Source of the DNA: Vicinamibacterales bacterium
GTDB lineage: Bacteria > Acidobacteriota > Vicinamibacteria > Vicinamibacterales > UBA2999
Direction: 5' to 3'
Length of the DNA: 64,000 nucleotides
Assembly (NCBI GenBank): GCA_035626435.1
Contig: DASPNQ010000227.1
Span: forward strand, 64,915 to 128,914
The position numbers and the translations under genes were made by a program. The notes beneath the pieces are model-generated. The model made no database searches, had not been told where the DNA came from, and was given only the letters and a program-made list of their open reading frames with translations. The number at the start of each line of letters is the position of its first letter. Within the stretch, counting starts at the first letter, position 1. Positions 1 through 64,000 of this stretch are shown here, piece by piece.

Positions 1-928
1 TGAACGACCCTTCCTTCACCATCCTGCCGAGATCGGCATTCGTGGCGGCGACGATGCGGACGTCAACCTTGATGGTGCGTGATTCACCGATGCGCTCGAA
101 CTCGCGTTCCTGAAGGACGCGCAGCATCTTCATCTGCAGCGCCATCGGCATGGTCCCGACTTCGTCGAGGAACAGCGTGCCGCCGTCAGCCTGCTCGAGC
201 CGGCCCTGTCGCATCGCGACGGCGCCGGTGAAGGCGCCGCGAGCGTGGCCGAAGAGTTCGGCATCGAGCAGCGTCTCCGGGATGGCGCTGACGTTGAGCG
301 CGACGAAGCGGCCGCGATGCCGTGGGCTGGTCTGATGGATCGCGCGCGCCACCATTTCCTTGCCGGTGCCGGTCTCGCCGGTGATCAGGATCGTTGCCGC
401 GGTCGGCGCGACCGTCTCAATCAACTGAAAGAGCGCGCGCATCGGCGCGCTCTTGCCGACCATCGAACCCAGGCCGAACCGTTCATCGAGCTGCTGGTGC
501 AGATAGGCGTTCTCGCTCGACAACCGCCGCTGCTCGAGCGCCTTGGTGAGCACGTGCATCAGTTCATCGAACTGAAACGGTTTCGCGATGAAATCCGCCG
601 CGCCGAGCTTGATCATCTCGACGGCATCCTTGACGGTGCCGTAGCCGGTGACGACGATGGCGATGATCGACGGGTAGCGATCGATTGCGGCTTTGATGAC
701 GTCGCGGCCTTCTTTCGCGGATGCCTCGGATGCAAGACCATCGACGCCCGGCAGGCGCAGATCCGAGACGATGACGTCGAAGGCGAAACTATCGAGCGCC
801 TTGAGCGCCGATGCGGCGTCCGAAGCCTGCGTCACCTCGAATCCCTCGTCGGCGAGCCGCTCCGCGACAACGCTTCGCAGCGACTCCTCATCGTCTACGA
901 GCAGGAGATGTCGTGTGTTTTCAGCCAT
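1..928 (-). CDS. sigma-54-dependent response regulator (NtrC/Fis family), 3' end cut by window start
   Basis: Runs off the window edge, so it is absent from the ORF track. Reverse-strand translation from ATG (926-928) reads [18 protein letters not shown] (receiver domain). It then shows Walker [13 protein letters not shown] and the sigma-54 contact loop GAFTGA. The listed + ORF 245..1108 is its antisense shadow. Confidence 0.9.
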
Positions 929-986
929 TTGACAGGTTCGACCTGCATCAGGAGCAACAGTGCGACACTCGCGTGCCTGCGCGCCC

Positions 987-1000
987 GTCAAATCATTGAC
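987..1000. promoter_or_regulatory. palindromic candidate operator GTCAA-N4-TTGAC (copy 1)
   Basis: gtcaaatcattgac, in the divergent spacer between the sigma-54 activator and the HTH gene. Extra TTGAC half-sites at 929-933 and 1016-1020 (reverse). Confidence 0.4.
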
Positions 1001-1104
1001 GCGCTTTACGAGGCTGTCAATAGCTGCATGCCTAATCCCAGAAAGGCTTGCACCGATACACCTTCTGGAGGCGAACCCCAGTGGAACGGCAAACAGTCAG
1101 CATC

Positions 1105-1275
1105 ATGAAGGCGTGCGAGATGGTCGGCGTGAGCCGGCGCACGATCTATAACTGGATTGCGGCTAACAAGGTCGAGTACTTGCGCACCGCCGGCGGCAGC
1201 ATTCGGATCTTCGTCGATACGCTGTGGCGGGAGCCCGACGGCACCAAGCACCCGACGAATCACACGAACGCTTAG
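1105..1275 (+). CDS. small excisionase-type helix-turn-helix DNA-binding protein (HTH_17-like)
   Basis: Internal ATG of ORF 1048..1275. MKACEMVGVSRRTIYNWIAANKVEYLRTAGGSIRIF fits the MerR-superfamily excisionase-type HTH pattern. No integrase lies nearby. Start uncertain (1105 or 1120). Confidence 0.6.
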   Translation: MKACEMVGVSRRTIYNWIAANKVEYLRTAGGSIRIFVDTLWREPDGTKHPTNHTNA

Positions 1276-1278
1276 GGT

Positions 1279-1334
1279 CTGACAGGCCTGACAGGCCTGA
1301 CAGGCCTGACAGGCAGACAGGCAGACAGGCAGTC
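1279..1334. repeat. tandem repeat: CTGACAGGC x4, then AGACAGGC x2 (GACAGGC family)
   Basis: Read directly. Begins 4 nt after the HTH gene stop and ends 18 nt before the mini-ORF start. Confidence 0.95.
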
Positions 1335-1352
1335 AAGAGTTATGAGTTCTGA

Positions 1353-1547
1353 GTGGTGAATACAAACTCGAAAGAGCTGCTGCACAAGCTCAATAATCAA
1401 CTCGGCGTGATCCTCGCGCACGCCGAGTTGCTTGAGACGAAGGCGCAAGACGCGTCGCAAAAGGCGCGCGCGTCGCAGGTCGTCAATGCCGCGCTGCAGG
1501 CGATGGCGGTGTCGCGGGAGCTGCGACAGACAGTCGGCGAAAAGTAG
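1353..1547 (+). CDS. 64-aa stand-alone DHp/HisKA-like helical hairpin protein (hypothetical)
   Basis: Third codon positions are mostly G/C, consistent with coding. LLHKLNNQLGVILAHAELLE resembles the histidine-kinase H-box (H-[DE]-[FL]-N-N-x-L-x-x-I-x-G-x-x-E-L). No ATPase domain follows. GTG start, weak RBS. Confidence 0.5.
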   Translation: MVNTNSKELLHKLNNQLGVILAHAELLETKAQDASQKARASQVVNAALQAMAVSRELRQTVGEK

Positions 1548-1639
1548 CCGCCTCCTCCGCCCGCGCCGCACCTCATCCGCTTTTCGGTTTTTCCGCTCAC
1601 TTACCCATCCGTAATCGCACTTACGAAATAAAAACCGCA

Positions 1640-1685
1640 GTCAAATTGTTGACGTAGCAGTCATTATTAACGTCAATCGTTTGAC
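1640..1685. promoter_or_regulatory. two further GTCAA-N4-TTGAC palindromes 32 nt apart, nested in a larger palindrome TTGACGT-N14-ACGTCAA
   Basis: gtcaaattgttgac (1640-1653) and gtcaatcgtttgac (1672-1685), in the unusually AT-rich region upstream of the sigma factor gene. Confidence 0.4.
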
Positions 1686-1818
1686 AACAAATGATTTGAA
1701 ATTTGACGGCTGTTGCCGGGTGACGCCGTGCGAAGAAGCGTGTAAGTTCTTGAAAAAACAGTTGGTTACACGGATGAGCCGACCGAAGTGCACGCCGTTG
1801 ACCAGCGTTATACAGCTC

Positions 1819-1833
1819 TGGCATCGTCGTTGC
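1819..1833 (+). promoter_or_regulatory. sigma-54-type -24/-12 promoter-like element TGGCAT-N5-TTGC
   Basis: ctggcatcgtcgttgcc has GG-N10-GC spacing. It ends only 15 nt before ATG 1849 and overlaps the putative RBS, so function is doubtful. Confidence 0.25.
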
Positions 1834-1848
1834 CTTAGGGCAGGCAAC

Positions 1849-2970
1849 ATGAAAAATGCGGCCATTGCTCAAGCTACGGCGAGCCAGACTCAGCGAGTCG
1901 AGGCTGGACTCCCCTTCGTCGAAGCGCTTGCCCGTCGCATGGCGTCCACCATGCCGCATTCGATCGACATCAGCGACCTGGTGCAGGACGGTGTCATCGG
2001 GCTGATCGATGCGGCGCACCGCTTCGACGATTCGCGAGGAATCAAGTTCGAGACGTTTGCGGAGCGCCGTATCCGCGGCGCGATGATCGATGCGCTGCGC
2101 AAGGACGCGTGGCCGCGTGGCGTGCGGCGTGTCCGGCGCGAGCTCGAAGCGGCGCGCGAAAAACTCCGCGCGCAGCTCGGACACGAGCCGTCGCTTGCGG
2201 ATCTCGCGCACGCTGTCGGTTCCGACGAGAAGCGTCTCGGCAAGACCATCGTCCGCATCAACACGATCGAATCGACGTCGCCGTTTTCGAGCGTCGAGAA
2301 CGTCGATGAATCGCAACTGCCCGCCGTGATGCTACCCGCGGAACCGGAACGCCCGGATGCGCAGTACGAACGCGACGAAGTGAAGGCGCGCGTGCGTCAC
2401 GCGATCGCGACGCTGCCGCCGCGCGAGCAGCGCGTGATCGCGCTTTATTACTACAACGAAGTGACGATGAAGGATATCGGCACCGAATTGGGGGTCAACG
2501 AATCGCGCGTATCGCAATTGCACGCCCGCGCGATTCGGCGCCTGCGCGACGCGCTCGGCGCCGAGGCGACGCCGGTCGCCCTTCGACTCCGCTCTGAGCA
2601 CGGCGCCGCAGCGGGTTTGTTCGATGCGATCGGGACCGCCGAGGCGAAACCGAAAATGGCCAAGGCGACCCTGCCGCAGTCGGATACGCGCGTCTCCGAA
2701 GCGGCGCAGAAGCGTGCGAACCTGGTGTTGGTCAGAAGCACCGGGCCATCGGCTCCGCGCAAGGTCGATCGCGCGGGGGCCGCAGCGAGCGGCGATCAGG
2801 ACAGGGTGTCCCTCGCCGCCCTCAACAAGTCGCCCAATCTGAAAGGCTTGGAGAGCCATCGGCAGCCGGTCTCGTCGAGAAAACGTTCGGCGTCGGTGCC
2901 GGCAACATCGCCTGTTACGAAAATGACGCGCCGCGCGAGTGGCGGCGTGGCGGCGGCCATCGCGCGATAG
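1849..2970 (+). CDS. FliA/WhiG-family (sigma-28 type) RNA polymerase sigma factor with a long C-terminal extension
   Basis: ATG 1849 has AGGG about 9 nt upstream. Regions 2-4 of a group-3 sigma-70 factor are present (DLVQDGVIGLIDAAHRFD; REQRVIALYYYNEVTMKDIGTELGVNESRVSQLHARAIRRLR). The frame has no stop for a further ~134 aa until 2970. The track start at 1681 is an upstream extension. Confidence 0.8.
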   Translation: MKNAAIAQATASQTQRVEAGLPFVEALARRMASTMPHSIDISDLVQDGVIGLIDAAHRFDDSRGIKFETFAERRIRGAMIDALRKDAWPRGVRRVRRELEAAREKLRAQLGHEPSLADLAHAVGSDEKRLGKTIVRINTIESTSPFSSVENVDESQLPAVMLPAEPERPDAQYERDEVKARVRHAIATLPPREQRVIALYYYNEVTMKDIGTELGVNESRVSQLHARAIRRLRDALGAEATPVALRLRSEHGAAAGLFDAIGTAEAKPKMAKATLPQSDTRVSEAAQKRANLVLVRSTGPSAPRKVDRAGAAASGDQDRVSLAALNKSPNLKGLESHRQPVSSRKRSASVPATSPVTKMTRRASGGVAAAIAR

Positions 2971-4385
2971 AACTGCATGCCGTCGATACGCGGCATCTTC
3001 AGATCGCAGACGATCAAGTCGTAGCGCGCTTCGGTGAGGCGGGTCAGCCCCTCCTCACCGTCGCCGGCCCGATCGACGGTAAACCCCGCATCGACCAGCG
3101 CCTCGGATACCGCCACGGCAAGCGCGGGTTCATCCTCTACCACCAGCACGCGAAGTCCTTTGAAGGCGTCGAGGGAGATCGGTTGCTGCGCCGCCCGCGC
3201 CGGCGGCGCGTTCAAGTGCTGACCGGTGACCGGCAGCTCGATGAAGAACGAGGCGCCCACTTGCGCGCCCCGGCCTTCGGCAGCGGCGCCCCTCGCGGGG
3301 TTTGACTGCACCCAGATGCGGCCGCCATGCTCCTGGACGATCGCATAGGCAACCGTCAACCCGAGCCCCGTACCTTGGCCGACCTCCTTGGTCGTAAAGA
3401 ACGGATCGAAAATTTTCCCCTGGCGCTCTTCCGGAATGCCCGGCCCGTCGTCATTCACTTCGAGGACGGCCGAGCCGCGATCCGCGTCGTGCGACGTGCG
3501 CACGACGATGGTGCCGCGGCCGTTGGCGCCGATACACGCCTGCTCGGCATTGATCAGGAGATTGAGCAGCACCTGCTTGATCTGATGCCCGTCCGCAAAC
3601 ACTTCGGGAAGTCCGGTGGCAAGCGCCTCGACGACCTCGATGTTTGACGCCTTCTGTTCGTAGGCGCGCAGCGCCAGCGTCTCTCGCACCACCTGATTCA
3701 GATCGACCATCGCGCGCGTCGTCTGGCGCTTTCGCGCGAACGTCAGCAGATTGCGGACGATGCGCGCGGCGCGTTCGGATTCGGCGAGGATGACCTCGAG
3801 GCCTTGCCGCGTCTTGTCGTCGACGCTTCGTTCTGCGAGGCGCTCGGCCCACGACAGGATGGTCGCGAGCGGATTATTGAGCTCGTGCGCGACACCGGAG
3901 ATCGTCTGGCCGAGGGCGGCCATCTTCTCGGCTTGCAGCATCTGATAGCGGCCATCGCGGGTCTGATCCTCGCGCTTCTTGCGGTCGCTGACGTCGCGAA
4001 TCAACGCCTCGATGTGCAACACCGCGAGCTGCTGTTGCGGCGCGTGCGCGGCGTTGGGCTGGTAGGGCCGATGCGAGGCGACGGCGGATACCTCGATCCA
4101 GATGGGTGTACCGTCGACGCGACGAACCCGCAGCAGGTGTTCGGTGACGCCGCCGTCGCGATCGAGCAGCTCGACGAAGCTTTGACGCGCCTGCGGATCG
4201 ACGAAGCGCGACGGGTCAAATGGTTGAACGATCGAGTCGGCGGCGTCCGGCGCGTAGCCGAACATCTGCTTGAGGTAGGGATTGGCGGCGAGGGTCGACG
4301 TGGAGTTGGCGCCGAGGGTGCCCAGGTAGACACCCTCGTGCACGGACTGAAAGAGCCGCGCGAGTCCTACCGCACGTTCATCCAC
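2796..4385 (-). CDS. hybrid sensor histidine kinase (PAS-HisKA-HATPase-receiver)
   Basis: 529-aa ORF with a PAS-like N-terminus and H-box GVAHELNNPLATILSWAERL. N and G boxes are present (LLNLLINAEQA, DDGPGIP, GTGLGL). C-terminal receiver (VLVVEDEPA...DLIVCDLKMPRIDG). Confidence 0.9.
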   Translation of the reverse strand: MDERAVGLARLFQSVHEGVYLGTLGANSTSTLAANPYLKQMFGYAPDAADSIVQPFDPSRFVDPQARQSFVELLDRDGGVTEHLLRVRRVDGTPIWIEVSAVASHRPYQPNAAHAPQQQLAVLHIEALIRDVSDRKKREDQTRDGRYQMLQAEKMAALGQTISGVAHELNNPLATILSWAERLAERSVDDKTRQGLEVILAESERAARIVRNLLTFARKRQTTRAMVDLNQVVRETLALRAYEQKASNIEVVEALATGLPEVFADGHQIKQVLLNLLINAEQACIGANGRGTIVVRTSHDADRGSAVLEVNDDGPGIPEERQGKIFDPFFTTKEVGQGTGLGLTVAYAIVQEHGGRIWVQSNPARGAAAEGRGAQVGASFFIELPVTGQHLNAPPARAAQQPISLDAFKGLRVLVVEDEPALAVAVSEALVDAGFTVDRAGDGEEGLTRLTEARYDLIVCDLKMPRIDGMQFYRAMAAATPPLARRVIFVTGDVAGTDAERFLDETGCRWLSKPFRLGDLLRAARDTLS

Positions 4386-4437
4386 ATCGATTCATGCGGA
4401 CGGTCGGATGGCCTTTGACGCTCGTTCAGACACGACG

Positions 4438-4998
4438 TCAGTGGCCGGTCCGTTTCGCTGGCGGCGGGGGCGTTGGCGTGCGGCCACCGGCGTTGCCGGG
4501 CGCCCATCTTTTTTCGATCGCGGCGCGGATCGAGTGCACGTCGGCGCCGGAGTTGTACAACTGCATCGATTCACGCGCGACGTCGATGCAAATCGTGCAG
4601 CCGAATCCGTGCGTATCCCATTCGAGCACGTTGCCTCGCGGATCGCGCCGGGCGACGAAGCACGACTCGTTGGCTTTGTGACCCTGGCTGCCGCAACCGC
4701 AGTAGCAGGGGATGTAATTGAGGATTTCAGGATGCTGTGCGGCGAAATCGTAGGTGGCGCGCACGACGTCCATGGGCCGCACGGGTGCGAAGCCAACGCT
4801 CGGCAGCGGCGGTGCGGTCAGCCGCTGACGGACGGGCCCTCCTCCCGACTTGGCCGCGGGACCCTGGGGCTTGGGTGCCGACGGCTTGTTCACCACGGCG
4901 GCGGTCTGCTGCGTGGCCTGATTCGATGCGACCCCGACCGAAGCGATCACGCAGACCGTGGCAGTTCCGAGCAAAAACGCGACATATTTCCGAACCAT
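4438..4998 (-). CDS. PCYCGC-motif protein of unknown function, secreted or membrane-anchored
   Basis: N-terminal hydrophobic signal/anchor, the literal motif NYIPCYCGCGSQGH and a second Cys cluster GFGCTICID. Confidence 0.7.
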   Translation of the reverse strand: MVRKYVAFLLGTATVCVIASVGVASNQATQQTAAVVNKPSAPKPQGPAAKSGGGPVRQRLTAPPLPSVGFAPVRPMDVVRATYDFAAQHPEILNYIPCYCGCGSQGHKANESCFVARRDPRGNVLEWDTHGFGCTICIDVARESMQLYNSGADVHSIRAAIEKRWAPGNAGGRTPTPPPPAKRTGH

Positions 4999-5027
4999 GC
5001 CAAATATGCTAACAGGTTTTCCCTAGC

Positions 5028-5042
5028 TACCGGGCACCGGTA
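5028..5042. promoter_or_regulatory. palindrome TACCGG-N3-CCGGTA in a divergent promoter region
   Basis: taccgggcaccggta, between the PCYCGC gene and the diguanylate cyclase gene. Confidence 0.3.
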
Positions 5043-5066
5043 CAGGGATACTGCCGCCATCCACCA

Positions 5067-6293
5067 ATGAAGATTTTCGGCCGCCAGGATCTGCTGCTGC
5101 TGGCTGCGTTGACGACGGCACTGATCATCGTGTTTTCATCAACGATTTCGCGGCTGCTCGATTACGTGCGCGAGATCGAGCGTCAAAGCGGCCTGACGTT
5201 GATGCCGGCGCTGGTCGTGCTCACGGGCGCGTTTCTCTTCCACCTCTACCGCCGCAATCATCAGCAACAAGCGAAGGCTCACGCCGCCGAGCTGGCGAGC
5301 AAAAACGCGCAGCATCGAGCCGAAGAACTGGAGCGCTTGGTCGCCTTCGGCCAGGCGCTTGGCCGTTCACTGGAGTTCGACAGTATTCGCGTGGCGGCGA
5401 CACAGCACCTGCCCGCGCTGGCGGGCACGGACTCGGTCTGGGTGCTCGTGCAGCACGGTTCGGAGTGGCAGGCGCTGGCGGGCGACACGCGTGGGGCCGA
5501 GGACGTACTGCAGTGGGGCGACCTCGCGCAGCAGCTGCTGGCGAGCGGCCCCGACAAGACGCCGAACGCGCTCACCGAACCGCGCACGCTTGGATTTCCG
5601 TTGATCGTCGGCGGGCAGGCGATGGGCGTGCTCGGCGTCCGCAGCGTCGGCGCGCTGCCTCCTGATCGCCGCAGCATCATCGAGGCGGCGGCCGCGTTGC
5701 TCGCCGTCTCGATCAAGAACGCGCAGTTGTTCAAGGAGGTGAAGGACAACAGCGTCAAGGACGCGTTGACCGGTTGCTTCACCCGTGCACACGCCCTGGA
5801 CGTGGTCGATGCGGAGCTGCGTCGCGCACGGCGCAGCCAGTCGCCGGTCTCGCTGATCATGTTCGACCTCGATCATTTCAAGGACGTCAACGATCGCTAT
5901 GGGCACTTGTGCGGCGACGCGGTGTTGAGCGCAATCGGCAAGCGCATGAAGGAAGTGTTGCGCGGATCCGACTTGAAGTGCCGTTATGGCGGCGAGGAAT
6001 TTATGGTACTGCTGCCGGAAACGCCGTTGCACGGCGCGCGCCGCGTGGCCGAGACGCTACGCCGCGAGATTGCGGAACGGCCGGTACCGTGGGCCGGCGA
6101 GGCGCTGACCGTCACGGCCAGCTTCGGGCTGGCGCAGACCATGCCCGGCGAGGTCAATGTCCAGGCAGTGATTGCGCGCGCCGATCAGGCGTTGTATCGC
6201 GCGAAGGGTGACGGGCGTAACTGCGTTCGCATCGCTGCGGAAAACCCGACGCTCATCACCGACGAGACGGCGCGACAGAATAGAATCTCGTGA
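5067..6293 (+). CDS. membrane-anchored GAF-like sensor diguanylate cyclase (GGDEF)
   Basis: N-terminal TM helices and a GAF-like middle region. The GGDEF domain has active site RYGGEEF and an RxxD I-site (RGSD) five residues upstream. Confidence 0.9.
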   Translation: MKIFGRQDLLLLAALTTALIIVFSSTISRLLDYVREIERQSGLTLMPALVVLTGAFLFHLYRRNHQQQAKAHAAELASKNAQHRAEELERLVAFGQALGRSLEFDSIRVAATQHLPALAGTDSVWVLVQHGSEWQALAGDTRGAEDVLQWGDLAQQLLASGPDKTPNALTEPRTLGFPLIVGGQAMGVLGVRSVGALPPDRRSIIEAAAALLAVSIKNAQLFKEVKDNSVKDALTGCFTRAHALDVVDAELRRARRSQSPVSLIMFDLDHFKDVNDRYGHLCGDAVLSAIGKRMKEVLRGSDLKCRYGGEEFMVLLPETPLHGARRVAETLRREIAERPVPWAGEALTVTASFGLAQTMPGEVNVQAVIARADQALYRAKGDGRNCVRIAAENPTLITDETARQNRIS

Positions 6294-6345
6294 TCTTGTG
6301 ATCTCGTGATCTTGCGATCTCAGATCTGGTCAACGGATCTCGAGG
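6285..6345. repeat. tandem repeat of GTGATCT-type units (GATC-rich family), 6 GATC sites
   Basis: atctcgtgatcttgtgatctcgtgatcttgcgatctcagatctgg...ggatctcg. Starts in the last codons of the diguanylate cyclase gene and fills the convergent gap. Confidence 0.95.
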
Positions 6346-6370
6346 TCGACAATCTGCGGATAGCGCCTGG

Positions 6371-7264
6371 TTACCTCTTGCCGACAATCCACGTTCCGGC
6401 GAACACCAATACCGCAGCGATGATGATTCGAGCGGAGATGGGTTCGCTGAGCAGCAGCGTACCCAGCGCGACGGCGATCATCGGATTGATATAGGCGTAC
6501 AGCGAGACGAGCTGCAGCGGCAGGTGCTGAATGGCGTAAATGTAAGCGGAATATGCGACCAGCGAGCCGGCGATGCTCAGATACAGCATTGCGGCGATGG
6601 TGCCCGGCGTGAAAGACAGCTGCGCCCAATCGCCATGCACGGTGGCGGCGCCGAGCAGCATGGTGCCGCTGAAGACCATCTGCAGCGCCGTCGATCGAAA
6701 CGGGTTGTCGCCAAGCTCATGCCGCTTCGCGAACGAGGTGCCAATGACCCAGCCGATGCATGCAAGTTGAATCGCGATCACCCCGGCGATGAAGTTTCGG
6801 CCGCCGGCGCCGCCATTCGTCATCTCGGGCCACACCAGCACAACGATGCCGCTGAATCCCAGGGCCAGACCGGCAAGCGAGCGCTTGGAGAAGCGTTCGC
6901 CGTTCGGCAGCAACCGCTCGACGAGCGCCGACCAGAACGGAGTGGTCGCGATTAGGACGGCGGTGAGACCGCTCGCGACGAATTGCTGTGCGTACACGAC
7001 AAAGCCGTTGCCCACCACGTTCATCAGGAAGCCGAGCAACGCCAGAGGCGCCCACATTCGCGGCGCCGGCAGGCCGCGGCCGGTGCCAAGCATCAGCGCG
7101 GACAGCACCACGCCGGCAAACATCCACCGCAGCCCGGCGACAAGCAACACCGGGACCGTTTCCAGTGCCACGGTAATCGCGAGATACGTCGTGCCCCAGA
7201 CAATGCACACGATGACGAACGCGGCGTAGGGGAGGCCGCCACGCCGGCCGGCGACCGCGCTCAC
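6371..7264 (-). CDS. DMT-superfamily (EamA-type) transporter
   Basis: 297 aa with about ten hydrophobic helices in a duplicated EamA-like arrangement. The GTG start overlaps the upstream stop (GTGA). Confidence 0.8.
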   Translation of the reverse strand: MSAVAGRRGGLPYAAFVIVCIVWGTTYLAITVALETVPVLLVAGLRWMFAGVVLSALMLGTGRGLPAPRMWAPLALLGFLMNVVGNGFVVYAQQFVASGLTAVLIATTPFWSALVERLLPNGERFSKRSLAGLALGFSGIVVLVWPEMTNGGAGGRNFIAGVIAIQLACIGWVIGTSFAKRHELGDNPFRSTALQMVFSGTMLLGAATVHGDWAQLSFTPGTIAAMLYLSIAGSLVAYSAYIYAIQHLPLQLVSLYAYINPMIAVALGTLLLSEPISARIIIAAVLVFAGTWIVGKR

Positions 7265-7767
7265 TTGCCGCTCCGGGCCGTTTCTTGCAATGTCAACTCT
7301 GAGGGAATGGCGATGCGCGGATCCTCTTTGACCGTTTCAAGAACGATGGTCGTGCGCGTCGAGGTCACACTTGCGACACTCGAAATCTGTTGCCGGAGAA
7401 GCTGACCCAGATGTTCGGCATCACGCGTGCGTACTTTGAGCAGGTAGCAGTCGTCGCCGGCGACGTGGTGGACCTCGAGGACTTCCGGAATTTTGGCGAG
7501 TTCGTAAGCCGACGGCATCTCCGTCCCGTGTTCGGTGGTCCGAACCGCGACGAACGCCAGCATGCCCCGGTCGACGACATGAGGGTCGATCAGCGCGACG
7601 TAATCCTTGATAATGCCCTTCGATTCCAGCTTGCGCAGCCGTTCGAGTACAGCCGACGGAGCCAAGCCGACAGCTTTGGCAAGCTCAGCCTGCGTGGTTC
7701 TGGCGTTGTACTGAAGAATATCCAGAATTGAGGCGTCAATTTGGTCAATCATTCGCTCAGTAACCAT
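7261..7767 (-). CDS. Lrp/AsnC-family transcriptional regulator
   Basis: HTH ILDILQYNARTTQAELAKAVGLAPSAVLERLRKLESKGII followed by an AsnC-type ligand domain. The track start 7896 is probably too long. ATG 7767 (or 7752) leaves a 71-nt AT-rich divergent promoter. Confidence 0.8.
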   Translation of the reverse strand: MVTERMIDQIDASILDILQYNARTTQAELAKAVGLAPSAVLERLRKLESKGIIKDYVALIDPHVVDRGMLAFVAVRTTEHGTEMPSAYELAKIPEVLEVHHVAGDDCYLLKVRTRDAEHLGQLLRQQISSVASVTSTRTTIVLETVKEDPRIAIPSELTLQETARSGK

Positions 7768-7772
7768 AAGCT

Positions 7773-7787
7773 CAGAATTATATTCTG
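7773..7787. promoter_or_regulatory. AT-rich palindrome CAGAAT-TAT-ATTCTG, candidate Lrp-type operator
   Basis: cagaattatattctg, in the 71-nt divergent spacer between the Lrp/AsnC gene and the MFS gene. Confidence 0.35.
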
Positions 7788-7838
7788 TCCTGGCACGATT
7801 GGTGTCAGGCACCAACATCGAGCGGTGGCGGAGAGCCG

Positions 7839-9056
7839 ATGAGGTTTTGGAGGGAGGCTTCCGCCGAGGCGCGCAAGGCGCTGCTGGCCGGGTCACTGGG
7901 GTGGATGCTCGACGCCTTCGACGTGATGCTGTATGCCTTGGTGCTCACGGCGGTCGTCGAGGACCTGGGGCTGACGCGCGGGCAAGGCGGCTTGATGGCC
8001 TCTCTGACGTTGGCGGCATCGGCGGCCGGGGGGCTGATGTTCGGCGTGATCGCCGACAAGTTCGGCCGCACGCGAGCGCTGTCGTGGAGCATCCTCCTGT
8101 ACTCCGTCTTCACCTTCGCCTGCGGCTTCGCGCAGACGGTTACGCAGTTTGCGATCTTCCGCGTGATGCTGGGCCTCGGCATGGGCGGCGAGTGGGCCAG
8201 CGGCGCGGCGCTGGTCAGCGAGACGTGGCCCGAGAAGCACCGGGGCAAGGCGCTCGGCATCATGCAGAGCTGTTGGGCGATCGGCTACGCCCTCGCCGCG
8301 GTTGTGGTGGCAGTGGTACTGCCGCGATACGGCTGGCGAGCCGTGTTCTTTGTCGGAATTGCGCCCGCCCTGTTCACGTTGTGGATTCGCCGCAACGTGA
8401 AAGAACCGGCGATGTGGACAGGCCGGGCAGGCGGGGCAGGCGGGACAGGCGGGACAGGCATCGCCAAAGAAAAGTTTCCGCTCCGCATCGCGCTGTTTCT
8501 CACCGCGATGAATGCGGCGACGATGTTCGCGTGGTGGGGGTTGAATTTATGGGTGCCATCCTATCTGTCGCTGCCGACGACGCAAGGCGGCATTGGCCTC
8601 TCCACGGAAACGATGGCGATGTTCGTCGTCGCGATGCAGATTGGCATGTGGCTGGGTTACGTGTCGTTCGGCTTCATCGCCGATGCGTTCGGACGCCGGC
8701 CGACCTACATTTCGTATCTGCTGATCGCCGCGCTGCTCGTCTGGTACTACGGCTTCACGCGCGAGCCGTGGGTGCTGCTGCTGCTCGGGCCATTGGTGGC
8801 GTTTTTCGGCACCGGCTATTTCAGCGGCTTCGGTGCGGTGGCATCGGAGCTGTTTCCAACGTCGATCCGCGCGACCGCGTTGGGCGTGACCTATAACAGC
8901 GGCCGTCTCCTCAGCGCGATCGCGCCGTACATGGTCGGCACCATGGCCCAGAACCGGGGCTTCGGCGCGGCATTTACCCTGACCACGTTTGCGTTCATGG
9001 CGGCGGCGTTACTGTGGATTGGGATTCCGGAGACCAAGGGGCGAAAGATGATCTAG
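7839..9056 (+). CDS. MFS transporter
   Basis: 405 aa with a 12-helix hydrophobic pattern and the loop 2-3 motif GVIADKFGRTR. Confidence 0.8.
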   Translation: MRFWREASAEARKALLAGSLGWMLDAFDVMLYALVLTAVVEDLGLTRGQGGLMASLTLAASAAGGLMFGVIADKFGRTRALSWSILLYSVFTFACGFAQTVTQFAIFRVMLGLGMGGEWASGAALVSETWPEKHRGKALGIMQSCWAIGYALAAVVVAVVLPRYGWRAVFFVGIAPALFTLWIRRNVKEPAMWTGRAGGAGGTGGTGIAKEKFPLRIALFLTAMNAATMFAWWGLNLWVPSYLSLPTTQGGIGLSTETMAMFVVAMQIGMWLGYVSFGFIADAFGRRPTYISYLLIAALLVWYYGFTREPWVLLLLGPLVAFFGTGYFSGFGAVASELFPTSIRATALGVTYNSGRLLSAIAPYMVGTMAQNRGFGAAFTLTTFAFMAAALLWIGIPETKGRKMI

Positions 9057-9123
9057 CGATCTCGTGAGCTTGTGATCTGGAGATCTGATCTGGAGATCTG
9101 ATCTGGAGATCTATCTGGAGGTC
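9049..9123. repeat. tandem repeat: 13-nt unit TGATCTGGAGATC x3-4 plus degenerate GATCT units (GATC-rich family), 8 GATC sites
   Basis: Read directly. Spans the whole convergent gap, and both flanking stop codons (9054-9056, 9122-9124) lie inside it. Confidence 0.95.
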
Positions 9124-10081
9124 ACAGTTTGCCCTTGTAGAGCACGCGTCCGAGGCGTTTGTTCCAGGCGGTGAATTCCTCGTCGGACGGATCGTCGGTG
9201 ATTGCGCGGCGGACTTGATTCAGCTTCGCATCGAGCTCGTCGATCGACGCGAGGATGAACGCTTCGATCGTTCGCGGCTCGACGGGTGACCCGTACTCGC
9301 GCACGCCGTGGTGCGACGCGATCAGATGCTCGATTTGCGACCGCAAGTCGTCCGGGAACCCGGAAATCCCATTGATCGCTTCGCGGACCATGACGATGCC
9401 GAGCGCGATGTGGCCCACGAGATTGCCGTCGCGCGTGTAGCTACCCTGTCCGCCCTCGTAGGCCAGTTCCTGCAGCTTGCCGATGTCATGGAGGATGACG
9501 CCGGCGAGCACGAGATCCTGATCGGCGCCGTAGGCGCGAGCGACGAACGCGCCGACCTCGGCCATCTTGGTGATGTGCTCGAGGAACCCGCCCCGGTATG
9601 CGTGGTGGATCTGCTGGGCCGCGGGCCAGATTCGCAGCTGGTGTTCGTGATCGGCAACGATACGGTTGAGCAGCACGCGGACGTGGTCGTTCTTGATGCT
9701 GCGCAGGACCTGTTGCAGCTCCTCCCACATGTCCTCGATCGGACGCGGCGCACTCAGCACCGCGTCCTCTTCGCGGAAGCCTTCGAGACGATCCTGTGCA
9801 GGGTTGACGCGACGGACCGTCGATAACATCAACTGCAGCTGGCCGTTATAAAGACTGCCGCGACCTTCGACGCGAACGAACTCGCCGGCATCGAATTCGT
9901 GTTTGTAACGATCGACGTCGGTCATCAGCTTCGCCACGACTTGAGCTGACGAATCCTGCAATGAGAGAAACAGAAATTCGCTGCCGCTCCGGCCGGCGCG
10001 GAGCTCCTTGTAGGTGCAGAGGAAGAAACCGTAACCGGAGTCTTCGACGGCGAGGGCGGACAGCTTCGGCAGTCTATTCAT
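9122..10081 (-). CDS. OB-fold + HD-domain phosphohydrolase (YhaM-like 3'-5' exoribonuclease architecture)
   Basis: N-terminal OB-fold-like segment. HD domain with GGFLEHITKM...VILHDIGK...ASHHG. Confidence 0.7.
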   Translation of the reverse strand: MNRLPKLSALAVEDSGYGFFLCTYKELRAGRSGSEFLFLSLQDSSAQVVAKLMTDVDRYKHEFDAGEFVRVEGRGSLYNGQLQLMLSTVRRVNPAQDRLEGFREEDAVLSAPRPIEDMWEELQQVLRSIKNDHVRVLLNRIVADHEHQLRIWPAAQQIHHAYRGGFLEHITKMAEVGAFVARAYGADQDLVLAGVILHDIGKLQELAYEGGQGSYTRDGNLVGHIALGIVMVREAINGISGFPDDLRSQIEHLIASHHGVREYGSPVEPRTIEAFILASIDELDAKLNQVRRAITDDPSDEEFTAWNKRLGRVLYKGKL

Positions 10082-10146
10082 GAATGGTCGAATCGCGGCG
10101 TGGCTCCACCGCGAAGGTTCGCGGCGGGGTGCCCGCGGGCGCGCGA

Positions 10147-10590
10147 TTACTCTGAGCCGAGAGCAAATGTCATAGCGCCGTTGATCACGGTTTTCCCATT
10201 GACGGTGGCGCGGCCCTGCAACACGCCCATACGGCTGCGCAGACGTTTGACGACCGCTTCGACGACCAGCACGTCTCCGGGGTGGACGGCGGCGCGGAAG
10301 CGCACGCGCTCCATGCCGCGGAAGAAAATCAGCTGATCCGTGTTTTCTGGCTTCGCCAGGATGAGGATCGCACCAACCTGAGCCACAGCCTCGGTCAGGA
10401 TGGTTGGCGGCAGCGACATGCGCCCGTTCACCGCGCGCGCCAGATACGGCTCGTTGCTCGACACGTTCTTGATACCGACAATGCGCGTATCCGGTTCGAA
10501 TTCGGTGATCTTGTCGACCAGGAGAAATGGATAACGGTGCGGCAGAATCCGTTCGATCGCGGAGTAGTCGAGAGGGAGGGTCAGGTCCAT
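10147..10590 (-). CDS. fabZ: 3-hydroxyacyl-ACP dehydratase FabZ
   Basis: 147 aa. ILPHRYPFLLVDKI and a hot-dog fold length typical of FabZ. Confidence 0.9.
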   Translation of the reverse strand: MDLTLPLDYSAIERILPHRYPFLLVDKITEFEPDTRIVGIKNVSSNEPYLARAVNGRMSLPPTILTEAVAQVGAILILAKPENTDQLIFFRGMERVRFRAAVHPGDVLVVEAVVKRLRSRMGVLQGRATVNGKTVINGAMTFALGSE

Positions 10591-10598
10591 TTAAGTAT

Positions 10599-10645
10599 CC
10601 GGGAGCCGGGAGCCGGGAGCGCAGCGCCGAATCCGGGAGCCGGGA
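10599..10645. repeat. tandem repeat CCGGGAG x3 + x2 (GGGAGC family)
   Basis: ccgggagccgggagccgggagc...ccgggagccgggaa, in the divergent fabZ / S9 peptidase spacer. Confidence 0.95.
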
Positions 10646-10680
10646 ACGAATTATACTTCGCGGGTTCGGAGGAACCGCGC

Positions 10681-12795
10681 ATGCGTAAGACCCTTCTCGT
10701 TGCCACGCTCATCTGCGCCGCATCCATTGCCTCTGCTCAAACCAAGAGCAGGGTCGCGACCTTTGATGATGTGCTTAACATCAAAGCCGTCCAGGGTGCG
10801 ACCGTTTCGCCGGACGGCCGCACGGTGATCTACACGGTTCGCCAGTGGGTCGTCGATCAGGATCCGCCGACTCCGCTGGCCGAGGCGCCAGCGTCGTCGA
10901 AGACAGGCCGCATCGAGGCGCGCACGCACATCTGGCGCGTGCCCGCGGACGGCAGCAGCGTGGCGCGGCAAATCACCTTTGGCGAGCGCGGCGACAGCCA
11001 GCCGCAATTTTCACCGGACGGTAAGTACATCAGCTTCGTGTCAGCACGCGGCTCCGCGGAAGCCAAGCCGCAGATCTACCTGATGTCCGTCGACGGGGGC
11101 GAGGCGTGGCGGCTCACCGACGCAAAAGAAGGTGTCTCGAGTCAAGGCGGCGGCGGCTATTCATGGTCGCCAGACAGCAGCCAGATCGCGTTCGTCACGC
11201 TCGATCCGCGCAGCGCCGAAGAAGAAGCCAACATCAAGAAGCGAGACGACGAGCGAGTCTTCGAGGGCGACTTCCGCTATCAGCACGCGTGGGTCATCAC
11301 GATCGCGAACAAGCACGCGACGCGTGTCACCGAAGGCACGCACTATACGGTGCAGGGCGCGCCGTCGTGGGCTCCTGACGGCAAGCGCTTCGTATTTGCG
11401 GCGTCAGCGACACCGATGCTCCGAGATGAACGCCGCGACGTCTATGTGGCGACGCTCGGCTCCGCCAACGCCGCCGGCGGCCCAGCCACGAGGATCGAGA
11501 AGATCAGCACCAACTTCGGCAATGACGCAGCGCCGCGGTGGTCGCCGGATGGTCAGACGATTGCGTGGTTGACGCAACCGAACACCGCAGCGCCCCTCCC
11601 CGATCAGACCGCGCCAAGCGTCATTACCCAACAGCGCCTGGTGTTGTATGACGTCAACGCAAAGACGATCAAGGACGTCAGCGCGACCACGTTCGACGTC
11701 GATCCGGGCAATCCAACGTTCACGAATGAAGGTAAGCGCGTGATGTTCGTCGCCGGCAAGCGCGCCTACAACGAAGTGTTCGCGTACGACCTTACCTCCG
11801 GCACCTATACCCAACTGACGCAACGCAAGACGATCAGCAACACATCCGTCAGCCGCGACGGCAAGACGATCGTGTTGACGATGGATGCGCCGGATGCGCC
11901 GGCGGAGGTGTATGTCACGGATCCGTCGTTCGCCAATCTCAAGCGGCTGACGGCCACCAACCCGCAGCTCGCCGAGATCGCGCAAGGCGAGACCGAAGTG
12001 GTGACGTGGAAAAGCGCCGATGGCGCCGAGATCGAAGGCGTCCTGTTGAAGCCGGTTGGCTATCAGTCCGGCAAACGGTATCCGACGTTAGTCGTCGCAC
12101 ATGGCGGTCCGGCGGGCGCCTTTGTGAACGGTTTCCGCTTTGGCGGACTCGAAGGCGGCCAGGTGTGGGCGGGCAACGGCTGGGCGGTGTTCTATCCAAA
12201 TCCCCGCGGCAGCTCCAATTACGGCGAAAACACCTTGCGCGCCAACGTCAACGATTGGGGCGGCGGCGATTTCAAAGATATCAACACCGGCGTCGACGCG
12301 CTGGTGGCGCGCGGCATCGCCGATCCCGAGAAGCTGGCGCACATCGGCTGGAGCTACGGCGGCTACATGACGGCGTGGACGATCACGCAAACCACGCGTT
12401 ACAAGGCCGCGATGGTCGGCGCCGGGTTGACGAACATGTGGAGCATGTACGGCACCAACGATATTCCCAGCGTCCTGATTGCCTATTTCGGCGGCATCCC
12501 GAACAAGCAAACGCTGCCGCTGTATCTGGATCGCTCGGCGATGACGCACATCGACAAAGCGAGCACGCCCACCCTGATCCTGCACGGTGCCAACGACGAG
12601 CGCGTGCCGACCGGGCAGGCGTACGAGTTGTATCGGGGACTCAAAGACCGCGGCACGCCGACGCAGCTGGTGTTCTATCCGCGCGAAGGGCACGGCATCA
12701 CCGAGTACTACCATCAGAAGGATCGAATGCAGCGGATCTACGACTGGGTGACGAAGTACACTCTAGGCGCCGCTGCGACTACAACCGCACAATAA
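10681..12795 (+). CDS. secreted S9-family serine peptidase (beta-propeller + prolyl oligopeptidase-type hydrolase domain)
   Basis: ATG 10681 preceded by GGAGG, with signal peptide MRKTLLVATLICAASIASAQ. Propeller-like repeats (FSPDGK, WSPDG) and nucleophile elbow GWSYGG. The track ORF from 10282 is an in-frame extension across fabZ. Confidence 0.85.
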   Translation: MRKTLLVATLICAASIASAQTKSRVATFDDVLNIKAVQGATVSPDGRTVIYTVRQWVVDQDPPTPLAEAPASSKTGRIEARTHIWRVPADGSSVARQITFGERGDSQPQFSPDGKYISFVSARGSAEAKPQIYLMSVDGGEAWRLTDAKEGVSSQGGGGYSWSPDSSQIAFVTLDPRSAEEEANIKKRDDERVFEGDFRYQHAWVITIANKHATRVTEGTHYTVQGAPSWAPDGKRFVFAASATPMLRDERRDVYVATLGSANAAGGPATRIEKISTNFGNDAAPRWSPDGQTIAWLTQPNTAAPLPDQTAPSVITQQRLVLYDVNAKTIKDVSATTFDVDPGNPTFTNEGKRVMFVAGKRAYNEVFAYDLTSGTYTQLTQRKTISNTSVSRDGKTIVLTMDAPDAPAEVYVTDPSFANLKRLTATNPQLAEIAQGETEVVTWKSADGAEIEGVLLKPVGYQSGKRYPTLVVAHGGPAGAFVNGFRFGGLEGGQVWAGNGWAVFYPNPRGSSNYGENTLRANVNDWGGGDFKDINTGVDALVARGIADPEKLAHIGWSYGGYMTAWTITQTTRYKAAMVGAGLTNMWSMYGTNDIPSVLIAYFGGIPNKQTLPLYLDRSAMTHIDKASTPTLILHGANDERVPTGQAYELYRGLKDRGTPTQLVFYPREGHGITEYYHQKDRMQRIYDWVTKYTLGAAATTTAQ

Positions 12796-12797
12796 TT

Positions 12798-12864
12798 GGG
12801 ACTAGGGAGCCAGGGAGCTAGGGAGCCAGGGAGCTAGGGAGCTAGGAGCTAGGGAGCCCGGGGC
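12798..12864. repeat. tandem repeat AGGGAGC(C/T) x8 (GGGAGC family)
   Basis: gggactagggagccagggagctagggagccagggagctagggagctaggagctagggagcccgggg, directly after the S9 peptidase stop. Confidence 0.95.
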
Positions 12865-12883
12865 CGGAAAAAACGAAAATCAA

Positions 12884-14689
12884 TTGTCCACGACTACCGC
12901 GCCGCCAAGCGGCGCTTCCGATGCCGAACTGCTGACAATCCTCGCCGAGCTGGCCCGAGAGGTCAGCTCGGTGCTGGATCTCGACGCGCTCCTCGAAAAA
13001 ATTCCCAACCTGATTTCGAGGCTGACGCAGTTCAGCGTGTTCTCGGTGTACCTCCTCGACAAGAAGCGCGAGGAGTTGGCAATTGCCTACGCGGTCGGCT
13101 ACCCCGAGGAAATCGTCAAGCACTTCACGATCAAGGTCGGCCAGGGGACGGTTGGCCGTTCGGTCGCGGAGCAGCGGCCGCTGCTGATAGACGACGTCGA
13201 CACGGATCCGCATTACCTCGCGGTCGTGCCCGGCGCGAAATCGCAGCTGTCGGTGCCGCTCCGCCACAAAGGTGAAGTGATCGGCGCGCTCAACCTGTTG
13301 AGCGACCGCAAAGCCGCTTTTACCGAGCGCGACGAATGGATCCTTCGACAGTTTGGCGCGCACGTCGCCCAGGCGATCGCGACGGCGAGACTCTTCGAGT
13401 CGGAACGCGAATACGCGGAAACGCTGGAGACGCTGGCGGAAATCGGCCGCGAGATGAGCGCAATCCTCGATCCCGCGGAGCTGCTGACCCGGCTGGCGCA
13501 ATTGATCAAGCGCGTCATCGACTATCGCATTTTCGGCATCGCGCTGCTCGACGAAGACACGCAGATGCTCGAGCTGAAGGTGACGATCAAGTACGGCGAC
13601 GACCCGCGGGCGACGATGCCCATCAAGATGGGCGAGGGCCTGGTCGGTTACGCCGCGCAGCACAAGGAAGTCGTGCTGGTGCCGGACGTCACCAAAGATC
13701 CGCGATACATCGATGCCGTGCCCGGCGTTCGGTCCGAGCTGGTCGTGCCGCTGTTGCTCAAGGATCGCTGTATCGGCGTATTCGACCTCGAGAGCCCCGA
13801 GCGCGACGCATTCAACGAAAAGCACGTCAAACTGCTGACGCTGCTCGCATCCGAAGCGGCGGTGGCGCTGGAAAATGCCCGACTCGTCGAATCGATCCGC
13901 GCCAATGAGGCGCGCTTCGAAAAGGAACTGCGGTTCGCTCAGCGCGTGCAGATGGCGCTGTTGCCGCAGGAACTGCCGAAGCGGCTGCGCGGCGTCGACG
14001 TGGCGTGGCACTTCGATCCGGCTCGCGAGCTCGGCGGCGACCTGTGTGATTTCCTGGCACCCGAGCCAAACACGCTGGTCGTGACACTCGGCGACGTGTC
14101 CGGCAAGGGCGTTCCCGCCGCGCTCTACAGCGCCGCCATCGGCGAGATGATTCGCGGCCGCACGTTCCGGCGCCGTCTCGAGAAGAAAAGCAGCACGCCG
14201 GCGGAGGTGCTGGCCGGCATGAACCGCATCCTGCACGAGCGCAACCTCGAGGAGTACTACTGCACGCTGTGCTACGCGATGTTCGAGTTCAAGAAGCAGA
14301 TCGTGACGTTCGCGAATTCAGGTCTGCCCTTCCCGGTGAAATGCTCGAACGGCAAGGCCGAGCAGATACACATGCCGGGTGTGCCGCTCGGCTCGTTCGG
14401 CAGCTCCACTTACGACGACTTCCAGGTGCCGCTCGCCGCGGGCGACGTATTCCTGCTGTGTTCGGATGGAATCTTCGAGGCGTTCGACGAGGCCGGCCAT
14501 GAATTCGGCGCTCACCGCGTCATCGATGTGTTGGAACGGAATTGCGGCCGCCCGGCCAAGGACATCGTGCAGGAAATCTTTGCTGCGGTACAGGCCTTCT
14601 GCGGCGATGCCGATCAGTCAGACGATCGGACGGCTGTGGTCGTCAAAATCAACCAACTCGGTCCCGGAAAACCCCACGCGGACGCCTAG
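12884..14689 (+). CDS. GAF-GAF-PP2C (SpoIIE-family) protein phosphatase
   Basis: 601 aa with two GAF-like domains. PP2C signatures follow: ELGGDLCDF, LGDVSGKG, CSDGIFEA, QSDDRTAVV. TTG start. Confidence 0.85.
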   Translation: MSTTTAPPSGASDAELLTILAELAREVSSVLDLDALLEKIPNLISRLTQFSVFSVYLLDKKREELAIAYAVGYPEEIVKHFTIKVGQGTVGRSVAEQRPLLIDDVDTDPHYLAVVPGAKSQLSVPLRHKGEVIGALNLLSDRKAAFTERDEWILRQFGAHVAQAIATARLFESEREYAETLETLAEIGREMSAILDPAELLTRLAQLIKRVIDYRIFGIALLDEDTQMLELKVTIKYGDDPRATMPIKMGEGLVGYAAQHKEVVLVPDVTKDPRYIDAVPGVRSELVVPLLLKDRCIGVFDLESPERDAFNEKHVKLLTLLASEAAVALENARLVESIRANEARFEKELRFAQRVQMALLPQELPKRLRGVDVAWHFDPARELGGDLCDFLAPEPNTLVVTLGDVSGKGVPAALYSAAIGEMIRGRTFRRRLEKKSSTPAEVLAGMNRILHERNLEEYYCTLCYAMFEFKKQIVTFANSGLPFPVKCSNGKAEQIHMPGVPLGSFGSSTYDDFQVPLAAGDVFLLCSDGIFEAFDEAGHEFGAHRVIDVLERNCGRPAKDIVQEIFAAVQAFCGDADQSDDRTAVVVKINQLGPGKPHADA

Positions 14690-14694
14690 CGTTT

Positions 14695-15456
14695 TCAGTG
14701 CGCGTGCGCGTGCGGATGATGGCCCTCGACGCCACCCATTTCGTCGCCGTGGTCGTCGACGTGGGTCGCGGCGGTCAGGTAGATCGCTCCGAGCGTCAGG
14801 AAGATGAACGCCTGCAGCGGGCCGACGATCAGGCCGAGGAACTGGATCGGCAGCGGCGCGATGAACGGCACGATGCTGGCGATGATCAACACGACCAGGT
14901 GCTCACCGAAGATGTTGCCGAACAGGCGCAGCGTCAGCGACAGCACGCGAGACAGGTGGCTGATGATTTCAATGACGAAAATCATCGGTGCCAGCGCGAT
15001 CGGCACGCCCGGCATCACCGCAAAGTGCTTCACGTAATTCACGACGCCGTTGGCCTTGATGCCTTCCCAGTGGTAGTACAGCCACAACACCAGCGCCAGC
15101 GCGAGCGGCACATTGATGTTGCTGGTCGGCGAGCCGAGGCCGGGAATCTGGCCCATCAGGTTGCCAATCAGAATGAATACGAAGATGGTGCCGAGCAGCG
15201 GCAGGAACTTGCGGCCCTTCGCGCCCATGTTGCCTTCCAGCACGCCGACAAGGAACGAGACGATATCCTCGAGGACGATCTGCAGCTTACCGGGATTTTC
15301 GACGCTCAGCTGCGAGCGGATGGCGAGGCCGATAAACAGAATGAGAAGGGTGATGAGCCCAACGAAGACCATGTGGTCGGGCACGTGGAACCCGAGCGCC
15401 CCGAACAGCATGTTGACAACGGCGACCAGCGGGGAGGGATGTTCGATAGCTTCCAC
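14695..15456 (-). CDS. atpB: F-type ATP synthase subunit a
   Basis: 253 aa polytopic protein. LSLTLRLFGNIFGEH carries the conserved stator arginine. It ends in an unusual His/Asp-rich tail (HVDDHGDEMGGVEGHHPHAHAH). Confidence 0.85.
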   Translation of the reverse strand: MEAIEHPSPLVAVVNMLFGALGFHVPDHMVFVGLITLLILFIGLAIRSQLSVENPGKLQIVLEDIVSFLVGVLEGNMGAKGRKFLPLLGTIFVFILIGNLMGQIPGLGSPTSNINVPLALALVLWLYYHWEGIKANGVVNYVKHFAVMPGVPIALAPMIFVIEIISHLSRVLSLTLRLFGNIFGEHLVVLIIASIVPFIAPLPIQFLGLIVGPLQAFIFLTLGAIYLTAATHVDDHGDEMGGVEGHHPHAHAH

Positions 15457-15516
15457 AGCGGAGACATTGTACTAGATTTCACAAGGTGCGCCCGCAGGTC
15501 GGTCGCCCGTCGTGAA

Positions 15517-15538
15517 GGGCGGGTTTAAACACCCGCCC
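15517..15538 (-). terminator. GC-rich hairpin between the lipoprotein gene and atpB
   Basis: gggcgggt-ttaaac-acccgccc. An 8-bp stem with no clear U tract. Confidence 0.35.
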
Positions 15539-15547
15539 CTCAGCCAC

Positions 15548-15910
15548 TTACAGGTACTTGATTGACTTCTCGCGCAGGTGAAGGCCGAAGCTGCGACCGC
15601 CGATCAGCGCGAACTCCTGAACCTCGCCGCGAACGCGGACCCGGGCATTCTTGCCGGGCACCCGGCTGTCGTCCGAGATCACCAGCATTTCGGCCGTGCC
15701 GTCGCTGACGCGATACACCTTGAACGGCACCATCGGAATGCCAAACGAGGTGGTGACCACGCCCTCGACCGTGACGGTCTTGTCGTGGAACTTGCCAGGG
15801 TTGGTCTGCACTTCAGCAATCGAGCGCTCGCCCATCGACGCGCAGGCGCCTGACAGCGCACTCGCGGCCACCAGCAGACTCAACACGAAAGTTTTTGTGC
15901 GACCCAACAT
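15548..15910 (-). CDS. small secreted protein or lipoprotein, unknown function
   Basis: 120 aa. Signal peptide with Cys (LSGACAS), then a beta-rich body. No family recognised. Confidence 0.5.
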   Translation of the reverse strand: MLGRTKTFVLSLLVAASALSGACASMGERSIAEVQTNPGKFHDKTVTVEGVVTTSFGIPMVPFKVYRVSDGTAEMLVISDDSRVPGKNARVRVRGEVQEFALIGGRSFGLHLREKSIKYL

Positions 15911-16192
15911 GGCTTGCTCCTTTGCGGTCCGGCGAAGCCGGACGCTGACGATCGGTCACGACCCTCACAGCGATCCAATAAACGCCGCGGTCGGATCGTG
16001 AACGTGCGGCCGAAGAGCGGCGATGCCAGCGCCTGCCTGATAGTTCGCCCTTCGGTGATCCGCCGCGGCTGCGACACAGAACTCCAAGGTCCGTGCCAGA
16101 GCCGCGGCGCCGCCTAAGCCGTAGAAACGGCAGGAAAACGGGCCTTTGCCACGTCAGGCACCAGGGCCGTGTCACTTGCCGCGGACGGTGCG

Positions 16193-17560
<1,368 letters not shown>

Positions 17561-17568
17561 TGCGCGAT

Positions 17569-17603
17569 GCTAGCAGCAGCTACCAGCTAGTAGCTAGTCG
17601 TCG
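17569..17603. repeat. short AGCTA/GCTAG-type repeat
   Basis: gctagcagcagctaccagctagtagctagtcgtcgtc. Covers the 26-nt spacer between the kinase stop and the glnA start, plus the last kinase codons. Confidence 0.7.
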
Positions 17604-20271
17604 TCAGCAACCGCGTCACTTCTTCTGCGAGCGCCGCGGCCTCGATCGGCTTGGTCAGATAGACGTTGGCGCCAAGCCGCAGCGCCTGCAGCTCGGTCGA
17701 CGAGCGGTCGGTACCGGTGACGACGATAACCGGTATCGCGCGCCCCCTGCTGGTGTCCTTCAAGCGAGCGAGCACTTCGAAACCGTCGATGTTGGGCATG
17801 ACGAGGTCGAGCACGAGCAAATCGACCGGCTCGCACTCGACGGCGGCGAGCGCTTCAGCGCCGTCGCGGGCGGGGATCACGCGATGACCGTGGCGGGTCA
17901 GCGATGTCGTAAGCACACCGCGCAGATCGGCGTCGTCTTCGGCCACCAGGATGGTCGCACCGCGGCGGCCGGCCAGCGCCAGGCTGATCTCGCGCAGCAA
18001 GCGATCATGTCCTTCGGCTTTGGCGAGGACCGATACGTCGATCGGAAGCTTGGCAGTCTCCTTGGCGCCGGCTGCGCCGGTTACCACCACGACTGGAATC
18101 TGCGAGAGGCTGGCTTCGCGCCGCAGCATGTCGATGAAGGTCCACCCATCGGTGCCGGGCATCAATACGTCGACGGTAACGACGTCGGGCTTCATGGTCC
18201 TGGCGATATGGAGCGCCGACGCGGCGTCGCGGGCGTCGAGTACAACGTAGCCGGCATTCGTCAGCTGCGTCTTCATCAACGCACGGAAATCGTCGTCGTC
18301 ATCAACGACCAGCACGCGCCGAACGGCCAGGCGGGCGGAGCCGTCGTCATTCTTGACCACCGGCGCCAGCGTCGACGCTTCCTGCGCGGTCGCGGCCGGC
18401 AGCGTGAACGAAAAGCGTGTGCCCTTGTTCAACGCGCTGTCGACGAAAATGCGTCCGCCGTGTTGTTCCACGAGCGCTTTGGTAATCGCGAGACCCAGCC
18501 CGGTACCGCCGCGGCGGCGTGACGACGAGCTGTCGACCTGCTGGAATTTCCGGAACAGCCGGTGCAGATTCTCCGGCGCGATGCCTTCACCCTCGTCCGC
18601 GACCGAAATCGTGATCATCTGGTCGGTGCCGGTCACCGACACGATGACGGTCGAGTCGGGAGGCGCGAACTTGACCGCGTTGGACAAGAGGTTGACCAGC
18701 GCCTGGACGATGCGATCCGGATCCACCATCACGGGCTTCACCGTCGCCGGAATCCTGATGTCCAGCGCCACGCGTGCGGTCCTGGCAGGCCCTGCGACCA
18801 CGTCGATCGCCTGCCTCACGAGATCGGCGACGTTGACCGGCTTTCTACGGAGGGCCAGGTTGCCCGACTCGATTTTCGAAACATCGAGGATGTCGTTGAT
18901 GATCCGGACCAGACGCTCGCAATTGTTGAGCGCGATCTGCAACAGCCCGCGATGCTCGGGGTCCGGTACCGAACTGGGTTCGTCGAGCACCAGCTGCACC
19001 GAACCGCGAATCGACGTCAGCGGCGTGCGCAGCTCGTGACTGACGATCGAGACGAATTCGTCCTTCATTCGATCGACCTCGCGCATCTTGGCAATGTCCT
19101 GGAAGGCGACAATCGCACCGGAGACGTGACCGAGCTCGTTGTAGAGCGGGGCGCCGCTGGCGAGAATCGGAAACACTCGCCCGTCCGGATGATGGATCTC
19201 GAGCTCTTCGTTCTTGACGACCTCGCCGCGCAGAGCGCGGTACGAGATCCATCGGTCGCGGGGGATCGGGGTGCCGTCCTTCGCTATCCGTTTGAATCGA
19301 TCCCAGTAATTCTTCCGCAGCTCCGGATTCTGGGGCTCGATGCCCATCACTTCGGTAGCGGCGCGGTTGCGCAGCCGGACGCTGCCATCGACGTTGAAGA
19401 TCATCAGCGCCGCCGGGACGGTCTCGATCGTCGCCAAGAGATCCGCATGCGCGGCCTCGACCCGTCTGCGTGATTCGGCCGTCCCGCTGGCCAGCTCACG
19501 CGACTCGCTCAAGGCCAGCGCTAGCTCGCGCTCGCGGGTCTGGAGGCCGCGCACCATTTTCGCGAACGAATTGATCAGGACGCCGATCTCGTCCGAGCGG
19601 AGCGTCTGGTGCGCCGCACTGAAATCGCCTTCTTCGATGCGATGCGCGGAGTTGGTCAGCTCCGTCAACGGATCCAGAATCACGCGCTTCGCGGAGTACA
19701 TCACCCACGCCAACATCACCAGGCCGATCACCCCAATCGCCGTAATGATCGAGAAAAACAACCGACGGCGGTCGGCGAGCTGTCGCCTCGCGTCCTCCCA
19801 TAACTGCCGTTGGCGTTGATCGAACTCGGCGAGTTGTATTTCGAGAGGCTCGAATTCGGCCTCGGTGAGCGCGAGCAGCGCCTCGGGCTGTTCGGGCTTG
19901 GCTATCTGCGCATCCCAGCGCGCGATCCAGTTTTGGTACGACGCCTTCAGCCCGGCGAGCAGCTGTTGTTGCCCAGCGGTGCGGACCAGCGACGCTTCCT
20001 GAGCGAAGTACTCATCGATGGCGGCGCGCTCGCTGACGATGCGCTCCCGAATGAGCGGCAGTCCGAACGCCACGAGATCGTGCTGGTCGTGTTTCAGCTC
20101 GACCAGCGAACGCCACAGTCGGCCGTGCAGGTTCAGGACTTCCGCGATGCGTTGCCGTTCGGCGTCCATGACGGACGCCAGGCTCAGCGACAAAATGATG
20201 AACCCGATGTTCCCGGCGACGAGCACCGCCACGAGCCACAGCGCGAGGTACGCTCGAGTGCGAATCTTCAC
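17587..20271 (-). CDS. hybrid sensor histidine kinase (TM sensor-HAMP-PAS-HisKA-HATPase + two receiver domains)
   Basis: GTG 20269-20271 overlaps the stop of the upstream receiver gene (GTGA). H-box SHELRTPLTSI and G boxes are present. Two receivers follow (VLVVDDDDD...DVLMPGTDG; ILVAEDDAD...DLVMPNIDG). The track start 20454 lies inside the upstream gene. Confidence 0.85.
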   Translation of the reverse strand: MKIRTRAYLALWLVAVLVAGNIGFIILSLSLASVMDAERQRIAEVLNLHGRLWRSLVELKHDQHDLVAFGLPLIRERIVSERAAIDEYFAQEASLVRTAGQQQLLAGLKASYQNWIARWDAQIAKPEQPEALLALTEAEFEPLEIQLAEFDQRQRQLWEDARRQLADRRRLFFSIITAIGVIGLVMLAWVMYSAKRVILDPLTELTNSAHRIEEGDFSAAHQTLRSDEIGVLINSFAKMVRGLQTRERELALALSESRELASGTAESRRRVEAAHADLLATIETVPAALMIFNVDGSVRLRNRAATEVMGIEPQNPELRKNYWDRFKRIAKDGTPIPRDRWISYRALRGEVVKNEELEIHHPDGRVFPILASGAPLYNELGHVSGAIVAFQDIAKMREVDRMKDEFVSIVSHELRTPLTSIRGSVQLVLDEPSSVPDPEHRGLLQIALNNCERLVRIINDILDVSKIESGNLALRRKPVNVADLVRQAIDVVAGPARTARVALDIRIPATVKPVMVDPDRIVQALVNLLSNAVKFAPPDSTVIVSVTGTDQMITISVADEGEGIAPENLHRLFRKFQQVDSSSSRRRGGTGLGLAITKALVEQHGGRIFVDSALNKGTRFSFTLPAATAQEASTLAPVVKNDDGSARLAVRRVLVVDDDDDFRALMKTQLTNAGYVVLDARDAASALHIARTMKPDVVTVDVLMPGTDGWTFIDMLRREASLSQIPVVVVTGAAGAKETAKLPIDVSVLAKAEGHDRLLREISLALAGRRGATILVAEDDADLRGVLTTSLTRHGHRVIPARDGAEALAAVECEPVDLLVLDLVMPNIDGFEVLARLKDTSRGRAIPVIVVTGTDRSSTELQALRLGANVYLTKPIEAAALAEEVTRLLTTTSY

Positions 20272-20639
20272 GGATGCGTTTTGGTGACGATGTCCTTGAC
20301 GTGCTGACCCAGGGTGAGCGCATCGAACGGCTTGGTCACGTAGCCGACGGCGCCGAGACTCAGTCCGCGCTGGATCTCGGCCTCCTGTGATTTTGCCGTC
20401 AGAAAGATCACCGGGATCGATGCGGTGGCGGGATCGGCTTTCAATTGCCGGCACGTCTCGGGGCCATCGAGCTCGGGCATCATCCAGTCGAGCAGAATGA
20501 CGTCCGGCGGTGACTCCCGGACGGCGTCGAGCGCCTCTTGTCCATTGCCGACGACCTTGACCGTGAACCCGGCGCGCTTCAGCGCCAGCCTGGCGACCAA
20601 TTGGATATCGAGGTCGTCTTCCGCGAGAACGACGTTCAT
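20268..20639 (-). CDS. single-domain CheY-like response regulator
   Basis: 123 aa. VVLAEDDLD, ILLDWMMPELDG, LTAKS, YVTKPF. Confidence 0.9.
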   Translation of the reverse strand: MNVVLAEDDLDIQLVARLALKRAGFTVKVVGNGQEALDAVRESPPDVILLDWMMPELDGPETCRQLKADPATASIPVIFLTAKSQEAEIQRGLSLGAVGYVTKPFDALTLGQHVKDIVTKTHP

Positions 20640-20682
20640 CGAATGCTTGATTCTAGCGTCGGGCGGGGCTGCGCCCCCCCGG

Positions 20683-21912
20683 TTAAACCGCGGCGCGGTG
20701 GGGCTCCGCCAATTGACCCGGCGCGGCCGGGACCGGCATGGCTAGCGTCGAAAGCTGCGCCGCCAATATCGAGGCGAGCGTCAGTTTCGCGTCGTCGACC
20801 GCGTGCCCCGATTTGAGCTCGATTGACAGCACACCGGCCGGACCGGTGGGACCGAGCATTGGCACGGCGAGCGCCGCTGGCGTCGATGCCGTCGCGGCGC
20901 TGCTGCGGGGCGCGTTGTCGCGCAACGCGGCAGCGGTTAGATTCGCTCCGTCGCGGGGAACTCTGCCGATCCGCGACACCAGCTTGGGATCGAAGCCGTG
21001 GGTCGCCACCGGCGACAACGACCCGCCGTCGTTGGCCGCGACCCATACAATCAAGCCGGTCGCATCGAGTAACGCGCTGATGCGAGCGAGCGCGCCGTCG
21101 AGCGCGGCTGGGTCGGCGAGTGCCGAGAGGTCACTACAGATCTCGGATGTCATCTTGACCGCTGTCAACGGAATGCTTGGCACGGCCGGTGAGGGCGGCT
21201 GGGCGGGCGGTGCCGGTACGGCAGGGGCCGGTTCCGGAAGCGCGGAATCATCCACGACCGGGATCGGTTTGCTCAACGTCTCCTTGAGCTCGCTGCGCCA
21301 CTCGGCCGGGTCCTTCGCCGACGTCTTTGCAGGCACCGGCAGCAATGCGACGGCGACCAACATCCACAACCCGAGCGCGGCGGCCGCGAGCACCATTTGC
21401 TCCCGTCGCGCGGCCGTGATGCGTCGACTGAATTGACGATGCAGGTCGGCACGGACCGCATCCACCTGTGCCGTAGCGCTTGCGAGGATGTCGCGAATCT
21501 CGGTGAAGATCACGTCGCCTGCGAGGAGCCCCTCGCCGCGGCTGACGTAGGTGCGCGCGCGCCGCTCGCCGGCGACCAGCTGATCGATGCCATCGAGCGA
21601 CTCAGCGAGTGAGGCGCCAAAGGGTGCCGCGAGAGCATCCAAGGCGATCAGGTTCTGGCGCAGCGTATCGATCGTGCCTTGCGCGCGCTTCGCCCAGAAT
21701 GGCAAACCCTGTCCCGGTGCGAGGTATGCATGCATCGACGCACGCAAGTCGACGAGCGCTTCTTCAATGTCCTCAGCCGCACGGTCGGCATCGGCGGCCG
21801 ACCGCTGACTGGAATCGAGTGTGATTTCGTTCTGGAAGGCGCGGTAGCCGATGCCCGCGGTGAGCAGGAGCGCGACGATCAAGACCGCGATGCGCACGGG
21901 AGTGCGAGACAT
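20683..21912 (-). CDS. membrane protein with helical extracytoplasmic domain and C-terminal GAF-like domain, no output domain
   Basis: 409 aa with two TM segments flanking a ~170-aa helical region. A Pro/Ala linker leads to a GAF-like C-terminus (GLIVWVAANDGG...AVPMLGPTGPAGVLSIEL). Confidence 0.5.
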   Translation of the reverse strand: MSRTPVRIAVLIVALLLTAGIGYRAFQNEITLDSSQRSAADADRAAEDIEEALVDLRASMHAYLAPGQGLPFWAKRAQGTIDTLRQNLIALDALAAPFGASLAESLDGIDQLVAGERRARTYVSRGEGLLAGDVIFTEIRDILASATAQVDAVRADLHRQFSRRITAARREQMVLAAAALGLWMLVAVALLPVPAKTSAKDPAEWRSELKETLSKPIPVVDDSALPEPAPAVPAPPAQPPSPAVPSIPLTAVKMTSEICSDLSALADPAALDGALARISALLDATGLIVWVAANDGGSLSPVATHGFDPKLVSRIGRVPRDGANLTAAALRDNAPRSSAATASTPAALAVPMLGPTGPAGVLSIELKSGHAVDDAKLTLASILAAQLSTLAMPVPAAPGQLAEPHRAAV

Positions 21913-21913
21913 C

Positions 21914-21962
21914 GCAAGACAGTATCTAGTATCTATCTGCGCGTAGCAAGACAGTATCTAGT
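21914..21962. repeat. 17-nt direct repeat GCAAGACAGTATCTAGT x2, 15 nt apart
   Basis: Copies at 21914-21930 and 21946-21962, immediately upstream of the start codon at 21912 (- strand gene). Confidence 0.9.
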
Positions 21963-21986
21963 GGTGGCAGCTGATCATTAAGCGAT

Positions 21987-22052
21987 CGGGACGAGGGACG
22001 AGGAAGCAGGGATTAGAAATTAGGAACGAGGAATTAGGAAGCGGAGTTGCGA
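21987..22052. repeat. purine-rich degenerate repeat (GGGACGA, AGGAA, ATTAGGAA units)
   Basis: gggacgagggacgaggaagcagggattagaaattaggaacgaggaattaggaagcggag is about 80 percent purine on the + strand. Confidence 0.85.
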
Positions 22053-22811
22053 TTAGAACGTCGGCAGGTACGGTGTCAGCCACTGCGCGATCACCGTGAA
22101 GCGGTTGGTGAAGATCAACACGCCGATCACGATCATCAGCAGGCCCGAGACGATTTCAATCGCGTGATAGTAGCGACGAATCTTGGAGAACGCGACGAAG
22201 AACTGGTTGATGGCCATCGCCGTCAGCAGGAATGGAATCGCAAGCCCGAGCGAGTAGATCGACAGCAGCACGATCCCCTGGTTCACCGACTCCTGCTGCG
22301 CGGCGACCAGCAGGATCGCCGACAGGATCGGGCCGATGCAGGGCGTCCAGCCAAAGGCGAACGAGATGCCGACGATGACGGCGCCGATCATGCTGGCGGG
22401 CTTGGTGTTGGCTTGCACGCGCGCCTCGTTGAGCAGGAACGGAATCTTGAAGACGCCGATGGTGTGCAGGCCGAAGATGATCAGCAACACGCCCGCGACT
22501 TTCCCGAAGATCGTCAGCCGTTCCATCAGGAACTGGCCGAGATAGGTCGCTGACGCGCCCAGCGATACGAAAACGAGTGAAAACCCGAGGATGAAAAACA
22601 GCGACGTGACGATGACCTGCCGCTTGGCCGCGGCGCTGACGCCGGCGTTGGCCGCCACGGCGCCGCCGGCCGCAACCGGCATGCCGCGCATCTCTTCGAG
22701 CGACACGCCGGAGATAAACGACAGATAGCCGGGAATCAAAGGCAGCACGCAGGGCGAGATGAAGCTCAGAACCCCCGCCACGAAGGCGCCGAAGAGCGAG
22801 ACGTTTTCCAT
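22053..22811 (-). CDS. ccdA: cytochrome c biogenesis thiol-disulfide transporter CcdA (DsbD-family membrane core)
   Basis: 252 aa with six TM helices. Conserved Cys in SPCVLPLIPGY and WTPCIGPIL. Confidence 0.85.
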   Translation of the reverse strand: MENVSLFGAFVAGVLSFISPCVLPLIPGYLSFISGVSLEEMRGMPVAAGGAVAANAGVSAAAKRQVIVTSLFFILGFSLVFVSLGASATYLGQFLMERLTIFGKVAGVLLIIFGLHTIGVFKIPFLLNEARVQANTKPASMIGAVIVGISFAFGWTPCIGPILSAILLVAAQQESVNQGIVLLSIYSLGLAIPFLLTAMAINQFFVAFSKIRRYYHAIEIVSGLLMIVIGVLIFTNRFTVIAQWLTPYLPTF

Positions 22812-22813
22812 TT

Positions 22814-22878
22814 CAGGCAGTCAGGCGGTCAGGCAGACAGGCCGACAGGCAGACAGGCGGACAGGCCGACAGGCCGCC
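22814..22878. repeat. tandem octamer repeat NGWCAGGC x8 (GACAGGC family)
   Basis: caggcagtcaggcggtcaggcagacaggccgacaggcagacaggcggacaggccgacaggcc, between the ccdA start and the nuoG-like stop. Confidence 0.95.
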
Positions 22879-22885
22879 AGACTGA

Positions 22886-24763
22886 TCATTCCGATGCTCG
22901 CGAGATCTCCTCGGTTACGAGGCGAAGCGGAATCACGGTCGGTTGCGACATCTGCTCCATTTGGACGTTGTGGCCCTTGACCGGCGGCAGGTCCTGGAAC
23001 ATCGTGTCCCACTTCCAGCGTTCCATTGGGTTGCTGGTCTTGAGCCAATGCTCCGCGGTAACCGGCCGGTTGAAGATCTGCTCGCCGAGGGCGGCATAGC
23101 TGTTGATGCGCGCGCGATCGGCATCGCTACTGGCGCGCTCGCTCAGCGCCACACCCTGCATGTGCGTGACGATGTCGGCGCGCACCTGCTGCGAGGAGGT
23201 GTAGGTGTACGGCAGGCCGAGCGCCGCCGCGACGCTCGTCAGGATCTGCCAGTCTTCGACCGACTCGCCCGGAGCGTTGATGGCTTTCGACGCGGCCTGC
23301 ACGATGCCTTGCTCGTTGGTATAGGTGGCGTCCTTTTCTACCCACGCCGCGCCCGGCAGCACGACGTCGGCGATTTTCGCGAGCTCGTTGTGCAGCACGC
23401 CCTGGTAAATGATTACCGGCACGCGGCCGCTCTTGCGCGCCTCGATCAGCCACGAGATGTCACCCATCGATCCATCCGGACCTGGATCGAGGATGTAGAG
23501 CACCTTCACGCGATCCTGGTCGATCGCGGCGCGCAGTGCCGTCAGATCGGCATCGCCGTCAGGCTTGCTCGAGACGCCCAGACCGAGGTCGCTGGCACCG
23601 GTGACGTTCGGCGCGTCGATCGCGGGGACGCGGAACTTGGTGCGGGGCGGCTGCGCCTTCTCGGTCCGCCGCCACGCGACATGCACGTGTGCCGCGCCGC
23701 CGCTGCCCTTGAGATCCTCCGCGAGGCGTCTGAGCAGGTACATTTCCTCGAGCGAGGCGTGCGCCGAGGCGAGCATGCGGACCGACGCCGGGTCCTTGCG
23801 GCCCGCGGCATTGAGCAGATCGCGGACGCGCGTCAAGGCGTCCTTCCACGTCGCCGCCTGCTGCACGCCGTCCTTGGTGTTGAGCAGCGGTCGGCGCAGA
23901 CGTCCATCGCCTTCGATCCACAGGTACTGGAAGCGGCCAATGTCGCACATCCAGTAGTCGTTGATCTGCGGGTTATAGCGAGGCGTGATGCGCGCCAGGC
24001 GCGCGCCTTTCGCCCATTCCGGTTTCGCCTTCAGCCAGGACGTGGTGTTGCAGCCCTTCGCGCACAGCGTGCAGATGGTATCCACGGCGTGCGGGTTGTC
24101 CCACGGCCGCGATCGGAAGCGGTACTGCTTGGTGGTGATGGCGCCGACCGGGCAGACGTCCATCAGGTTTCCTGACAGCAGCGAGTGAACGCCCTGCTCG
24201 TTGAATGTGGCGATTTCGCTGCCGTTGCCGCGATTGATGGTGCCGATTTGCGCGTCGGTGTCGACTTCCGCCATGAAACGAATGCAGCGCGTGCACAGGA
24301 TGCAGCGGTTGCGATTCAGCATCAGCGTCGGGCCGAAATCGACGTCGGCCTTGACGCCCTCGCCGTCGAATACCCGACGCGGGAAGTCCATCCTGCTTTC
24401 GTCGTTGCCGAACGCGTACGAGAAGTCCTGCAGCGGGCACTCGCCGCCCTTGTCGCACACCGGGCAGTCGAGGGGGTGGTTGATCAGCAGGAACTCGAAG
24501 ACGCCCTTGCGCCCGTCAACGGCTTCGGGATCCTGCGTGTGGACGACCATGCCCTCGGCCACCGGCGTCGAGCAAGACGTCTGCAGCTTCGGCATCTTCT
24601 CGATCTTCACCAGGCAGACGCGGCATGACGCGTCGATGCCCAGACCGGGGTGATAGCAGTAGTACGGGACCTGGATTCCCGCCTCGATCGCGGCGCGCAG
24701 GACGGTGGTGCCTTTCGGCACTGACAGCTGCCGACCGTCGATGGTCAGCGTGACAAGATCCAT
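22886..24763 (-). CDS. nuoG: NADH-quinone oxidoreductase subunit G-like protein (2Fe-2S/4Fe-4S + molybdopterin-oxidoreductase fold)
   Basis: N-terminus TIDGRQLSVPKGTTVLRAA...CYHPGL...CRVCLV...HPLDCPVCDKGGECPLQD is the NuoG/Nqo3 cluster-binding pattern. At 625 aa it is short for NuoG. Confidence 0.75.
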   Translation of the reverse strand: MDLVTLTIDGRQLSVPKGTTVLRAAIEAGIQVPYYCYHPGLGIDASCRVCLVKIEKMPKLQTSCSTPVAEGMVVHTQDPEAVDGRKGVFEFLLINHPLDCPVCDKGGECPLQDFSYAFGNDESRMDFPRRVFDGEGVKADVDFGPTLMLNRNRCILCTRCIRFMAEVDTDAQIGTINRGNGSEIATFNEQGVHSLLSGNLMDVCPVGAITTKQYRFRSRPWDNPHAVDTICTLCAKGCNTTSWLKAKPEWAKGARLARITPRYNPQINDYWMCDIGRFQYLWIEGDGRLRRPLLNTKDGVQQAATWKDALTRVRDLLNAAGRKDPASVRMLASAHASLEEMYLLRRLAEDLKGSGGAAHVHVAWRRTEKAQPPRTKFRVPAIDAPNVTGASDLGLGVSSKPDGDADLTALRAAIDQDRVKVLYILDPGPDGSMGDISWLIEARKSGRVPVIIYQGVLHNELAKIADVVLPGAAWVEKDATYTNEQGIVQAASKAINAPGESVEDWQILTSVAAALGLPYTYTSSQQVRADIVTHMQGVALSERASSDADRARINSYAALGEQIFNRPVTAEHWLKTSNPMERWKWDTMFQDLPPVKGHNVQMEQMSQPTVIPLRLVTEEISRASE

Positions 24764-24825
24764 AAGAAGGAAATTCTATCTCAGGCTGCGGACCCGGGGT
24801 CGCAGGGCCGGGGATCGGGCTCGCG

Positions 24826-27600
24826 CTACCTTTTTTCGAGAATCGCCAGCGCCGCGCCGTCCGGATTGGTGTCGATCGACCGCGGGTTGCCGGTGAGCGG
24901 CAGCCGCGCCTCGGTCAACGCCTCGTTGGCGACGACGACGAACTCGGCTGTCTTGCCGTCGCCGTAGGTGACCGCCACGGTCACCGGGATGTCGTAAATG
25001 TCGCCGGTTTGCTCGAACCGCACGACGAGCTCCTGGCCCTCGACGACCGTGGAATAGCGCACGCGCGGAATGCCGTTGTCGTAAATCCACCGCTCGAAGA
25101 ACCGGGCGAGGTCGCGCTTGCTGGCGGTCTCCATTGCTTTCCGCAGATCGTCAGTGCCCGCCTTCCTGTAGCGGTTCTCCGCGTAGAAGGTCTTGATGCC
25201 GCCGAAAAACGCCTCGTCGCCAATGACCCGCCGCAGCATGTGTAACACCGCCGCACCTTTGTTGTAGACCAGCGCGCGGAAGACACGGCTGTCGCCTTTG
25301 ATGTGGCCGAGGCGATAGCCCAGGTACACCGGCCCTTGATCGGACGTTTCCACCGACCAGCGGCGGAACTGCCGGAGGATCTCGCGAAATGCGTTTTCGC
25401 CGCGCTTTTCGCGCGCGAAGAGCGCCGCGAAATATTGCGCGAAGCCCTCGCTGAGCCACTGCTCGTGATAGTTCTTCCACCCGACCGCCTGCCCGAACCA
25501 CTGATGCGCAAGCTCGTGGGCCAGAAAGAATTCCGGAAAGCCCTGAAACATCGCAGGGTCGTTCCGCCAGCTTACCTGCGTGACGGGCGGCGGGTTGTTG
25601 ATCATCGCGAAGTATCCCGGCGCGTGGCCGCCAGGCAGTTCATCTTCGACGAGCGCCATTGTGATGCTGGCGTACGGCACGTCCCCCGTCAGCGACGCAT
25701 ACAGCTGCAGGATATCGGCGCCGTTGGCCATCGCGGCCGCCGCTCGCGATTCCTGCCGACGCACCGCATCGACCCTGAGCACGACGGTGTTACGCGCGCC
25801 CACCGGCGGCACCGCCGCCGCCGTGTTCAAGCGCGTGATTTGCTGCGCGAGCGTTGACGCACCGCGCATGTCCGGTGGCGGCGCATTGGCGGGCACGATG
25901 TCGAGCGCCACCGTTGCCGCGTCGGTGCGCTGCATCTTGCTGACCACCATGCCGAGGTAGCGAACCGGCTGCGGCGCCGCGAATGTATAGGCCACGCGAG
26001 GGACGACGCGAGATGATCCGTCGACAATCGCCGCCGCCGTCGGCGCCGGCGAGCCTGGTTCGGGGATGCCCGACGCAACGACGGCGTATTCGGCGGGTAC
26101 GATCATGCGGATGTGCGCCGACGCGTAGTCGCTGACCTGGTTCTGCGGATACCAGTAGCTGCGATTACTGAACAGCCACTTCGGCTCCGGCTGAACGACG
26201 ACCACATCGTCTGGCTGTGCGGTCCGCTGATCGACCTCGATCAATTCCTCCTGAGCGGTCTGTCGCGGAATACGGCCGGCGTACGCAATCGTCAGCGTCA
26301 TCAAGAAGTCGCGCGACACGGGCTGTGGCAAATTGACGAGGATGCTGTTTTGGTTGCGCACGCGCAGGAACAGCAACCTGCCGAATTCGTCGCTGCTGAC
26401 CGATGACACGTTCAGGTTGTCGTTGAAACGCAACGTCAGTACGCCGGTCGACAGCGACTTGATGCGGAGGGACAGTCGGGTGCGCCCCTCCATCCACTCG
26501 CGCTCGGGGGTGAAGCTCGCATCCACGTCGTAATTGATGACGTCGTAATCGACCAGGTCGTCTTCGTCGAAGAACCTGCCGCGAGCGGCGAGCTTGTGCT
26601 CGGAGGCGTAGGCGGCGATATTGCGCTTGCGGGCGCGCTGAAACAGCGTGACGTCTTCCGCTTCACCGGTCGAACGCGCGTAGGTGAGGTGGTCGAACCG
26701 CCGCGTGTTGACTTCAGCGACGAAGTCGCCAGGTTGCGGCAACAGCGACCAGACATCGCGGCTCAAGTCGCTGAGATCGAGGTTGAAAGATTTCGGGAGG
26801 CCCTCGTCGAACACTTGCAGCGCGCGCCTGTAGTCGCGGCTGTCGAGCGCAACCGGCACCAGCATGTCGTCAGTGAGCCGGCGCTCGAATTCGTACGGGC
26901 TCAGACGGACGAACGCGGTGGTAAACGGCGTCTCGAGCGTCTCGGTTCCCGCAAACAGTTTCAGCTGGCCCTTTTCCTCTTTCGGCATCGGCTGAAACAC
27001 CATCGTGCCGTCACCGATCAACACAATCGCGGTGAGCCCTTCCGGCGTTTCGGCGACGAAAACATCGCCGTCGGGCAATCGCAGTTCGAAGTCGACCGCC
27101 CGCAGCACCAGGTTCTTCGCGGCGTACTGCTTCTCTGCATTGAGCGTCAATCGATGCAGCCCTTCGATCGACGCCAGCCGATCCTCCGCAACGACGCGCC
27201 ATGGTTGGGCGCCAATATCCTCGCCGCGCGGGCGGCGAATGTCGAGCCGCCACGTCGCGATGCGGCCGCGGGCGCCCGTTTCGATGAAGACTTCGACGAC
27301 GAGCCGAAAGCCTTCGCCGGGGAGCGTCCCTTGCAGCTCCACGCGATCGCGCTCCTTCACGACGACCCGGGTGATACCTTGCGGGACCATCGCGTCGAAG
27401 AAGCCGAGAGACTGCTCGCGGTTCGCGGCAGGTGACAGCAGGCTCGTCCAGCGCTGGCGGTCCATCGACACGATCGAGGTCTCGAGCTCTTTGAGGAACG
27501 CCTGAATGGACAGATCTTCAGCGTCGACAGGCCGTGGGGTTTGACCTGCAATCGCCGGGGCGCCGGCAAAAACGAACAGGAACAGCAGTCTTACAAACAT
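24826..27600 (-). CDS. secreted M1-family zinc metallopeptidase (large, 924 aa)
   Basis: Signal peptide MFVRLLFLFVFAGAPAIAG. Gluzincin motif HELAHQWFG...WLSEGFAQY. Confidence 0.8.
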   Translation of the reverse strand: MFVRLLFLFVFAGAPAIAGQTPRPVDAEDLSIQAFLKELETSIVSMDRQRWTSLLSPAANREQSLGFFDAMVPQGITRVVVKERDRVELQGTLPGEGFRLVVEVFIETGARGRIATWRLDIRRPRGEDIGAQPWRVVAEDRLASIEGLHRLTLNAEKQYAAKNLVLRAVDFELRLPDGDVFVAETPEGLTAIVLIGDGTMVFQPMPKEEKGQLKLFAGTETLETPFTTAFVRLSPYEFERRLTDDMLVPVALDSRDYRRALQVFDEGLPKSFNLDLSDLSRDVWSLLPQPGDFVAEVNTRRFDHLTYARSTGEAEDVTLFQRARKRNIAAYASEHKLAARGRFFDEDDLVDYDVINYDVDASFTPEREWMEGRTRLSLRIKSLSTGVLTLRFNDNLNVSSVSSDEFGRLLFLRVRNQNSILVNLPQPVSRDFLMTLTIAYAGRIPRQTAQEELIEVDQRTAQPDDVVVVQPEPKWLFSNRSYWYPQNQVSDYASAHIRMIVPAEYAVVASGIPEPGSPAPTAAAIVDGSSRVVPRVAYTFAAPQPVRYLGMVVSKMQRTDAATVALDIVPANAPPPDMRGASTLAQQITRLNTAAAVPPVGARNTVVLRVDAVRRQESRAAAAMANGADILQLYASLTGDVPYASITMALVEDELPGGHAPGYFAMINNPPPVTQVSWRNDPAMFQGFPEFFLAHELAHQWFGQAVGWKNYHEQWLSEGFAQYFAALFAREKRGENAFREILRQFRRWSVETSDQGPVYLGYRLGHIKGDSRVFRALVYNKGAAVLHMLRRVIGDEAFFGGIKTFYAENRYRKAGTDDLRKAMETASKRDLARFFERWIYDNGIPRVRYSTVVEGQELVVRFEQTGDIYDIPVTVAVTYGDGKTAEFVVVANEALTEARLPLTGNPRSIDTNPDGAALAILEKR

Positions 27601-27801
27601 TCAGTCAGGCAGACAGGCAGACAGGCCGACAGGCAGTCAGGCAGTCAGGCCGACAGGCCGACAGGCAGGCAGTCAGGCCGACAGGCCGACAGGCAGTCAG
27701 GCAGCACGTGGTCATCATCAAAGACTCCTTTGACCCCTGTCGGTCTGCCGTCCGCCTGTCTGCCTGTCCGCCTGTCTGCCTGTCTGCCTGTCTGCCTGCC
27801 T
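27601..27801. repeat. fold-back array: ~12 NGWCAGGC octamers (27601-27703), 33-nt loop, then the complementary GCCTGTC array (27737-27801)
   Basis: Read directly. Starts at the base after the M1 peptidase start codon. Both arms are periodic and mutually complementary. Confidence 0.95.
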
Positions 27802-27830
27802 GGTATTAGACCCCGGTGGGACGAAAAGTT

Positions 27831-29018
27831 CTATACCTGGGGCGCGTCCGCTAACCTGCTCAGCACCAGCACGGTGAGGTCGTCCTGCAGCCGCTGGTCG
27901 CGGCGGTGGCGTTCGACGGCGTCGAAGACAGCGCGGCCGAGCTCGGCGGCAGCAGATTTCTGATAGGCGCCCGCATACAACGCGAGCGTGCGCTCGAGAC
28001 CCGCCTCGTCAAACGCCTGGCCATCGGGACTTTCGGCTTCAGTCAAGCCATCGCTGTACATCAACAGCGCGTCACCCGGGTTGAGGTGCACTTCGCCCGC
28101 CTTGTAGGTACTCCCGTCGAACATGCCGAGCGCCACGCCTCCGCTCATCAAGCGTTCGATCGTGCCATTTTGCCGGCGGAGCAACGGTGGTGTCTGGCCC
28201 GCGTTGACGAACTCGAGGCGGCCGCTCGTCGGATCAAAGCAGGCGAGAAACAAAGTGATGAATCGCGACGGCGGCGCGTGCCGCGTCACCTGCAGGTTGA
28301 GCCGCTGCACCAACGCCGGCAACGGCAGCCGTTCATCGACGAGCGTGCGCAGCATCGCCAGCAGCAACGCCATCAACAGAGCCGCGGGACTGGCTTTGCC
28401 CGCGACGTCGCCAAGTGCAACGAGCACGGTGCCGTCGGGCTGAGGCAGGATGTCGTAGAAATCGCCGCCGACGGTGTTGGCGGGCTTGGTCAGGCCGAAC
28501 GCTTCGACGCCGGGTCCGGACCACGTGCCGTTGGGCAGCATCGCGTTCTGAATCTCGCGCGCCACTTCCAGATCGCGTTTGAGCGAGAGCCGGTCCGCGA
28601 CCTCGAGCAGCACCAGCAGGTTCATCAACAGGAAGCCAGCAAGCAGCCACACCGTACCGTCGGAAAACACCGGCCCTGGCACGCGAACATGGACGAAGAA
28701 CAGCGCGATCGGAATGGGAACCCGAATCAGGCCGAAGCCGTTGAAGAGCTGCAACAGGCCGATGACGGCAAACGCAAGTGCCACGCCGTACATCAGGCGG
28801 CGAGCCGGCGACAGGCGCATCGTGAACGCCAGGAAGAACGCCTGCGCGTACTTGATGACGCGCTTGTACCAGGGCAGGCCCTCGAGCTCCGCGGTGTTGA
28901 TGCCGCGCGCGAAGAACCGGTACGCCTCCGGCGTCTCGCGCGTAAAAAGCTTGCCGAGCTCGTCCGACGTCAGGTCGTGCGTGTAACGGCTGAAGAAGTC
29001 TCTAGGCATCGCTGACAA
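27831..29018 (-). CDS. membrane-bound PP2C (SpoIIE-family) protein phosphatase
   Basis: 395 aa. N-terminal TM helices, then GGDFYD, LGDVAGKG, YSDGLTEA, QDDLTVLV. Confidence 0.85.
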   Translation of the reverse strand: MSAMPRDFFSRYTHDLTSDELGKLFTRETPEAYRFFARGINTAELEGLPWYKRVIKYAQAFFLAFTMRLSPARRLMYGVALAFAVIGLLQLFNGFGLIRVPIPIALFFVHVRVPGPVFSDGTVWLLAGFLLMNLLVLLEVADRLSLKRDLEVAREIQNAMLPNGTWSGPGVEAFGLTKPANTVGGDFYDILPQPDGTVLVALGDVAGKASPAALLMALLLAMLRTLVDERLPLPALVQRLNLQVTRHAPPSRFITLFLACFDPTSGRLEFVNAGQTPPLLRRQNGTIERLMSGGVALGMFDGSTYKAGEVHLNPGDALLMYSDGLTEAESPDGQAFDEAGLERTLALYAGAYQKSAAAELGRAVFDAVERHRRDQRLQDDLTVLVLSRLADAPQV

Positions 29019-29085
29019 CAGTCTGCAGCCGGAGGTCTGCAGTTTTGCGTGTTGGGACGTCCGAAGTCCTCAAGAGTTAGACGGC

Positions 29086-30267
29086 CTAGAGCACTCCCAG
29101 TTCCCGGCCGACCGCGGCAAAGGTGTCGAGGGCGTATTGCAGGTCGTCCCTGGTGTGCGTCGCCGCGACGATGGTGCGCAATCTGGCCTTGTCGCGCGCC
29201 ACGGTCGGGAAGCCGATGCTTTGCGCGAACACGCCGCGTTCGAACAGTGCGTCCGACATCCGCGCCGCGGTGGCCGCCTCACCGACGATCACCGGCGTGA
29301 TCGGGCTTTCGCTCATGCCCGTGTTGAACCCGAGGGTCACGAGGCCCGCCTTGAAGAAGCGCGTGTTGTCCCACAGCCGTTCGATCCATTGCGGCTCGGT
29401 TTCGAGGATGTCGAGCGCCGCCAGGCACGCCGCCGTCACTGCGGGTGGATGCGAGGTCGAGAACAGGAACGGCCGCGCGCGGTGATAGAGGAATTCGATG
29501 AGGTTCTTGGAGCCGGCCACGTATCCGCCGAGGACGCCGATTGCCTTCGACAGCGTGCCGACCTGGATGTCGACGCGGCCATGGCACCCGAAGTGATCGA
29601 CAGTGCCTGACCCGTTTTTCCCAAACACCCCGCTCGCATGCGCATCGTCGACCATCATGATCGCGTTGAACTCCTCGGCGAGCGCGCACAGTTCGGGGAC
29701 GCGTCCGAGATCGCCGTCCATCGAAAAGACGCCGTCGGTGATCAGGATCTTCTTCTGCTGCTTCGGTAAGTCCTGCATGATCCGCCGTGCGGCATCGACA
29801 TCCTTGTGAGGAAAGACCTTGATCGGCGCCTTGCTCAAGCGGCAGCCGTCGATGATGCTGGCGTGATTCAGTTCGTCCGAAATAATGACGTCATCCTTGG
29901 TCAGGACCGCGGCGACGGTGCCGGCATTCGCCGCGAAGCCGCTCTGAAACACGACGACCGACTCGACGTGTTTGAACCTGGCGAGCCGCCGTTCGAGCTC
30001 CAGGTGCATTTCCATCGTTCCCGAGATGGTGCGGACCGCGCCCGAGCCGACGCCGTAACGCTCGACCGCGTCGAGCGCCGCCTTGATCAGTTTGGGGTGC
30101 GTCGTCAGGCCGAGATAGTTATTCGACGAGAGGTTGACGACGGACTTGTGGTCGAAGGTGGTGTGGGCCTCGGGCCGTCCTTCGAGGACGCGCAGCTTGC
30201 GGTACAGCCCTTGCTGTTTCAGGCTTTCGAGCTCCGTGCCGAGGAATGCTAACGGATCGGTTCGCAT
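29086..30267 (-). CDS. kbl: glycine C-acetyltransferase (2-amino-3-ketobutyrate CoA ligase)
   Basis: 393 aa, collinear with the Kbl/BioF family. Motifs include NNYLGL, ISDELNHASIIDG, DGVFSMDG, VDDAHA and GTLSKA, with overall closest resemblance to Kbl. Confidence 0.8.
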   Translation of the reverse strand: MRTDPLAFLGTELESLKQQGLYRKLRVLEGRPEAHTTFDHKSVVNLSSNNYLGLTTHPKLIKAALDAVERYGVGSGAVRTISGTMEMHLELERRLARFKHVESVVVFQSGFAANAGTVAAVLTKDDVIISDELNHASIIDGCRLSKAPIKVFPHKDVDAARRIMQDLPKQQKKILITDGVFSMDGDLGRVPELCALAEEFNAIMMVDDAHASGVFGKNGSGTVDHFGCHGRVDIQVGTLSKAIGVLGGYVAGSKNLIEFLYHRARPFLFSTSHPPAVTAACLAALDILETEPQWIERLWDNTRFFKAGLVTLGFNTGMSESPITPVIVGEAATAARMSDALFERGVFAQSIGFPTVARDKARLRTIVAATHTRDDLQYALDTFAAVGRELGVL

Positions 30268-30268
30268 A

Positions 30269-32248
30269 TCAATTCACGCTCAACAGGATGTCGTTGTCAG
30301 GAAAGCGCTCCAGCTCGGTCGCGCCGTGCGCCTTCAGCCAGCGTTCCACCGTATCAGCGTCGGCCGCATTCGCGAAAGCGTTTCGGTGCACGATCACGTG
30401 CGTGGTGTCGGCCTCGATCAGCGAGCGCCACGCTGCGTCGGGATCCTTGTGCACGCGCATCAATCGCGCGACGCGCTCTTTGTACGCCGGCGGGAAATTG
30501 CCGCTGTAACCATTGGTGATCGGCTTGCGATGTGCCGCGGCGTAGTAGACGTAGCGGATTTCCCAGGCGGCGTCGCCGTACGGGAACTCGCTGATCGCGG
30601 TTCCGCCCGGCAGGGCGGCGATCCGCGAATACACGGGCGGAGATTGTGCGTACGGGAAAACGCGCGATGGCGGCATCGCTTCGTTCTGATTCCAGGTGCG
30701 ATTCAGTTCGAAGGGGATGGCGGCGCCTTCCGCGACGATCGCGGACGAGATCAGGGCGACCACCGCCAACTGCATGCGGCGGCCTGAAAGCAGCGAGAGG
30801 AGGCGGAGCGCGCCGAAACCTGCCGCAACAGCCAGAAACAGGCCCGCGATCATCGCGTAGCGCGCCGGTGCGCGAACGCCGTTGAAACCAGGCACGTGGT
30901 CGTACAGCAGGTTGTAGAGGCCGAGTCCTGATACGAGCGAGTCGCCGGCCTTGGGAATCGGACCGAGCGACAGCCACACCGCGGTGGTGGTCGCTGCGAT
31001 CGCGAAGAAGATCGGCGAGCGCAGCATCCGCATCGCGTCGTGACGCGCGCGTGGCGATAGTCCCAGCAGCAACATGATGGCGATCACCAGCTGCATGACC
31101 AGGCGCTGCGGCGTGCGCGCACTGACGGTGAGGCCGAGCAGCCGAAATTCAAAGCCGCCAAACAGGAACACGCTGATCACGGCAATCAGCTGCGCGACGA
31201 CGACGAGTAGGAGAAACGCAGCGACGTAGGATCGCCACGACGGCGTGTTTGCCGCGAAGGATGCAGTGCGTGTCGATCGGTGCAGGATCAAGCCGGCGAG
31301 CGCCGCGATCGTCAACAGCCACGGCACGAAGCCCAGGAAGGTTTCGCCTTCTCCATGGGGGTAATAGCGGAGCACCTGCCCGTAGAGCCGGACATTTTCC
31401 GACGCAGTGATATACGACCAGACGTTCGCGGAGAACAGCACGATTTCGCCGAAGGTCCGTTCGAATCCAAAGCGCTGCTGCGCTTCCGCATAAGGCGCGA
31501 GGAACGGTGCGGTCAAGGCAATCACGCCGACCGCTGCGGCGGTGAGCCCGACCCATATGCGCGGGTCTTTCAGCGTGGTTGTCGTCCACATGCGGTGAAG
31601 CACGAAGAGCGGTACGAATGGCGCGAAGTAGAGCAGGTAATACCCGCATGACCAGTTCTGCATGACCAGCGCCGCCGCGCCCAAGACGAGGGCGGTGCGC
31701 GGGCGGATCCCCGGACGATCACCGCGCGGCGAGGTGACAAACCGGTTGAGTCCCCACAGCGCGAACGGCATCCACTGTGAGCTCATCACCTGAAGGTGTG
31801 GAACCGACGCGATCCGGTAAGGCAGGAAGCCGTAAACGAGCCCGGCGACAAACGCGGCGCGCCTGTCGCCAGTCAGGTCGCGAACGAGCAGGTATGCGCC
31901 GAACGCGGACAGCGCGAACGTCGAGATGAACAGCAAGTTGTAACAAAGAATGATGTTGCCGGTCAGCCAGAACACCGGCATGACCTGCATCGACAATCCG
32001 AAGAGATGCTCGGACAGCGCGAGCGCGAGCGGATCCGGATGAAAGATGTTCGCGTTCCAGAAATCCGCCCAGCCGATTTGGCCGGTCAACAGCAGCGGGA
32101 TGTGCTGCACGCCCCATCCCAGGATCCACATGTTGAGGAGCGAGTCGCCCAGATCGCCTGGCACGTCGCTGCCCAGGCCGAGAATCAGGGGATACGTGTA
32201 GACGATCGAGAGCGCCGCGTAGATCAGGAAGATGATCCGCGAGCTCAC
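30269..32248 (-). CDS. large polytopic membrane protein, possibly a GT-C-type glycosyltransferase
   Basis: 659 aa with more than 10 TM helices in the N-terminal two thirds and a soluble C-terminal domain. Function inferred from architecture only. The GTG start overlaps the upstream stop. Confidence 0.4.
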   Translation of the reverse strand: MSSRIIFLIYAALSIVYTYPLILGLGSDVPGDLGDSLLNMWILGWGVQHIPLLLTGQIGWADFWNANIFHPDPLALALSEHLFGLSMQVMPVFWLTGNIILCYNLLFISTFALSAFGAYLLVRDLTGDRRAAFVAGLVYGFLPYRIASVPHLQVMSSQWMPFALWGLNRFVTSPRGDRPGIRPRTALVLGAAALVMQNWSCGYYLLYFAPFVPLFVLHRMWTTTTLKDPRIWVGLTAAAVGVIALTAPFLAPYAEAQQRFGFERTFGEIVLFSANVWSYITASENVRLYGQVLRYYPHGEGETFLGFVPWLLTIAALAGLILHRSTRTASFAANTPSWRSYVAAFLLLVVVAQLIAVISVFLFGGFEFRLLGLTVSARTPQRLVMQLVIAIMLLLGLSPRARHDAMRMLRSPIFFAIAATTTAVWLSLGPIPKAGDSLVSGLGLYNLLYDHVPGFNGVRAPARYAMIAGLFLAVAAGFGALRLLSLLSGRRMQLAVVALISSAIVAEGAAIPFELNRTWNQNEAMPPSRVFPYAQSPPVYSRIAALPGGTAISEFPYGDAAWEIRYVYYAAAHRKPITNGYSGNFPPAYKERVARLMRVHKDPDAAWRSLIEADTTHVIVHRNAFANAADADTVERWLKAHGATELERFPDNDILLSVN

Positions 32249-33303
32249 GCCGGTTCTTTCTCGCGCAGGTAGAGCTCTTCGAACAGCACTTGAACGATCG
32301 CGGCCGTCGGAACGGCGAGCAGCGCTCCGACGAAACCGAGCAGCTCGCTGCCGATGAACAACGAGATGATCACCGTCACGGCGCTCAAGCCGACCGTTTC
32401 GCCCATCACTTTCGGCACCAGCACATTGTTTTCGAGCAGCTGTAACACCAGGCAGTAGACGGCGACGCCGAGCGCCAGACCTGGCGACACCGTGAGTGCG
32501 ACGAGCACTGCCGGGACCGCCGCGAGCAACGGGCCGACCATCGGAATCATTTCACCGATGCCGCTGATCACCGCGAGCACGAAGAAATACGGCACGCCCA
32601 TGAAGGCGAAGCCCACCGCGGTGAGCACGCCGATGATCAAACCAAGCAGCAGCTGGCCTCCGAGCCATGCGCTGATCTTCTCCGCCGCGAGCGCGCTGAC
32701 GTTATGGACCTGCTGTCGTTGGCGGCGCGGAAACAACCGCACGAACAGATTGAAGATGCTCTGCGACTCGACGAGAAAATAAAACGTCAGCAGCAGCATG
32801 CTGATGAAGCCGAAGATCCCGCCGACGAAGCCGCCAATGGTCGAGAGGACCACGCCGACGACATCGCCGCCGCTGGCGGGCGCCTGCTTGAGCATCTCGC
32901 TGAACGACGCTTCCGGCGCAATCAGTCCCCACGACGCGAGCCGCTGCTGCGCCATGTCGAGATACTTCGGCAACTGCTTCCAGAACTCCTCGATTTGCTG
33001 AACCAGTGGCGGAAATACCGCCGCGATAATGCTGGCGATGGTGCCGAGGACCGCGGCGTAAATCACCAGAATCGCCGCCGCACGTGGCAGGCGGCGTTTG
33101 CTCAGCGCGAGAATGCGTTGGCGCTCGATAATCCTGACGAGCGGCGCGAGTCCGGTCGCGAACAGCATGCTCACGTAGATCAGCAGCAGCGGCCCGCGAA
33201 TCAGATACATCGTCCACAGCAGGACGATGGTGATCGCGAGCGCGACGCACGCGTAGCGGATCAGGCTACGAGGATCGGAACCCTGCGGTGAAGTCTGCGA
33301 CAT
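32245..33303 (-). CDS. AI-2E family (PerM/UPF0118) transporter
   Basis: 352 aa. Typical topology and C-terminal GEMIPMVGP...LENNVLVPKVMG motif region. Confidence 0.8.
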   Translation of the reverse strand: MSQTSPQGSDPRSLIRYACVALAITIVLLWTMYLIRGPLLLIYVSMLFATGLAPLVRIIERQRILALSKRRLPRAAAILVIYAAVLGTIASIIAAVFPPLVQQIEEFWKQLPKYLDMAQQRLASWGLIAPEASFSEMLKQAPASGGDVVGVVLSTIGGFVGGIFGFISMLLLTFYFLVESQSIFNLFVRLFPRRQRQQVHNVSALAAEKISAWLGGQLLLGLIIGVLTAVGFAFMGVPYFFVLAVISGIGEMIPMVGPLLAAVPAVLVALTVSPGLALGVAVYCLVLQLLENNVLVPKVMGETVGLSAVTVIISLFIGSELLGFVGALLAVPTAAIVQVLFEELYLREKEPA

Positions 33304-34477
33304 CGTCGTAGATTGCGCTGAGTTCGTCGAGCGAGGCGAGGAAGACGATCCGGAAGAACCCGCTCGCGGGATCGGTGCCGAATCCGGATCCGTAGACGGT
33401 CAGGATTCCCTTCGCGCGCAGCAAGCCGAGCACGAAGTCGATATCGGTCTTGCCGTGGGGCAGCGCGATTTTCGGCATCGCATAGAAGGCGCCTTTCGGC
33501 ATGACGCATGACATTCCGTCGATCGCATTCATCCGACTGGTGGTCAGTTGCGCGCGTGCCCGCAGCTGATCGCGAAAACCGACCTGATGCGAGCGATCTC
33601 CGGTGAGTGCGGCCGCCACGGCGTATTGCATGGGTCCCGGGCTGCACAAGCGGCCGTCGGCGAGCTTCTTGATCGCGGCCAGCGCCCCGTCGAGACGCGG
33701 CGAGGAACCGACCGCCATCCACCCGGCTCGCCAGCCCGGCGCGAGGTAGGCCTTCGACAGACTGGAATACGAAATAATCGCAGCGTCGTTGTTGAGCGCG
33801 GCCATCGCGCTGACGGGGCCGTCGTAGGCGAGATCGCCGTAGACCTCGTCGGCGAGGATCACCAGACCATGCGTCTCGGCGACCTCGATCAGCGCTTTGC
33901 GCATCGTGTCGGGATAGATCGCGCCGGTCGGATTGTTGGGATCGATGACCACGAGCGCTCGCGTCTTCGGCGTAATCCGGCTGCGCAGGTGATCGAGGTC
34001 CGGCAGCCACTGGTTGGTGTCGTCAGTCCGGTAATACGCGGGCTGGGCGCCAATCTTTGCGAGCACGGCCGTGTAGAGCGGGTAGGTCGGCGAGGGGACC
34101 AGCACCTCGTCCCCCTCATCGACGATCGCCGTCAGCGCGAGCTCGATACCTTCGGATGTGCCTGACGTGATGAGGACGCGGTCTGCCGACACGTTGACGC
34201 CGCGGGACACGAAGTCCGCCGCTGCCGCTTCGCGCGCTTCGACAATGCCTGGCGAGGCGACGTAACCGTTGTGGCCGTCGCGCATCGCCTTTTCGACGGC
34301 CGCGATCAGATGTGGCGGCGTTGTAAATCCAAACTGATTGGGATCGCCGATGTTCAGGTATCGGACGGGCAGGCCGGCGGCTTCGACCTTCCGCGCTTCG
34401 GCGACGATGTTCCGGATGGCGTAGGTAAATCGGTCGACGCGCCTGGCGGTACGAATGACGGCCGCGGTAGCGGACAT
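33266..34477 (-). CDS. class I/II PLP-dependent aminotransferase (AlaA-like)
   Basis: 403 aa. YAIRNIV...LNIGDPNQFGF...NPTG...SLSKAY (PLP lysine), arranged as in alanine/glutamate-pyruvate aminotransferases. Confidence 0.8.
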   Translation of the reverse strand: MSATAAVIRTARRVDRFTYAIRNIVAEARKVEAAGLPVRYLNIGDPNQFGFTTPPHLIAAVEKAMRDGHNGYVASPGIVEAREAAAADFVSRGVNVSADRVLITSGTSEGIELALTAIVDEGDEVLVPSPTYPLYTAVLAKIGAQPAYYRTDDTNQWLPDLDHLRSRITPKTRALVVIDPNNPTGAIYPDTMRKALIEVAETHGLVILADEVYGDLAYDGPVSAMAALNNDAAIISYSSLSKAYLAPGWRAGWMAVGSSPRLDGALAAIKKLADGRLCSPGPMQYAVAAALTGDRSHQVGFRDQLRARAQLTTSRMNAIDGMSCVMPKGAFYAMPKIALPHGKTDIDFVLGLLRAKGILTVYGSGFGTDPASGFFRIVFLASLDELSAIYDDVADFTAGFRSS

Positions 34478-34540
34478 CTGCAGATCTTAGCCGCGATCAC
34501 CCACGCAATGCGTGGCGCGATGCGTGGTTCCGCTCCCCCC

Positions 34541-34848
34541 GGTTGTTAGGTGCCAGGTACACTCCACCCACACGGGGTTGCTAGGTGCCAGGTACAGTCC
34601 AACCACTGGCGGTTGGCCGGTGCCAGGTACATCTAGGCCGGATTGGTGTTGATCGCTGGGCTTGCCTGCTGCAATTGGGCCGAAAATCGCCGCGCTGAAC
34701 GACTCATCGGCGCCGGTTGAACTGTACCTGGCGCCTTCCGACCAGTTGGGCAGTCCATGCAACTGCACGTGGCCCCGGCGTGCCGGCGGTTGAACTGTAC
34801 CTGGCCCTTAAGAACCGGGGGTGAGGTGTACCTGGCCCTTAACAACCA
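34541..34848. repeat. composite inverted repeat: three ~35-nt units with core GGTGCCAGGTAC facing three (plus one degenerate) inverted units with core GTACCTGGC(G/C)C
   Basis: Forward cores at 34549, 34584 and 34619. Inverted cores at 34724, 34797 and 34828, with a degenerate copy at 34765. Outer, middle and inner units pair with each other (for example GGTTGTTAGGTGCCAGGTACAC versus the complement of GTGTACCTGGCCCTTAACAACC). Confidence 0.9.
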
Positions 34849-35014
34849 GCGGGTGGGGTAAAGGGCAGGCGCGACGGCGAATTGCATCACCCGTCATGTA
34901 ATAGCTACACGCTTACACGTCCATACGGCCGATGCTGCACCTCGACTGTGTGGACTAAACAACTGAAAACACATGGGTTATTCGATTGGCAAGAAACTTG
35001 GTTATGTCGGGGGC

Positions 35015-35956
35015 ATGCGGCGGATCCTCCTAGCCCTCGCGATAGCGCTGACGCCCCTCACGGGGTGGGCGCAGGAGGCCGCAGAGAAGGCACAGGCTAC
35101 ATTCCGATCCGGCGTCGATCTCGTTACGGTGAGCGCGACAGTCCGAGACAGTAAAGGGCGACTTGTGAAGGACCTCACCAAACAGGATTTCGAAGTCCTG
35201 GATCGCGGCGCCAAGCGCACGATCAGCGAGTTCCGGTCGGAGCAAGCGCCTTTAAGCCTGGCGATTCTCTTCGATGTGAGCGGCAGTATGGACACCGCCG
35301 ATCGCACGACCGCCGCAAAGTTTGCGGCCTTCCACCTGCTGTCGATGCTGGTGGAGGGTCGCGACGAGGCCGGGCTGTTTGCTTTTGACAGCCGGCTACG
35401 CGAGGTGGCCCCGTTCTCGGTCGATACGCGCGCCCTCAAGGGCGCGCTGGGGGAGGTCGATCCGTTCGGGGCTACCTCGTTACATGACGCGATCTCCGCA
35501 GCTGCGGAGCGTGTGGCGGCTCGCCAGATGCCGCGGCGCGCGGTGGTCGTGTTGACCGACGGCATCGATACCGCAAGCCGTTTGACGCCCGCCCAGGTGT
35601 CGGCCCAAGCGGCGGCGATCGACGTTCCCGTCTACATCATCGCGACAGTGTTACCGATCGACGATCCCGGCTCGGATCGCGCCACCCCAGGCGCTAAACG
35701 CCAAGCCCCTGTGTCGATCGGCACGATTGAGGACCTGGCGCGATGGACCGGCGGTGCGTTGTATTACAGCTCTTCGTCCGCGGCGGCCTATCAGGCCGCG
35801 CGCGCGGTAGTCGATGAACTGCGCCACCTCTACCTGATTGCGTTCGAGCCAGGCGCAGAGCCGGGGTGGCATCCGCTCGAAATTCGTGTTCCGCACAAGG
35901 AAAGTTTCGTGGTTCGAACGCGCGGCGGCTACGTGGCTGGCCCTGCCGCGCGGTAA
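35015..35956 (+). CDS. secreted VWA-domain protein (VWFA-related acidobacterial-type)
   Basis: Signal peptide MRRILLALAIALTPLTGWAQ. FRSGVDLVTVSATVRDSKGRLVKDLTKQDFEVLD followed by the MIDAS-like LAILFDVSGSM. Confidence 0.8.
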   Translation: MRRILLALAIALTPLTGWAQEAAEKAQATFRSGVDLVTVSATVRDSKGRLVKDLTKQDFEVLDRGAKRTISEFRSEQAPLSLAILFDVSGSMDTADRTTAAKFAAFHLLSMLVEGRDEAGLFAFDSRLREVAPFSVDTRALKGALGEVDPFGATSLHDAISAAAERVAARQMPRRAVVVLTDGIDTASRLTPAQVSAQAAAIDVPVYIIATVLPIDDPGSDRATPGAKRQAPVSIGTIEDLARWTGGALYYSSSSAAAYQAARAVVDELRHLYLIAFEPGAEPGWHPLEIRVPHKESFVVRTRGGYVAGPAAR

Positions 35957-35957
35957 A

Positions 35958-36003
35958 TCGATCGGGTGATCGGTTTGGTGATCTCGTGATTTGGTGATGG
36001 TGA
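35958..36003. repeat. tandem repeat of GGTGAT(C/T) units (GATC-rich family)
   Basis: tcgatcgggtgatcggtttggtgatctcgtgatttggtgatggtga, between the VWA stop and the OmpA-family RBS. Confidence 0.9.
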
Positions 36004-36017
36004 CAAGGAGAACTCAG

Positions 36018-36683
36018 ATGCGTAACTCCCTTATGACAATCGGTGTGATGGTAGCCGCGCTCAGCGTGGCGCCGGCTTGCGCGACCAAGAAATTCGTGCG
36101 CACGTCGGTCGGCGAAGTGAATGACAAGGTCGTCACCCAGGGCAAGTCGCTCGAAGAGACGCAGGAACGGGTACGCGCCGCCGAAGGGCGCATCAGCGAA
36201 ACCGACGCCAAGGCGATCGCCGCCGCCGAAGCGGCGCGCAAGGCCGACGCGGCCGCCGCTGAAGCGGCCGGCAAGGCCGCGGAAGTCGGAACCCGCGCGG
36301 CCTCGATCGAAGGCGAGATGCGCAAGCTGATCTTCGAAACGGTGCTCAGCGAAGACCGCGGCCAGTTCAAGCTTGGCAAGACCGAGCTGCCGCAGGATGC
36401 GACCTCCGCCATCGACTCGATGGTCAACACCCTGAAGACGGACAAGAAAGCCGTGTGGGTCGAAATCGAGGGCCACACCGACAACACCGGCGACAAGACG
36501 TATAACGAACGCCTCGGACTGGCGCGCGCCGAAGCCGTGAAGCGGTATCTCTACGAGAAGCACCAGATTCCGCTGCACAAGATCAACGTGATCAGCTACG
36601 GCGAAGAGAAGCCGGTGGCGCCGAACAACACTCGCGCCGGCCGCGCCCAGAACCGCCGCGTCGTGATCAAGGTGCTCGCGTAG
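36018..36683 (+). CDS. OmpA-family lipoprotein with Ala/Glu-rich coiled-coil linker
   Basis: AAGGAG lies 8 nt upstream of ATG 36018, and a lipobox-like SVAPAC is present. OmpA_C motifs HTDNTGDKTYNERLGLARAEAV...NRRVVIKV. Confidence 0.85.
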   Translation: MRNSLMTIGVMVAALSVAPACATKKFVRTSVGEVNDKVVTQGKSLEETQERVRAAEGRISETDAKAIAAAEAARKADAAAAEAAGKAAEVGTRAASIEGEMRKLIFETVLSEDRGQFKLGKTELPQDATSAIDSMVNTLKTDKKAVWVEIEGHTDNTGDKTYNERLGLARAEAVKRYLYEKHQIPLHKINVISYGEEKPVAPNNTRAGRAQNRRVVIKVLA

Positions 36684-36693
36684 ACGGGCCGGC

Positions 36694-36830
36694 AGGCCAA
36701 TGGGCCAATGGGCCAATGGGCCAAGGGGCTGATGGGCCAATGGGCCAATGGGTTGATGGGCCAAGGGGCCAAGGGGCCAAGAGGCCAAGGGCCGAAAGTC
36801 AATAGGCGCCAACAAGCCAACAGCCCAGCA
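36694..36830. repeat. tandem nonamer GGGCCAATG/GGGCCAAGG x~11, decaying into CCAAC/AGCAA repeats
   Basis: ggccaatgggccaatgggccaatgggccaaggggctgatgggccaatgggccaatgggttgatgggccaaggggccaaggggccaagaggccaaggg. Lies between the OmpA-family stop and its terminator. Confidence 0.95.
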
Positions 36831-36834
36831 AGCA

Positions 36835-36866
36835 ACCCGACGGGAATTATTCCCGTCGGGTTTCTT
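36835..36866 (+). terminator. rho-independent terminator
   Basis: acccgacgggaat-t-attcccgtcggg followed by tttctt. An 11-12-bp perfect stem plus T tract, downstream of the OmpA-family gene and its repeat array. Confidence 0.8.
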
Positions 36867-36883
36867 GTGTACACTGCTAGGGC

Positions 36884-37594
36884 TTGAAGCTCAGTGTCGT
36901 GATGCCTGCGTACAACGAGCAGGCCACCATCCGAACGATTGTCGCCCGCGTGCTCGCCGTCGACCTCGGCGCCGTCGAAAAGGAGCTGGTCATCGTCGAC
37001 GACGGATCGAAGGACGGCACACGAGAGATCCTGAAAGAACTCGAAGGCCAGCATGCCAACGTCCGCGTACTGTTCCAGCCGCACAATCAGGGCAAGGGCG
37101 CCGCGGTGTGGCGCGGCATCCGTGAAGCCAGCGGCGACATGGTGATCATCCAGGACGCCGACCTCGAGTACGACCCTAACGAGTATCCCGCGCTGATTCG
37201 TCCGATCCTCGACGGTCAGGCCGACGTGGTCTACGGCTCGCGCTTCCTCGGACACGCCCGGGGCCATCGTGTCCTGTACTTCTGGCACTCAGTCGGCAAC
37301 AAACTGCTGACGACGTTGTCGAACATGTTCAGCGATCTGAACCTGACCGACATGGAGACGTGCTACAAGGTGATGGCGCGGGACGTCGCGCAGCGGCTCG
37401 ATTTGCAATCACAGGACTTCGGCATCGAGCCGGAGATCACGCAGAAAGTCGCGGCGATGCGGGCACGCATTTACGAGGTGCCGATCTCGTATCACGGCCG
37501 CACGTATGAAGAGGGAAAGAAGATCGGCTTGAAGGACGCCTTCAAGGCGGTCTACACGATCCTGCGGTTCTGGGGCTGGAAACCGCAAGGCTGA
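36884..37594 (+). CDS. family 2 glycosyltransferase (polyprenyl-phosphate sugar synthase-like)
   Basis: [11 protein letters not shown]...[11 protein letters not shown]...[12 protein letters not shown] start. Confidence 0.8.
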
Positions 37595-37595
37595 G

Positions 37596-37636
37596 AGGAG
37601 AACGAAAGAAGGGAGCAACCGTTCTCCCGTTCTCCT
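37596..37636. terminator. hairpin in a convergent gap (GT2 / CHRD genes)
   Basis: aggagaacg can pair with either of two direct copies of cgttctcc (37620-37628, 37628-37636). Confidence 0.35.
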
Positions 37637-37644
37637 GCACAGAT

Positions 37645-38133
37645 TTACGGCACGCGCGTCAACTGACCGCGAATTTCGCCGCCCGGATTCGCCGTCGAGT
37701 GGACGTTGACGTAAGTGTTGCCGAGCATCAGCGCCTGCACGAAGTCCTCGCAGGAGTTGATGCCCTGGGCGGCGCGCACCACGACATCGCTGCAGCCGAA
37801 CGTTCCCGTCAAACCGTAGTCATTCGAGATGCCGCCGGCCGGCACGGTGAAGTTGATCACCACCGGCCCGGAGACGCCGATCGCGCCGACGTGAATGTGC
37901 GCCGCCGTCGTGCCGACCGGCATGTTGAACACGTCGACACGATACGTGCCGGCGCTGGTCGCGGCATTCCAGGTCACCGTTGCTGAACCCGCAGAGCCCG
38001 TGAGAACGCCGGGCACTTCGTTGCCGCCCGACAGGCTGGCGGTGAAGGTCACTGTCTGGGCCTGCGCCTGTGCCGACAGCAGCACGGCGAACACTCCGGC
38101 CAAAGCCATAAAGATTACACGTCGCATCAACAA
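37645..38133 (-). CDS. secreted CHRD-domain protein
   Basis: Signal peptide, then LSGGNEVP...AHIHVGA...GPVV...YVNVHSTANPGGEIRGQL. Confidence 0.8.
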   Translation of the reverse strand: MLMRRVIFMALAGVFAVLLSAQAQAQTVTFTASLSGGNEVPGVLTGSAGSATVTWNAATSAGTYRVDVFNMPVGTTAAHIHVGAIGVSGPVVINFTVPAGGISNDYGLTGTFGCSDVVVRAAQGINSCEDFVQALMLGNTYVNVHSTANPGGEIRGQLTRVP

Positions 38134-38352
38134 TCTCCTTTTAACGGGCGGCGCACCGCCGCGAAACCTATCGAGGTAAGCAGTTTCGGGGCCAAGAATG
38201 GAAACGCGGTGTTCTCGGGGTACTGGCGGAGCGTTGGGCAGATTTCGGGCGCTTCGGTGGGAACGCGTGCGCTTTCGCCTGGCGCTTCGTCGAGACGGGT
38301 GGGTGGATACTTACGCGGCCCGAAATTGGTTACGATGGGCGTACCTCAGCGG

Positions 38353-39093
38353 ATGAATCTTCCACGCACAGTTGCACTGATCACCGGCGGCAAGCGCATT
38401 GGCGCCGTCGTCGCGACGACACTCGCCGCGGCGGGCAGCGACGTGGCGCTCGTCTACAATCGCTCGCGCGCCGAGGCCGATCAGACCGCAGACGCGATCC
38501 GGACCGCCGGCCGGCGTGCGCTCGTCGTGCAAGCTGACGTCAGCAGCGATGAGGCTTGCGTCGCCGCCGTCACCGCCACGGTCGCGCAATTCGGCCGGCT
38601 CGACATCCTGATCAACATGGCCTCCCTGTATGCCGCTAAACCGTTCGAGCAATTGTCGGTCGCCGACTGGGATCGACAGCTCGCGGTTGATCTTCGCGCA
38701 TCGTTCGTCTTCGCACACGCCGCGGCGCCGCACATGAAGCGCGCCGGCGGCGGTCGGGTGATCAACTTCTCCGATTGGGTAGCCGCGAGCGGGCGGCCGC
38801 GATACCCGGGTTATGTCCCTTACTACGTCGCGAAAGCCGGCGTGAGAGCGTTGACCGAAGCGTTGGCGCTGGAACTCGCCGGCGATCAGATTCTCGTCAA
38901 CGCGATCGCGCCTGGGCCAATCCTCGCACCACCCGAGCTGTCGCAGGACGAACATGACGCCGTGATGAGGAGCACGCCGCTCGGCCGCTGGGGCGGCGAA
39001 GCCGAGATCGCCAAGGCGGTGATGTTTCTGGTCAACTCGGATTTTGTGACAGGCGAGACGATTCGCGTGGATGGTGGAAGACACCTGAAATGA
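38353..39093 (+). CDS. SDR-family oxidoreductase
   Basis: Rossmann motif ALITGGKRIG and YxxxK (YYVAKAG). Start uncertain (38353 or 38335). The track start 38209 is probably too far upstream. Confidence 0.8.
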   Translation: MNLPRTVALITGGKRIGAVVATTLAAAGSDVALVYNRSRAEADQTADAIRTAGRRALVVQADVSSDEACVAAVTATVAQFGRLDILINMASLYAAKPFEQLSVADWDRQLAVDLRASFVFAHAAAPHMKRAGGGRVINFSDWVAASGRPRYPGYVPYYVAKAGVRALTEALALELAGDQILVNAIAPGPILAPPELSQDEHDAVMRSTPLGRWGGEAEIAKAVMFLVNSDFVTGETIRVDGGRHLK

Positions 39094-39275
39094 CAGTCTG
39101 CAGTCGACAGTCGGCAGTTCAGAGTCAAGTTGGGCAGTCGACAGTCGGCAGTTAACGGTCGTAGGGCCATCGACAGTCGGCAGTGAAGAGTCAAGTTGGG
39201 TAGTGGACAGTCGGCAGTTGACGGTCGAGTTGGTCAGTCAACAGTCAGAGATCGGCGGCAGTTGGCAGTCGACGA
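39094..39275. repeat. periodic repeat: core GACAGTCGGCAGT x4 at 32-34-nt spacing, with alternating related inter-core segments (CAGTC family)
   Basis: Cores at 39106, 39140, 39172 and 39206. Units 1/3 and 2/4 resemble each other. A tail of CAGTC/GGCAGT words runs to 39275. Confidence 0.9.
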
Positions 39276-39297
39276 CTGTGAGGGTTAGGAGATCGAC

Positions 39298-39987
39298 GTG
39301 ATCCGAACAGGGCGGGAGGTGTCGCGGGTCGAGGGATTTTCGGATGCCGTGTTCGGCTTCGCACTGACGTTGCTGGTGGTGTCGCTCGAAGTACCCGAGT
39401 CGTTCGATGACCTGCGCGCGGTGCTCGCCGGCTTCGTGCCGTTCGGGTTGATGTTCGCGTTGATGTGCTGGATCTGGTACGAGCACTATGCGTTCTTCCG
39501 CCGGTTCGGCGCGGAAGACCGCATCAGCATCACGCTGAACTGCGTGCTGCTGTTCATCGTGGTGTTCTTCGTCTACCCGCTGAAGTTCGTATTTTCGAAC
39601 GTCGTCAAGCTGATCGCCGGACAACCGTTCGCGTTCCGGGAGATGAGCGTTGCCGACAACCGCCTGCTGCTGTCAGTTTACAGCGCCGGTTTCGTCGGCA
39701 TCATGCTCGTATTCGTATTGCTGTACTGGAACGTCTACCGGCGGCGCGACGCCCTTCGGCTGAGCGACGAAGACGTCTTCGATGCCGCCGCGGGCGCTCG
39801 CACGCACGCGCTGAGCACGTGCGTGGGATTGGTGTCGCTGGTACTGGCGTGGACACTGCCGGTGAACTGGTTCTGGCTGGCGGGCCCTGTCTACGCGCTT
39901 CAGGGCCCGATCCACTACCGCAACGGCGTGCTTATCGCGCGGGCACGCGCGCGAGCGTTTCCTTCATCGACGCCAGCGCACCAGTGA
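39298..39987 (+). CDS. TMEM175-family (DUF1211) putative potassium channel
   Basis: N-terminal signature RVEGFSDAVFGFALTLLVVSLEVP and six hydrophobic helices. GTG start. Confidence 0.75.
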   Translation: MIRTGREVSRVEGFSDAVFGFALTLLVVSLEVPESFDDLRAVLAGFVPFGLMFALMCWIWYEHYAFFRRFGAEDRISITLNCVLLFIVVFFVYPLKFVFSNVVKLIAGQPFAFREMSVADNRLLLSVYSAGFVGIMLVFVLLYWNVYRRRDALRLSDEDVFDAAAGARTHALSTCVGLVSLVLAWTLPVNWFWLAGPVYALQGPIHYRNGVLIARARARAFPSSTPAHQ

Positions 39988-41158
39988 GCTCTTCGCGCGA
40001 CCGGCAGGTGCAGAAGCGCAGGTAGCCTTCGCTGCTGGCGCCGAAGTCGACGCCGGGCACGCAGCCGATGCGCGCGTGTTTGATCAGGAATTCAGCCGTC
40101 GCCCACGACAACGATTCCTCCGCGTTCGCCGAAGCATCCGCACGATTGGCGCCGGTAATGCCGGCACTCTTTGCGAACTCCGGATTGATCTTCACGAACG
40201 CGTAGAACGCGCCGTCTGGCGGGTTGCCCGAGAACACGCCGGGGGCGGCATCTTCGAGACCCTGGTAGAACAGGTCACGCCGAATCAGCAGCTCCTTCTT
40301 GAAGTCATCGATACACTGCTGCGAGCCTTCCATGGCGCCGAGCGCGCCGTACTGCGCGATCGACGAAACGTTACTGGTGGTGTAGAGGATGATCTTGAGC
40401 GCACGACTGCGAAGCGCTTCGTCCTTGATCGCGAAGTAACCGACGCGCACCCCGGTGATCGCATAGCTCTTGCTGAGCGTGTAGACGGGGATCGTCCGAT
40501 CGTACATGCCAGGTAGCGACGCAATGCTGACGTGTTCGCCCTTGAAGACGACGTCCTCGTAGGCTTCGTCGGAGACAACCCACAAATTGCGATCGCGAGC
40601 GATTTGCGCAAGTTTCTCGATGTCCTGGCGAGTCAACACGCCGCCGGAGGGGTTGTTCGGCGAATTGATGTACAGCACGCGCGTCTTCGGCGTGATCGCC
40701 TTTTCGACGTCGGCGATGTCCCATCGCCACCCCAACTCTTCGCGCAACGGCACCTGCACCGCGACGCCGCCAGCCGCCTTCACCATCGCCATCGTCGGGG
40801 GCCACTCGGGTTCCGGAATGATCACCTCGTCGCCCGGCTCGAGCAGCGCATGGAAGACGGCGTAGAGGCCATGCGTACCGCCGTTGGTCACCATGACTTC
40901 TTCGTCGGAGCCGATCGGGATGCCGTTCTTCCTGCGCATCTTTTCCGCGAACGCCTTGCGCAGCGGCGGAATGCCAACCGTCGGCAGGTAGTGCGTACGA
41001 TTTTCCGCCATCGCCTTGGCGACCGCTTGCTTGAAGGTGTCAGGAGCGTCGAAGGAGACGTCGCCCTGATCGAGGCGAAACGGGTCCTTGACGGTGTACA
41101 TCATGTCGCGGATGCGAACGATCGCCGAGACCGGAACTGAGTCGTAGAACTTGCCCAT
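39932..41158 (-). CDS. class I PLP-dependent aminotransferase (aspartate/aromatic type)
   Basis: 408 aa. NGGTHGL, NSPNNPSG, TLSKSYAITG (PLP lysine). The 3' end overlaps the convergent TMEM175 gene by 56 nt. Confidence 0.8.
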   Translation of the reverse strand: MGKFYDSVPVSAIVRIRDMMYTVKDPFRLDQGDVSFDAPDTFKQAVAKAMAENRTHYLPTVGIPPLRKAFAEKMRRKNGIPIGSDEEVMVTNGGTHGLYAVFHALLEPGDEVIIPEPEWPPTMAMVKAAGGVAVQVPLREELGWRWDIADVEKAITPKTRVLYINSPNNPSGGVLTRQDIEKLAQIARDRNLWVVSDEAYEDVVFKGEHVSIASLPGMYDRTIPVYTLSKSYAITGVRVGYFAIKDEALRSRALKIILYTTSNVSSIAQYGALGAMEGSQQCIDDFKKELLIRRDLFYQGLEDAAPGVFSGNPPDGAFYAFVKINPEFAKSAGITGANRADASANAEESLSWATAEFLIKHARIGCVPGVDFGASSEGYLRFCTCRSREELTGALASMKETLARVPAR

Positions 41159-41159
41159 A

Positions 41160-41201
41160 GAAGTTAGAAGTTAAAAGTTAAAAGTTAAAAGTTAGAGTTA
41201 A
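41160..41201. repeat. AT-rich tandem heptamer AAGTTA(A/G)
   Basis: aagttagaagttaaaagttaaaagttaaaagttagagttaag. Overlaps the stop and last codons of the MetF-like gene and abuts the aminotransferase start codon. Confidence 0.95.
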
Positions 41202-42048
41202 GACCGGCCTTGTCCAGAATCGATGCAAGGGTCGCCGCGGTTTTCTTCGTAGGAAGATTACTCACATAGAAGTGCTTCGCGCCAGCATCAATTAGGAATC
41301 GAATGGTGCGCGCGCAGACATCGATCGGCGTCGCCCCTGCGGCAAATTCGCGAGTCAGTTGTTCGACGGGCACCGGCAGAAACCGGCCGAGCATGTCGAG
41401 GGTCTTCGGATTGGCGCTGCGATAATAGAAGACGCCAAACACGCCGGGCAGACGAAGGCCGGTGCGCCGCGCCGCTTCGATAAACGCGTGGACGCGATCG
41501 ATCTGATGATGCGAGACGATCTGCGTCAGGTAAAAATCCGCATTGACGTCCGGATCGAGCAGAAATTCCACCTGCCGCTCCGGATCGGCAGTCGGGTTCG
41601 CCCAACCGCCGAGCTCGAGGTCGGGATGGCGCTGCCGAATCAGCTTGCGCAGCTGCCACGCGTGCTCGAGGATGCGCGGCCGGCCGACATGCTTGTCGCC
41701 GCCGAGAACGACCATCGAGGGAAAGCCGTTGTGCACCACCTGATCGGCGTACTGCAGGCAAAACTCGAGCGAGTGCTTGGTGGTGAGGAACGGAATGATC
41801 TGGTCGCGCGCGACGGCGCCGCCCAGGTTGGCGACAAGGTGCCGCAGGTTGTTCTCTTCTTGCGCGCCGACCGCGCTGTCGGTGACCATCACCCGCACGT
41901 CGTGCCTGGTCAGCGATCGGATGGCGTGATAGGTGTCGATCCACGCGTCCATGCCTTCAGCCGCTTCAAGCTCCGCCCGCGGGGGACGGAGCTCGACGGC
42001 AACGACGCGGGTTGACTCGCCGCGCAGCAGCGAGAGATAAGAAATCAA
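41185..42048 (-). CDS. methylenetetrahydrofolate reductase-fold protein (MetF-like)
   Basis: Collinear resemblance to MetF: VAVELRPPR, FLTTKH, VLGGDKH, FYLTQIVSH, PGVFGVFYY, HFYVSNL. TTG 42048 is proposed as the start because the track ORF (to 42450) runs through the upstream gene. Start uncertain. Confidence 0.55.
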   Translation of the reverse strand: MISYLSLLRGESTRVVAVELRPPRAELEAAEGMDAWIDTYHAIRSLTRHDVRVMVTDSAVGAQEENNLRHLVANLGGAVARDQIIPFLTTKHSLEFCLQYADQVVHNGFPSMVVLGGDKHVGRPRILEHAWQLRKLIRQRHPDLELGGWANPTADPERQVEFLLDPDVNADFYLTQIVSHHQIDRVHAFIEAARRTGLRLPGVFGVFYYRSANPKTLDMLGRFLPVPVEQLTREFAAGATPIDVCARTIRFLIDAGAKHFYVSNLPTKKTAATLASILDKAGLNSNF

Positions 42049-42108
42049 TCTGGTGATCTGGTGAGCTGGTGATCTGATCTCGTGATCTGTTGATCTGTTG
42101 ATCTGCCG
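42049..42108. repeat. tandem repeat of (G/T)TGATCTG units (GATC-rich family), 6 GATC sites
   Basis: atctggtgatctggtgagctggtgatctgatctcgtgatctgttgatctgttgatctgcc, between the DUF4412-like stop and the MetF-like start. Confidence 0.95.
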
Positions 42109-42110
42109 AT

Positions 42111-42902
42111 TTACTTCTGTTCTTTGAGTTTGTAGCCGGCCGGCGGCGCGAACAGGTCGGCCGAGAGCGGTGACGCGTCCACGGACGTCACGGTCGTCGT
42201 CATCGAAATGTTGCCCATCTTCGCGAGCATACCGGCCATCGGGCCTTCGCCGCTCATCCGGATGTTCATTTCCTGTTCGTAGGCGATGCCTCCGGTCGCA
42301 GCCATCTGCCGGTAGATCTCCGCCATCGCCTTCGCCTGGCCGGGCTGCGCCTTCGCTTGACGCGGGTCGCTGAAGAACCAGCCCTTCTCGACGGCGTTCT
42401 TGTAAAACGAAAGGTATTCCTCCGCTCCAGGCGCGCCCTTGACGATCCACACGGGGCCGGCAAGATTGACCGTCATCTTCACGCCATTCTCACCGCCCAT
42501 CGTCGCCGGGAGGCTGACCTCCATGTCGTAACCGGCCGCGGACTTGCCGATGATGTCCTTGGTCTTCCCGTTGGGCGTGAGCGACGCCTTCATCTCGTCG
42601 ACACGGACGTTCTTGGCGAGGTCAGCGGCCATCCTCTGCATGTCGTAGACGTCCGCCTCCTTTTTCTTCAAATCGAAGGAGTACATCTTCTGGCCATCGA
42701 GGTCGAAGATGGCGACCCGCGTGTTGTCGCCCATCACCGTTTCGGTGCGCATCCGGCTGCCCTTGATGTAGGTGACGGAGGTCATGGTGCCGGACATGCC
42801 CATGCCTTTGCCGGCGACGTTCGCCTTCACCGTGACATCGGCCGATGCCGGTGCAGCGACTGCCAGTACTGCCATCCATGCGAGGAACGTGACGCGCTTC
42901 AT
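42111..42902 (-). CDS. secreted protein, DUF4412/LolA-like (hypothetical)
   Basis: Signal peptide MKRVTFLAWMAVLAVAAPASA. Met/Gly/Lys-rich beta protein ending in LFAPPAGYKLKEQ. Family call tentative. Confidence 0.5.
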   Translation of the reverse strand: MKRVTFLAWMAVLAVAAPASADVTVKANVAGKGMGMSGTMTSVTYIKGSRMRTETVMGDNTRVAIFDLDGQKMYSFDLKKKEADVYDMQRMAADLAKNVRVDEMKASLTPNGKTKDIIGKSAAGYDMEVSLPATMGGENGVKMTVNLAGPVWIVKGAPGAEEYLSFYKNAVEKGWFFSDPRQAKAQPGQAKAMAEIYRQMAATGGIAYEQEMNIRMSGEGPMAGMLAKMGNISMTTTVTSVDASPLSADLFAPPAGYKLKEQK

Positions 42903-42929
42903 TCAGTGATCTCCACGGAAGCGATAAGT

Positions 42930-45365
42930 TTACTGCTGTTGCTGGGTCGCCGTCGCGCGCGGCTTGGTCCACTCGTTCGCCCAATTCAACATCTCCGCGA
43001 CCGTATGCAGCACCGATTCGCGGGCGGCGTAACCGTGAGCCTCATGCGGCAGCGTGACGTAACGAACAGTGGCGCCGTGACCCTTGAGCGCACGGTAGAA
43101 ACGCTCAGACTGCACGGGATATGTCCCGGCGTTGTCGTCGGCCTCGCCATGGATCAACAGAATCGGTTCCTTGATCTTGTCCGCGTAATTGAACGGTGAC
43201 ATGCGCGCGTACAGCTGCGGCACCTGCCAGAACGTGCGTTCCTCGTTCTGGAAGCCGAACGGCGTCAAGGTGCGGTTGTACGCGCCGCTGCGTGCGATGC
43301 CGGCACGAAAGATATCCGAGTGGGCAAGCAGGTTGGCGGTCATGAACGCGCCGTAACTGTGCCCGCCGGCGACGATGCGGTCTCGGTCGACGATGCCCAT
43401 GTCGACGGCTTTGTCGACGGCGGCTTGCGCGCTGGCGACCAGCTGTTCGATATAGGTGTCGTTCGCCGTCTCGCCAGGGCCGACAATCGGCATCGTCGGG
43501 TCGTCGATAATCGCGTAGCCCTGCGTGAGAAACATCATGTGCAGCGTGCTCCAGCCGGGACTGGTAAAGCGATACTGCGAGCCCGTCACCTGACCGGCCA
43601 TTTCCGGATCCGAGAACTCGCGCGGATACGCCCAGAGCAGCGCCGGCAACCGGCCCTGATCCGGCGTCCAGCCCGGCGGCGTGTGAACGGTCGTGCGCAA
43701 CTGTACGCCGTCGGCGCGTTTGTAGGTAACCATCTGCGATTTGACGCCCTGCAATGCCGGCGCAGGATCAGGCACGCTGGCGAGCGTGCGTCGCGAGCCG
43801 GCTTCACGGCCGCGCATGGCGATCTGCGGCGGGGCGCTGCGCGTTTCGAAGCGGGTGATGAACCGAGAGCCGTCGTCGCTGAGCAGCGCGAGGACGCGCT
43901 CGTAGGTTTGATCCTCGGTCTGGAAGAGCCGTTCTTTCTGGCCGGTCTTGAGATTGATGCGGTCGAGAAACGGGCGATCGCCTTGTGGCGACGAGCCGAC
44001 GCCGGTCATGAAGATGGTGTCGCCGTTCTGAAACAGAACCTCGCGGCCGGAATTACGCAATTGCTTCAGTGGGTCACCGGGATTGTTGTAAGCATCCTCA
44101 TCGCTGCGCTCGAAGAGTTTCCGGGGCGTCGCGCCCGGCGAGTCAATCACCCACGTGCGAACCTTGCGCGTGGCGCGGTCGTTTTCCTGAAGCCAGATCG
44201 AACCGGCCGAGGTCCACGCGATCGACTCGAAACGGAACTGAGTCTTGGTCAACTCGGTCGGTGCTGCCGTGAACGGTGCGGCCAAGGTCAGGATGCGATC
44301 GCGGAACTCGACAGTCTTCCGCGGATCGCCGCCGTCCAGCGCTTCGGCGTAAACGACGGTCGCAGGCTGCGTCGGATGCCACTGCCAGCTGCGCGGTCCT
44401 GGCAGCACACCGCCGCGTGGAATGTCGTTCGCCATCGGCAGATCGGCGAGCTGTTTGACGAGGGCGCCGCGACGGTCCCAGATTTCGGCCGTGCGCGGGA
44501 AACGACGGAACGGCAGAATCCAGGAGAACGGGCGCTTGGTGCGCGTGACGAGCACGAACTGGCCGTCGGGCGACACCTCGACGTTCGTATACAGTGCAGG
44601 CGTGCCGATCGGCGCGCGTTGGCCGCTGGTCGCATCGACGATCGCGAGCTGAATCGCGCCGTAGTACTCGAACAGGGTTTCGTCGTAGGCGCTGGTCAGC
44701 ATGTCCTGCACGGTCGGCGCGGGCGCGGCTTCACCGCGGCTCTCCTGCACGTTCGGGCCTGACGGCACCGCGGGGGCGGCCGGTGCGGGACCACGGTTGG
44801 TGTTGATGAACGAGCAAAGCAGCGATCCGCCCTCGCCGATCCACGAGCAAGGCGACCCGAACACGGCGTTGAGCTGCGCCGGCGTCACCGCCCTGGCCTG
44901 TCCGGTCGCCGTCTCGCCCACCCACAACTCGACTCCCGTGCCCTTCATCTGCGTGAACGCGAAGCGGCGGCCGTCGGCATTGAACCCAATCCAGCTGATG
45001 ACGGGCGACGCCGGCAGCGTCACCTTGCGCTCGCTGTTGTCGGCAATCACTCGCAGCGTCAGATTGCGATAGCGGGGGTTCTGGTTCGGCGCACGGTGTG
45101 GGGCGTTGGTGCGCGGATTGATGCGCAAGCCGGCAAGCCGGTGAAACGGCTGTGCAAGCTCCGCGATCGTGGGCATGCTTGGCCGCTCCAGCATTGCCAC
45201 CACGTCGCGTGCCGGGCTGACCTCCGCCGTCGGCGGCGGCGGCGCGTCGAGCATGTCGACTATCACCTTTGGAGGAAGCCGATAACCCGAAGCCGCCGGC
45301 TGTTGCGCGTCCAGGCCGATTGACACGGCGACGAGCGAAACAATGAAAGTAAGGCGATAGCGCAT
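42930..45365 (-). CDS. secreted S9-family serine peptidase (propeller + alpha/beta hydrolase)
   Basis: 811 aa with a signal peptide and nucleophile elbow GGHSYGAFMTA. LIHGEADDN and PHEAHGY supply the acid/His. Confidence 0.85.
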   Translation of the reverse strand: MRYRLTFIVSLVAVSIGLDAQQPAASGYRLPPKVIVDMLDAPPPPTAEVSPARDVVAMLERPSMPTIAELAQPFHRLAGLRINPRTNAPHRAPNQNPRYRNLTLRVIADNSERKVTLPASPVISWIGFNADGRRFAFTQMKGTGVELWVGETATGQARAVTPAQLNAVFGSPCSWIGEGGSLLCSFINTNRGPAPAAPAVPSGPNVQESRGEAAPAPTVQDMLTSAYDETLFEYYGAIQLAIVDATSGQRAPIGTPALYTNVEVSPDGQFVLVTRTKRPFSWILPFRRFPRTAEIWDRRGALVKQLADLPMANDIPRGGVLPGPRSWQWHPTQPATVVYAEALDGGDPRKTVEFRDRILTLAAPFTAAPTELTKTQFRFESIAWTSAGSIWLQENDRATRKVRTWVIDSPGATPRKLFERSDEDAYNNPGDPLKQLRNSGREVLFQNGDTIFMTGVGSSPQGDRPFLDRINLKTGQKERLFQTEDQTYERVLALLSDDGSRFITRFETRSAPPQIAMRGREAGSRRTLASVPDPAPALQGVKSQMVTYKRADGVQLRTTVHTPPGWTPDQGRLPALLWAYPREFSDPEMAGQVTGSQYRFTSPGWSTLHMMFLTQGYAIIDDPTMPIVGPGETANDTYIEQLVASAQAAVDKAVDMGIVDRDRIVAGGHSYGAFMTANLLAHSDIFRAGIARSGAYNRTLTPFGFQNEERTFWQVPQLYARMSPFNYADKIKEPILLIHGEADDNAGTYPVQSERFYRALKGHGATVRYVTLPHEAHGYAARESVLHTVAEMLNWANEWTKPRATATQQQQ

Positions 45366-45390
45366 GGGGCCTCTCCTAAGGCGAAGGATT

Positions 45391-46353
45391 CTACTCCTTC
45401 AATCGAGTTTCGAGCTCTGCCACAGCGAGCGGCAGAACGAAGATCATGAAAGGCAGCATGTGGCGTAATTCACGGATGTAGACCACTGTCCATGCCAGCA
45501 CGACGTAGCACGCTAGCGTCAGCGCGAGCGACACCACGAACGGATCGGCCAGCCTGCGCCATGCGCGCCAGGCCAACAGCAACGTCACGTTGAAAAACAA
45601 CAACACTTTCAGGTTGTCGCGCAGCGCTTTCGCGATGATTGGACCCTGCCAGACGACGAACGGCACGTTCAAGCGGAAGGTGTCCCACCATGCCCACTGC
45701 GCCAGCGGCGCCGGATAAACGGCGCGGAGCGCGAAAGTCGGTATCGCGAAGGCGACGGCGCAGGCCACCGGCGCGGACCATGGCGCGCGGCCGCGAACCG
45801 CCTCGAAGCCGGCGAGCAACGCGATCAGCATCGCGGTTTCCTTGGCCCACGCTCCCGCGAATGCGGCCAACGCCGCGAGCCACCAGCGCCGCCGGCGGAT
45901 CGCAACGACGCCGGCAAACCACGAGAGTACCGCGAGGTAGTCGTTGGTGAAATAGATCGCGTAGCCTTCAGAACTGAACGCCACCGCGGAAACGAACAGG
46001 TAACTGAGGGCCGCCAGGATCGCGCCGAGCGGGCTGACAATGGTGGTCGAAAATACGTACAGCAACGCTGTGGCAGCGGCAAGGGCCAGGGTCTTGACAC
46101 CAACGTCGATGACGTGGGGATCGACCGGTACGATCATCGTTCCCGCGCGTGCGATCCAGAAACCAAGAACGCGCCACTGGTATGGGAACGGGCGTGTGCC
46201 CGCAAGCGTGTCGTCGTACTGCTGCGTCGACAGGCCTCGAAAGGACATGTTCGTGACGAGGTCGAACGCGTGCAGATCGACGTAGCGCGTGTAGACCGAC
46301 CAGCCGCTGAACAGCAGCAGGCCGACGAGCACAATTGCTTTCAGCCGGTTCAT
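45391..46353 (-). CDS. polytopic membrane protein, unknown function
   Basis: ATG 46353 overlaps the upstream stop (ATGA). About 9 hydrophobic helices. No family recognised. Confidence 0.5.
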   Translation of the reverse strand: MNRLKAIVLVGLLLFSGWSVYTRYVDLHAFDLVTNMSFRGLSTQQYDDTLAGTRPFPYQWRVLGFWIARAGTMIVPVDPHVIDVGVKTLALAAATALLYVFSTTIVSPLGAILAALSYLFVSAVAFSSEGYAIYFTNDYLAVLSWFAGVVAIRRRRWWLAALAAFAGAWAKETAMLIALLAGFEAVRGRAPWSAPVACAVAFAIPTFALRAVYPAPLAQWAWWDTFRLNVPFVVWQGPIIAKALRDNLKVLLFFNVTLLLAWRAWRRLADPFVVSLALTLACYVVLAWTVVYIRELRHMLPFMIFVLPLAVAELETRLKE

Positions 46354-47549
46354 CGCCGCGCGGCCGCCAGCCCTGCGGCGCGGCCTGTCGCCCAAGCCCA
46401 GGAAAAGTTGTGACCCCCGATGGGTCCGAAGGCGTCGAGCATTTCGCCACAAAGATACAGCCCGGCGACCCTCCTGCTCTCCAGAGTTTTGGTGTCGACT
46501 TCGTTCAACTGAACCCCGCCGCCGGTCACTTCCGCCTTCTTGTAGCCCTCGTTACCGGTCCACGGCAGCGCGTACGCCGTCAACGCGTCAATCAAGGCGA
46601 GGCGCTCGGTTCGTTTCAGCGCGCTGGTGCGGCGATCGCCAGGGATGCCGGCCTCGCCAATCACATGATGGGCCAGCCGCTCCGGTAGATGACGGCTGAC
46701 AATGCCGGCGATGGGCGTGGACGGCGCCTCGAACGCGCGCGTCCAGTCGCCTGCGGACAGCGCCGACCATTGGACCCGAATCACCGGTTTGCCCGATCGT
46801 GCGGTGAGATGAGAGACGTCGAGCACACTGGGGCCACTGTAACCGCGGTGCGTGAAGAGAAAGCCGCCGTTCGCTTCGAACGGCTTCGGTGTGCGTGCAC
46901 GGAGCCTGACGTGCAGCGACACGCCGGCCAGCGAGTCGTGCGTGCCGTTGCCGAGCAGCGGCGTCAATGCGGGATACGGGTCGATCATCGCGTGGCCGAG
47001 ACGCTGCGCGATGGCCAACCCGCCGCCATCGCTACCCGTGGCCGGTACCGACAATCCGCCGGTCGCGAGGACCACACGGTCGCACTCGATCGCGCCGGCT
47101 GACGTGGCGACGGTGAACCCTGATGCCGTCGAAATCACATCGCTGACCCGGGTATCGAACTGCATGTTGACGCCATTCGACCGGGCAAACGCCACCAAGC
47201 CATCGCGCACGTCTTTCGCGCGATTCGACCGCGGGAACAGCTTGCCGGACTCCTCTTCGAGCGCCAGCGGGATCTGCAACTGCTGTTCAAAGAACGCGCG
47301 CTGTTCATGAAGCGGCCATGCTCGAAGCATGGCGCGCAGCAAGTGCGGTGGTGAATCGGTGACGAACCGACCGGGCGCGAGCACCGACGGCAGGACGTTG
47401 CAGCGCCCGCCACCGCTGATCAAAATCTTGCGGCCACCGTCGGCGGTGCGTTCGATCAGGGTGGTGCGCGCGCCTCCGGCTGCCGAAAATGCGGCGGCGA
47501 CCAGGCCGGCGGCGCCCGCGCCGACGACGGCCACCGAAAGCGGGTTCAT
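46350..47549 (-). CDS. HI0933/BaiN-family FAD-binding flavoprotein
   Basis: VAVVGAGAAGLVAA...GRKILISGGGRCNV...LYLCGEMLD, typical of this family. Confidence 0.8.
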   Translation of the reverse strand: MNPLSVAVVGAGAAGLVAAAFSAAGGARTTLIERTADGGRKILISGGGRCNVLPSVLAPGRFVTDSPPHLLRAMLRAWPLHEQRAFFEQQLQIPLALEEESGKLFPRSNRAKDVRDGLVAFARSNGVNMQFDTRVSDVISTASGFTVATSAGAIECDRVVLATGGLSVPATGSDGGGLAIAQRLGHAMIDPYPALTPLLGNGTHDSLAGVSLHVRLRARTPKPFEANGGFLFTHRGYSGPSVLDVSHLTARSGKPVIRVQWSALSAGDWTRAFEAPSTPIAGIVSRHLPERLAHHVIGEAGIPGDRRTSALKRTERLALIDALTAYALPWTGNEGYKKAEVTGGGVQLNEVDTKTLESRRVAGLYLCGEMLDAFGPIGGHNFSWAWATGRAAGLAAARR

Positions 47550-47637
47550 GACGCCACTAATTTACCGTGGCCGCCTCGGCTCCGGTGCCGGTATCGGACC
47601 ACGTCCGGATCGGTCTAAAGTATTTCCGGTTGCCGTC

Positions 47638-48351
47638 ATGAAGAACCTGTTGCTTGCCGTTGCTGTGACTTTCAGTGTCGTTGCGGATGCCGCTGCCGAC
47701 GATCGTGTTCTGGGACTGCTGTCGCTGCCCGAAGTGTTTGGCAGCGGCCCGTGCGCGAAGTTCACGCCGCAGGACGTGCCACTCTTCTCCGCGCCGAACA
47801 ACGCTCAGCCGATCGCCGTGATTCGCGTCGATCAGCAACCATCATTTGCGCCGCATGGCGGCTGCGAGGGGCTCGAAGTCAGCGTGCACATGGGTAAAGC
47901 GCGCGAGGAGTTGCCGACGCGCGAGTACGACTACGAAATGCCTGCCGCGATCGTCCTCGACCGCCGCGACGGGTGGTTCAAGATCCGGCTTCGCGACGAT
48001 CGCTCGGCGTGGCTGAAGGCGTCGGCGATCGATCGATTCATGCCGCTGTCCGATCTATTCGAGGAGTTTGCGGGTTTGACGGCGATCAACAGCGGTTTCA
48101 CCGGCCGGCTACTGGCGGCGCCCGCCGCGCTGGCCGGGCCGATTTTGCCGCGTGTCACTGCGGCGCAACCGGTGCGAGTGGTGGAGATCCGCGAGCGAGC
48201 GGGCCAGTCGTGGCTGCAGGTCGAAGTGTTGAGCAACTCCGCCTGCACCGCGGGAGCTCAGGGGCCGCCCGAAGTGATTGCGACCGGCTGGCTGCCAATG
48301 CACATGGAAAGCGGCGAGCCCACGGTCTGGTTCTCGTCGAGAGGGTGTTAG
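47638..48351 (+). CDS. secreted protein, unknown function
   Basis: Internal ATG 47638 gives signal peptide MKNLLLAVAVTFSVVADAAA. The upstream part of track ORF 47329.. is antisense to the flavoprotein gene. Confidence 0.55.
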   Translation: MKNLLLAVAVTFSVVADAAADDRVLGLLSLPEVFGSGPCAKFTPQDVPLFSAPNNAQPIAVIRVDQQPSFAPHGGCEGLEVSVHMGKAREELPTREYDYEMPAAIVLDRRDGWFKIRLRDDRSAWLKASAIDRFMPLSDLFEEFAGLTAINSGFTGRLLAAPAALAGPILPRVTAAQPVRVVEIRERAGQSWLQVEVLSNSACTAGAQGPPEVIATGWLPMHMESGEPTVWFSSRGC

Positions 48352-48352
48352 C

Positions 48353-48376
48353 GCGGTCCGGCAGGGCGCGGACCGC
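48353..48376. terminator. GC-rich hairpin in a convergent gap
   Basis: gcggtccg-gcagggcg-cggaccgc. No T tract on either strand. Confidence 0.3.
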
Positions 48377-48400
48377 CAATCACCACAGGCTCCGCCGCCT

Positions 48401-49855
48401 TTAACGGAACAGCTCGTCGACGCTGACGAAGTTGACCGGGCCGAGGTTCAGTTTGCGAATGTCGCCCTCGATCGCGGCGCGGTCGCCGACGATGACCACG
48501 GCCATCTTGTCGGGTTGGATGTAGCTCGCCGCGAGCTTCTGCACGTCGGCCGCGGTCACCCGGGTCACCGCCGAAACGAAATTCGCATACGTGTCTTCGG
48601 GCAGGTTATAGACCACGAGATCCTCGAGCTTGCGTGCCAGATCACCGGTGGTCTCGAACTCGCCGGGAAAACCGAGCGCGACGTAGTTCTTCGCCTTTTG
48701 CAACTCCGCGTCAGGCACCGGCTTCAGGATCGCGTTGAGCTCGTTGAAGAACTCGGCCACGGCAGGACCGGTCTTGTCGGTCTGCACGCCCGCCGCGGCC
48801 AGAAACGGCCCCGCCGAGATCCGCATGTCGAAGGCGGAACTGGCGCCGTAGCTGTAACCGTTCCTCTCGCGAAGGTTCTGATTGAGCCGCGACGTAAATG
48901 ACCCGCCGAAAATCGTGTTGAGGACCTGCAGCGCGGCATAGTCGGGCGTCGATCGCGGCACGCCGATCCACCCGATGCGAATCTGCGATTGTGCGGCGCC
49001 GGGTTTGTCAACGATATAGACCTGGCGTGATTTGAGCTGCGGCGCGAGCGGGACCTCGGCGACGAGTGGCTGGACGCCGTTTGCCTTCCATTCACCAAAG
49101 CTTTTCTCGAGCATCGGCAGGATCGAGGCCGGCGTGACAGCGCCGACCACCAGCAACGTGGCGTTGTCCGGGCGATAGTGGGCGCGATAGAACGTCTGGA
49201 GATCGGCAATCGAAAAGGCCTCGATCGCGGGACCCAGGCCGTTCGCCGATGTTCCGTAACGGTGTGTCGGCCCGTAGAGGACGCGGGGAAATGCGAGACC
49301 GATCAACGCCGCTGGATTGTCGCGCGCCTGCAGCAGGTTGGTGAGCCGCTCCTTCTTCAGCCGATCGAGCTCCGCCGCAGGGAACGCCGGTCGCAGCGAT
49401 ACGTCCGCCATCAGCGGCAACGCGGCATCGAGTTTCGACACCGGCACCGACAGGCGGACCGCCGAGTAATCGAACGAGCTGGTCGTCGTGAGGTTGGCGC
49501 CAAGAAATTCGAGGGCGTCAGCCAGGTCGAGTGCCGAGCGCGTGCCCGCGCCCTCATCGAGCATGGCGGCGGTCAGACTGCCGATGCCGTACTTGCCGAT
49601 TGGATCGGCGGCGCTGCCGGAGCGGACGATCAGGTTGATCTGCGCGAGCGGCACTTCGTGGTGCTCGACGATCCAGACGGCGAGGCCGTTCGACAGCCGC
49701 TGTTTCTGGATCGCGGGCATCTTCAACGACGGCGCCGGGCCCAACGCGGGCGGTTTGCTGCGATCGGGCTTTCCCTGCGTTGGCGCGGCGGGCACCTGCG
49801 CAGTCGTTGCGGCCGCGGTTGCGGCCATCATCAATCCAATCAGGAATTTCGTCAC
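48401..49855 (-). CDS. M16-family peptidase, non-catalytic (beta-like) subunit
   Basis: GTG 49853-49855 overlaps the upstream stop (GTGA), and a signal peptide is present. Insulinase fold, but no HxxEH at the expected position (GIGSLTAAMLDEG). Confidence 0.75.
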   Translation of the reverse strand: MTKFLIGLMMAATAAATTAQVPAAPTQGKPDRSKPPALGPAPSLKMPAIQKQRLSNGLAVWIVEHHEVPLAQINLIVRSGSAADPIGKYGIGSLTAAMLDEGAGTRSALDLADALEFLGANLTTTSSFDYSAVRLSVPVSKLDAALPLMADVSLRPAFPAAELDRLKKERLTNLLQARDNPAALIGLAFPRVLYGPTHRYGTSANGLGPAIEAFSIADLQTFYRAHYRPDNATLLVVGAVTPASILPMLEKSFGEWKANGVQPLVAEVPLAPQLKSRQVYIVDKPGAAQSQIRIGWIGVPRSTPDYAALQVLNTIFGGSFTSRLNQNLRERNGYSYGASSAFDMRISAGPFLAAAGVQTDKTGPAVAEFFNELNAILKPVPDAELQKAKNYVALGFPGEFETTGDLARKLEDLVVYNLPEDTYANFVSAVTRVTAADVQKLAASYIQPDKMAVVIVGDRAAIEGDIRKLNLGPVNFVSVDELFR

Positions 49856-51189
49856 TGCTTCGCCTCCGGCACTACGCTGAGCTCCACACGGCGATCCTGC
49901 GGCAGGTATTTGGCGACGGCGTCCTTCACCCCGTCGGCCGTGACGGCGCGATACCGGTCGAGATCCTTTTGAAAGTAATCGGGCTGTCCGGTGGCCTTGT
50001 AGTACGCGTTCAATTGATCCGCCTTGCCGTTGACGCGCTCCATGCCGCGATAAAAGTTCGCTTCGATCTGATTGAGCGCGCGGGTCATCTCGCGCGCGTC
50101 GGGGGCGGTCGTCCGCAGCGTGGCGAGCTCCTCGTCGATCACGGCCTGGATCTTGTCGAGCGCCACGCCGGGCCGGGCCGTGGCCATGATGGTGAAGTTG
50201 CTGCCGAGCGCCATCGATTGCTGGAACGCGTTGACGTCCTGGGCGATCTGCAGGTCGTAGACGAGGCGTCGATACAGCCGTGAATTCTTGCCCCCGGTCA
50301 GCAGGTTGGCGACGATGTCCATCTCGGCGTCGCCGGGCTTCAGCAGCGCCGGCGTGTGCCACGCGAGGTAGAGCCGCGGCAGCTGCACGCGATCGGTGAT
50401 CGTGTGTTTCTTCACCCCGTCCAGGGCGACCGGCGGCGCGGTCAGCGGCGGCACCGGCTTACCCGCGGCCACGTCGCCGAACCATTTCTCCACCAGCGTT
50501 CGGGTGTTGGCGATGTCGATATCGCCGGCGATGACCAGACTCGCATTGGACGGCACGTAATACGTGCGGAAGAAGCGCGCGACATCCTCGAAGCTGGCGG
50601 CGGTCAAGTCCTCCATCGAGCCAATCGTCGACCAGCTGTAGGGGTGGCCCTTCGGATAGAGGAGCGCCGGCAACTCGATGAAGGCTTGTCCATACGGCTG
50701 ATTGTCGACGCGCTGACGTTTCTCGTTCTTCACGACATCGCGCTGGCCGTTGATCTTGTCCGGCGACTTGTCGTCGAGCAGGAACCCCATGCGATCCGAT
50801 TCAAGGAACAACGCCAGTTCGAGCGCGTTCGACGGAATGTCTTCGTAATAGTTGGTGCGATCGTTGTTGGTCGAGCCGTTGTTGTTGCCGCCGGCGGCCT
50901 CGAGCCAGGTGTCGAATGAGCCCTCGGGCACGTGCATCGAGCCTTCGAACATGACGTGCTCGAACAGGTGCGCAAAGCCGGTGCGGCCGGGCCGTTCGTT
51001 GGCTGAGCCGACGTGGTACCAGACATTCACCGTCACGACGGGCACGCTGGTGTCGCGATGCAGAATCACGTTCAGGCCGTTGGGCAGCTTGAACTGGGTA
51101 AACGGCACCGACAGCACGGGCGTTTGCTGTGCGGCCATGCCGACGCTGGCGGCCAGGAGTAACGCCGTAACGGAAAGCAGACGGGTCAT
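49852..51189 (-). CDS. M16-family zinc peptidase, catalytic subunit
   Basis: Signal peptide. Inverted zinc motif HLFEH in GFAHLFEHVMFEG. Confidence 0.85.
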   Translation of the reverse strand: MTRLLSVTALLLAASVGMAAQQTPVLSVPFTQFKLPNGLNVILHRDTSVPVVTVNVWYHVGSANERPGRTGFAHLFEHVMFEGSMHVPEGSFDTWLEAAGGNNNGSTNNDRTNYYEDIPSNALELALFLESDRMGFLLDDKSPDKINGQRDVVKNEKRQRVDNQPYGQAFIELPALLYPKGHPYSWSTIGSMEDLTAASFEDVARFFRTYYVPSNASLVIAGDIDIANTRTLVEKWFGDVAAGKPVPPLTAPPVALDGVKKHTITDRVQLPRLYLAWHTPALLKPGDAEMDIVANLLTGGKNSRLYRRLVYDLQIAQDVNAFQQSMALGSNFTIMATARPGVALDKIQAVIDEELATLRTTAPDAREMTRALNQIEANFYRGMERVNGKADQLNAYYKATGQPDYFQKDLDRYRAVTADGVKDAVAKYLPQDRRVELSVVPEAKQ

Positions 51190-51198
51190 GCCCCGATT

Positions 51199-52110
51199 CT
51201 ATTTCTTACGGATCGTATCGAGCATTTCGATTGCGGCTTCGGAAATGGCCACGACCGCCGGGTGTTTCAAGCGCCTTTCCACGGAAATCGCGAAATAGCG
51301 CTCGCGAACGTCATCCAGCCGTCCCACGACCGTCACACCAAACTGCCGCATTACTTCTTTTTCGAGGACCGTCGGCGCGACGAACAGACCTGTCCCGGCC
51401 TGGCCGAAGGTCGTCAACAGCGCGCTATCGTCGAGCTCGGCCACGATGCGGGGCCGGATTTGCTGCTGCTCGAAAAACTGATCGAGCGTGCGCCGCAGCG
51501 TCTTGCCGACGGTCGGCACGAGAAACGGCGCGCCGTCGAGCGAGCGGGGAAAGTTCTTGCGGCGCGGCGCCGCCAGCTTCGCGGTGCCGAACACCGTCAC
51601 CGGCGTCTCGCCGAGCGGGTGGCTGAACACCTTGATCTTGATCGACGGGGCGACCGGCGTGTCGGCAATCACGAGGTCGAGCGCATGCGTAGCGAGATCC
51701 GTGAGCAGGCGTTCGGGCGCTCCGTCGCGGCAGACGATGTGGACGGGCTGTTCGAGCCTGAGCGCGGGCTCGAGCAGACGATACGCGATGATCTTGGTGA
51801 CCTCGTCGGCGACGCCGACCTGGAATCGCATCGGCCGGCCGGTGGGCCGATCCTTCAGCGTGTCCATCAACTCGCGGCCCAGGCTGAAAATGTCGTCGGC
51901 ATAGCGAAAGACGACACGGCCCATATCGGTGAGGACGAGATTGCGCCCGGAGCGCAGGAACAGTTTTTCGCCGAGCTGTTCTTCGAGCGCGCGGATCTGC
52001 CCGCTGATGGTTGGCTGCGCGAGACGCAGCTCGATACTCGCCCGCGCGATCGTGCCCTCGCGAGCCACCGTCCAGAAATAGAGAAGGTGGTGGTAGTTCA
52101 GCCACTCCAT
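51199..52110 (-). CDS. LysR-family transcriptional regulator (NhaR-like)
   Basis: N-terminus [51 protein letters not shown] closely parallels the NhaR HTH. Confidence 0.8.
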
Positions 52111-52112
52111 CG

Positions 52113-52220
52113 TCAGTCAGCAGTCAACAATCGGCAGTTCACAGTTGCAGTCTTGCCGTCGACAGTCCCAGTCGGCCAGTCGGCCAGTCGTTCAGTCGAG
52201 TCAGAGAGTCTTTCAGTCAC
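52113..52220. repeat. degenerate CAGTC-word repeat (CAGTC family, related to 39094-39275)
   Basis: cagtcagcagtcaacaatcggcagttcacagttgcagtc...gacagtcccagtcggccagtcggccagtcgttcagtcgagtcagagagtctttcagtcac, in the divergent LysR / purE spacer. Confidence 0.9.
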
Positions 52221-52246
52221 GGAGTGTATACTTTGCATTTCTAGAC

Positions 52247-52735
52247 GTGACTGAAAATCCGCTTGTCGCCGTGATCATGGGGTCGACATCTGACTGGGAC
52301 ACGATGTCTCATGCCGCGGACGTGCTCGAACGGTTCGGCGTGCCATTCGAGAAAGACGTCGTCTCGGCGCATCGCACGCCGGTGTGGATGGCGGAATTCG
52401 CGCAAGGCGCGGAAGCGCGGGGCATCCAGGTGATCATCGCCGGCGCCGGCGGCGCCGCGCATCTGCCTGGGATGGTCGCCTCGCACACGATCCTGCCGGT
52501 GCTCGGCGTGCCGGTGCAGAGCGCGTCGCTGCAAGGGCTCGACTCGCTGTTGTCGATCGTGCAGATGCCGCGCGGTGTGCCGGTCGGCACGCTTGCGATC
52601 GGCAAGACCGGAGCCGGCAACGCCGGCCTGCTCGCCGTCAGCATCCTCGCCACGACACGGCCGGAGTTGCGCGAGCGGCTGCGGCAATTCCGCGCCGAAC
52701 AGACGGCCAAGGTGCGCCAGGACACACTCCCGTGA
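52247..52735 (+). CDS. purE: N5-carboxyaminoimidazole ribonucleotide mutase
   Basis: [11 protein letters not shown]...SAHRTP...[14 protein letters not shown]...LGVPV. GTG 52247 chosen. The track start 52145 lies inside the repeat array. Confidence 0.9.
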
Positions 52736-53865
52736 ACCGTATCGTGTTGCCCGGCGCCACCATCGGCGTGCTGGGCAGCGGACAGCTCGGGCGGATGCTC
52801 GCGCTCGAGGCGCGGCGCATGGGGTATCGGGTCCACACCTTGTCGCCCGGCGTCGATACGCCGACCGGCCAGGTGGCGGATCTCGAGGTGAGTGCCGAGT
52901 ACGACGACATCGAAGCGATCCGCGCGTTCGCCCGCGGCGTCGACGTGGTGACGTTCGAATTCGAGAACGTCTCGACCAACGCGGCTGACGCCGCGGCCGA
53001 GCTCGTGCCGGTGCGGCCGAGCGGCGCGGCGCTGCATATCACGCAGCAACGCGCGCGCGAGAAGGCATTTCTTGCGGATCGCGGCTATCCGGTCACGCCG
53101 TTCGCCAAAGCGCAATCGCTCGACGAGCTCGCGGTCGGCCTGGGCGCGATTGGGCTGCCGGCGATCGTCAAGACCGCCGCGTTCGGCTACGACGGCAAAG
53201 GCCAGCACCGCATCGATCGCATCGAGGACGGCGAGCGGGTGTGGGGATTAATCGGTCACCAGGAGGCAATCATCGAGCGGCTCGTCAAGTTCACCCACGA
53301 GATCTCGGTGATCGCCGTGCGCGGCCTCGATGGCGAGTTCGCGCATTACGGCGCGGTCGAGAACCTGCATCGCAATCACATTCTGGATCTGTCGGTGGCA
53401 CCCGCGCGTGTCGACGCCGGCGTCGCTTCTGAGGCGGTGCACCTGGCGCATCGCGTGCTGGACGACCTGGGTTACGTCGGCGTGTTGTGCGTTGAGTTTT
53501 TTGTGACGGCGGATGGCCGCGTGCTGGTCAACGAAATCGCGCCACGGCCGCACAACTCAGGCCATTTCACCATCGATGCGTGCGTGACCTCGCAGTTCGA
53601 GCAGCAGGTGCGAGCGGTGTGTGGCTTGTCGCTCGGCGATCCCACGCAGATCAAGCCGGCCGCGATGGTCAATCTGCTTGGCGACTTGTGGATCGACGGC
53701 GAGCCGGACTGGGCCGCCGCGCTGGCCCTTGCCGATGTGAAACTGCATTTGTACGGAAAGGGCGCCGCGCGTGTCGGCCGGAAGATGGGGCACATCACCG
53801 CACTGGGCGACACCGTCGACGAAGCGGTGGCCAAAGCACTGGCGGCGAGGGAGGTGCTCTGCTGA
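52732..53865 (+). CDS. purK: N5-carboxyaminoimidazole ribonucleotide synthase
   Basis: The GTG overlaps the purE stop (GTGA). [15 protein letters not shown]-grasp N-terminus and [12 protein letters not shown]. Confidence 0.9.
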
Positions 53866-53866
53866 C

Positions 53867-53930
53867 GATCGTTCTACGGGCGTTCTACGGGGGTTCTACG
53901 ATCGTTCTACGATCGTTCTACGGGCGTTCC
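53867..53930. repeat. tandem repeat of GTTCTACG units x6 (spacers GG(G) or AT)
   Basis: cgatcgttctacgggcgttctacgggggttctacgatcgttctacgatcgttctacgggcgttcc. Fills the convergent purK / acylase gap, and the acylase stop (53918-53920) lies inside it. Confidence 0.95.
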
Positions 53931-56374
53931 ATGGCGGGAACCAGTGTGAGCGTCGACACCGTGGCGCCGGGCATGAAGGGGGTCGGGTCGCCGTTGAGCC
54001 AGGCGCGGTATTGGTCGCCGTAATGTGGCGACAACGGGTGGCCGCTCTGGCCGGTCGGGATGTGCAGGATGCCCTCATGTTCGCGGCCGGGTGAGACGAC
54101 CATTCGTTGCGACGGACCGGTTCGCGGCGTGCTGGCGCGTGGGGTATAGACATCGCCCGGCAGCGGCGCGCCGGGCATGTTGAGATAGTTCCCGAAGATT
54201 GGGATGGCGGATGCAAGCGGATGACGGATCTCCGCGGTGTTCGCTTCACCCCAGGTGCGCTCCGCCAGCGTCTTGCTCCGTTCGATCAATTGCTCGATCG
54301 TGATGTCGACCGCCGCAAGGACCGCCTGGTCCCACGACTGGTATTTCGGATCGAGCAAATGCGCGGGCCGCTCGGTGAGAATCTGCCAGACAGGCCCTTC
54401 ACCCCGCAGCAGTCGCGTGTAATCGAAATCAGGATCGACTGCCGCCGCCGCCGCCGTCAGTGACGTCATCACCGCGCGCACGAACGTCGTGCGGAATTCC
54501 TTGACCAAACGGTAGCCCACTGAGTCCGTTGACGCCCTGCCAGTCCAGCTCGATGCCACGAGCCGCCTGAACTCGTCGCGTCGCGCCGCGCCCGGCGACG
54601 CAGATTGGGACCCAGGCGCGGGGATGGTATTGAGCAGCAACGCGCGCCACCGCTCGAGAAACAACGCGCGATCGTCGAGCTGGATGTCAAGCATGTCCCG
54701 CGGCGTCGCTTTGTCGATTCGCAACAATCGATCGCGAATCAGCCGCGCGCGGATGGCATCGGCGTAGCCACCCTCTCCAATCCTGGCCAGCATCCGGCCG
54801 TCGACGACGGGCGCATTTGCGGACCAGAGACGGCCGTCCGCTGGATCGATGATGCGCGGGAATTCAGCCGCATCGAGATAACCATCCCATCGATGTGATC
54901 CGTTCACCCATGATTCCGGGGTGAAGCCGTTGTGTCCGACGCGCCGCGGGATCACGCCGCCAATCGTCCAGCCGATGCGGCCAGTCCGATCGACCATCGC
55001 CACGTTTTGATTCGGCATCCCGAGGCCAGCGACGGCAGTCATCAGCTCCTCGACCGTTCGCGCGCGCTCCGGCCTGGTGACATCCGAAGCGAGGACGCGC
55101 GGATCGTGCGCGACCCACCGTTGCGCATATTCGCGGCCGCGCCGGTCCTTCCAGATGACGGGTCCCCAGATTGTCCACTCGACGCGCGCGGTCCTTTCAG
55201 CGGCGCCCTTGACGACGATTGTCTCGTTGAAGATTTGGAACGACGCGGCGCCGTTGGGCGTGAGGTATTTCGACGCGTCTCTGGGATCCCGCTCGATGCG
55301 AACCAGGTCACTCCAGTCGCCGCCCGTGTTCGTAAACCCCCAGGCGACGTGGCCATTGCTCCCGACGACCAGCCCGGGGATGCCGGGCAGTGTGACGCCG
55401 GCCAGTAGTTGCTTGGCGGTTAGCTGAGCGGCATCGGGAAAAATCATCGACGCGCGATACCAGATGATCGGCACCCCGATTGACAAGTGCATGTCGTTGG
55501 CCACCATCGCCGCACCGGACGCAGAGCGCTCGGCGTCGACCGCCCAGTTATTCGAGCCAAGGCTGGCTGTCAGCACGGCTTCGTCATCGACGTGCGCGCG
55601 GACGCTGGCAGCCTGATGACGACTGAGGCGTTTGGACGCCGTTGGCGCGACGCGACGGACATCGAACACATCGGGGCCGGGTATGGGCGGACGCTCAATC
55701 GCGGTGCCGATGACCGGCGTGTCCCACTCGGATCCAACGGTCGACAGGAAGCGAAACATCGGTTCCGGCAACGAGTCGCGAAGCGCGCCGTGCGAGCGCT
55801 CGAACAATGCCTGGCGCCCCTGCAATGTGTTGAACATCGCGAGCACCGTCAATATCGAATCCTCGGGCAGCCAGCGCTCGGGCTCGGCGCGCAGAATCAG
55901 GTACTCGAACGGCGGCGCGTCAAGCGCGTCGAGGCCGGCATTGACCCCGTCCGAGTAGGCTTCGAGTACGCGGCGATAGGACGGTTCCGACAATTCGACC
56001 GCGCGGCGCGCGACGTCTCGGAAGCGATGCACCCGGATCTCTTCGTCGACGGCAATCGCGCGTGGACCGACCAGTGCGGCCAGCTCGCCGGCCGGCTGCC
56101 GTCGCTGCAGGTCCATCTGAAAGAAGCGATCCTGCGCGTGAAGAAAGCCGAGCGCGCGCGCCACATCCTCGCGGGAAGCGCCGGTGATCGTCGGGATACC
56201 AAGAGCATCGCGCTCGATGGTGGCGTTCGCCCGCAGCCCGCTGATCGCGACCGTGCCGTCGAGGCGCGGCAGGCTCGCACGCATTCGCGAACGGGCGTAG
56301 ACGGCGCCGCCGACGATCACGACGGCGAGACCGATGAGCAGGAGGAGCAGACCGCGGACCATCCACCCGAACAT
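53918..56374 (-). CDS. penicillin/AHL-acylase-family Ntn hydrolase
   Basis: ATG 56374 gives a TM/signal anchor MFGWMVRGLLLLLIGLAVVIV. Autoproteolytic nucleophile context LGSNNWAV. Total length about 818 aa. Confidence 0.8.
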   Translation of the reverse strand: MFGWMVRGLLLLLIGLAVVIVGGAVYARSRMRASLPRLDGTVAISGLRANATIERDALGIPTITGASREDVARALGFLHAQDRFFQMDLQRRQPAGELAALVGPRAIAVDEEIRVHRFRDVARRAVELSEPSYRRVLEAYSDGVNAGLDALDAPPFEYLILRAEPERWLPEDSILTVLAMFNTLQGRQALFERSHGALRDSLPEPMFRFLSTVGSEWDTPVIGTAIERPPIPGPDVFDVRRVAPTASKRLSRHQAASVRAHVDDEAVLTASLGSNNWAVDAERSASGAAMVANDMHLSIGVPIIWYRASMIFPDAAQLTAKQLLAGVTLPGIPGLVVGSNGHVAWGFTNTGGDWSDLVRIERDPRDASKYLTPNGAASFQIFNETIVVKGAAERTARVEWTIWGPVIWKDRRGREYAQRWVAHDPRVLASDVTRPERARTVEELMTAVAGLGMPNQNVAMVDRTGRIGWTIGGVIPRRVGHNGFTPESWVNGSHRWDGYLDAAEFPRIIDPADGRLWSANAPVVDGRMLARIGEGGYADAIRARLIRDRLLRIDKATPRDMLDIQLDDRALFLERWRALLLNTIPAPGSQSASPGAARRDEFRRLVASSWTGRASTDSVGYRLVKEFRTTFVRAVMTSLTAAAAAVDPDFDYTRLLRGEGPVWQILTERPAHLLDPKYQSWDQAVLAAVDITIEQLIERSKTLAERTWGEANTAEIRHPLASAIPIFGNYLNMPGAPLPGDVYTPRASTPRTGPSQRMVVSPGREHEGILHIPTGQSGHPLSPHYGDQYRAWLNGDPTPFMPGATVSTLTLVPAMERP

Positions 56375-56479
56375 GACCAGGATTGTATCGAGACGCACGG
56401 TGCGCCTGAAGGCCGACCAGGCACTGCAATCGCAACCCGCGGATCGTGGACCGCGGCACCAGTGGCGTATCGTGCGGTC

Positions 56480-57559
56480 ATGGTGCACGATCAAGCGATT
56501 GCAATGACAGGACTGGACATGCGCTGGCGCGCGCTAGCGGAGCGGGATGCCGCCGCAGACGGCACGTTTGTTTACGGCGTGACGTCGACGCGGATTTATT
56601 GCCGGCCGAGTTGTCCAAGCCGCCGGCCGCGGGCCGATCGCGTCAAGTTTTTCGATACTACCGCGGAAGCGCGGCACGCCGGGTTTCGCGCCTGCAAGCG
56701 CTGTCAGCCCGACATCGTCGGCCTGGCGCAGCCCGGAGTGGAAGCGGTGCGTCGCGCCTCGGCGTACCTCGCATCGCATGCCGATCAAGCGGTGACCCTG
56801 GCGCAACTCGCGCGCGTCGCGGCGATGAGCGCGCATCATCTGCAGCGGCGCTTCAAGGCGATCGTCGGTCTGTCTCCGCGTGAGTTTCAATCGGCGGTGC
56901 GGGCCGGCAAGCTGCGCACCAGCCTGCGCGACGGGCGCGACATCACGACGGCGATCTACGAGGCCGGGTACGGATCGCCAAGTCGCGTGTACGAAGCCGC
57001 TCCCACCGGCAAGGGGATGTCCCTGTCGGCATACCGGCGGGGCGGCGCCGGCATGCGCATCGGTTACTCGACGATCGCGAGCACGATCGGCCGGGTACTG
57101 ATCGCCGCGACCGATCAGGGTGTGTGCGCGGTGAAGATCGGCGAGAACGATCGCGCGCTGGTCAGCGAGTTGCGGAGGGAATACCCCGCCGCGGTCGTGA
57201 CGGCGACCTCCAAACCCCGTCGCGAGTGGATCACCGCCGTCGCCGAACATTTGCGTGGTGCTTCCACGTCGCTCGATCTGCCCATCGATGTGCAGGCGAC
57301 AGCCTTTCAGTGGAAGGTGTGGCGGGCGCTGCAGCGGATTCCATACGGGGAGACGCGACGGTATGGCGACGTTGCGACGAGCATCGGCCGGCCGAAAGCC
57401 GTGCGCGCGGTTGCACGCGCGTGCGCGACCAATCCGGTCGCCCTGGTCGTGCCATGCCACCGGGTGGTCCCCGCAGCTGGCGGGGTCGGCGGCTACCGAT
57501 GGGGCAGAAAGACGAAGGACAAGTTGCTGGCGGCAGAAGCTCGAGCCAAAAGCCTATAG
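56480..57559 (+). CDS. ada: bifunctional Ada-type regulator / methylated-DNA-protein-cysteine methyltransferase
   Basis: Ada zinc-finger region (YCRPSCPSR...FRACKRCQP), an AraC-type HTH and a C-terminal MGMT active site VPCHRVV. Start uncertain (56480, 56504 or 56519). The track start 55487 is antisense to the acylase gene. Confidence 0.8.
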   Translation: MVHDQAIAMTGLDMRWRALAERDAAADGTFVYGVTSTRIYCRPSCPSRRPRADRVKFFDTTAEARHAGFRACKRCQPDIVGLAQPGVEAVRRASAYLASHADQAVTLAQLARVAAMSAHHLQRRFKAIVGLSPREFQSAVRAGKLRTSLRDGRDITTAIYEAGYGSPSRVYEAAPTGKGMSLSAYRRGGAGMRIGYSTIASTIGRVLIAATDQGVCAVKIGENDRALVSELRREYPAAVVTATSKPRREWITAVAEHLRGASTSLDLPIDVQATAFQWKVWRALQRIPYGETRRYGDVATSIGRPKAVRAVARACATNPVALVVPCHRVVPAAGGVGGYRWGRKTKDKLLAAEARAKSL

Positions 57560-57568
57560 AATTCCCTC

Positions 57569-58795
57569 GTGCCATCGACCCGATACGGCATTTCCCCCTG
57601 GCTGGACGCCGTACCTGTCAAAAAACGGCCTGAATTTCCGGCTTTTCGCGGCGTCATCGAGCATCCCGTGGTCGTGGTGGGCGGCGGTATGGCCGGTGCG
57701 ATGTCGGCGTATGCCTGCGCCGCCGCGGGTTTCAAGGTCATTTTGTTGGAGGCCGAACGCATCGGCGCCGGCGGCAGCGGCCGTGCGACCGGCCTGATGT
57801 CCGGCGAAACCGGCGACGCGTATCGCGACGTCGAATCGAGGCACGGCAAGCGGCTGGCCCGATCGGTCTTCGAGGCGATGGAATCGGCGCCGCGCGAGTT
57901 GGCCGCGACTGCCAAACGTCTGGGCATCAGGGCGGATGTCGCTGTCACCAACCAGCTGCGTATTCTCGGCGCCGGGCAGCCGGACAAGCTGCTGCGACGC
58001 GAATCCGCCGCGCGCGAAGGAACCAAACTCGACGCCGCGTGGCTGGCGCCCGGTGCGGTAGCGCGCCTCACCGCGCTGGAGACGGCCGGCGCGATGCGCC
58101 TGCCGGACGGCGGTTTTGCCGATCCGTTCAAGCTGACGCTGGGATTTCTGAATGCGGCGGTCAAGAAGGGCGTGAAGGTCTACGAGCGATCGCGGGTCAA
58201 AAAGATCACGTTCACGCGCAAGACCGCGACCGCGTTTCTCGACGGCGGCGCCATCACGACGACCCATCTCGCGATTTGCACGGGCGAGCCGACCTCGTTA
58301 TTCAAGCCACTCAAGCGGCACCTTCGCCACGAAGATCGTTACGCCGTCCTGACGGAGCCGCTGCCGGCGCCGGTTCGCGCCGAGCTCGGCCAGCGCACCG
58401 CGATCCTCTCCGATACGGAGACACCGCCGCATCATTTGTATTTCACGCACGACCACCGCGCGTTGTTTGCAGGCGCCGATCAGAAACGGCCGGCGGATCG
58501 GCTGCGCGACAAGACGCTGATTCAGCGCACCGGGCAATTGATGTACGAATTGTCGCGGCTCTATCCGGCGATCTCAGGTGCACGTCCGGAATACGGATGG
58601 GACGTACCATTGGCGCATTCGGTGGATGGCGTGCCGTACGCCGGTTCGCATCGCAACTTTCCGTTCCATCACTTTGCGTTCGGCACGTTGCACGATCCGG
58701 CGCGCGCGTTCCTGGCCAGCCGGATCATCCTGCGAAGCATTCAAGGGACGACAACCAAAGACGACGAGTATTTTTCATTCGCGCGCAACCTGTAA
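57569..58795 (+). CDS. FAD-dependent oxidoreductase (DAO family)
   Basis: Dinucleotide-binding VVVVGGGMAGAMSAYACAAAG...GGSGRATG. Confidence 0.75.
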   Translation: MPSTRYGISPWLDAVPVKKRPEFPAFRGVIEHPVVVVGGGMAGAMSAYACAAAGFKVILLEAERIGAGGSGRATGLMSGETGDAYRDVESRHGKRLARSVFEAMESAPRELAATAKRLGIRADVAVTNQLRILGAGQPDKLLRRESAAREGTKLDAAWLAPGAVARLTALETAGAMRLPDGGFADPFKLTLGFLNAAVKKGVKVYERSRVKKITFTRKTATAFLDGGAITTTHLAICTGEPTSLFKPLKRHLRHEDRYAVLTEPLPAPVRAELGQRTAILSDTETPPHHLYFTHDHRALFAGADQKRPADRLRDKTLIQRTGQLMYELSRLYPAISGARPEYGWDVPLAHSVDGVPYAGSHRNFPFHHFAFGTLHDPARAFLASRIILRSIQGTTTKDDEYFSFARNL

Positions 58796-59049
58796 CGGCG
58801 TGTTGCTGGCCGCGTTGTCCGATACGAGGGAAACCCCGCGGCCGAGTCAGGCATCTTTCCATTACCCCGAAGCTCGCGGCGTGCCGGAAGGTATGGCAGC
58901 ACCGACGCGCAAAACGGCTGGCAGCACGAGTTGGGGTGGTGTTGCGACGGCGGCGAGGGAACGGCTCGGCGCCCAACGGCGTAAACGACGTTAGGTTCTA
59001 TACTGATCTCTTGAAACAGGTTCATCCCACAACGGAAGGCAAAGTCTCC

Positions 59050-61917
59050 ATGCTCCGCATTCTCACGGCGTTCATTTTCAGCGTGGCTTTCGGCACTGCG
59101 GCGTTTGCGCAGTCGACGGCCATCAACGGGACCATTGAAGGCACGGTCAAGGACGAGCAAGGCGCGTTGTTGCCCGGCGTCACCGTGACCGTGACCAACC
59201 TCGACACGGGCGATCAACGGGTCGTCGTGACCAACGAGAGCGGCCTGTATCGCGCGCCGCTGTTATCGCTGGGCACCTATCGGGTCGCGGCTGAACTGCA
59301 GGGATTCAAAAAGTTCGAGCAGACCGGCGTGTCGCTGCGCGCCGGCCAGACGGCGGTGATCGACGTATCGTTGAGCGTCGGCGCGCTGGCCGAAACCATT
59401 ACCGTGACCGCCGACGCCCCGGTCGTCGACCTTGCCAAGATCGAGCAGGGCCGCACGCTGAGCGAGGCGGAGATCAAAACGCTGCCGCTGACGTCCCGCA
59501 ACCCCTACAACTTCGCGCTGCTGCAGCCCGGGGTGGTCGGCTTCGAGACCAACGAGTTTGGCGTGCCGCGCATCACCGCCAACGGCGCGCTGCTTCGCGT
59601 CAATTACCAGGTCGACGGCAGCAACAACACGCAGAAGGATCGCGCGGGACTTCGCCAGATGCCGATGTCGGAAGTGATGATCCGCGAAGTGAAGGTCGTC
59701 ACCAGCGGCTACGCTCCCGAGTTCGGGCAGACGATGGGGATGGTCTACAACGCGATCACGCCGTCGGGCACCAACACCCTGAAGGGTCAGGCGAGCTACC
59801 GGCTGCAGCGGCAGTCGATGGTGGCGATGCCGTTCTTCACAGCCGCCGGGGCGGCGAAGCCGCCGACGGACGTCAACGTCTACACCTTCGACCTCGGCGG
59901 CCCGATCGTCAAGGACAGGACGCACTTCTTCGGCGGTTATGAGCACACCGAGCGCGACTTGTCCGGTTTGAGCGTGATTACGATCTCGCCGGCGAACCAG
60001 GCGGCGCTCGGACTCAGCGAACCTGCCTACCAGCCGCGCGGTCTCAACACCGAATTCGCGATCGGCAAGGTCGATCACCAGATCAGCTCCGGCAATCGCC
60101 TGTCGGTCCGTTACATGTTTTTCGACAATTTCATCACCGCCAACGTCGGCGGCGGTCTGCTCTCGGTGCAGCGCGCCAACGACTTCGCGGATCGCCAGCA
60201 CTCGACCGGCGCGCAGTTGATTTCAACGATTGGTGGCGGCATGCTCAACGAGCTGCGGCTGCAGTACGCGACGCGCGCCCAGAGCCGCGTGCCGAATGCG
60301 CAGTCAGGGACCGGCCCCGCGATCAACGTCACCGGCGTCGCGCAATTCGGCGGTCCGATCGCCGCCGTGTCGGATGCGGGCTTCGGCTTCACGCAAAACG
60401 TGTTTCAGGTCAACAACAACTTCACCGTGCTGAAAGGCAACCACGCGATGAAGGCGGGTGTGGACCTGCAGTGGGTCGCCGACACGCGCGTAGCGCCACA
60501 GGCGCAGCTTTACACCTTCCCGACGCTGCAGGCGTATCTCGACGCGCGCAATGGCGTCAATCGTTTCAGCTATACGACCTTCACCCAGTACTTCGGTCTG
60601 CCAAATCTCGAGTACAACACTGCGCAGTACGGCGTGTTCGTCCAGGACGACTGGCGAGTCACGACGGACCTCAAGGTGCTGTATGGTCTCCGTTACGACC
60701 TGTATACTCCGCCCGATTCGAACCCAAGCGCGCCGGTCGCGTCGTCACGCAGCTTCCCGGTTTCGAAGAACAATTTTGCGCCTCGTCTCGGCGCGGTGTG
60801 GACGCTCGGCGAAAGCAAGCGCGCCGTGATTCGCGCGAACACCGGCCTGATGTACGACCAGACGTTGAACGCGATTTACGAGCAGGCGCTGCAGAACGAC
60901 GGGACCAACGCGCGAGCCTCGGCGACGTTCACCCCGACGCAGGCGGGCGCGCCGGCGTTTCCGGCGGTGCTGAGCGCGGGCACCGGCGCGACGCCGAACC
61001 TGGCGTGGACGGTCGACCCGGAATTCAAGATCGCGCGGTCGTGGCAGAACAACGTGCAGTTCGAACGTGCCATCGGCGACCACTACTCCGTTGCTATCGG
61101 GACGTCCTTCGTGAAGGGTTACAACCTGCCCGTCGTCACGAACATCAACCCGATCAATCCGATTGGCACGCTCGCTGACGGCCGGCCGATTTTCAGCACC
61201 GCGGTCAATGCGTCGACGCGGCTCGACCCCCGTTACAACGTGATCAACAGCGTCCAGTCGCCGGGCGAGTCGACGTATCGAAACATGACGCTGCAACTGA
61301 CCCGCCGACAGTACCGCGGCATCGGCTTCGACTTTGCCTACACCCTGGGCAAGGCCGAGGATAATGCGCCAATTACCGGCACGTTGTCGGTGCAGGGCGA
61401 TGCCGGCCGGTCGGACATGACGAACCTCGAGTTCGATCGCGGCCCCAACATCCTCGACCAGCGGCACACCTTCGTTGGCAGCATCGTCGCGACGCCGCAG
61501 TTCGAGCGCGGCGGCGCCGCCGGCGCGGTTCTGAACAACAACGTCTTTGGTCTGGCCATTCAGCTCGCCAGCGGCATCCCGGTCAACCTGCGCAGCAACC
61601 TCGAGCTGAACAACGACGGCACGGCCAGCGATCGTCCGGTCGGCGTCGCGCGCAACTCGCTCAACCTGCCCTCGCGAAAGAACCTCGACTTCCGGTATTC
61701 GCGCCGGTTCGGCTTCGCCAACGACTTGGCGGCGGAACTGATTGCGGAGGTGAAGAACATCTTCAACACCGAACAGGTGTCGTCGGTGAATGCGACGGTC
61801 CCGACCAACGCTCAGGGCGTGCCGACCGGAACCCTGCCGACGTCGGGAAGCCAATTGACGCCGACCGGCGGGTACGAGCAGCGGCAATTCCAGTTGGGAT
61901 TCAAGTTCACGTTCTAG
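59050..61917 (+). CDS. TonB-dependent outer-membrane receptor with N-terminal CarboxypepD_reg domain
   Basis: ATG 59050 gives signal peptide MLRILTAFIFSVAFGTAAFAQ. INGTIEGTVKDEQGALLPGVTVTVTNLDTGDQRVVVTNESGLYR follows. The barrel ends in the terminal LGFKFTF. The track start 58039 is an extension across the previous gene. Confidence 0.85.
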   Translation: MLRILTAFIFSVAFGTAAFAQSTAINGTIEGTVKDEQGALLPGVTVTVTNLDTGDQRVVVTNESGLYRAPLLSLGTYRVAAELQGFKKFEQTGVSLRAGQTAVIDVSLSVGALAETITVTADAPVVDLAKIEQGRTLSEAEIKTLPLTSRNPYNFALLQPGVVGFETNEFGVPRITANGALLRVNYQVDGSNNTQKDRAGLRQMPMSEVMIREVKVVTSGYAPEFGQTMGMVYNAITPSGTNTLKGQASYRLQRQSMVAMPFFTAAGAAKPPTDVNVYTFDLGGPIVKDRTHFFGGYEHTERDLSGLSVITISPANQAALGLSEPAYQPRGLNTEFAIGKVDHQISSGNRLSVRYMFFDNFITANVGGGLLSVQRANDFADRQHSTGAQLISTIGGGMLNELRLQYATRAQSRVPNAQSGTGPAINVTGVAQFGGPIAAVSDAGFGFTQNVFQVNNNFTVLKGNHAMKAGVDLQWVADTRVAPQAQLYTFPTLQAYLDARNGVNRFSYTTFTQYFGLPNLEYNTAQYGVFVQDDWRVTTDLKVLYGLRYDLYTPPDSNPSAPVASSRSFPVSKNNFAPRLGAVWTLGESKRAVIRANTGLMYDQTLNAIYEQALQNDGTNARASATFTPTQAGAPAFPAVLSAGTGATPNLAWTVDPEFKIARSWQNNVQFERAIGDHYSVAIGTSFVKGYNLPVVTNINPINPIGTLADGRPIFSTAVNASTRLDPRYNVINSVQSPGESTYRNMTLQLTRRQYRGIGFDFAYTLGKAEDNAPITGTLSVQGDAGRSDMTNLEFDRGPNILDQRHTFVGSIVATPQFERGGAAGAVLNNNVFGLAIQLASGIPVNLRSNLELNNDGTASDRPVGVARNSLNLPSRKNLDFRYSRRFGFANDLAAELIAEVKNIFNTEQVSSVNATVPTNAQGVPTGTLPTSGSQLTPTGGYEQRQFQLGFKFTF

Positions 61918-61918
61918 T

Positions 61919-61945
61919 TACGAACGCCACGAACGACACGAAGCG
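61919..61945. repeat. tandem 9-mers ACGAACGCC / ACGAACGAC / ACGAAGCGC
   Basis: Read directly after the TonB-dependent receptor stop. Merges into the left arm of the hairpin at 61933-61989. Confidence 0.8.
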
Positions 61946-61989
61946 CGCGGAGGCATTCTTCGAGAATGCGTTCCGCGCCTTCGTGTCGT
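61933..61989 (+). terminator. long near-perfect hairpin (about 27-bp stem, 3-nt loop) after the TonB-dependent receptor gene
   Basis: acgacacgaagcgcgcggaggcattct-tcg-agaatgcgttccgcgccttcgtgtcgt. No T tract follows. Confidence 0.5.
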
Positions 61990-62014
61990 CGTGACGCGTC
62001 TGCTCGAGGTTGCC

Positions 62015-64000
62015 ATGCGCCGTAGTCTTGTCGTCGTCGCCGCGCTGATCGCTGCCGCGTCAGCTCATTCCACTGCGCAACATCAACTCGTTCCCGTCGC
62101 CCAGCTCAGGGGCGAGCCGGCGCTCGAATTGCAATTGCGCAAGCTCGACACCGTCGGCAACTTCATGATGACGACCGCGCATCCCGATGATGAGAACAAC
62201 GCGATGCTGGCGTATTTCGCGCACGGGAAGGGATTTCGCACGTCGCTGGTGACGGCGACGCACGGTGAGGGCGGGCAGAACGAAATCGGCCCGGAACTGT
62301 TCGTGCCGCTGGCGGTGCTGCGCACCGAAGAACTGCTGGCGGCCCATCGCTTCGACGGCGCGGAGCAATACTTCACGCGGGCCATCGATTTCGGCTACTC
62401 GTTCAGCATCGACGAGACGCTCGAGAAGTGGGGGCACCAGGAAATTCTCGGTGACTACGTACGCATGATCCGCACTATCCGTCCCGACGTGATCGTCGGG
62501 TTCGTGTTCGACGGCGATGGCGGCGGCCAGCATCACCAGACATCGTCGCGACTGACGCTCGAAGCATTTCGCGCGGCCGCGGATCCCGCGAAGTTCCCGG
62601 AGCAAATCAAGGAAGGTCTGCGCCCCTGGCAGGCAAAGAAGTTTTATTACACTGCTGGTTTCGGGCCGGGCGGGCCGGGCGGCGCAAACCGAGCCGGCGC
62701 GGCGCCGGGGCAGACCACCGGCGCGTCCGCGGGGCCGCCGGTTGAAGCTCCCACGACCCTGAGTTTCACTGGCGGCTCGCAGTTCGATCCGGTTCTCGGG
62801 CGCACCTACGAGGAGATCGGCGCCGAAGCACGCAGCATGCACAAATGCCAGGGCATGTCGCAGTTGTTGCCGTTACCGGCGCCAACGGGTGGCGGCGGCG
62901 GATTCGGAGGCGGCCCCGGTGGCGTTCGCAATTACCGGCTGCGCGACAGCGTGCTGCCGGGCGGTGTCCTCCGCCCGGAAAGAGAGATCTACGATGGCGT
63001 CGACACCAGCCTCCGAAGCCTGCTGTCGTTCGCCCCGAACGCACCTCCGGCTCTCGGCGCGGGGCTCGACCGCATCGCGGCGTCGGCGCGTGAGGCACGG
63101 CAGGCGTTAGCGGCCAACGGCGGCAATGCAGCCGTCGCGCCGTTGAGCGGCGGCCTGCAGGCGCTTCGCGCGTTGCGTGCCTCGCTGACCACCATGGAGC
63201 TTTCGGGTGACGCGCGCTTCGAGATCGATTTCAGGCTCGCCCAGAAGGAGACGGAGTTCGCCAAGGCGATGATGCTGGCCGCCGACATTCGCATCGACGC
63301 TATCGCACGAGATGGATTGGTCGTGGCCGGCCAGCCGCTGCAGATCGATCTGCTCGCCGCCAACCGCGGCGACGTGCCGGTTGAGGTCGCCGCGACCGCG
63401 AATGGGTTTGGCGCTGCCGTGACCTGCGAAGCGACCGGTGCGATGGCGCCACACACGTCCCGCAACTGCGCGAAAACCGTGACGGTGCCTGCGGACGCGC
63501 GACTGACCGCCGCGCACTTCCACAACCTGCCGCCGCCAGCGCCCGAGACAACCGGCAAGCCGGCAGCCGCACGCTACGTATTCGAGCCGGATGTGCCGTT
63601 TGGCCTGCCGTTTCGGCCAACGCCGTTTACCGCGACCTTCAACATGTCGGTTGCCGGCACGCCATTCACCATGACGGTGCCGATCGAGTGGCGCTCGGAG
63701 CGCGACATCTTCAGCGGCGAGAAGCGCGCGGAAATCCACGTGGTGCCGGCATTCGCATTGACAACGACGCCGGAGATCGTGATCGTCTCGACACAGCATC
63801 CGACGGGGGACGCGAAGCCGGGAACCGGCGGCCAGGCCGTTCCGGCCAAAGACGTCCGCGTCACGGTGATGAATCATTCGAAGGGCGCGGCCAAGGCAGA
63901 CGTGACGCTGCAGCTGCCGGACGGATGGCGCGCGACACCCGCGACGCAGCAGGTCACCTTCTCTCGCGAAGACGAAGCGATGACCGTGCGATTTGCGCTG
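62015..64000 (+). CDS. secreted PIG-L/LmbE-family deacetylase-like protein, 3' end cut by window end
   Basis: Absent from the ORF track because there is no stop within the window. The ATG 62015 frame is open to 64000. Signal peptide MRRSLVVVAALIAAASA, then MMTTAHPDDEN and TATHGEGGQNE (PIG-L motifs). Confidence 0.7.
   Translation, partial: MRRSLVVVAALIAAASAHSTAQHQLVPVAQLRGEPALELQLRKLDTVGNFMMTTAHPDDENNAMLAYFAHGKGFRTSLVTATHGEGGQNEIGPELFVPLAVLRTEELLAAHRFDGAEQYFTRAIDFGYSFSIDETLEKWGHQEILGDYVRMIRTIRPDVIVGFVFDGDGGGQHHQTSSRLTLEAFRAAADPAKFPEQIKEGLRPWQAKKFYYTAGFGPGGPGGANRAGAAPGQTTGASAGPPVEAPTTLSFTGGSQFDPVLGRTYEEIGAEARSMHKCQGMSQLLPLPAPTGGGGGFGGGPGGVRNYRLRDSVLPGGVLRPEREIYDGVDTSLRSLLSFAPNAPPALGAGLDRIAASAREARQALAANGGNAAVAPLSGGLQALRALRASLTTMELSGDARFEIDFRLAQKETEFAKAMMLAADIRIDAIARDGLVVAGQPLQIDLLAANRGDVPVEVAATANGFGAAVTCEATGAMAPHTSRNCAKTVTVPADARLTAAHFHNLPPPAPETTGKPAAARYVFEPDVPFGLPFRPTPFTATFNMSVAGTPFTMTVPIEWRSERDIFSGEKRAEIHVVPAFALTTTPEIVIVSTQHPTGDAKPGTGGQAVPAKDVRVTVMNHSKGAAKADVTLQLPDGWRATPATQQVTFSREDEAMTVRFAL

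Follow-up and report, generated by a model that had tools for sequence, protein, structure and literature searches.

The stretch of DNA analysed here, referred to as the window, comprises 64,000 nucleotides of a soil bacterium of the order Vicinamibacterales, and many of the spacers between its genes are filled with short tandem repeats. When the genes are mapped by curating Pfam hits together with gene calls from contigs of the same species, tandem arrays with units of 7–9 nt are present in 17 of the 37 spacers of at least 20 nt, array sequence accounts for 1344 of the 4693 intergenic bp (28.6%), and the array takes up more than half of the spacer in 14 of the 17 occupied ones. That repeats fill many spacers had been claimed in a preliminary description of this DNA, and TRF recovers nearly all of the arrays it had placed. 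The arrays, together with one longer-unit analogue, are as follows.

1279–1334, + strand: CAGGC array, (CTGACAGGC)x4 + (AGACAGGC)x2 (TRF 1279–1330, score 76, 6 copies), between an HTH gene stop (1275) and a 64-aa ORF (1353).
6285–6345, + strand: GATCT-family array, GATCT-N-G-N, period 8 (TRF 6285–6321), in the convergent GGDEF/EamA spacer, beginning 9 nt ahead of the GGDEF stop.
8416–8459, + strand: CAGGC-family array, period 9 (TRF score 67), within the MFS gene (MFS_1 match), in frame and encoding TGRAGGAGGTGGTG (frame derived by hand from the sequence); absent from the list in the preliminary description.
9049–9123, + strand: GATCT-family array with the 13-nt higher-order unit TGATCTGGAGATC (TRF 9073–9120), occupying the entire convergent spacer between the MFS gene and an HD-domain gene, with the MFS TGA stop in its first unit.
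10599–10645, + strand: CCGGGAG heptamer array (TRF score 45), in the divergent spacer between a FabA-like gene and an S9 peptidase gene, whose start falls after the array according to gene calls on contigs of the same species.
12798–12864, + strand: GGGAGCYA octamer array, 7.8 copies (TRF 12798–12862, score 92–102), beginning 2 nt past the S9 peptidase stop, with G3 runs every 8 nt.
17569–17603, no strand assigned: weak, irregular AGCTA-rich stretch (TRF score 31, 1.9 copies), covering a histidine kinase stop and the spacer before glnA.
21921–22040, no strand assigned: three heptamer mini-arrays, AGTATCT, GGGACGA and AGGAATT (TRF scores 30–38), in the DsbD/GAF spacer.
22814–22878, + strand: CAGGC-N-G-N octamer array, 7.6 copies (TRF 22814–22874), filling the 74 nt that separate the NuoG-like stop from the DsbD start, with 2 nt between array and ATG.
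27601–27704, + strand: CAGGC-N-G-N octamer array, 13.4 copies (TRF 27602–27704), left arm of a hairpin-capable inverted pair and 1 nt away from the start codon of the M1 peptidase gene.
27743–27802, − strand: inverted arm GTCTGCCT, 7.6 copies (TRF), reverse complement of the CAGGC array; the pair (27602–27802) has arms of 53 nt, 87% complementary, and a predicted MFE of about −135 kcal/mol.
34540–34860, no strand assigned: longer-unit analogue with three direct 35-nt units and three inverted copies of ~31 nt, in the 495-nt divergent aminotransferase/VWA spacer; each copy carries GCCAGGTACA, whose six exact copies all lie within that spacer.
35958–36003, + strand: degenerate GTGATNNN array, 5 copies, in the VWA/OmpA spacer, visible in the sequence and below the TRF threshold.
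36694–36830, + strand: GGCCAAKG octamer array, 12.5 copies (TRF 36695–36793), 3′ of the OmpA stop and followed by a canonical terminator hairpin (36834–36862).
39094–39275, + strand: GACAGTC/GGCAGTY heptamers inside 34- and 66-nt higher-order repeats (TRF 39092–39273), starting on the SDR gene TGA stop.
41160–41201, + strand: AAGTTAA heptamer array, 4.9 copies (TRF 41161–41201), 2 nt from the aminotransferase start codon.
42049–42108, + strand: GATCT-family octamer array, 7.6 copies (TRF 42048–42105), adjoining the DUF4412 gene stop.
52113–52220, + strand: CAGTC-family array, periods 7–8 (TRF 52168–52218), in the divergent LysR/purE spacer.
53867–53930, + strand: GTTCTACG + NNN array, period 11, 5.5 copies (TRF 53870–53929), filling the convergent purK/penicillin amidase spacer and overlapping the amidase 3′ end by 12 nt.
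61919–61945, + strand: weak ACGAACGNC repeat, 2.6 copies (TRF score 39), overlapping the left arm of a terminator-like hairpin (61933–61989).

The strong arrays have TRF scores of 45–127 and 4–13 copies, and four (17569–17603, 21921–22040, 35958–36003 and 61919–61945) are weak or degenerate. Under one TRF criterion the window contains 14 arrays, while 30 dinucleotide-preserving shuffles average 0.27, and the same criterion yields none in 50 kb of E. coli and one in 50 kb of S. meliloti pSymB (63% GC). The window has 25 occurrences of CAGGC cores spaced 8 nt apart where 0.3 are expected, and 10 of GATCT at this spacing where 0.1 are expected, so that the recurrence of unit families reported earlier is far above chance. 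A chance origin of the window arrays is excluded. In the same genome, 15 kb of sequence adjoining the window proved free of arrays.

Contig L004 has both ends inside arrays, showing that arrays do perturb short-read assembly; nonetheless, it is scarcely credible that they are artefacts of metagenome assembly. Assemblies of separate ENA, JGI and Logan samples, which cover positions 1–30639 and 49047–64000, reproduce the arrays at 99.0–100% identity with no indels save one clean unit loss, and equally dense arrays are present in MAG contigs of up to 3–4.6 Mb (L036, L040, L053), whose names suggest long-read assembly. An artefact, which the preliminary description had named as a possible refutation, is thus effectively refuted by independent assemblies. 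The comparison of unit copy number between strains that it had proposed gave one whole-unit change: the sole indel in the 14.4 kb common with the 99.8%-identical strain L218 is the loss of one CTGACAGGC unit (9 nt) from the stretch of perfect repeats in the 1279 array, a single event in favour of slippage. The arrays are unchanged in nearly all strain comparisons, and the mini-arrays at 21921–22040 carry 8 substitutions in strain L088 compared with about 0.4% elsewhere.

Beyond this window, such arrays characterise the order Vicinamibacterales as a whole. In a census of 1.52 Mb from about 80 related species, array density was 1.78 per kb in intergenic and 0.071 per kb in coding DNA, a 25-fold difference; the intergenic periods were 7 (141 arrays), 8 (57) and 9 (28). 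The earlier claim that arrays never run deep into coding sequence survives in so far as nearly all are non-coding, whereas the in-frame array at 8416–8459 and overlaps with gene ends of up to 9–17 nt depart from it. Convergent spacers carry arrays in 40% of cases, tandem ones in 21% and divergent ones in 12% (convergent vs. divergent, P = 1e-7), and in tandem spacers 61 of 133 arrays begin within 10 nt of the upstream stop, while 29 of 133 end at most 10 nt from the following start. A stop triplet is present on the sense strand in 43% of stop-adjacent units vs. 25% of units farther off (P = 0.003); because stop codons form part of the first units, the arrays appear to have been born in place. 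This is the case 3′ of the M1 peptidase gene, where the TAG stop forms the first unit of GTAGCCN arrays. Of 73 species, 32 have this M1 3′ spacer occupied, compared with 21% of tandem spacers overall, which could reflect selection for structure there. Orthologous spacers mostly carry units of unrelated sequence: the DsbD/GAF spacer of relatives holds AGTAGCC/CTGGATA hairpins or (TTAGAGG)13, and REP-like palindromes (GGTCCGGCTAAAGCCGGACC) fill the M1 3′ spacer instead of arrays in L007, L016 and L055. The AAGTTAA unit is also found in the relatives L003 and L055.

Several properties, the frequent occupation of the M1 3′ spacer among them, are not predicted by simple local slippage. A few families recur at separate spacers of one genome (CAGGC at four loci, GATCT at four), a core-anchored analysis shows units varying at two linker positions only, with an invariant 5-nt core and middle G across loci, and the period is 8 in 8 of 12 arrays of this genome but exclusively 7 in six relatives, i.e., unit length is genome-specific over unrelated units (8 here, 7 in most relatives). 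Orientation is also shared: as had been described, the recurring families lie on the + strand throughout the window whatever the gene direction, except for the inverted arm at 27743–27802, and same-family unpaired arrays at related loci share orientation in 14 cases vs. 4 (P = 0.03). Relative to transcription, sense-strand composition is without bias (44 G-rich vs. 43 C-rich arrays). The confinement to non-coding DNA, the recurring families, the orientation and the missing sense-strand G/C bias favour a DNA-level over a transcript-level determinant, in line with the genome-level one suggested in the preliminary description; its impression that same-family arrays tend to be neighbours, however, is not significant (3 neighbouring pairs vs. 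1.29 expected, P = 0.12). Taken together, families, unit length and orientation go beyond simple slippage and point to some feature of replication or repair that is specific to each genome. The CAGGC octamer pattern is also present in highly diverse metagenome contigs, some of them eukaryote-like, and is therefore not lineage-specific.

A role of the arrays as functional cis-elements in transcripts, in which inverted pairs would stabilise or insulate mRNAs in a REP-like manner as intercistronic or 3′-end stem-loops and single arrays near start or stop codons would be platforms for an RNA-binding regulator, as suggested for the Beggiatoaceae TAACTGA repeats, appears unlikely, although several observations are in its favour. 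The 31 inverted pairs have predicted MFEs of −25 to −165 kcal/mol and typically reach from the stop codon to 0–20 nt short of the next start, bridging the gap between genes, and of 73 species, 32 have an array or hairpin in the M1 3′ spacer as opposed to 8 in the M1 5′ spacer. In a hairpin common to five species, L003 carries a CG to AU change in all four units of both arms, which preserves base pairing and suggests that the hairpin arms evolve together. Three window arrays end 1–2 nt from start codons that lack a Shine–Dalgarno sequence, and translational regulation by such repeats has been suggested (PMC4679880). However, strand preference relative to transcription is absent, the CAGGC family being on the sense strand at 1279 and antisense at 22814 and 27601. 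Hairpin G–U pairs are symmetric (58 on the sense vs. 56 on the antisense strand; mean MFE difference −0.8 kcal/mol), the inverted-pair hairpins have no U tract downstream, the units at orthologous spacers are mostly unrelated, and an Rfam search gave zero matches. Thus, sense-strand bias, G–U pair symmetry and U tracts gave no signal of an RNA-level function.

A dedicated DNA-level machine that spreads the arrays, e.g., a REP/RAYT-like system, an IS200/IS605-like single-strand transposase or a unit-writing enzyme, would account for the genome-specific families, the fixed core and the strand-consistent orientation; yet we regard it as improbable. Consistent with such a machine are the recurrence of families far above chance, the invariant cores with variable linkers, the orientation that is constant irrespective of gene direction, the hairpin arm order that is identical at different loci in L040 and L053, and the REP-like palindromes that three relatives carry in this M1 3′ spacer. 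Same-family arrays, however, have no common flanks, terminal inverted repeats or target duplications, and a scan of about 50 ORFs of the window, which make up most of its gene map, gave no match to any transposase or nuclease family. The incorporation of stop codons into first units argues for an origin in place, the flanking 15 kb are array-free, and CAGGC octamers occur in diverse contigs. It is highly improbable that the arrays are signals of DNA structure or chromosome organisation, e.g., G-quadruplex repeats or KOPS-/Chi-like strand-polar octamers. The GGGAGCYA array (x7.8, 12798–12864) and the GGG-bearing units of many relatives (AGGGATC, CGGGATT) fit the G3-N-G3 pattern of PMC4692102, orientation is constant on one strand, and most window arrays have G ≥ C on the + strand, whose cumulative GC skew is positive. 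Most window families (CAGGC, GATCT, CAGTC, GGCCAA, AAGTTAA), however, lack G3 runs, array and locus GC skew are uncorrelated (Spearman 0.05, P = 0.56; concordance 70 of 123, P = 0.15), and known polar motifs are not distributed as tandem clusters in a few spacers.

We consider it reasonably probable that the arrays are long-unit (7–9 nt), heptamer-type intergenic SSRs made by replication slippage in unconstrained DNA, with frame-shifting units purged. Slippage would duplicate short unconstrained segments in tandem, mostly at or just past stop codons, and array length would then change by whole units (observed once, in a strain pair spanning 14.4 kb) or by multi-unit blocks. Selection would remove arrays spreading into genes: since 7 and 8 are not multiples of three, such arrays shift the frame, and the in-frame survivors would be 9-nt versions only, as is the one clear coding array of the window (8416–8459; period 9, in frame). 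The arrays would therefore be packed between a stop codon and the next promoter or start. The hairpin-capable pairs would arise when an array is copied in inverted orientation, plausibly through intramolecular template switching, and the same process would keep both arms matched, while point substitution would erode the arrays, consistent with the imperfect matches (63–97% by TRF) in the window. Sequence-specific function is probably absent for most arrays, and hairpin pairs may secondarily serve as intercistronic or 3′ stem-loops.

The window arrays match a described, still poorly understood class of heptamer-type intergenic repeats. The earlier exclusion of CRISPR, MITE and REP/BIME holds, whereas the view that the architecture could not be assigned to a described class was wrong, as the features are those of long-unit (5–11 nt, mostly heptameric) intergenic SSRs. 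Like REP/BIME, the arrays are extragenic, concentrated at gene 3′ ends and between co-directional or convergent genes, and occur in the same kind of spacer in inverted, stem-loop-capable arrangements, and true REP-like palindromes stand in for them at the M1 3′ spacer of three relatives; unlike REP/BIME, the units are individually non-palindromic direct repeats of 7–9 nt, a conserved 20–40-nt element is absent, and the window has no RAYT gene. Translational regulation was proposed for the TAACTGA direct repeats of marine Beggiatoaceae (MacGregor 2015, PMC4679880). These are likewise intergenic heptamer arrays, some of them a few nt from start codons without a canonical ribosome-binding site, with window counterparts at the DsbD, M1 and aminotransferase starts. 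The Beggiatoa repeats, however, consist of one unit, lie mostly just 5′ of start codons and are almost never inverted, whereas the arrays here are mostly by stop codons, belong to many families and are frequently inverted.

Mrazek, Guo & Shah reportedly described in 2007 (PNAS) LSSR(5-11), with units of 5–11 bp, as enriched in large high-GC non-pathogen genomes, and are said to have read them as a general tendency to SSR expansion, suggesting that unit length is tied to the polymerase. In outline, such long-unit SSRs with over-represented heptamers resemble the arrays here; to our knowledge, order-wide persistence at one orthologous spacer, arm-matched hairpins and a genome-specific period were not reported in that survey. 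The heptanucleotide repeats of Calothrix are known as STRR (short tandemly repeated repetitive) sequences, which in heterocystous cyanobacteria (Calothrix/Anabaena) form few heptamer families per genome, each at many intergenic loci. Both systems have few distinct families per genome that recur as intergenic tandem arrays, whereas phylum and units differ, octamers and nonamers being common here.

The arrays also share their features with the Xanthomonas and Nostoc heptamer SSRs (GGGAATC / GGGGAYT; Rehm et al. 2015, PMC4692102). The Xanthomonas repeats show a non-coding bias, are scarce between divergent genes, form 70–75 inverted pairs and keep their position between species while length and sequence vary, and G-quadruplex formation was proposed for GGGAATC (PMC4692102). 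That paper also cites the Calothrix repeats and a 2007 survey in which heptamers are over-represented in large high-GC genomes (PMC4692102). We note several differences: multiple unrelated families share a genome here in place of a single dominant G-rich unit, G-quadruplexes cannot form from most window units, period 8 dominates in this genome, there is no four-copy preference, and the host phylum is Acidobacteriota. In common are tandem units of the 7-nt class in 2 to about 26 copies at many loci, a strong non-coding bias near ORF ends with under-representation between divergent genes, frequent stem-loop-capable inverted pairs with no gene-function link seen, and a position kept across species while length and sequence are not. 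GGGATC- and GGGATT-type units, as in the Xanthomonas/Nostoc class, are also present at Vicinamibacterales loci.

The curated gene map of the window, based on Pfam matches and on gene calls on same-species contigs, contains 37 spacers of at least 20 nt, 17 of which hold arrays of short-unit tandem repeats; arrays account for 1344 of the 4693 bp of intergenic DNA (28.6%). TRF reports 14 arrays with periods of 7-13 nt (mostly 8), 3.8-13.4 copies and imperfect units (63-97% matches). At almost all of the coordinates given in the preliminary description, TRF reports an array, and the sequences were also read directly, so that the observation is confirmed; the arrays at 17569, 21921-22040, 35958 and 61919 are weak. 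Octamers predominate among the units, each combining a fixed core with a short linker of variable sequence, and families, named by core, recur within the window (CAGGC at four loci, GATCT at four, CAGTC at two and GGGAG at two):

1279, 22814 and 27601: CAGGC-N-G-N octamers, with an inverted arm at 27743
6285, 9049, 35958 and 42049: GATCT-N-G-N octamers
12798: GGGAGC-YA octamer
36694: GGCCAA-KG octamer
10599: CCGGGAG heptamer
39094 and 52113: GACAGTC-like heptamers
41160: AAGTTAA heptamer
8416-8459: CAGGC-family array of period 9, in frame within an MFS transporter gene and absent from the preliminary description

The array at 8416-8459 codes for a Gly-rich stretch, TGRAGGAGGTGGTG, of the transporter; its core is that of the intergenic CAGGC octamers, but its 9-nt period keeps the reading frame. 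The 495-nt spacer that separates the divergent aminotransferase and VWA genes holds six exact copies of GCCAGGTACA (34540-34860): three + strand copies in 35-nt tandem units come first, and three - strand copies in units of about 31 nt come after them. No further exact copies occur in the window, and allowing up to one mismatch gives 9 matches against 1.6 expected; this may represent an array bound by a regulator or else the inverted-array architecture in a version with long units.

Under one TRF criterion, the 14 window arrays compare with a mean of 0.27 in 30 dinucleotide-preserving shuffles, with zero in 50 kb of E. coli and with one in 50 kb of S. meliloti pSymB of equal GC content, and CAGGC cores spaced 8 nt apart number 25 against 0.3 expected. 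Same-species contigs from separate ENA, JGI and Logan samples, reached via three window proteins, one of them a response regulator of 123 aa, cover window positions 1-30639 and 49047-64000 at 99.0-100% identity; a look-up with the M1 protein of the window gave no record. Because these independent samples reproduce the arrays in the covered stretches, the arrays are real, and the concern about an assembly artefact is answered there. A comparison of unit copy number between these strains revealed one array indel: the contig L218 has lost exactly one 9-nt CTGACAGGC unit at 1279-1287, which is also the sole indel of any kind in its 14.4-kb alignment, the remaining arrays being unchanged among strains 99-100% identical. 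This is direct evidence, though a single case, of whole-unit slippage.

In another comparison contig, L088 (about 99.4% identical), two spacers, 15985-16190 and 21921-22048, are much more diverged than the surrounding genes. The former, between hyp120 and glnA, is about 91% identical with many indels, and the heptamer spacer at 21921-22040 carries 8 substitutions and zero indels; these substitutions look as if unit variants had been exchanged for one another. In a relative, the Logan contig L004 has both of its ends inside tandem arrays (1-30 and 15346-15373), suggesting that short-read assemblies are interrupted where different loci have array units in common. Beyond the window ends of the same genome, no short-unit arrays were found in the 7.9 kb to the right (contig L215, 14952-22868) or in the 7.2 kb to the left (contig L218, 14386-21590). 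These 15-kb flanks do contain several spacers of 50-420 nt, which shows that arrays are unevenly distributed over this chromosome.

The host genome, with a GC content of 63%, is a MAG of Vicinamibacterales from soil or freshwater, and the best named relatives of its M1 aminopeptidase (24826-27600) are metagenome-assembled Vicinamibacterales (Acidobacteriota) genomes. Syntenic loci of relatives and 80 species-representative loci with M1 identities of 46-76%, 1.52 Mb in total, were surveyed with one pipeline, the genes of the 80 related loci being called with a codon-usage caller built for this analysis. Short-unit arrays occur at 1.78/kb in intergenic and 0.071/kb in coding DNA, and this 25-fold enrichment is a lower bound because part of the 98 'coding' arrays, above all among the 42 of period 7, probably lie in spacers that were wrongly called as genes. 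Arrays fill 7.7% of the intergenic bp overall, from zero up to more than 20% in individual species, and the intergenic arrays include 141 of period 7, 57 of period 8 and 28 of period 9. The recurrence of unit families within a genome is also found in the relatives' loci, and GGGATC- and GGGATT-type units are present in the Vicinamibacterales loci. The CAGGC octamer pattern is not lineage-specific: a metagenome scan for four CAGGC cores spaced 8 nt apart returned at least 119 stretches, with GC contents of 38-72% among the matches listed, some of them on contigs with telomere-like and microsatellite repeats. Several contigs with a Vicinamibacterales-type syntenic M1 locus (L007, L008, L027, L028, L033, L055 and others) are titled Cyanobacteriota, Acidimicrobiia, 'uncultured Bifidobacteriaceae' or Solirubrobacteraceae, which likely reflects contigs that were wrongly binned or named in the public MAG records.

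Across the survey, convergent spacers are occupied by arrays most often (40%), followed by tandem (21%) and divergent ones (12%; compared by Fisher tests). Of the 133 arrays in tandem spacers, 61 start at most 10 nt from the stop codon of the preceding gene, but only 29 end at most 10 nt from the next start. A position which is occupied in many species is the M1 3′ spacer, i.e., the DNA after the M1 stop codon, where an array or hairpin is found in 32 of 73 species, compared with 8 of 73 for the M1 5′ spacer and with the above proportion for tandem spacers overall. The units at this position vary widely among species (GTAGCCN, CAAGCCC, GCGGCTT, TAGGGCA, GGCACCC, GAACCTCCCC and others), and one hairpin (GTAGCCN / CTGGCTA) is common to five species. 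The units of stop-adjacent arrays contain a sense-strand stop triplet in 43% of cases, compared with 25% for more distant arrays (P = 0.003), and the TAG stop of the M1 gene is the first unit of the GTAGCCN arrays. Thus, both observations point to arrays seeded from local sequence rather than from an inserted foreign element.

Two further features of the gene boundaries were observed. A conserved motif (GATAGAAT, GATATCAT or AGTACAAT) ends 9-12 nt upstream of the NuoG-like ATG, both in the window (24764-24825) and in the orthologous spacers of the comparison loci L001-L055; it resembles a -10 box at a position suited to an mRNA with a very short leader or with no leader at all. The NuoG-like, DsbD, M1 and aminotransferase starts all lack a visible Shine-Dalgarno sequence. 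At 2796-2970, a sigma-70-family gene (+ strand, ending at 2970) and a hybrid histidine kinase gene (- strand, ending at 2796) converge with a 175-nt overlap, which recurs in the same-species gene calls (L218 11416-11590).

Inverted pairs, in which an array of the reverse-complement unit follows within 120 nt, were found for 31 arrays; a pair of this kind lies in the window (27602-27802). The pairs usually extend over the entire gap, from the stop codon to 0-20 nt short of the next start, with predicted folding energies of -25 to -165 kcal/mol. In the L003 version of the GTAGCCN / CTGGCTA hairpin common to five species, CG has been replaced by AU in all four units on both arms, and the arms therefore evolve in concert, which fits either template switching between the arms or selection for pairing. 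In three relatives, the M1 3′ spacer carries REP-like palindromes, GGTCCGGCTAAAGCCGGACC and GGTCCGCCTTTAGGCGGACC, where others have tandem-repeat hairpins; in L007, a 22-nt tandem repeat lies between them:

L007, 12839-13056: REP-like palindromes
L016, 12821-12876: REP-like palindromes
L055, 12818-12919: REP-like palindromes

As the most likely account, we consider it reasonably probable that the arrays arise by slippage expansion beside stop codons, are purged from coding sequence, form hairpins by inverted duplication and arm homogenisation, and then decay. Expansion would take place in the unconstrained DNA beside stop codons, and arrays would be lost from genes, since a unit of 7 or 8 nt puts the coding sequence out of frame. 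When spacer DNA outside the arrays was examined by autocorrelation for decayed arrays, there was a weak excess only, at periods 7, 8 and 14, and a 3-nt signal from coding sequence that had been missed contaminated the result. A transcript-level function of the arrays is unlikely, since sense and antisense hairpins fold equally well, their G-U pairs are symmetric (58 vs. 56) and single arrays are G-rich (44) or C-rich (43) on the sense strand without bias, so that no transcript-level signature was found; nor do U tracts follow the inverted-pair hairpins. Spread by an enzyme appears quite improbable. No RAYT (Y1 transposase) gene was detected among about 50 window ORFs scanned with Pfam, which make up most of the gene map.

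Several features lie outside simple slippage. Unit families are genome-specific and recur at separate spacers, and variation within a family is confined to two linker positions with the core and the middle G fixed across loci, although the comparison was anchored on the core, which favours finding a fixed one. Unit length is genome-specific even across unrelated units: 8 of 12 arrays of the window genome have period 8, whereas the loci L017, L022, L024, L049, L058 and L071 have solely period 7. The preliminary description held that recurring families keep one orientation whatever the gene direction, and this is borne out by all window families, which lie on the + strand (apart from the inverted arm at 27743), and by other loci, where same-family arrays share orientation in 14 cases and oppose it in 4 (P = 0.03). 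Its suggestion of a determinant acting at the DNA level is accordingly reasonable, whereas the proposed clustering of same-family arrays as neighbours is not significant (P = 0.12). The GC skew of the arrays does not track that of their loci. It is quite improbable that unit length (8 nt here, vs. 7 nt in most relatives), families and chromosome-strand orientation are set, and the hairpin arms kept matched, by a determinant that acts in trans and differs from genome to genome; such a determinant could be a replication or repair peculiarity or a dedicated single-strand DNA enzyme. If it did exist, Vicinamibacterales would maintain a self-renewing system of hairpins and spacers between genes, at gene 3′ ends, similar to REP/RAYT but built from tandem oligomers.

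Arrays are dense, occupying up to about 29% of intergenic DNA, throughout an order of soil Acidobacteria that is abundant and for the most part uncultured. The comparative set of about 80 species with syntenic spacers supplied here reveals positional persistence with unit turnover, concerted hairpin-arm change and genome-specific unit length, and these patterns allow the ideas of a polymerase footprint and of template switching to be tested. On the practical side, short-read assemblies are broken at the arrays and gene starts can be mis-called because of them; they are also potentially useful for telling strains apart.

With respect to known elements, the arrays fail the defining features of REP/BIME, CRISPR and MITE, as had been proposed from the sequence. 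There is no conserved 20-40-nt palindrome, the 7-9-nt units are not self-complementary, and, in contrast to REP/BIME, hairpins form solely from two opposed arrays. The units are contiguous, unlike CRISPR, and Pfam scans of window ORFs gave zero cas domains; same-family arrays have only the repeat units in common, with unrelated flanks, unlike MITEs. Phase-variation (contingency) SSRs also differ, as the arrays here are imperfect, are found mainly on the 3′ side of genes and hardly ever differ between strains of 99-100% identity. Compared with G-quadruplex-forming GGGNATC repeats, regular G3 runs occur only at 12798-12864 and partially at 10599-10645 and 8416-8459, and the CAGGC, GATCT, CAGTC, GGCCAA and AAGTTAA arrays have none; G-quadruplexes could be formed by only a minority of arrays. 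Rfam gave zero matches for the whole window at gathering thresholds.

However, the view that no described class fits is wrong. The arrays belong to the heptamer-type class of long-unit intergenic SSRs (LSSR5-11 / STRR-like). Members of this class consist of 5-11-nt units repeated head to tail in at least about three copies; tandem iteration of this kind is seen in the arrays, together with the strong over-representation in non-coding DNA, the recurrence of one family at multiple separate loci (CAGGC, GATCT, CAGTC and GGGAG in the window) and a change in length by a whole unit between strains (L218). Such repeats are known from Xanthomonas, cyanobacteria, Beggiatoaceae and some Bacteroidetes, and to our knowledge neither their origin nor their function has been established so far. 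Rehm et al. (PMC4692102) described GGGAATC / GGGGAYT heptamer arrays in Xanthomonas and Nostoc that are skewed to non-coding DNA, lie near ORF ends and are rarer than expected in divergent spacers, with 70-75 inverted pairs in each genome; from one species to another, their position is kept while length and sequence vary, and no function was found. As cited there, Calothrix has three heptanucleotide repeat families, and a 2007 survey found heptamers over-represented among long SSRs of large high-GC genomes and suggested that unit length reflects the DNA segment gripped by the polymerase. TAACTGA arrays adjoin start codons in Beggiatoaceae (MacGregor, PMC4679880). A limited literature search for Vicinamibacter and tandem repeats returned no relevant earlier description, and, as far as this search shows, heptamer-type repeats are described here for the first time in Acidobacteriota. 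The class itself is not new, and the main value of the Vicinamibacterales arrays is that they allow a long-standing question to be approached by comparison on a large scale.

Follow-up and report, generated by a model that had tools for sequence, protein, structure and literature searches.

In the 64,000 nt of Vicinamibacterales DNA that were analysed (the window), a gene for a SpoIIE/PP2C phosphatase is followed by a gene for an M1-family peptidase, both on the minus strand as the initial annotation had stated, and the spacer between them is occupied by two arrays of octamers that are inverted with respect to each other (Table 1). Exact-protein look-ups for the M1 and PP2C products matched no record. 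The N-terminus of the M1 peptidase is signal-peptide-like (MFVRLLFLFVFAGAPAIAG...), and the translation of the phosphatase gene has hydrophobic N-terminal segments. The M1 start codon (27600-27598) lies 1 nt from the nearer array, with no Shine-Dalgarno sequence before its AUG; at the other end, the PP2C stop codon lies 28 nt upstream of the hairpin that the arrays can form.

Table 1. Genes, repeat arrays and promoter-like motif referred to in the text
Feature	Positions	Strand	Basis
M1-family peptidase gene	24826-27600	-	ORF list; Pfam PF01433, E 1.7e-28
SpoIIE/PP2C phosphatase gene	27831-29018	-	ORF list; Pfam PF07228, E 7.7e-50
ATG-proximal arm (3' arm in minus-strand RNA)	27602-27704	-	TRF, repeat search, unit parsing
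Unique centre of hairpin, 38 nt	27705-27742	-	Sequence, MFE structures
Promoter-proximal arm (5' arm in minus-strand RNA)	27743-27802	-	TRF, repeat search
Conserved promoter-like motif	27805-27833	-	Comparison of relatives
GACAGGC-family array, 7.6 copies, one orientation	22814-22874		TRF, sequence, pattern search
Third GACAGGC-family array, CTGACAGGC x4 then AGACAGGC x2	1279-1330		TRF, sequence, pattern search

The element is a "periodic hairpin", made of two inverted arrays of an 8-nt long simple-sequence repeat. The ATG-proximal arm had been described as about 12 tandem octamers at 27601-27703; the array is there, but its limits are those of Table 1 and TRF counts 13.4 copies of period 8 in 103 nt (81% matches). 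Read on the plus strand, its units are two copies of CAGGCAGA, five of CAGGCCGA, five of CAGGCAGT and one 4-nt half unit; a higher-order periodicity of 24-28 is superimposed on them. The promoter-proximal arm (period 8, 7.6 copies, 88% matches, 60 nt, TRF unit GTCTGCCT) is the reverse complement of the ATG-proximal array and consists, in RNA, of four copies of CAGGCAGA and two of CAGGCGGA. That a complementary array is present had been seen correctly, but it was placed at 27737-27801, and it starts at about 27743 and ends at 27802, so that the arms are unequal (103/60 nt). The 38-nt centre contains the 33-nt unique stretch (cacgtgg...gacccc, 27705-27737) that had been recognized as a loop, and within the centre lies a small apex hairpin (CAAAG-ACTC-CTTTG, 27719-27732). 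The best ungapped inverted arms found by inverted-repeat search are 53 nt long with 89% complementarity, and 13 more pairings exist in other registers, as had been anticipated from the periodicity of both arms. Pairing between the arms is interrupted by roughly one mismatch in every unit, and ~43 nt of the longer arm are left unpartnered.

The element is not an assembly artefact, since contigs of independent soil metagenomes show 0 differences over the junction between the M1 start and the left arm, over the order of units in that arm and over the loop (the comparison covered 27150-27745 in three soil assemblies). No copy-number difference is seen among the contigs of the three assemblies, which tile the left arm and loop identically, though rare variants tend to be lost from contigs and the contigs end within the array. 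A coding reading was rejected: plus-strand ORFs at 27534-27809 and 27541-27963 are not picked by a codon-bias gene caller, and the period of 8 is no multiple of 3. The same holds for a CRISPR array, which has repeats of 24-48 bp set apart by unique, similarly sized spacers; here the units are of 8 nt and follow one another without spacers. At gathering thresholds, Rfam finds no family anywhere in the window.

Folded as RNA, the minus strand of 27560-27850 yields -160.8 kcal/mol (z -8.5, with 0 of 200 shuffles as good), and its minimum-free-energy structure has the long stem, of more than 60 bp, that was originally postulated. The plus-strand RNA of the same region gives -157.7 kcal/mol (z -9.6). 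Taken alone, the 204-nt spacer from TCTAAT to the ATG folds at -141.0 kcal/mol (z -11.8) into 80 pairs, only 4 of them G-U, and 62 of the 80 join one array to the other. The predicted stem ends 2-3 nt before the AUG, which agrees with the earlier expectation that it would run to the M1 start codon, and the 20 nt upstream of the AUG are predicted to be paired with a mean probability of 0.89. On the folding model, translation occlusion is thus a fair reading. The repeat hairpin in the H. influenzae hmw 5' UTR, to which we return below, makes it plausible, by analogy, that RNase III-type processing acts on this hairpin as well. The suggestion of a strong factor-independent terminator, also made from the outset, finds no support: an intrinsic terminator scan of 27300-28100 found no canonical one, the tail after the stem (UGAAUGUUUGU) is part of the coding start and has no U-tract, and strict array pairs across the class described below are followed by no T-runs. 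Moreover, the array reaches up to the ATG, so that strong termination at this point would deprive M1 of a promoter.

Comparison of relatives brings a promoter-like motif to light. In the window it comprises a -35-like TAGAAC (27833-27828) that overlaps the PP2C stop codon TAG (27833-27831), a conserved 17-nt spacer (TTTTCGTCCCACCGGGG) and a -10-like TCTAAT (27810-27805). It is kept in 72 distinct relatives, with the consensus TAGCcg-N17-TCTAAT and with GGCGTCTAAT near invariant; in these relatives it follows directly on the PP2C stop codon and is non-coding. Its conservation extends to the case in which it lies 204 nt from the ATG, and this independence of distance suggests that the motif still works. 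From its sequence and position we infer that it is the M1 promoter and that transcription starts near 27798, in the first bases of the promoter-proximal arm. The stem was at first thought to be carried by read-through transcripts of the PP2C gene. Such read-through is possible, but since the conserved motif lies between the PP2C stop and the hairpin, the hairpin is probably the M1 leader itself and not only a passenger of read-through RNA.

Position 2 of the -10-like hexamer is C where a canonical -10 box has A, and a sigma-70 promoter scan of 27300-28100 flagged nothing, TCTAAT included. GTCTAAT was considered as a general promoter box and rejected, since it occurs a single time in the window. 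Two loci that seemed to offer a second case of motif, hairpin and start (L035/L051) were also discarded: there the hairpin is followed by its own TAGAAT-N6-GTG, and the upstream resemblance is coincidental. Inspection of the relatives by eye for a conserved hairpin inside the motif found one in L024 only (AGACGCC...GGCGTCT). At called starts in general, TANNNT hexamers peak 6-9 nt upstream (49, 23, 33 and 71 hits vs a background of ~4) and SD-like tetramers are weakly enriched; because the one signal is strong and the other weak, leaderless starts appear, from sequence, to be common in this lineage.

The history of the spacer can be read from the distance between G[TC]CTAAT and the M1 start, which was compared in the loci of 76 relatives. 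In 22 of these, all array-free, the start lies 5-7 nt after the motif (exactly 6 nt in 19), which is the arrangement in which a -10 hexamer drives a leaderless mRNA. In the remaining 54 loci the slot is 9-204 nt long, and its contents include a short unstructured leader (L089, L097), a simple non-periodic hairpin (L081, L084, L085/88, L098, L008), an array in one orientation (L082, L083, L096, L029) and inverted arrays (L002, L005, L011, L017, L021, L086, L090 and the window). A tree of the adjacent M1 N-terminus puts the 6-nt state on deep branches and the inserts in a derived clade. As far as the compared loci tell, this shows that the ancestral gap between TCTAAT and the M1 start was 6 nt only, and that the slot was filled in one derived clade, where its contents range from a short leader or a simple hairpin to one-way and inverted arrays. 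Slot length and content differ sharply between sister taxa (98 nt in L086 vs 17 nt in L089). Between species, the units in the slot are unlike (CAAGGGTTA, GGTTCCAnn, TGAGGnCT, CCGGGCT) and the copy number goes from 0 to 13. The element is dispensable, being absent in sister taxa and reduced to a single arm in some relatives. The spacer that follows the M1 stop codon is equally variable, with about half of the loci lacking a significant hairpin there, and its array families differ from those of the M1-leader slot.

Some of these loci are connected by sequence. The stem of the simple hairpin in L085 (GGGCGAAC/GTTCGCCC) matches the unit of both arrays in L090, and the ATG-proximal units of the window (GGCCTGTC/GGCCTGAC) match the one-way arrays (GGCCTGnn) of L082, L083 and L096. 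Between the two arms of the window's element, the outer two or three units (CAGGCAGA) mirror each other exactly, and the inner units are private to their arm: CAGGCGGA is found in the promoter-proximal arm only, CAGGCCGA and CAGGCAGT in the ATG-proximal arm only, where these two are amplified in blocks of three. The arms of a small hairpin were thus probably amplified in tandem through slipped-strand mispairing, and they seem to keep slipping independently, yet stay broadly complementary.

The element is a member of a class of repeat hairpins that populates the spacers of Vicinamibacterales (Acidobacteriota), and it is the largest one seen here. The class was surveyed by TRF and codon-bias gene calls in the window and in the loci of 80 species-level relatives (1.49 Mb in all), which were obtained through their M1 protein (identity at most ~75%). 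The survey found 249 arrays, with periods 7, 8 and 9 dominating, in loci that share one neighbourhood, so that orthologous spacers recur and the counts are not independent. Spacers make up ~122 kb, or ~8% of the sequence, and contain 195 of the 249 arrays, a ~43-fold enrichment. Array density per kb is 2.6 in convergent, 1.9 in co-directional and 0.47 in divergent spacers. An inverted partner array lies within 300 nt of 88 of the 195 intergenic arrays (~45%), and a separated direct partner was found for 3. The 34 strict inverted pairs fall in co-directional (28) and convergent (6) spacers; divergent spacers account for 29% of spacer bases, yet they contain none. In co-directional spacers the median distance from the upstream stop codon to the beginning of a pair is 2.5 nt, and ~20 nt remain between the end of the pair and the next start. 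The lengths of the two arms are correlated over the 34 pairs (rho 0.54, p 9e-4), as would be expected if the arms arose as a palindrome or if some pressure keeps them paired. Elsewhere, members of the class usually lie between a stop codon and the -10 box of the next gene, not downstream of a -10 box, and because most of them precede the box, a general function of the class is unlikely to be leader-specific.

Repeat units differ between loci and between species. The window alone has ~12-13 spacer arrays with periods of 7-11, which often fill the entire spacer and adjoin stop or start codons; beyond the GACAGGC family their units are unrelated (ATCTCGTG, GGGAGCTA, GGCCAATG, GACAGTCG, AAGTTAA, ATCTGGTG, CGTTCTACGGG). 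The GACAGGC family itself, to which the hairpin belongs, recurs in two further spacers (Table 1), and a two-unit pattern occurs 29 times in the window where 0.74 occurrences are expected by chance. The second array of the family takes up the spacer that separates a NuoG-like gene from its neighbour, and adjoins the neighbour's start codon (22811); a metagenome contig that carries its flank also matched the hairpin element. In soil runs, contig depth over the hairpin's array is 300-365 times that of its flank, and each of three soil metagenomes contains ~100 contigs that match the array and have unrelated flanks. Because the depth over the array is so high and the flanks of the matching contigs are unrelated, the unit family must be dispersed over many loci.

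A search of the literature on Vicinamibacter and Acidobacteria with such repeats found no description, but several known systems offer points of comparison. The nearest in distribution are the heptamer arrays (GGGAATC) of Xanthomonas, ~90% of which are intergenic. Most of these arrays are flanked by co-directional ORFs, fewer occupy convergent spacers, and divergent spacers rarely have any; they lie at or overlap stop codons, and each genome has 70-75 convergently oriented pairs of them that could form stem-loops or cruciforms (Rehm et al. 2015, PMC4692102). Their length and sequence vary between close species, and most are transcribed, with no established function (PMC4692102). The class described here is distributed almost identically, and its pairs resemble those of Xanthomonas in being convergent arrays on opposite strands and close together (53-nt arms with 38 nt between them in the window). 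The differences are that the period is 8 here and 7 there, that the lineage here is Acidobacteriota, and that the units CAGGCAGA, CAGGCCGA and CAGGCAGT have no GGG run, whereas the Xanthomonas unit is G-rich and has quadruplex potential. Xanthomonas has one dominant unit, in contrast with the many unrelated unit families per genome found here. Unlike the Xanthomonas arrays, moreover, the M1 element lies downstream of a promoter-like box, abuts a start codon and occupies a slot that was ancestrally 6 nt long.

For the placement of the element between a promoter-like motif and a start codon, the closest parallel is the (ATCTTTC)n tract of H. influenzae hmw1A, a transcribed stretch of the 5' UTR that folds into a long hairpin (Rapun-Araiz et al. 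2025, PMC12721329). Its double-stranded stem is the functional unit and the target of RNase III, whose cleavage raises expression; expression scales with copy number, and change of the repeat number needs transcription, the hairpin and RNase III (PMC12721329). Both systems have repeats of 7-8 nt between the promoter (here promoter-like) and the start codon and a long hairpin (here predicted). In hmw, however, the left arm alone is a repeat and pairs with a G-rich unique region, whereas both arms are arrays here. The hmw genes encode a phase-variable pathogen adhesin with proven population-level switching of tract length (PMC12721329), unlike the housekeeping-looking secreted peptidase of the present locus.

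A REP element is an imperfect palindrome of fixed sequence, 20-40 bp long, that carries a GTAG or CGTC tag and is linked to RAYT transposases (PMC3733652). Like the REP/BIME elements of enterobacteria and pseudomonads, the class is extragenic, lies just after stop codons, is absent from divergent spacers (strict pairs) and, by inference, is transcribed; REP/BIME elements also form hairpins and often occur in inverted clusters, and they have been proposed to act in protection of mRNA 3' ends, attenuation and interference with translation. Membership in that group was nevertheless rejected, as the stems here are built from arbitrary tandem units of 7-9 nt, the one in this element being an octamer that is not palindromic, and unrelated units are found in other spacers; GTAG/CTAC does not occur in the 204-nt element, which has one incidental internal GACG. 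Membership among MITEs was likewise rejected: the arrays are the sole inverted sequence, and no duplication at the ends was seen by eye.

Finally, long simple sequence repeats with units of 5-11 nt, heptamers being the commonest, are abundant in scattered bacterial genomes, and slippage is their proposed origin (Mrazek et al. 2007, as summarised in PMC4679880). The element is like them in its period of 8, its 13.4 + 7.6 copies and its intergenic position. Such repeats, together with the cyanobacterial heptamers and the TAACTGA repeats of Beggiatoaceae, are mainly intergenic, and some lie directly upstream of start codons. The arrays described there have one orientation (the TAACTGA repeats include one indirect repeat among 170 sets), unlike the class described here, in which ~45% of intergenic arrays are paired with an inverted one.

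The single element is explainable by known processes, and the question is what, if anything, it does. The reading that we put first, and on which we are evenly divided, is that a repeat hairpin grown by slippage in the M1 leader buries the start region and serves as a damper or gate of expression or as a substrate for processing. Transcription from the motif just upstream would make the element the 5' leader of the M1 mRNA, and any PP2C read-through transcript would carry it as well. The leader RNA would fold into an imperfect stem of ~62 bp, extending from about its 5' end to just before the AUG, and with the preceding 20 nt paired and no Shine-Dalgarno sequence at hand the stem may lower or gate M1 translation. 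It would at the same time offer RNase III-type processing a long double-stranded substrate, and repeat copy number could then be an evolvable tuning knob, as it is in the hmw 5'-UTR hairpin.

An alternative, which we think unlikely, is that the element is a neutral or mildly selfish by-product of a slippage-prone spacer that gathers arrays, palindromic ones among them, wherever they are tolerated. No function would be maintained, and folding would only loop surplus RNA aside, keeping the flanking signals adjacent. The optional nature of the element in the M1-leader slot, the ~half of relatives without a significant hairpin in the post-M1 slot and the fast turnover between sister taxa are what one would expect of such a by-product; so are arbitrary, locus-specific units, private variants amplified in one arm with no counterpart in the other, and arrays in every kind of spacer, convergent ones included. 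It is less easily reconciled with the confinement of all 34 strict pairs to co-directional and convergent spacers when 29% of spacer bases are divergent, or with the correlated arm lengths. A 62-bp stem over the start region should also have a cost in expression, so that its tolerance would need explaining, and the presence of one unit family at many loci of a genome is not predicted by random birth.

A bolder extension of the slippage-grown leader hairpin to the whole class is, in our estimate, decidedly improbable: that periodic hairpins constitute a distinct, transposase-independent class of bacterial repeats, small hairpins whose two arms are amplified by hairpin-dependent slippage in transcribed spacers. 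Such elements would spread as genome-specific unit families and would be retained as evolvable devices for tuning or insulation at the RNA level; the leaderless M1 gene would then have gained an all-stem leader that rejoins its 5' end and AUG.

The hairpin might instead belong to the PP2C transcript, as a REP-like 3'-end element that stops or stabilizes it by blocking exonuclease, or as a terminator or insulator that is independent of a U-tract or assisted by Rho. REP elements have the same post-stop, non-divergent distribution as the pairs of the class. The positions of the pairs relative to the upstream stop and the next start, the absence of divergent pairs and the start of the hairpin 28 nt past the PP2C stop are all as this possibility would have them, and the distribution reported for Xanthomonas arrays is the same (PMC4692102). 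Expression of M1 would then hang on read-through. At this locus, however, the hairpin comes after the promoter-like motif and leaves no space for a promoter between itself and the M1 start. With no U-tract terminator detected by scan and no T-runs after the pairs, and since the genome does possess hairpin-plus-U terminators (a canonical one is present in the window at 36838-36870), so that no different termination device is needed, we consider a 3'-end function quite improbable at this locus.

Action at the level of DNA, with a cruciform or slipped-strand structure affecting supercoiling, replication or the binding of nucleoid proteins, is very improbable. Cruciform extrusion is disfavoured by a non-palindromic centre, unequal arms and imperfect complementarity. 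All three are found here (38-nt centre, 103/60-nt arms, 89% complementarity), so that the cruciform listed among the original candidate roles is energetically possible (single-stranded DNA folds at -81.4 kcal/mol, z -12.5) but its extrusion is unlikely. The structure is equally good on both strands, and Rehm et al. raise the possibility of cruciforms for the Xanthomonas pairs (PMC4692102). On the other side, avoidance of divergent spacers, which are probably not transcribed through, points to a property that resides in RNA or is linked to transcription.

That a MITE or an element of the REP/RAYT type was inserted here is hardly credible: the presence of the unit family in 3 spacers of the window and in the many soil contigs with unrelated flanks could suggest mobility, but there is no fixed palindromic unit, no GTAG/CTAC tag, no terminal inverted repeat apart from the arrays and, by eye, no target-site duplication at the three GACAGGC-family arrays, and copy numbers and unit variants differ at every locus, as array families do between slots and species.

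What makes the leader hairpin and its class worth following up is less the individual element than the unit-agnostic nature of the class, its bias to spacers into which a gene reads, the dispersal of unit families and the series of states in the M1-leader slot. If the interpretation is right, a major and poorly studied soil phylum relies on fast-mutating arrays, not on fixed sequences, for much of the RNA structure in its spacers, and tuning by repeat hairpin and RNase III would extend from one adhesin gene of a pathogen to ordinary genes of free-living bacteria. The arrays also have a practical consequence: they break short-read assemblies at gene boundaries, affecting the contiguity of MAGs and the annotation of gene starts in Acidobacteriota. 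The slot would, again if the reading is correct, constitute a natural series for the birth of 5' leaders and regulatory hairpins; it begins with the leaderless gap of 6 nt, passes by way of short leaders, simple hairpins and single-arm arrays, and ends in the window's two-arm hairpin of 204 nt.

Two arrays in the window adjoin start codons (at 41158 and 22811), and neither start has a Shine-Dalgarno sequence; with an array 2 nt away, they reproduce the layout of the M1 peptidase start. When all loci are taken together with the window, TANNNT hexamers peak 6-9 nt before called start codons and SD-like tetramers are weakly enriched there, both counts being inflated by orthologous genes that recur across loci. 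The TANNNT peak and the weakness of the SD-like enrichment suggest that leaderless or near-leaderless mRNAs are widespread in Vicinamibacterales.

The spacer between the M1 gene and the NuoG-like gene that follows it (~0-150 nt past the M1 stop, locus coordinates ~12700-12900) is as hypervariable among L001-L080, the relatives' loci fetched through the M1 protein, as the slot of the main element. It can be empty, and its other states are a direct array, inverted arrays or a simple hairpin. Where the next gene lies on the + strand, the spacer is in many loci closed by a -10-like box (TATCAT, TACAAT or TAGAAT) placed ~9 nt before the start of that gene.

Canonical intrinsic terminators are present in the source genome. 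One of them is separated from the stop codon at 36683 by two arrays, the longer of which, made of GGCCAATG units, probably lies in the 3' UTR. Repeats of another kind occupy a divergent spacer of 495 nt (34480-34980), where two sets of long repeats stand in mutually inverted orientation; they look like a set of paired protein-binding sites and not like a short-unit array. The CCGGGAG array, which has inverted AT-rich flanks (AAGTAT and ATACTT), lies within the longest ORF, 10282-12795, the start of which is for that reason probably miscalled, and in that event the array would be placed in a divergent spacer.

Repeat features of the window and a neighbouring terminator
Feature	Position	Copies	Sequence or setting
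GACAGGC-like array, period 9	8416-8459	4.9	unit GGACAGGCG
CCGGGAG array	10580-10660
CAGGCAGA array	22809-22874		ends 2 nt from start codon at 22811
35-nt direct repeats	34540-34631	2.6	core GGTGCCAGGTACA
31-nt repeats	34796-34859	2	core TGTACCTGGCCC
GGCCAATG array	within 36695-36870	12.5
GCCAACAA array, short	within 36695-36870
Canonical intrinsic terminator	~36838-36870		CCCGACGGGAA-TTA-TTCCCGTCGGG, then TTTCTTGTG
Complex array	39092-39273		nested periods 7, 14, 34, 66
CAGTCGG-type family, second site	52110-52220
AAGTTAA array	41156-41201		ends 2 nt from start codon at 41158

The period-9 array, whose GACAGGC-like family is shared with the main element, lies within a called coding gene (7839-9056, + strand), and its in-frame translation, done by hand, is the Gly-rich W-T-G-R-A-G-G-A-G-G-T-G-G-T-G. 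The complex array consists of GACAGTC/GGCAGTC units with AAGTTGG interspersed, and its CAGTCGG-type family is seen again 13 kb off.

At one relative's locus (L102, ERZ1370068 contig), the promoter-like box after the PP2C stop codon reads GAGTCTGACC, and an intact GAGTCTAAT is found in the loop separating the two arrays. Since the same contig has apparent frameshifts in M1, this arrangement could stem from a sequencing artefact or represent a rearranged variant.

Short-read contigs end exactly at box/array or gene/array boundaries, as at the contig end of L087 and, for three soil metagenome runs (X1-X3), at 27632-27635; these arrays thus fragment assemblies at gene boundaries. Eleven contigs with a Vicinamibacterales-type PP2C-M1 locus (L003, L004, L023, L024, L027, L029, L030, L054, L065, L072 and L076) carry the public labels Cyanobacteriota, Acidimicrobiia or Bifidobacteriaceae, which are probably errors of binning or labelling.
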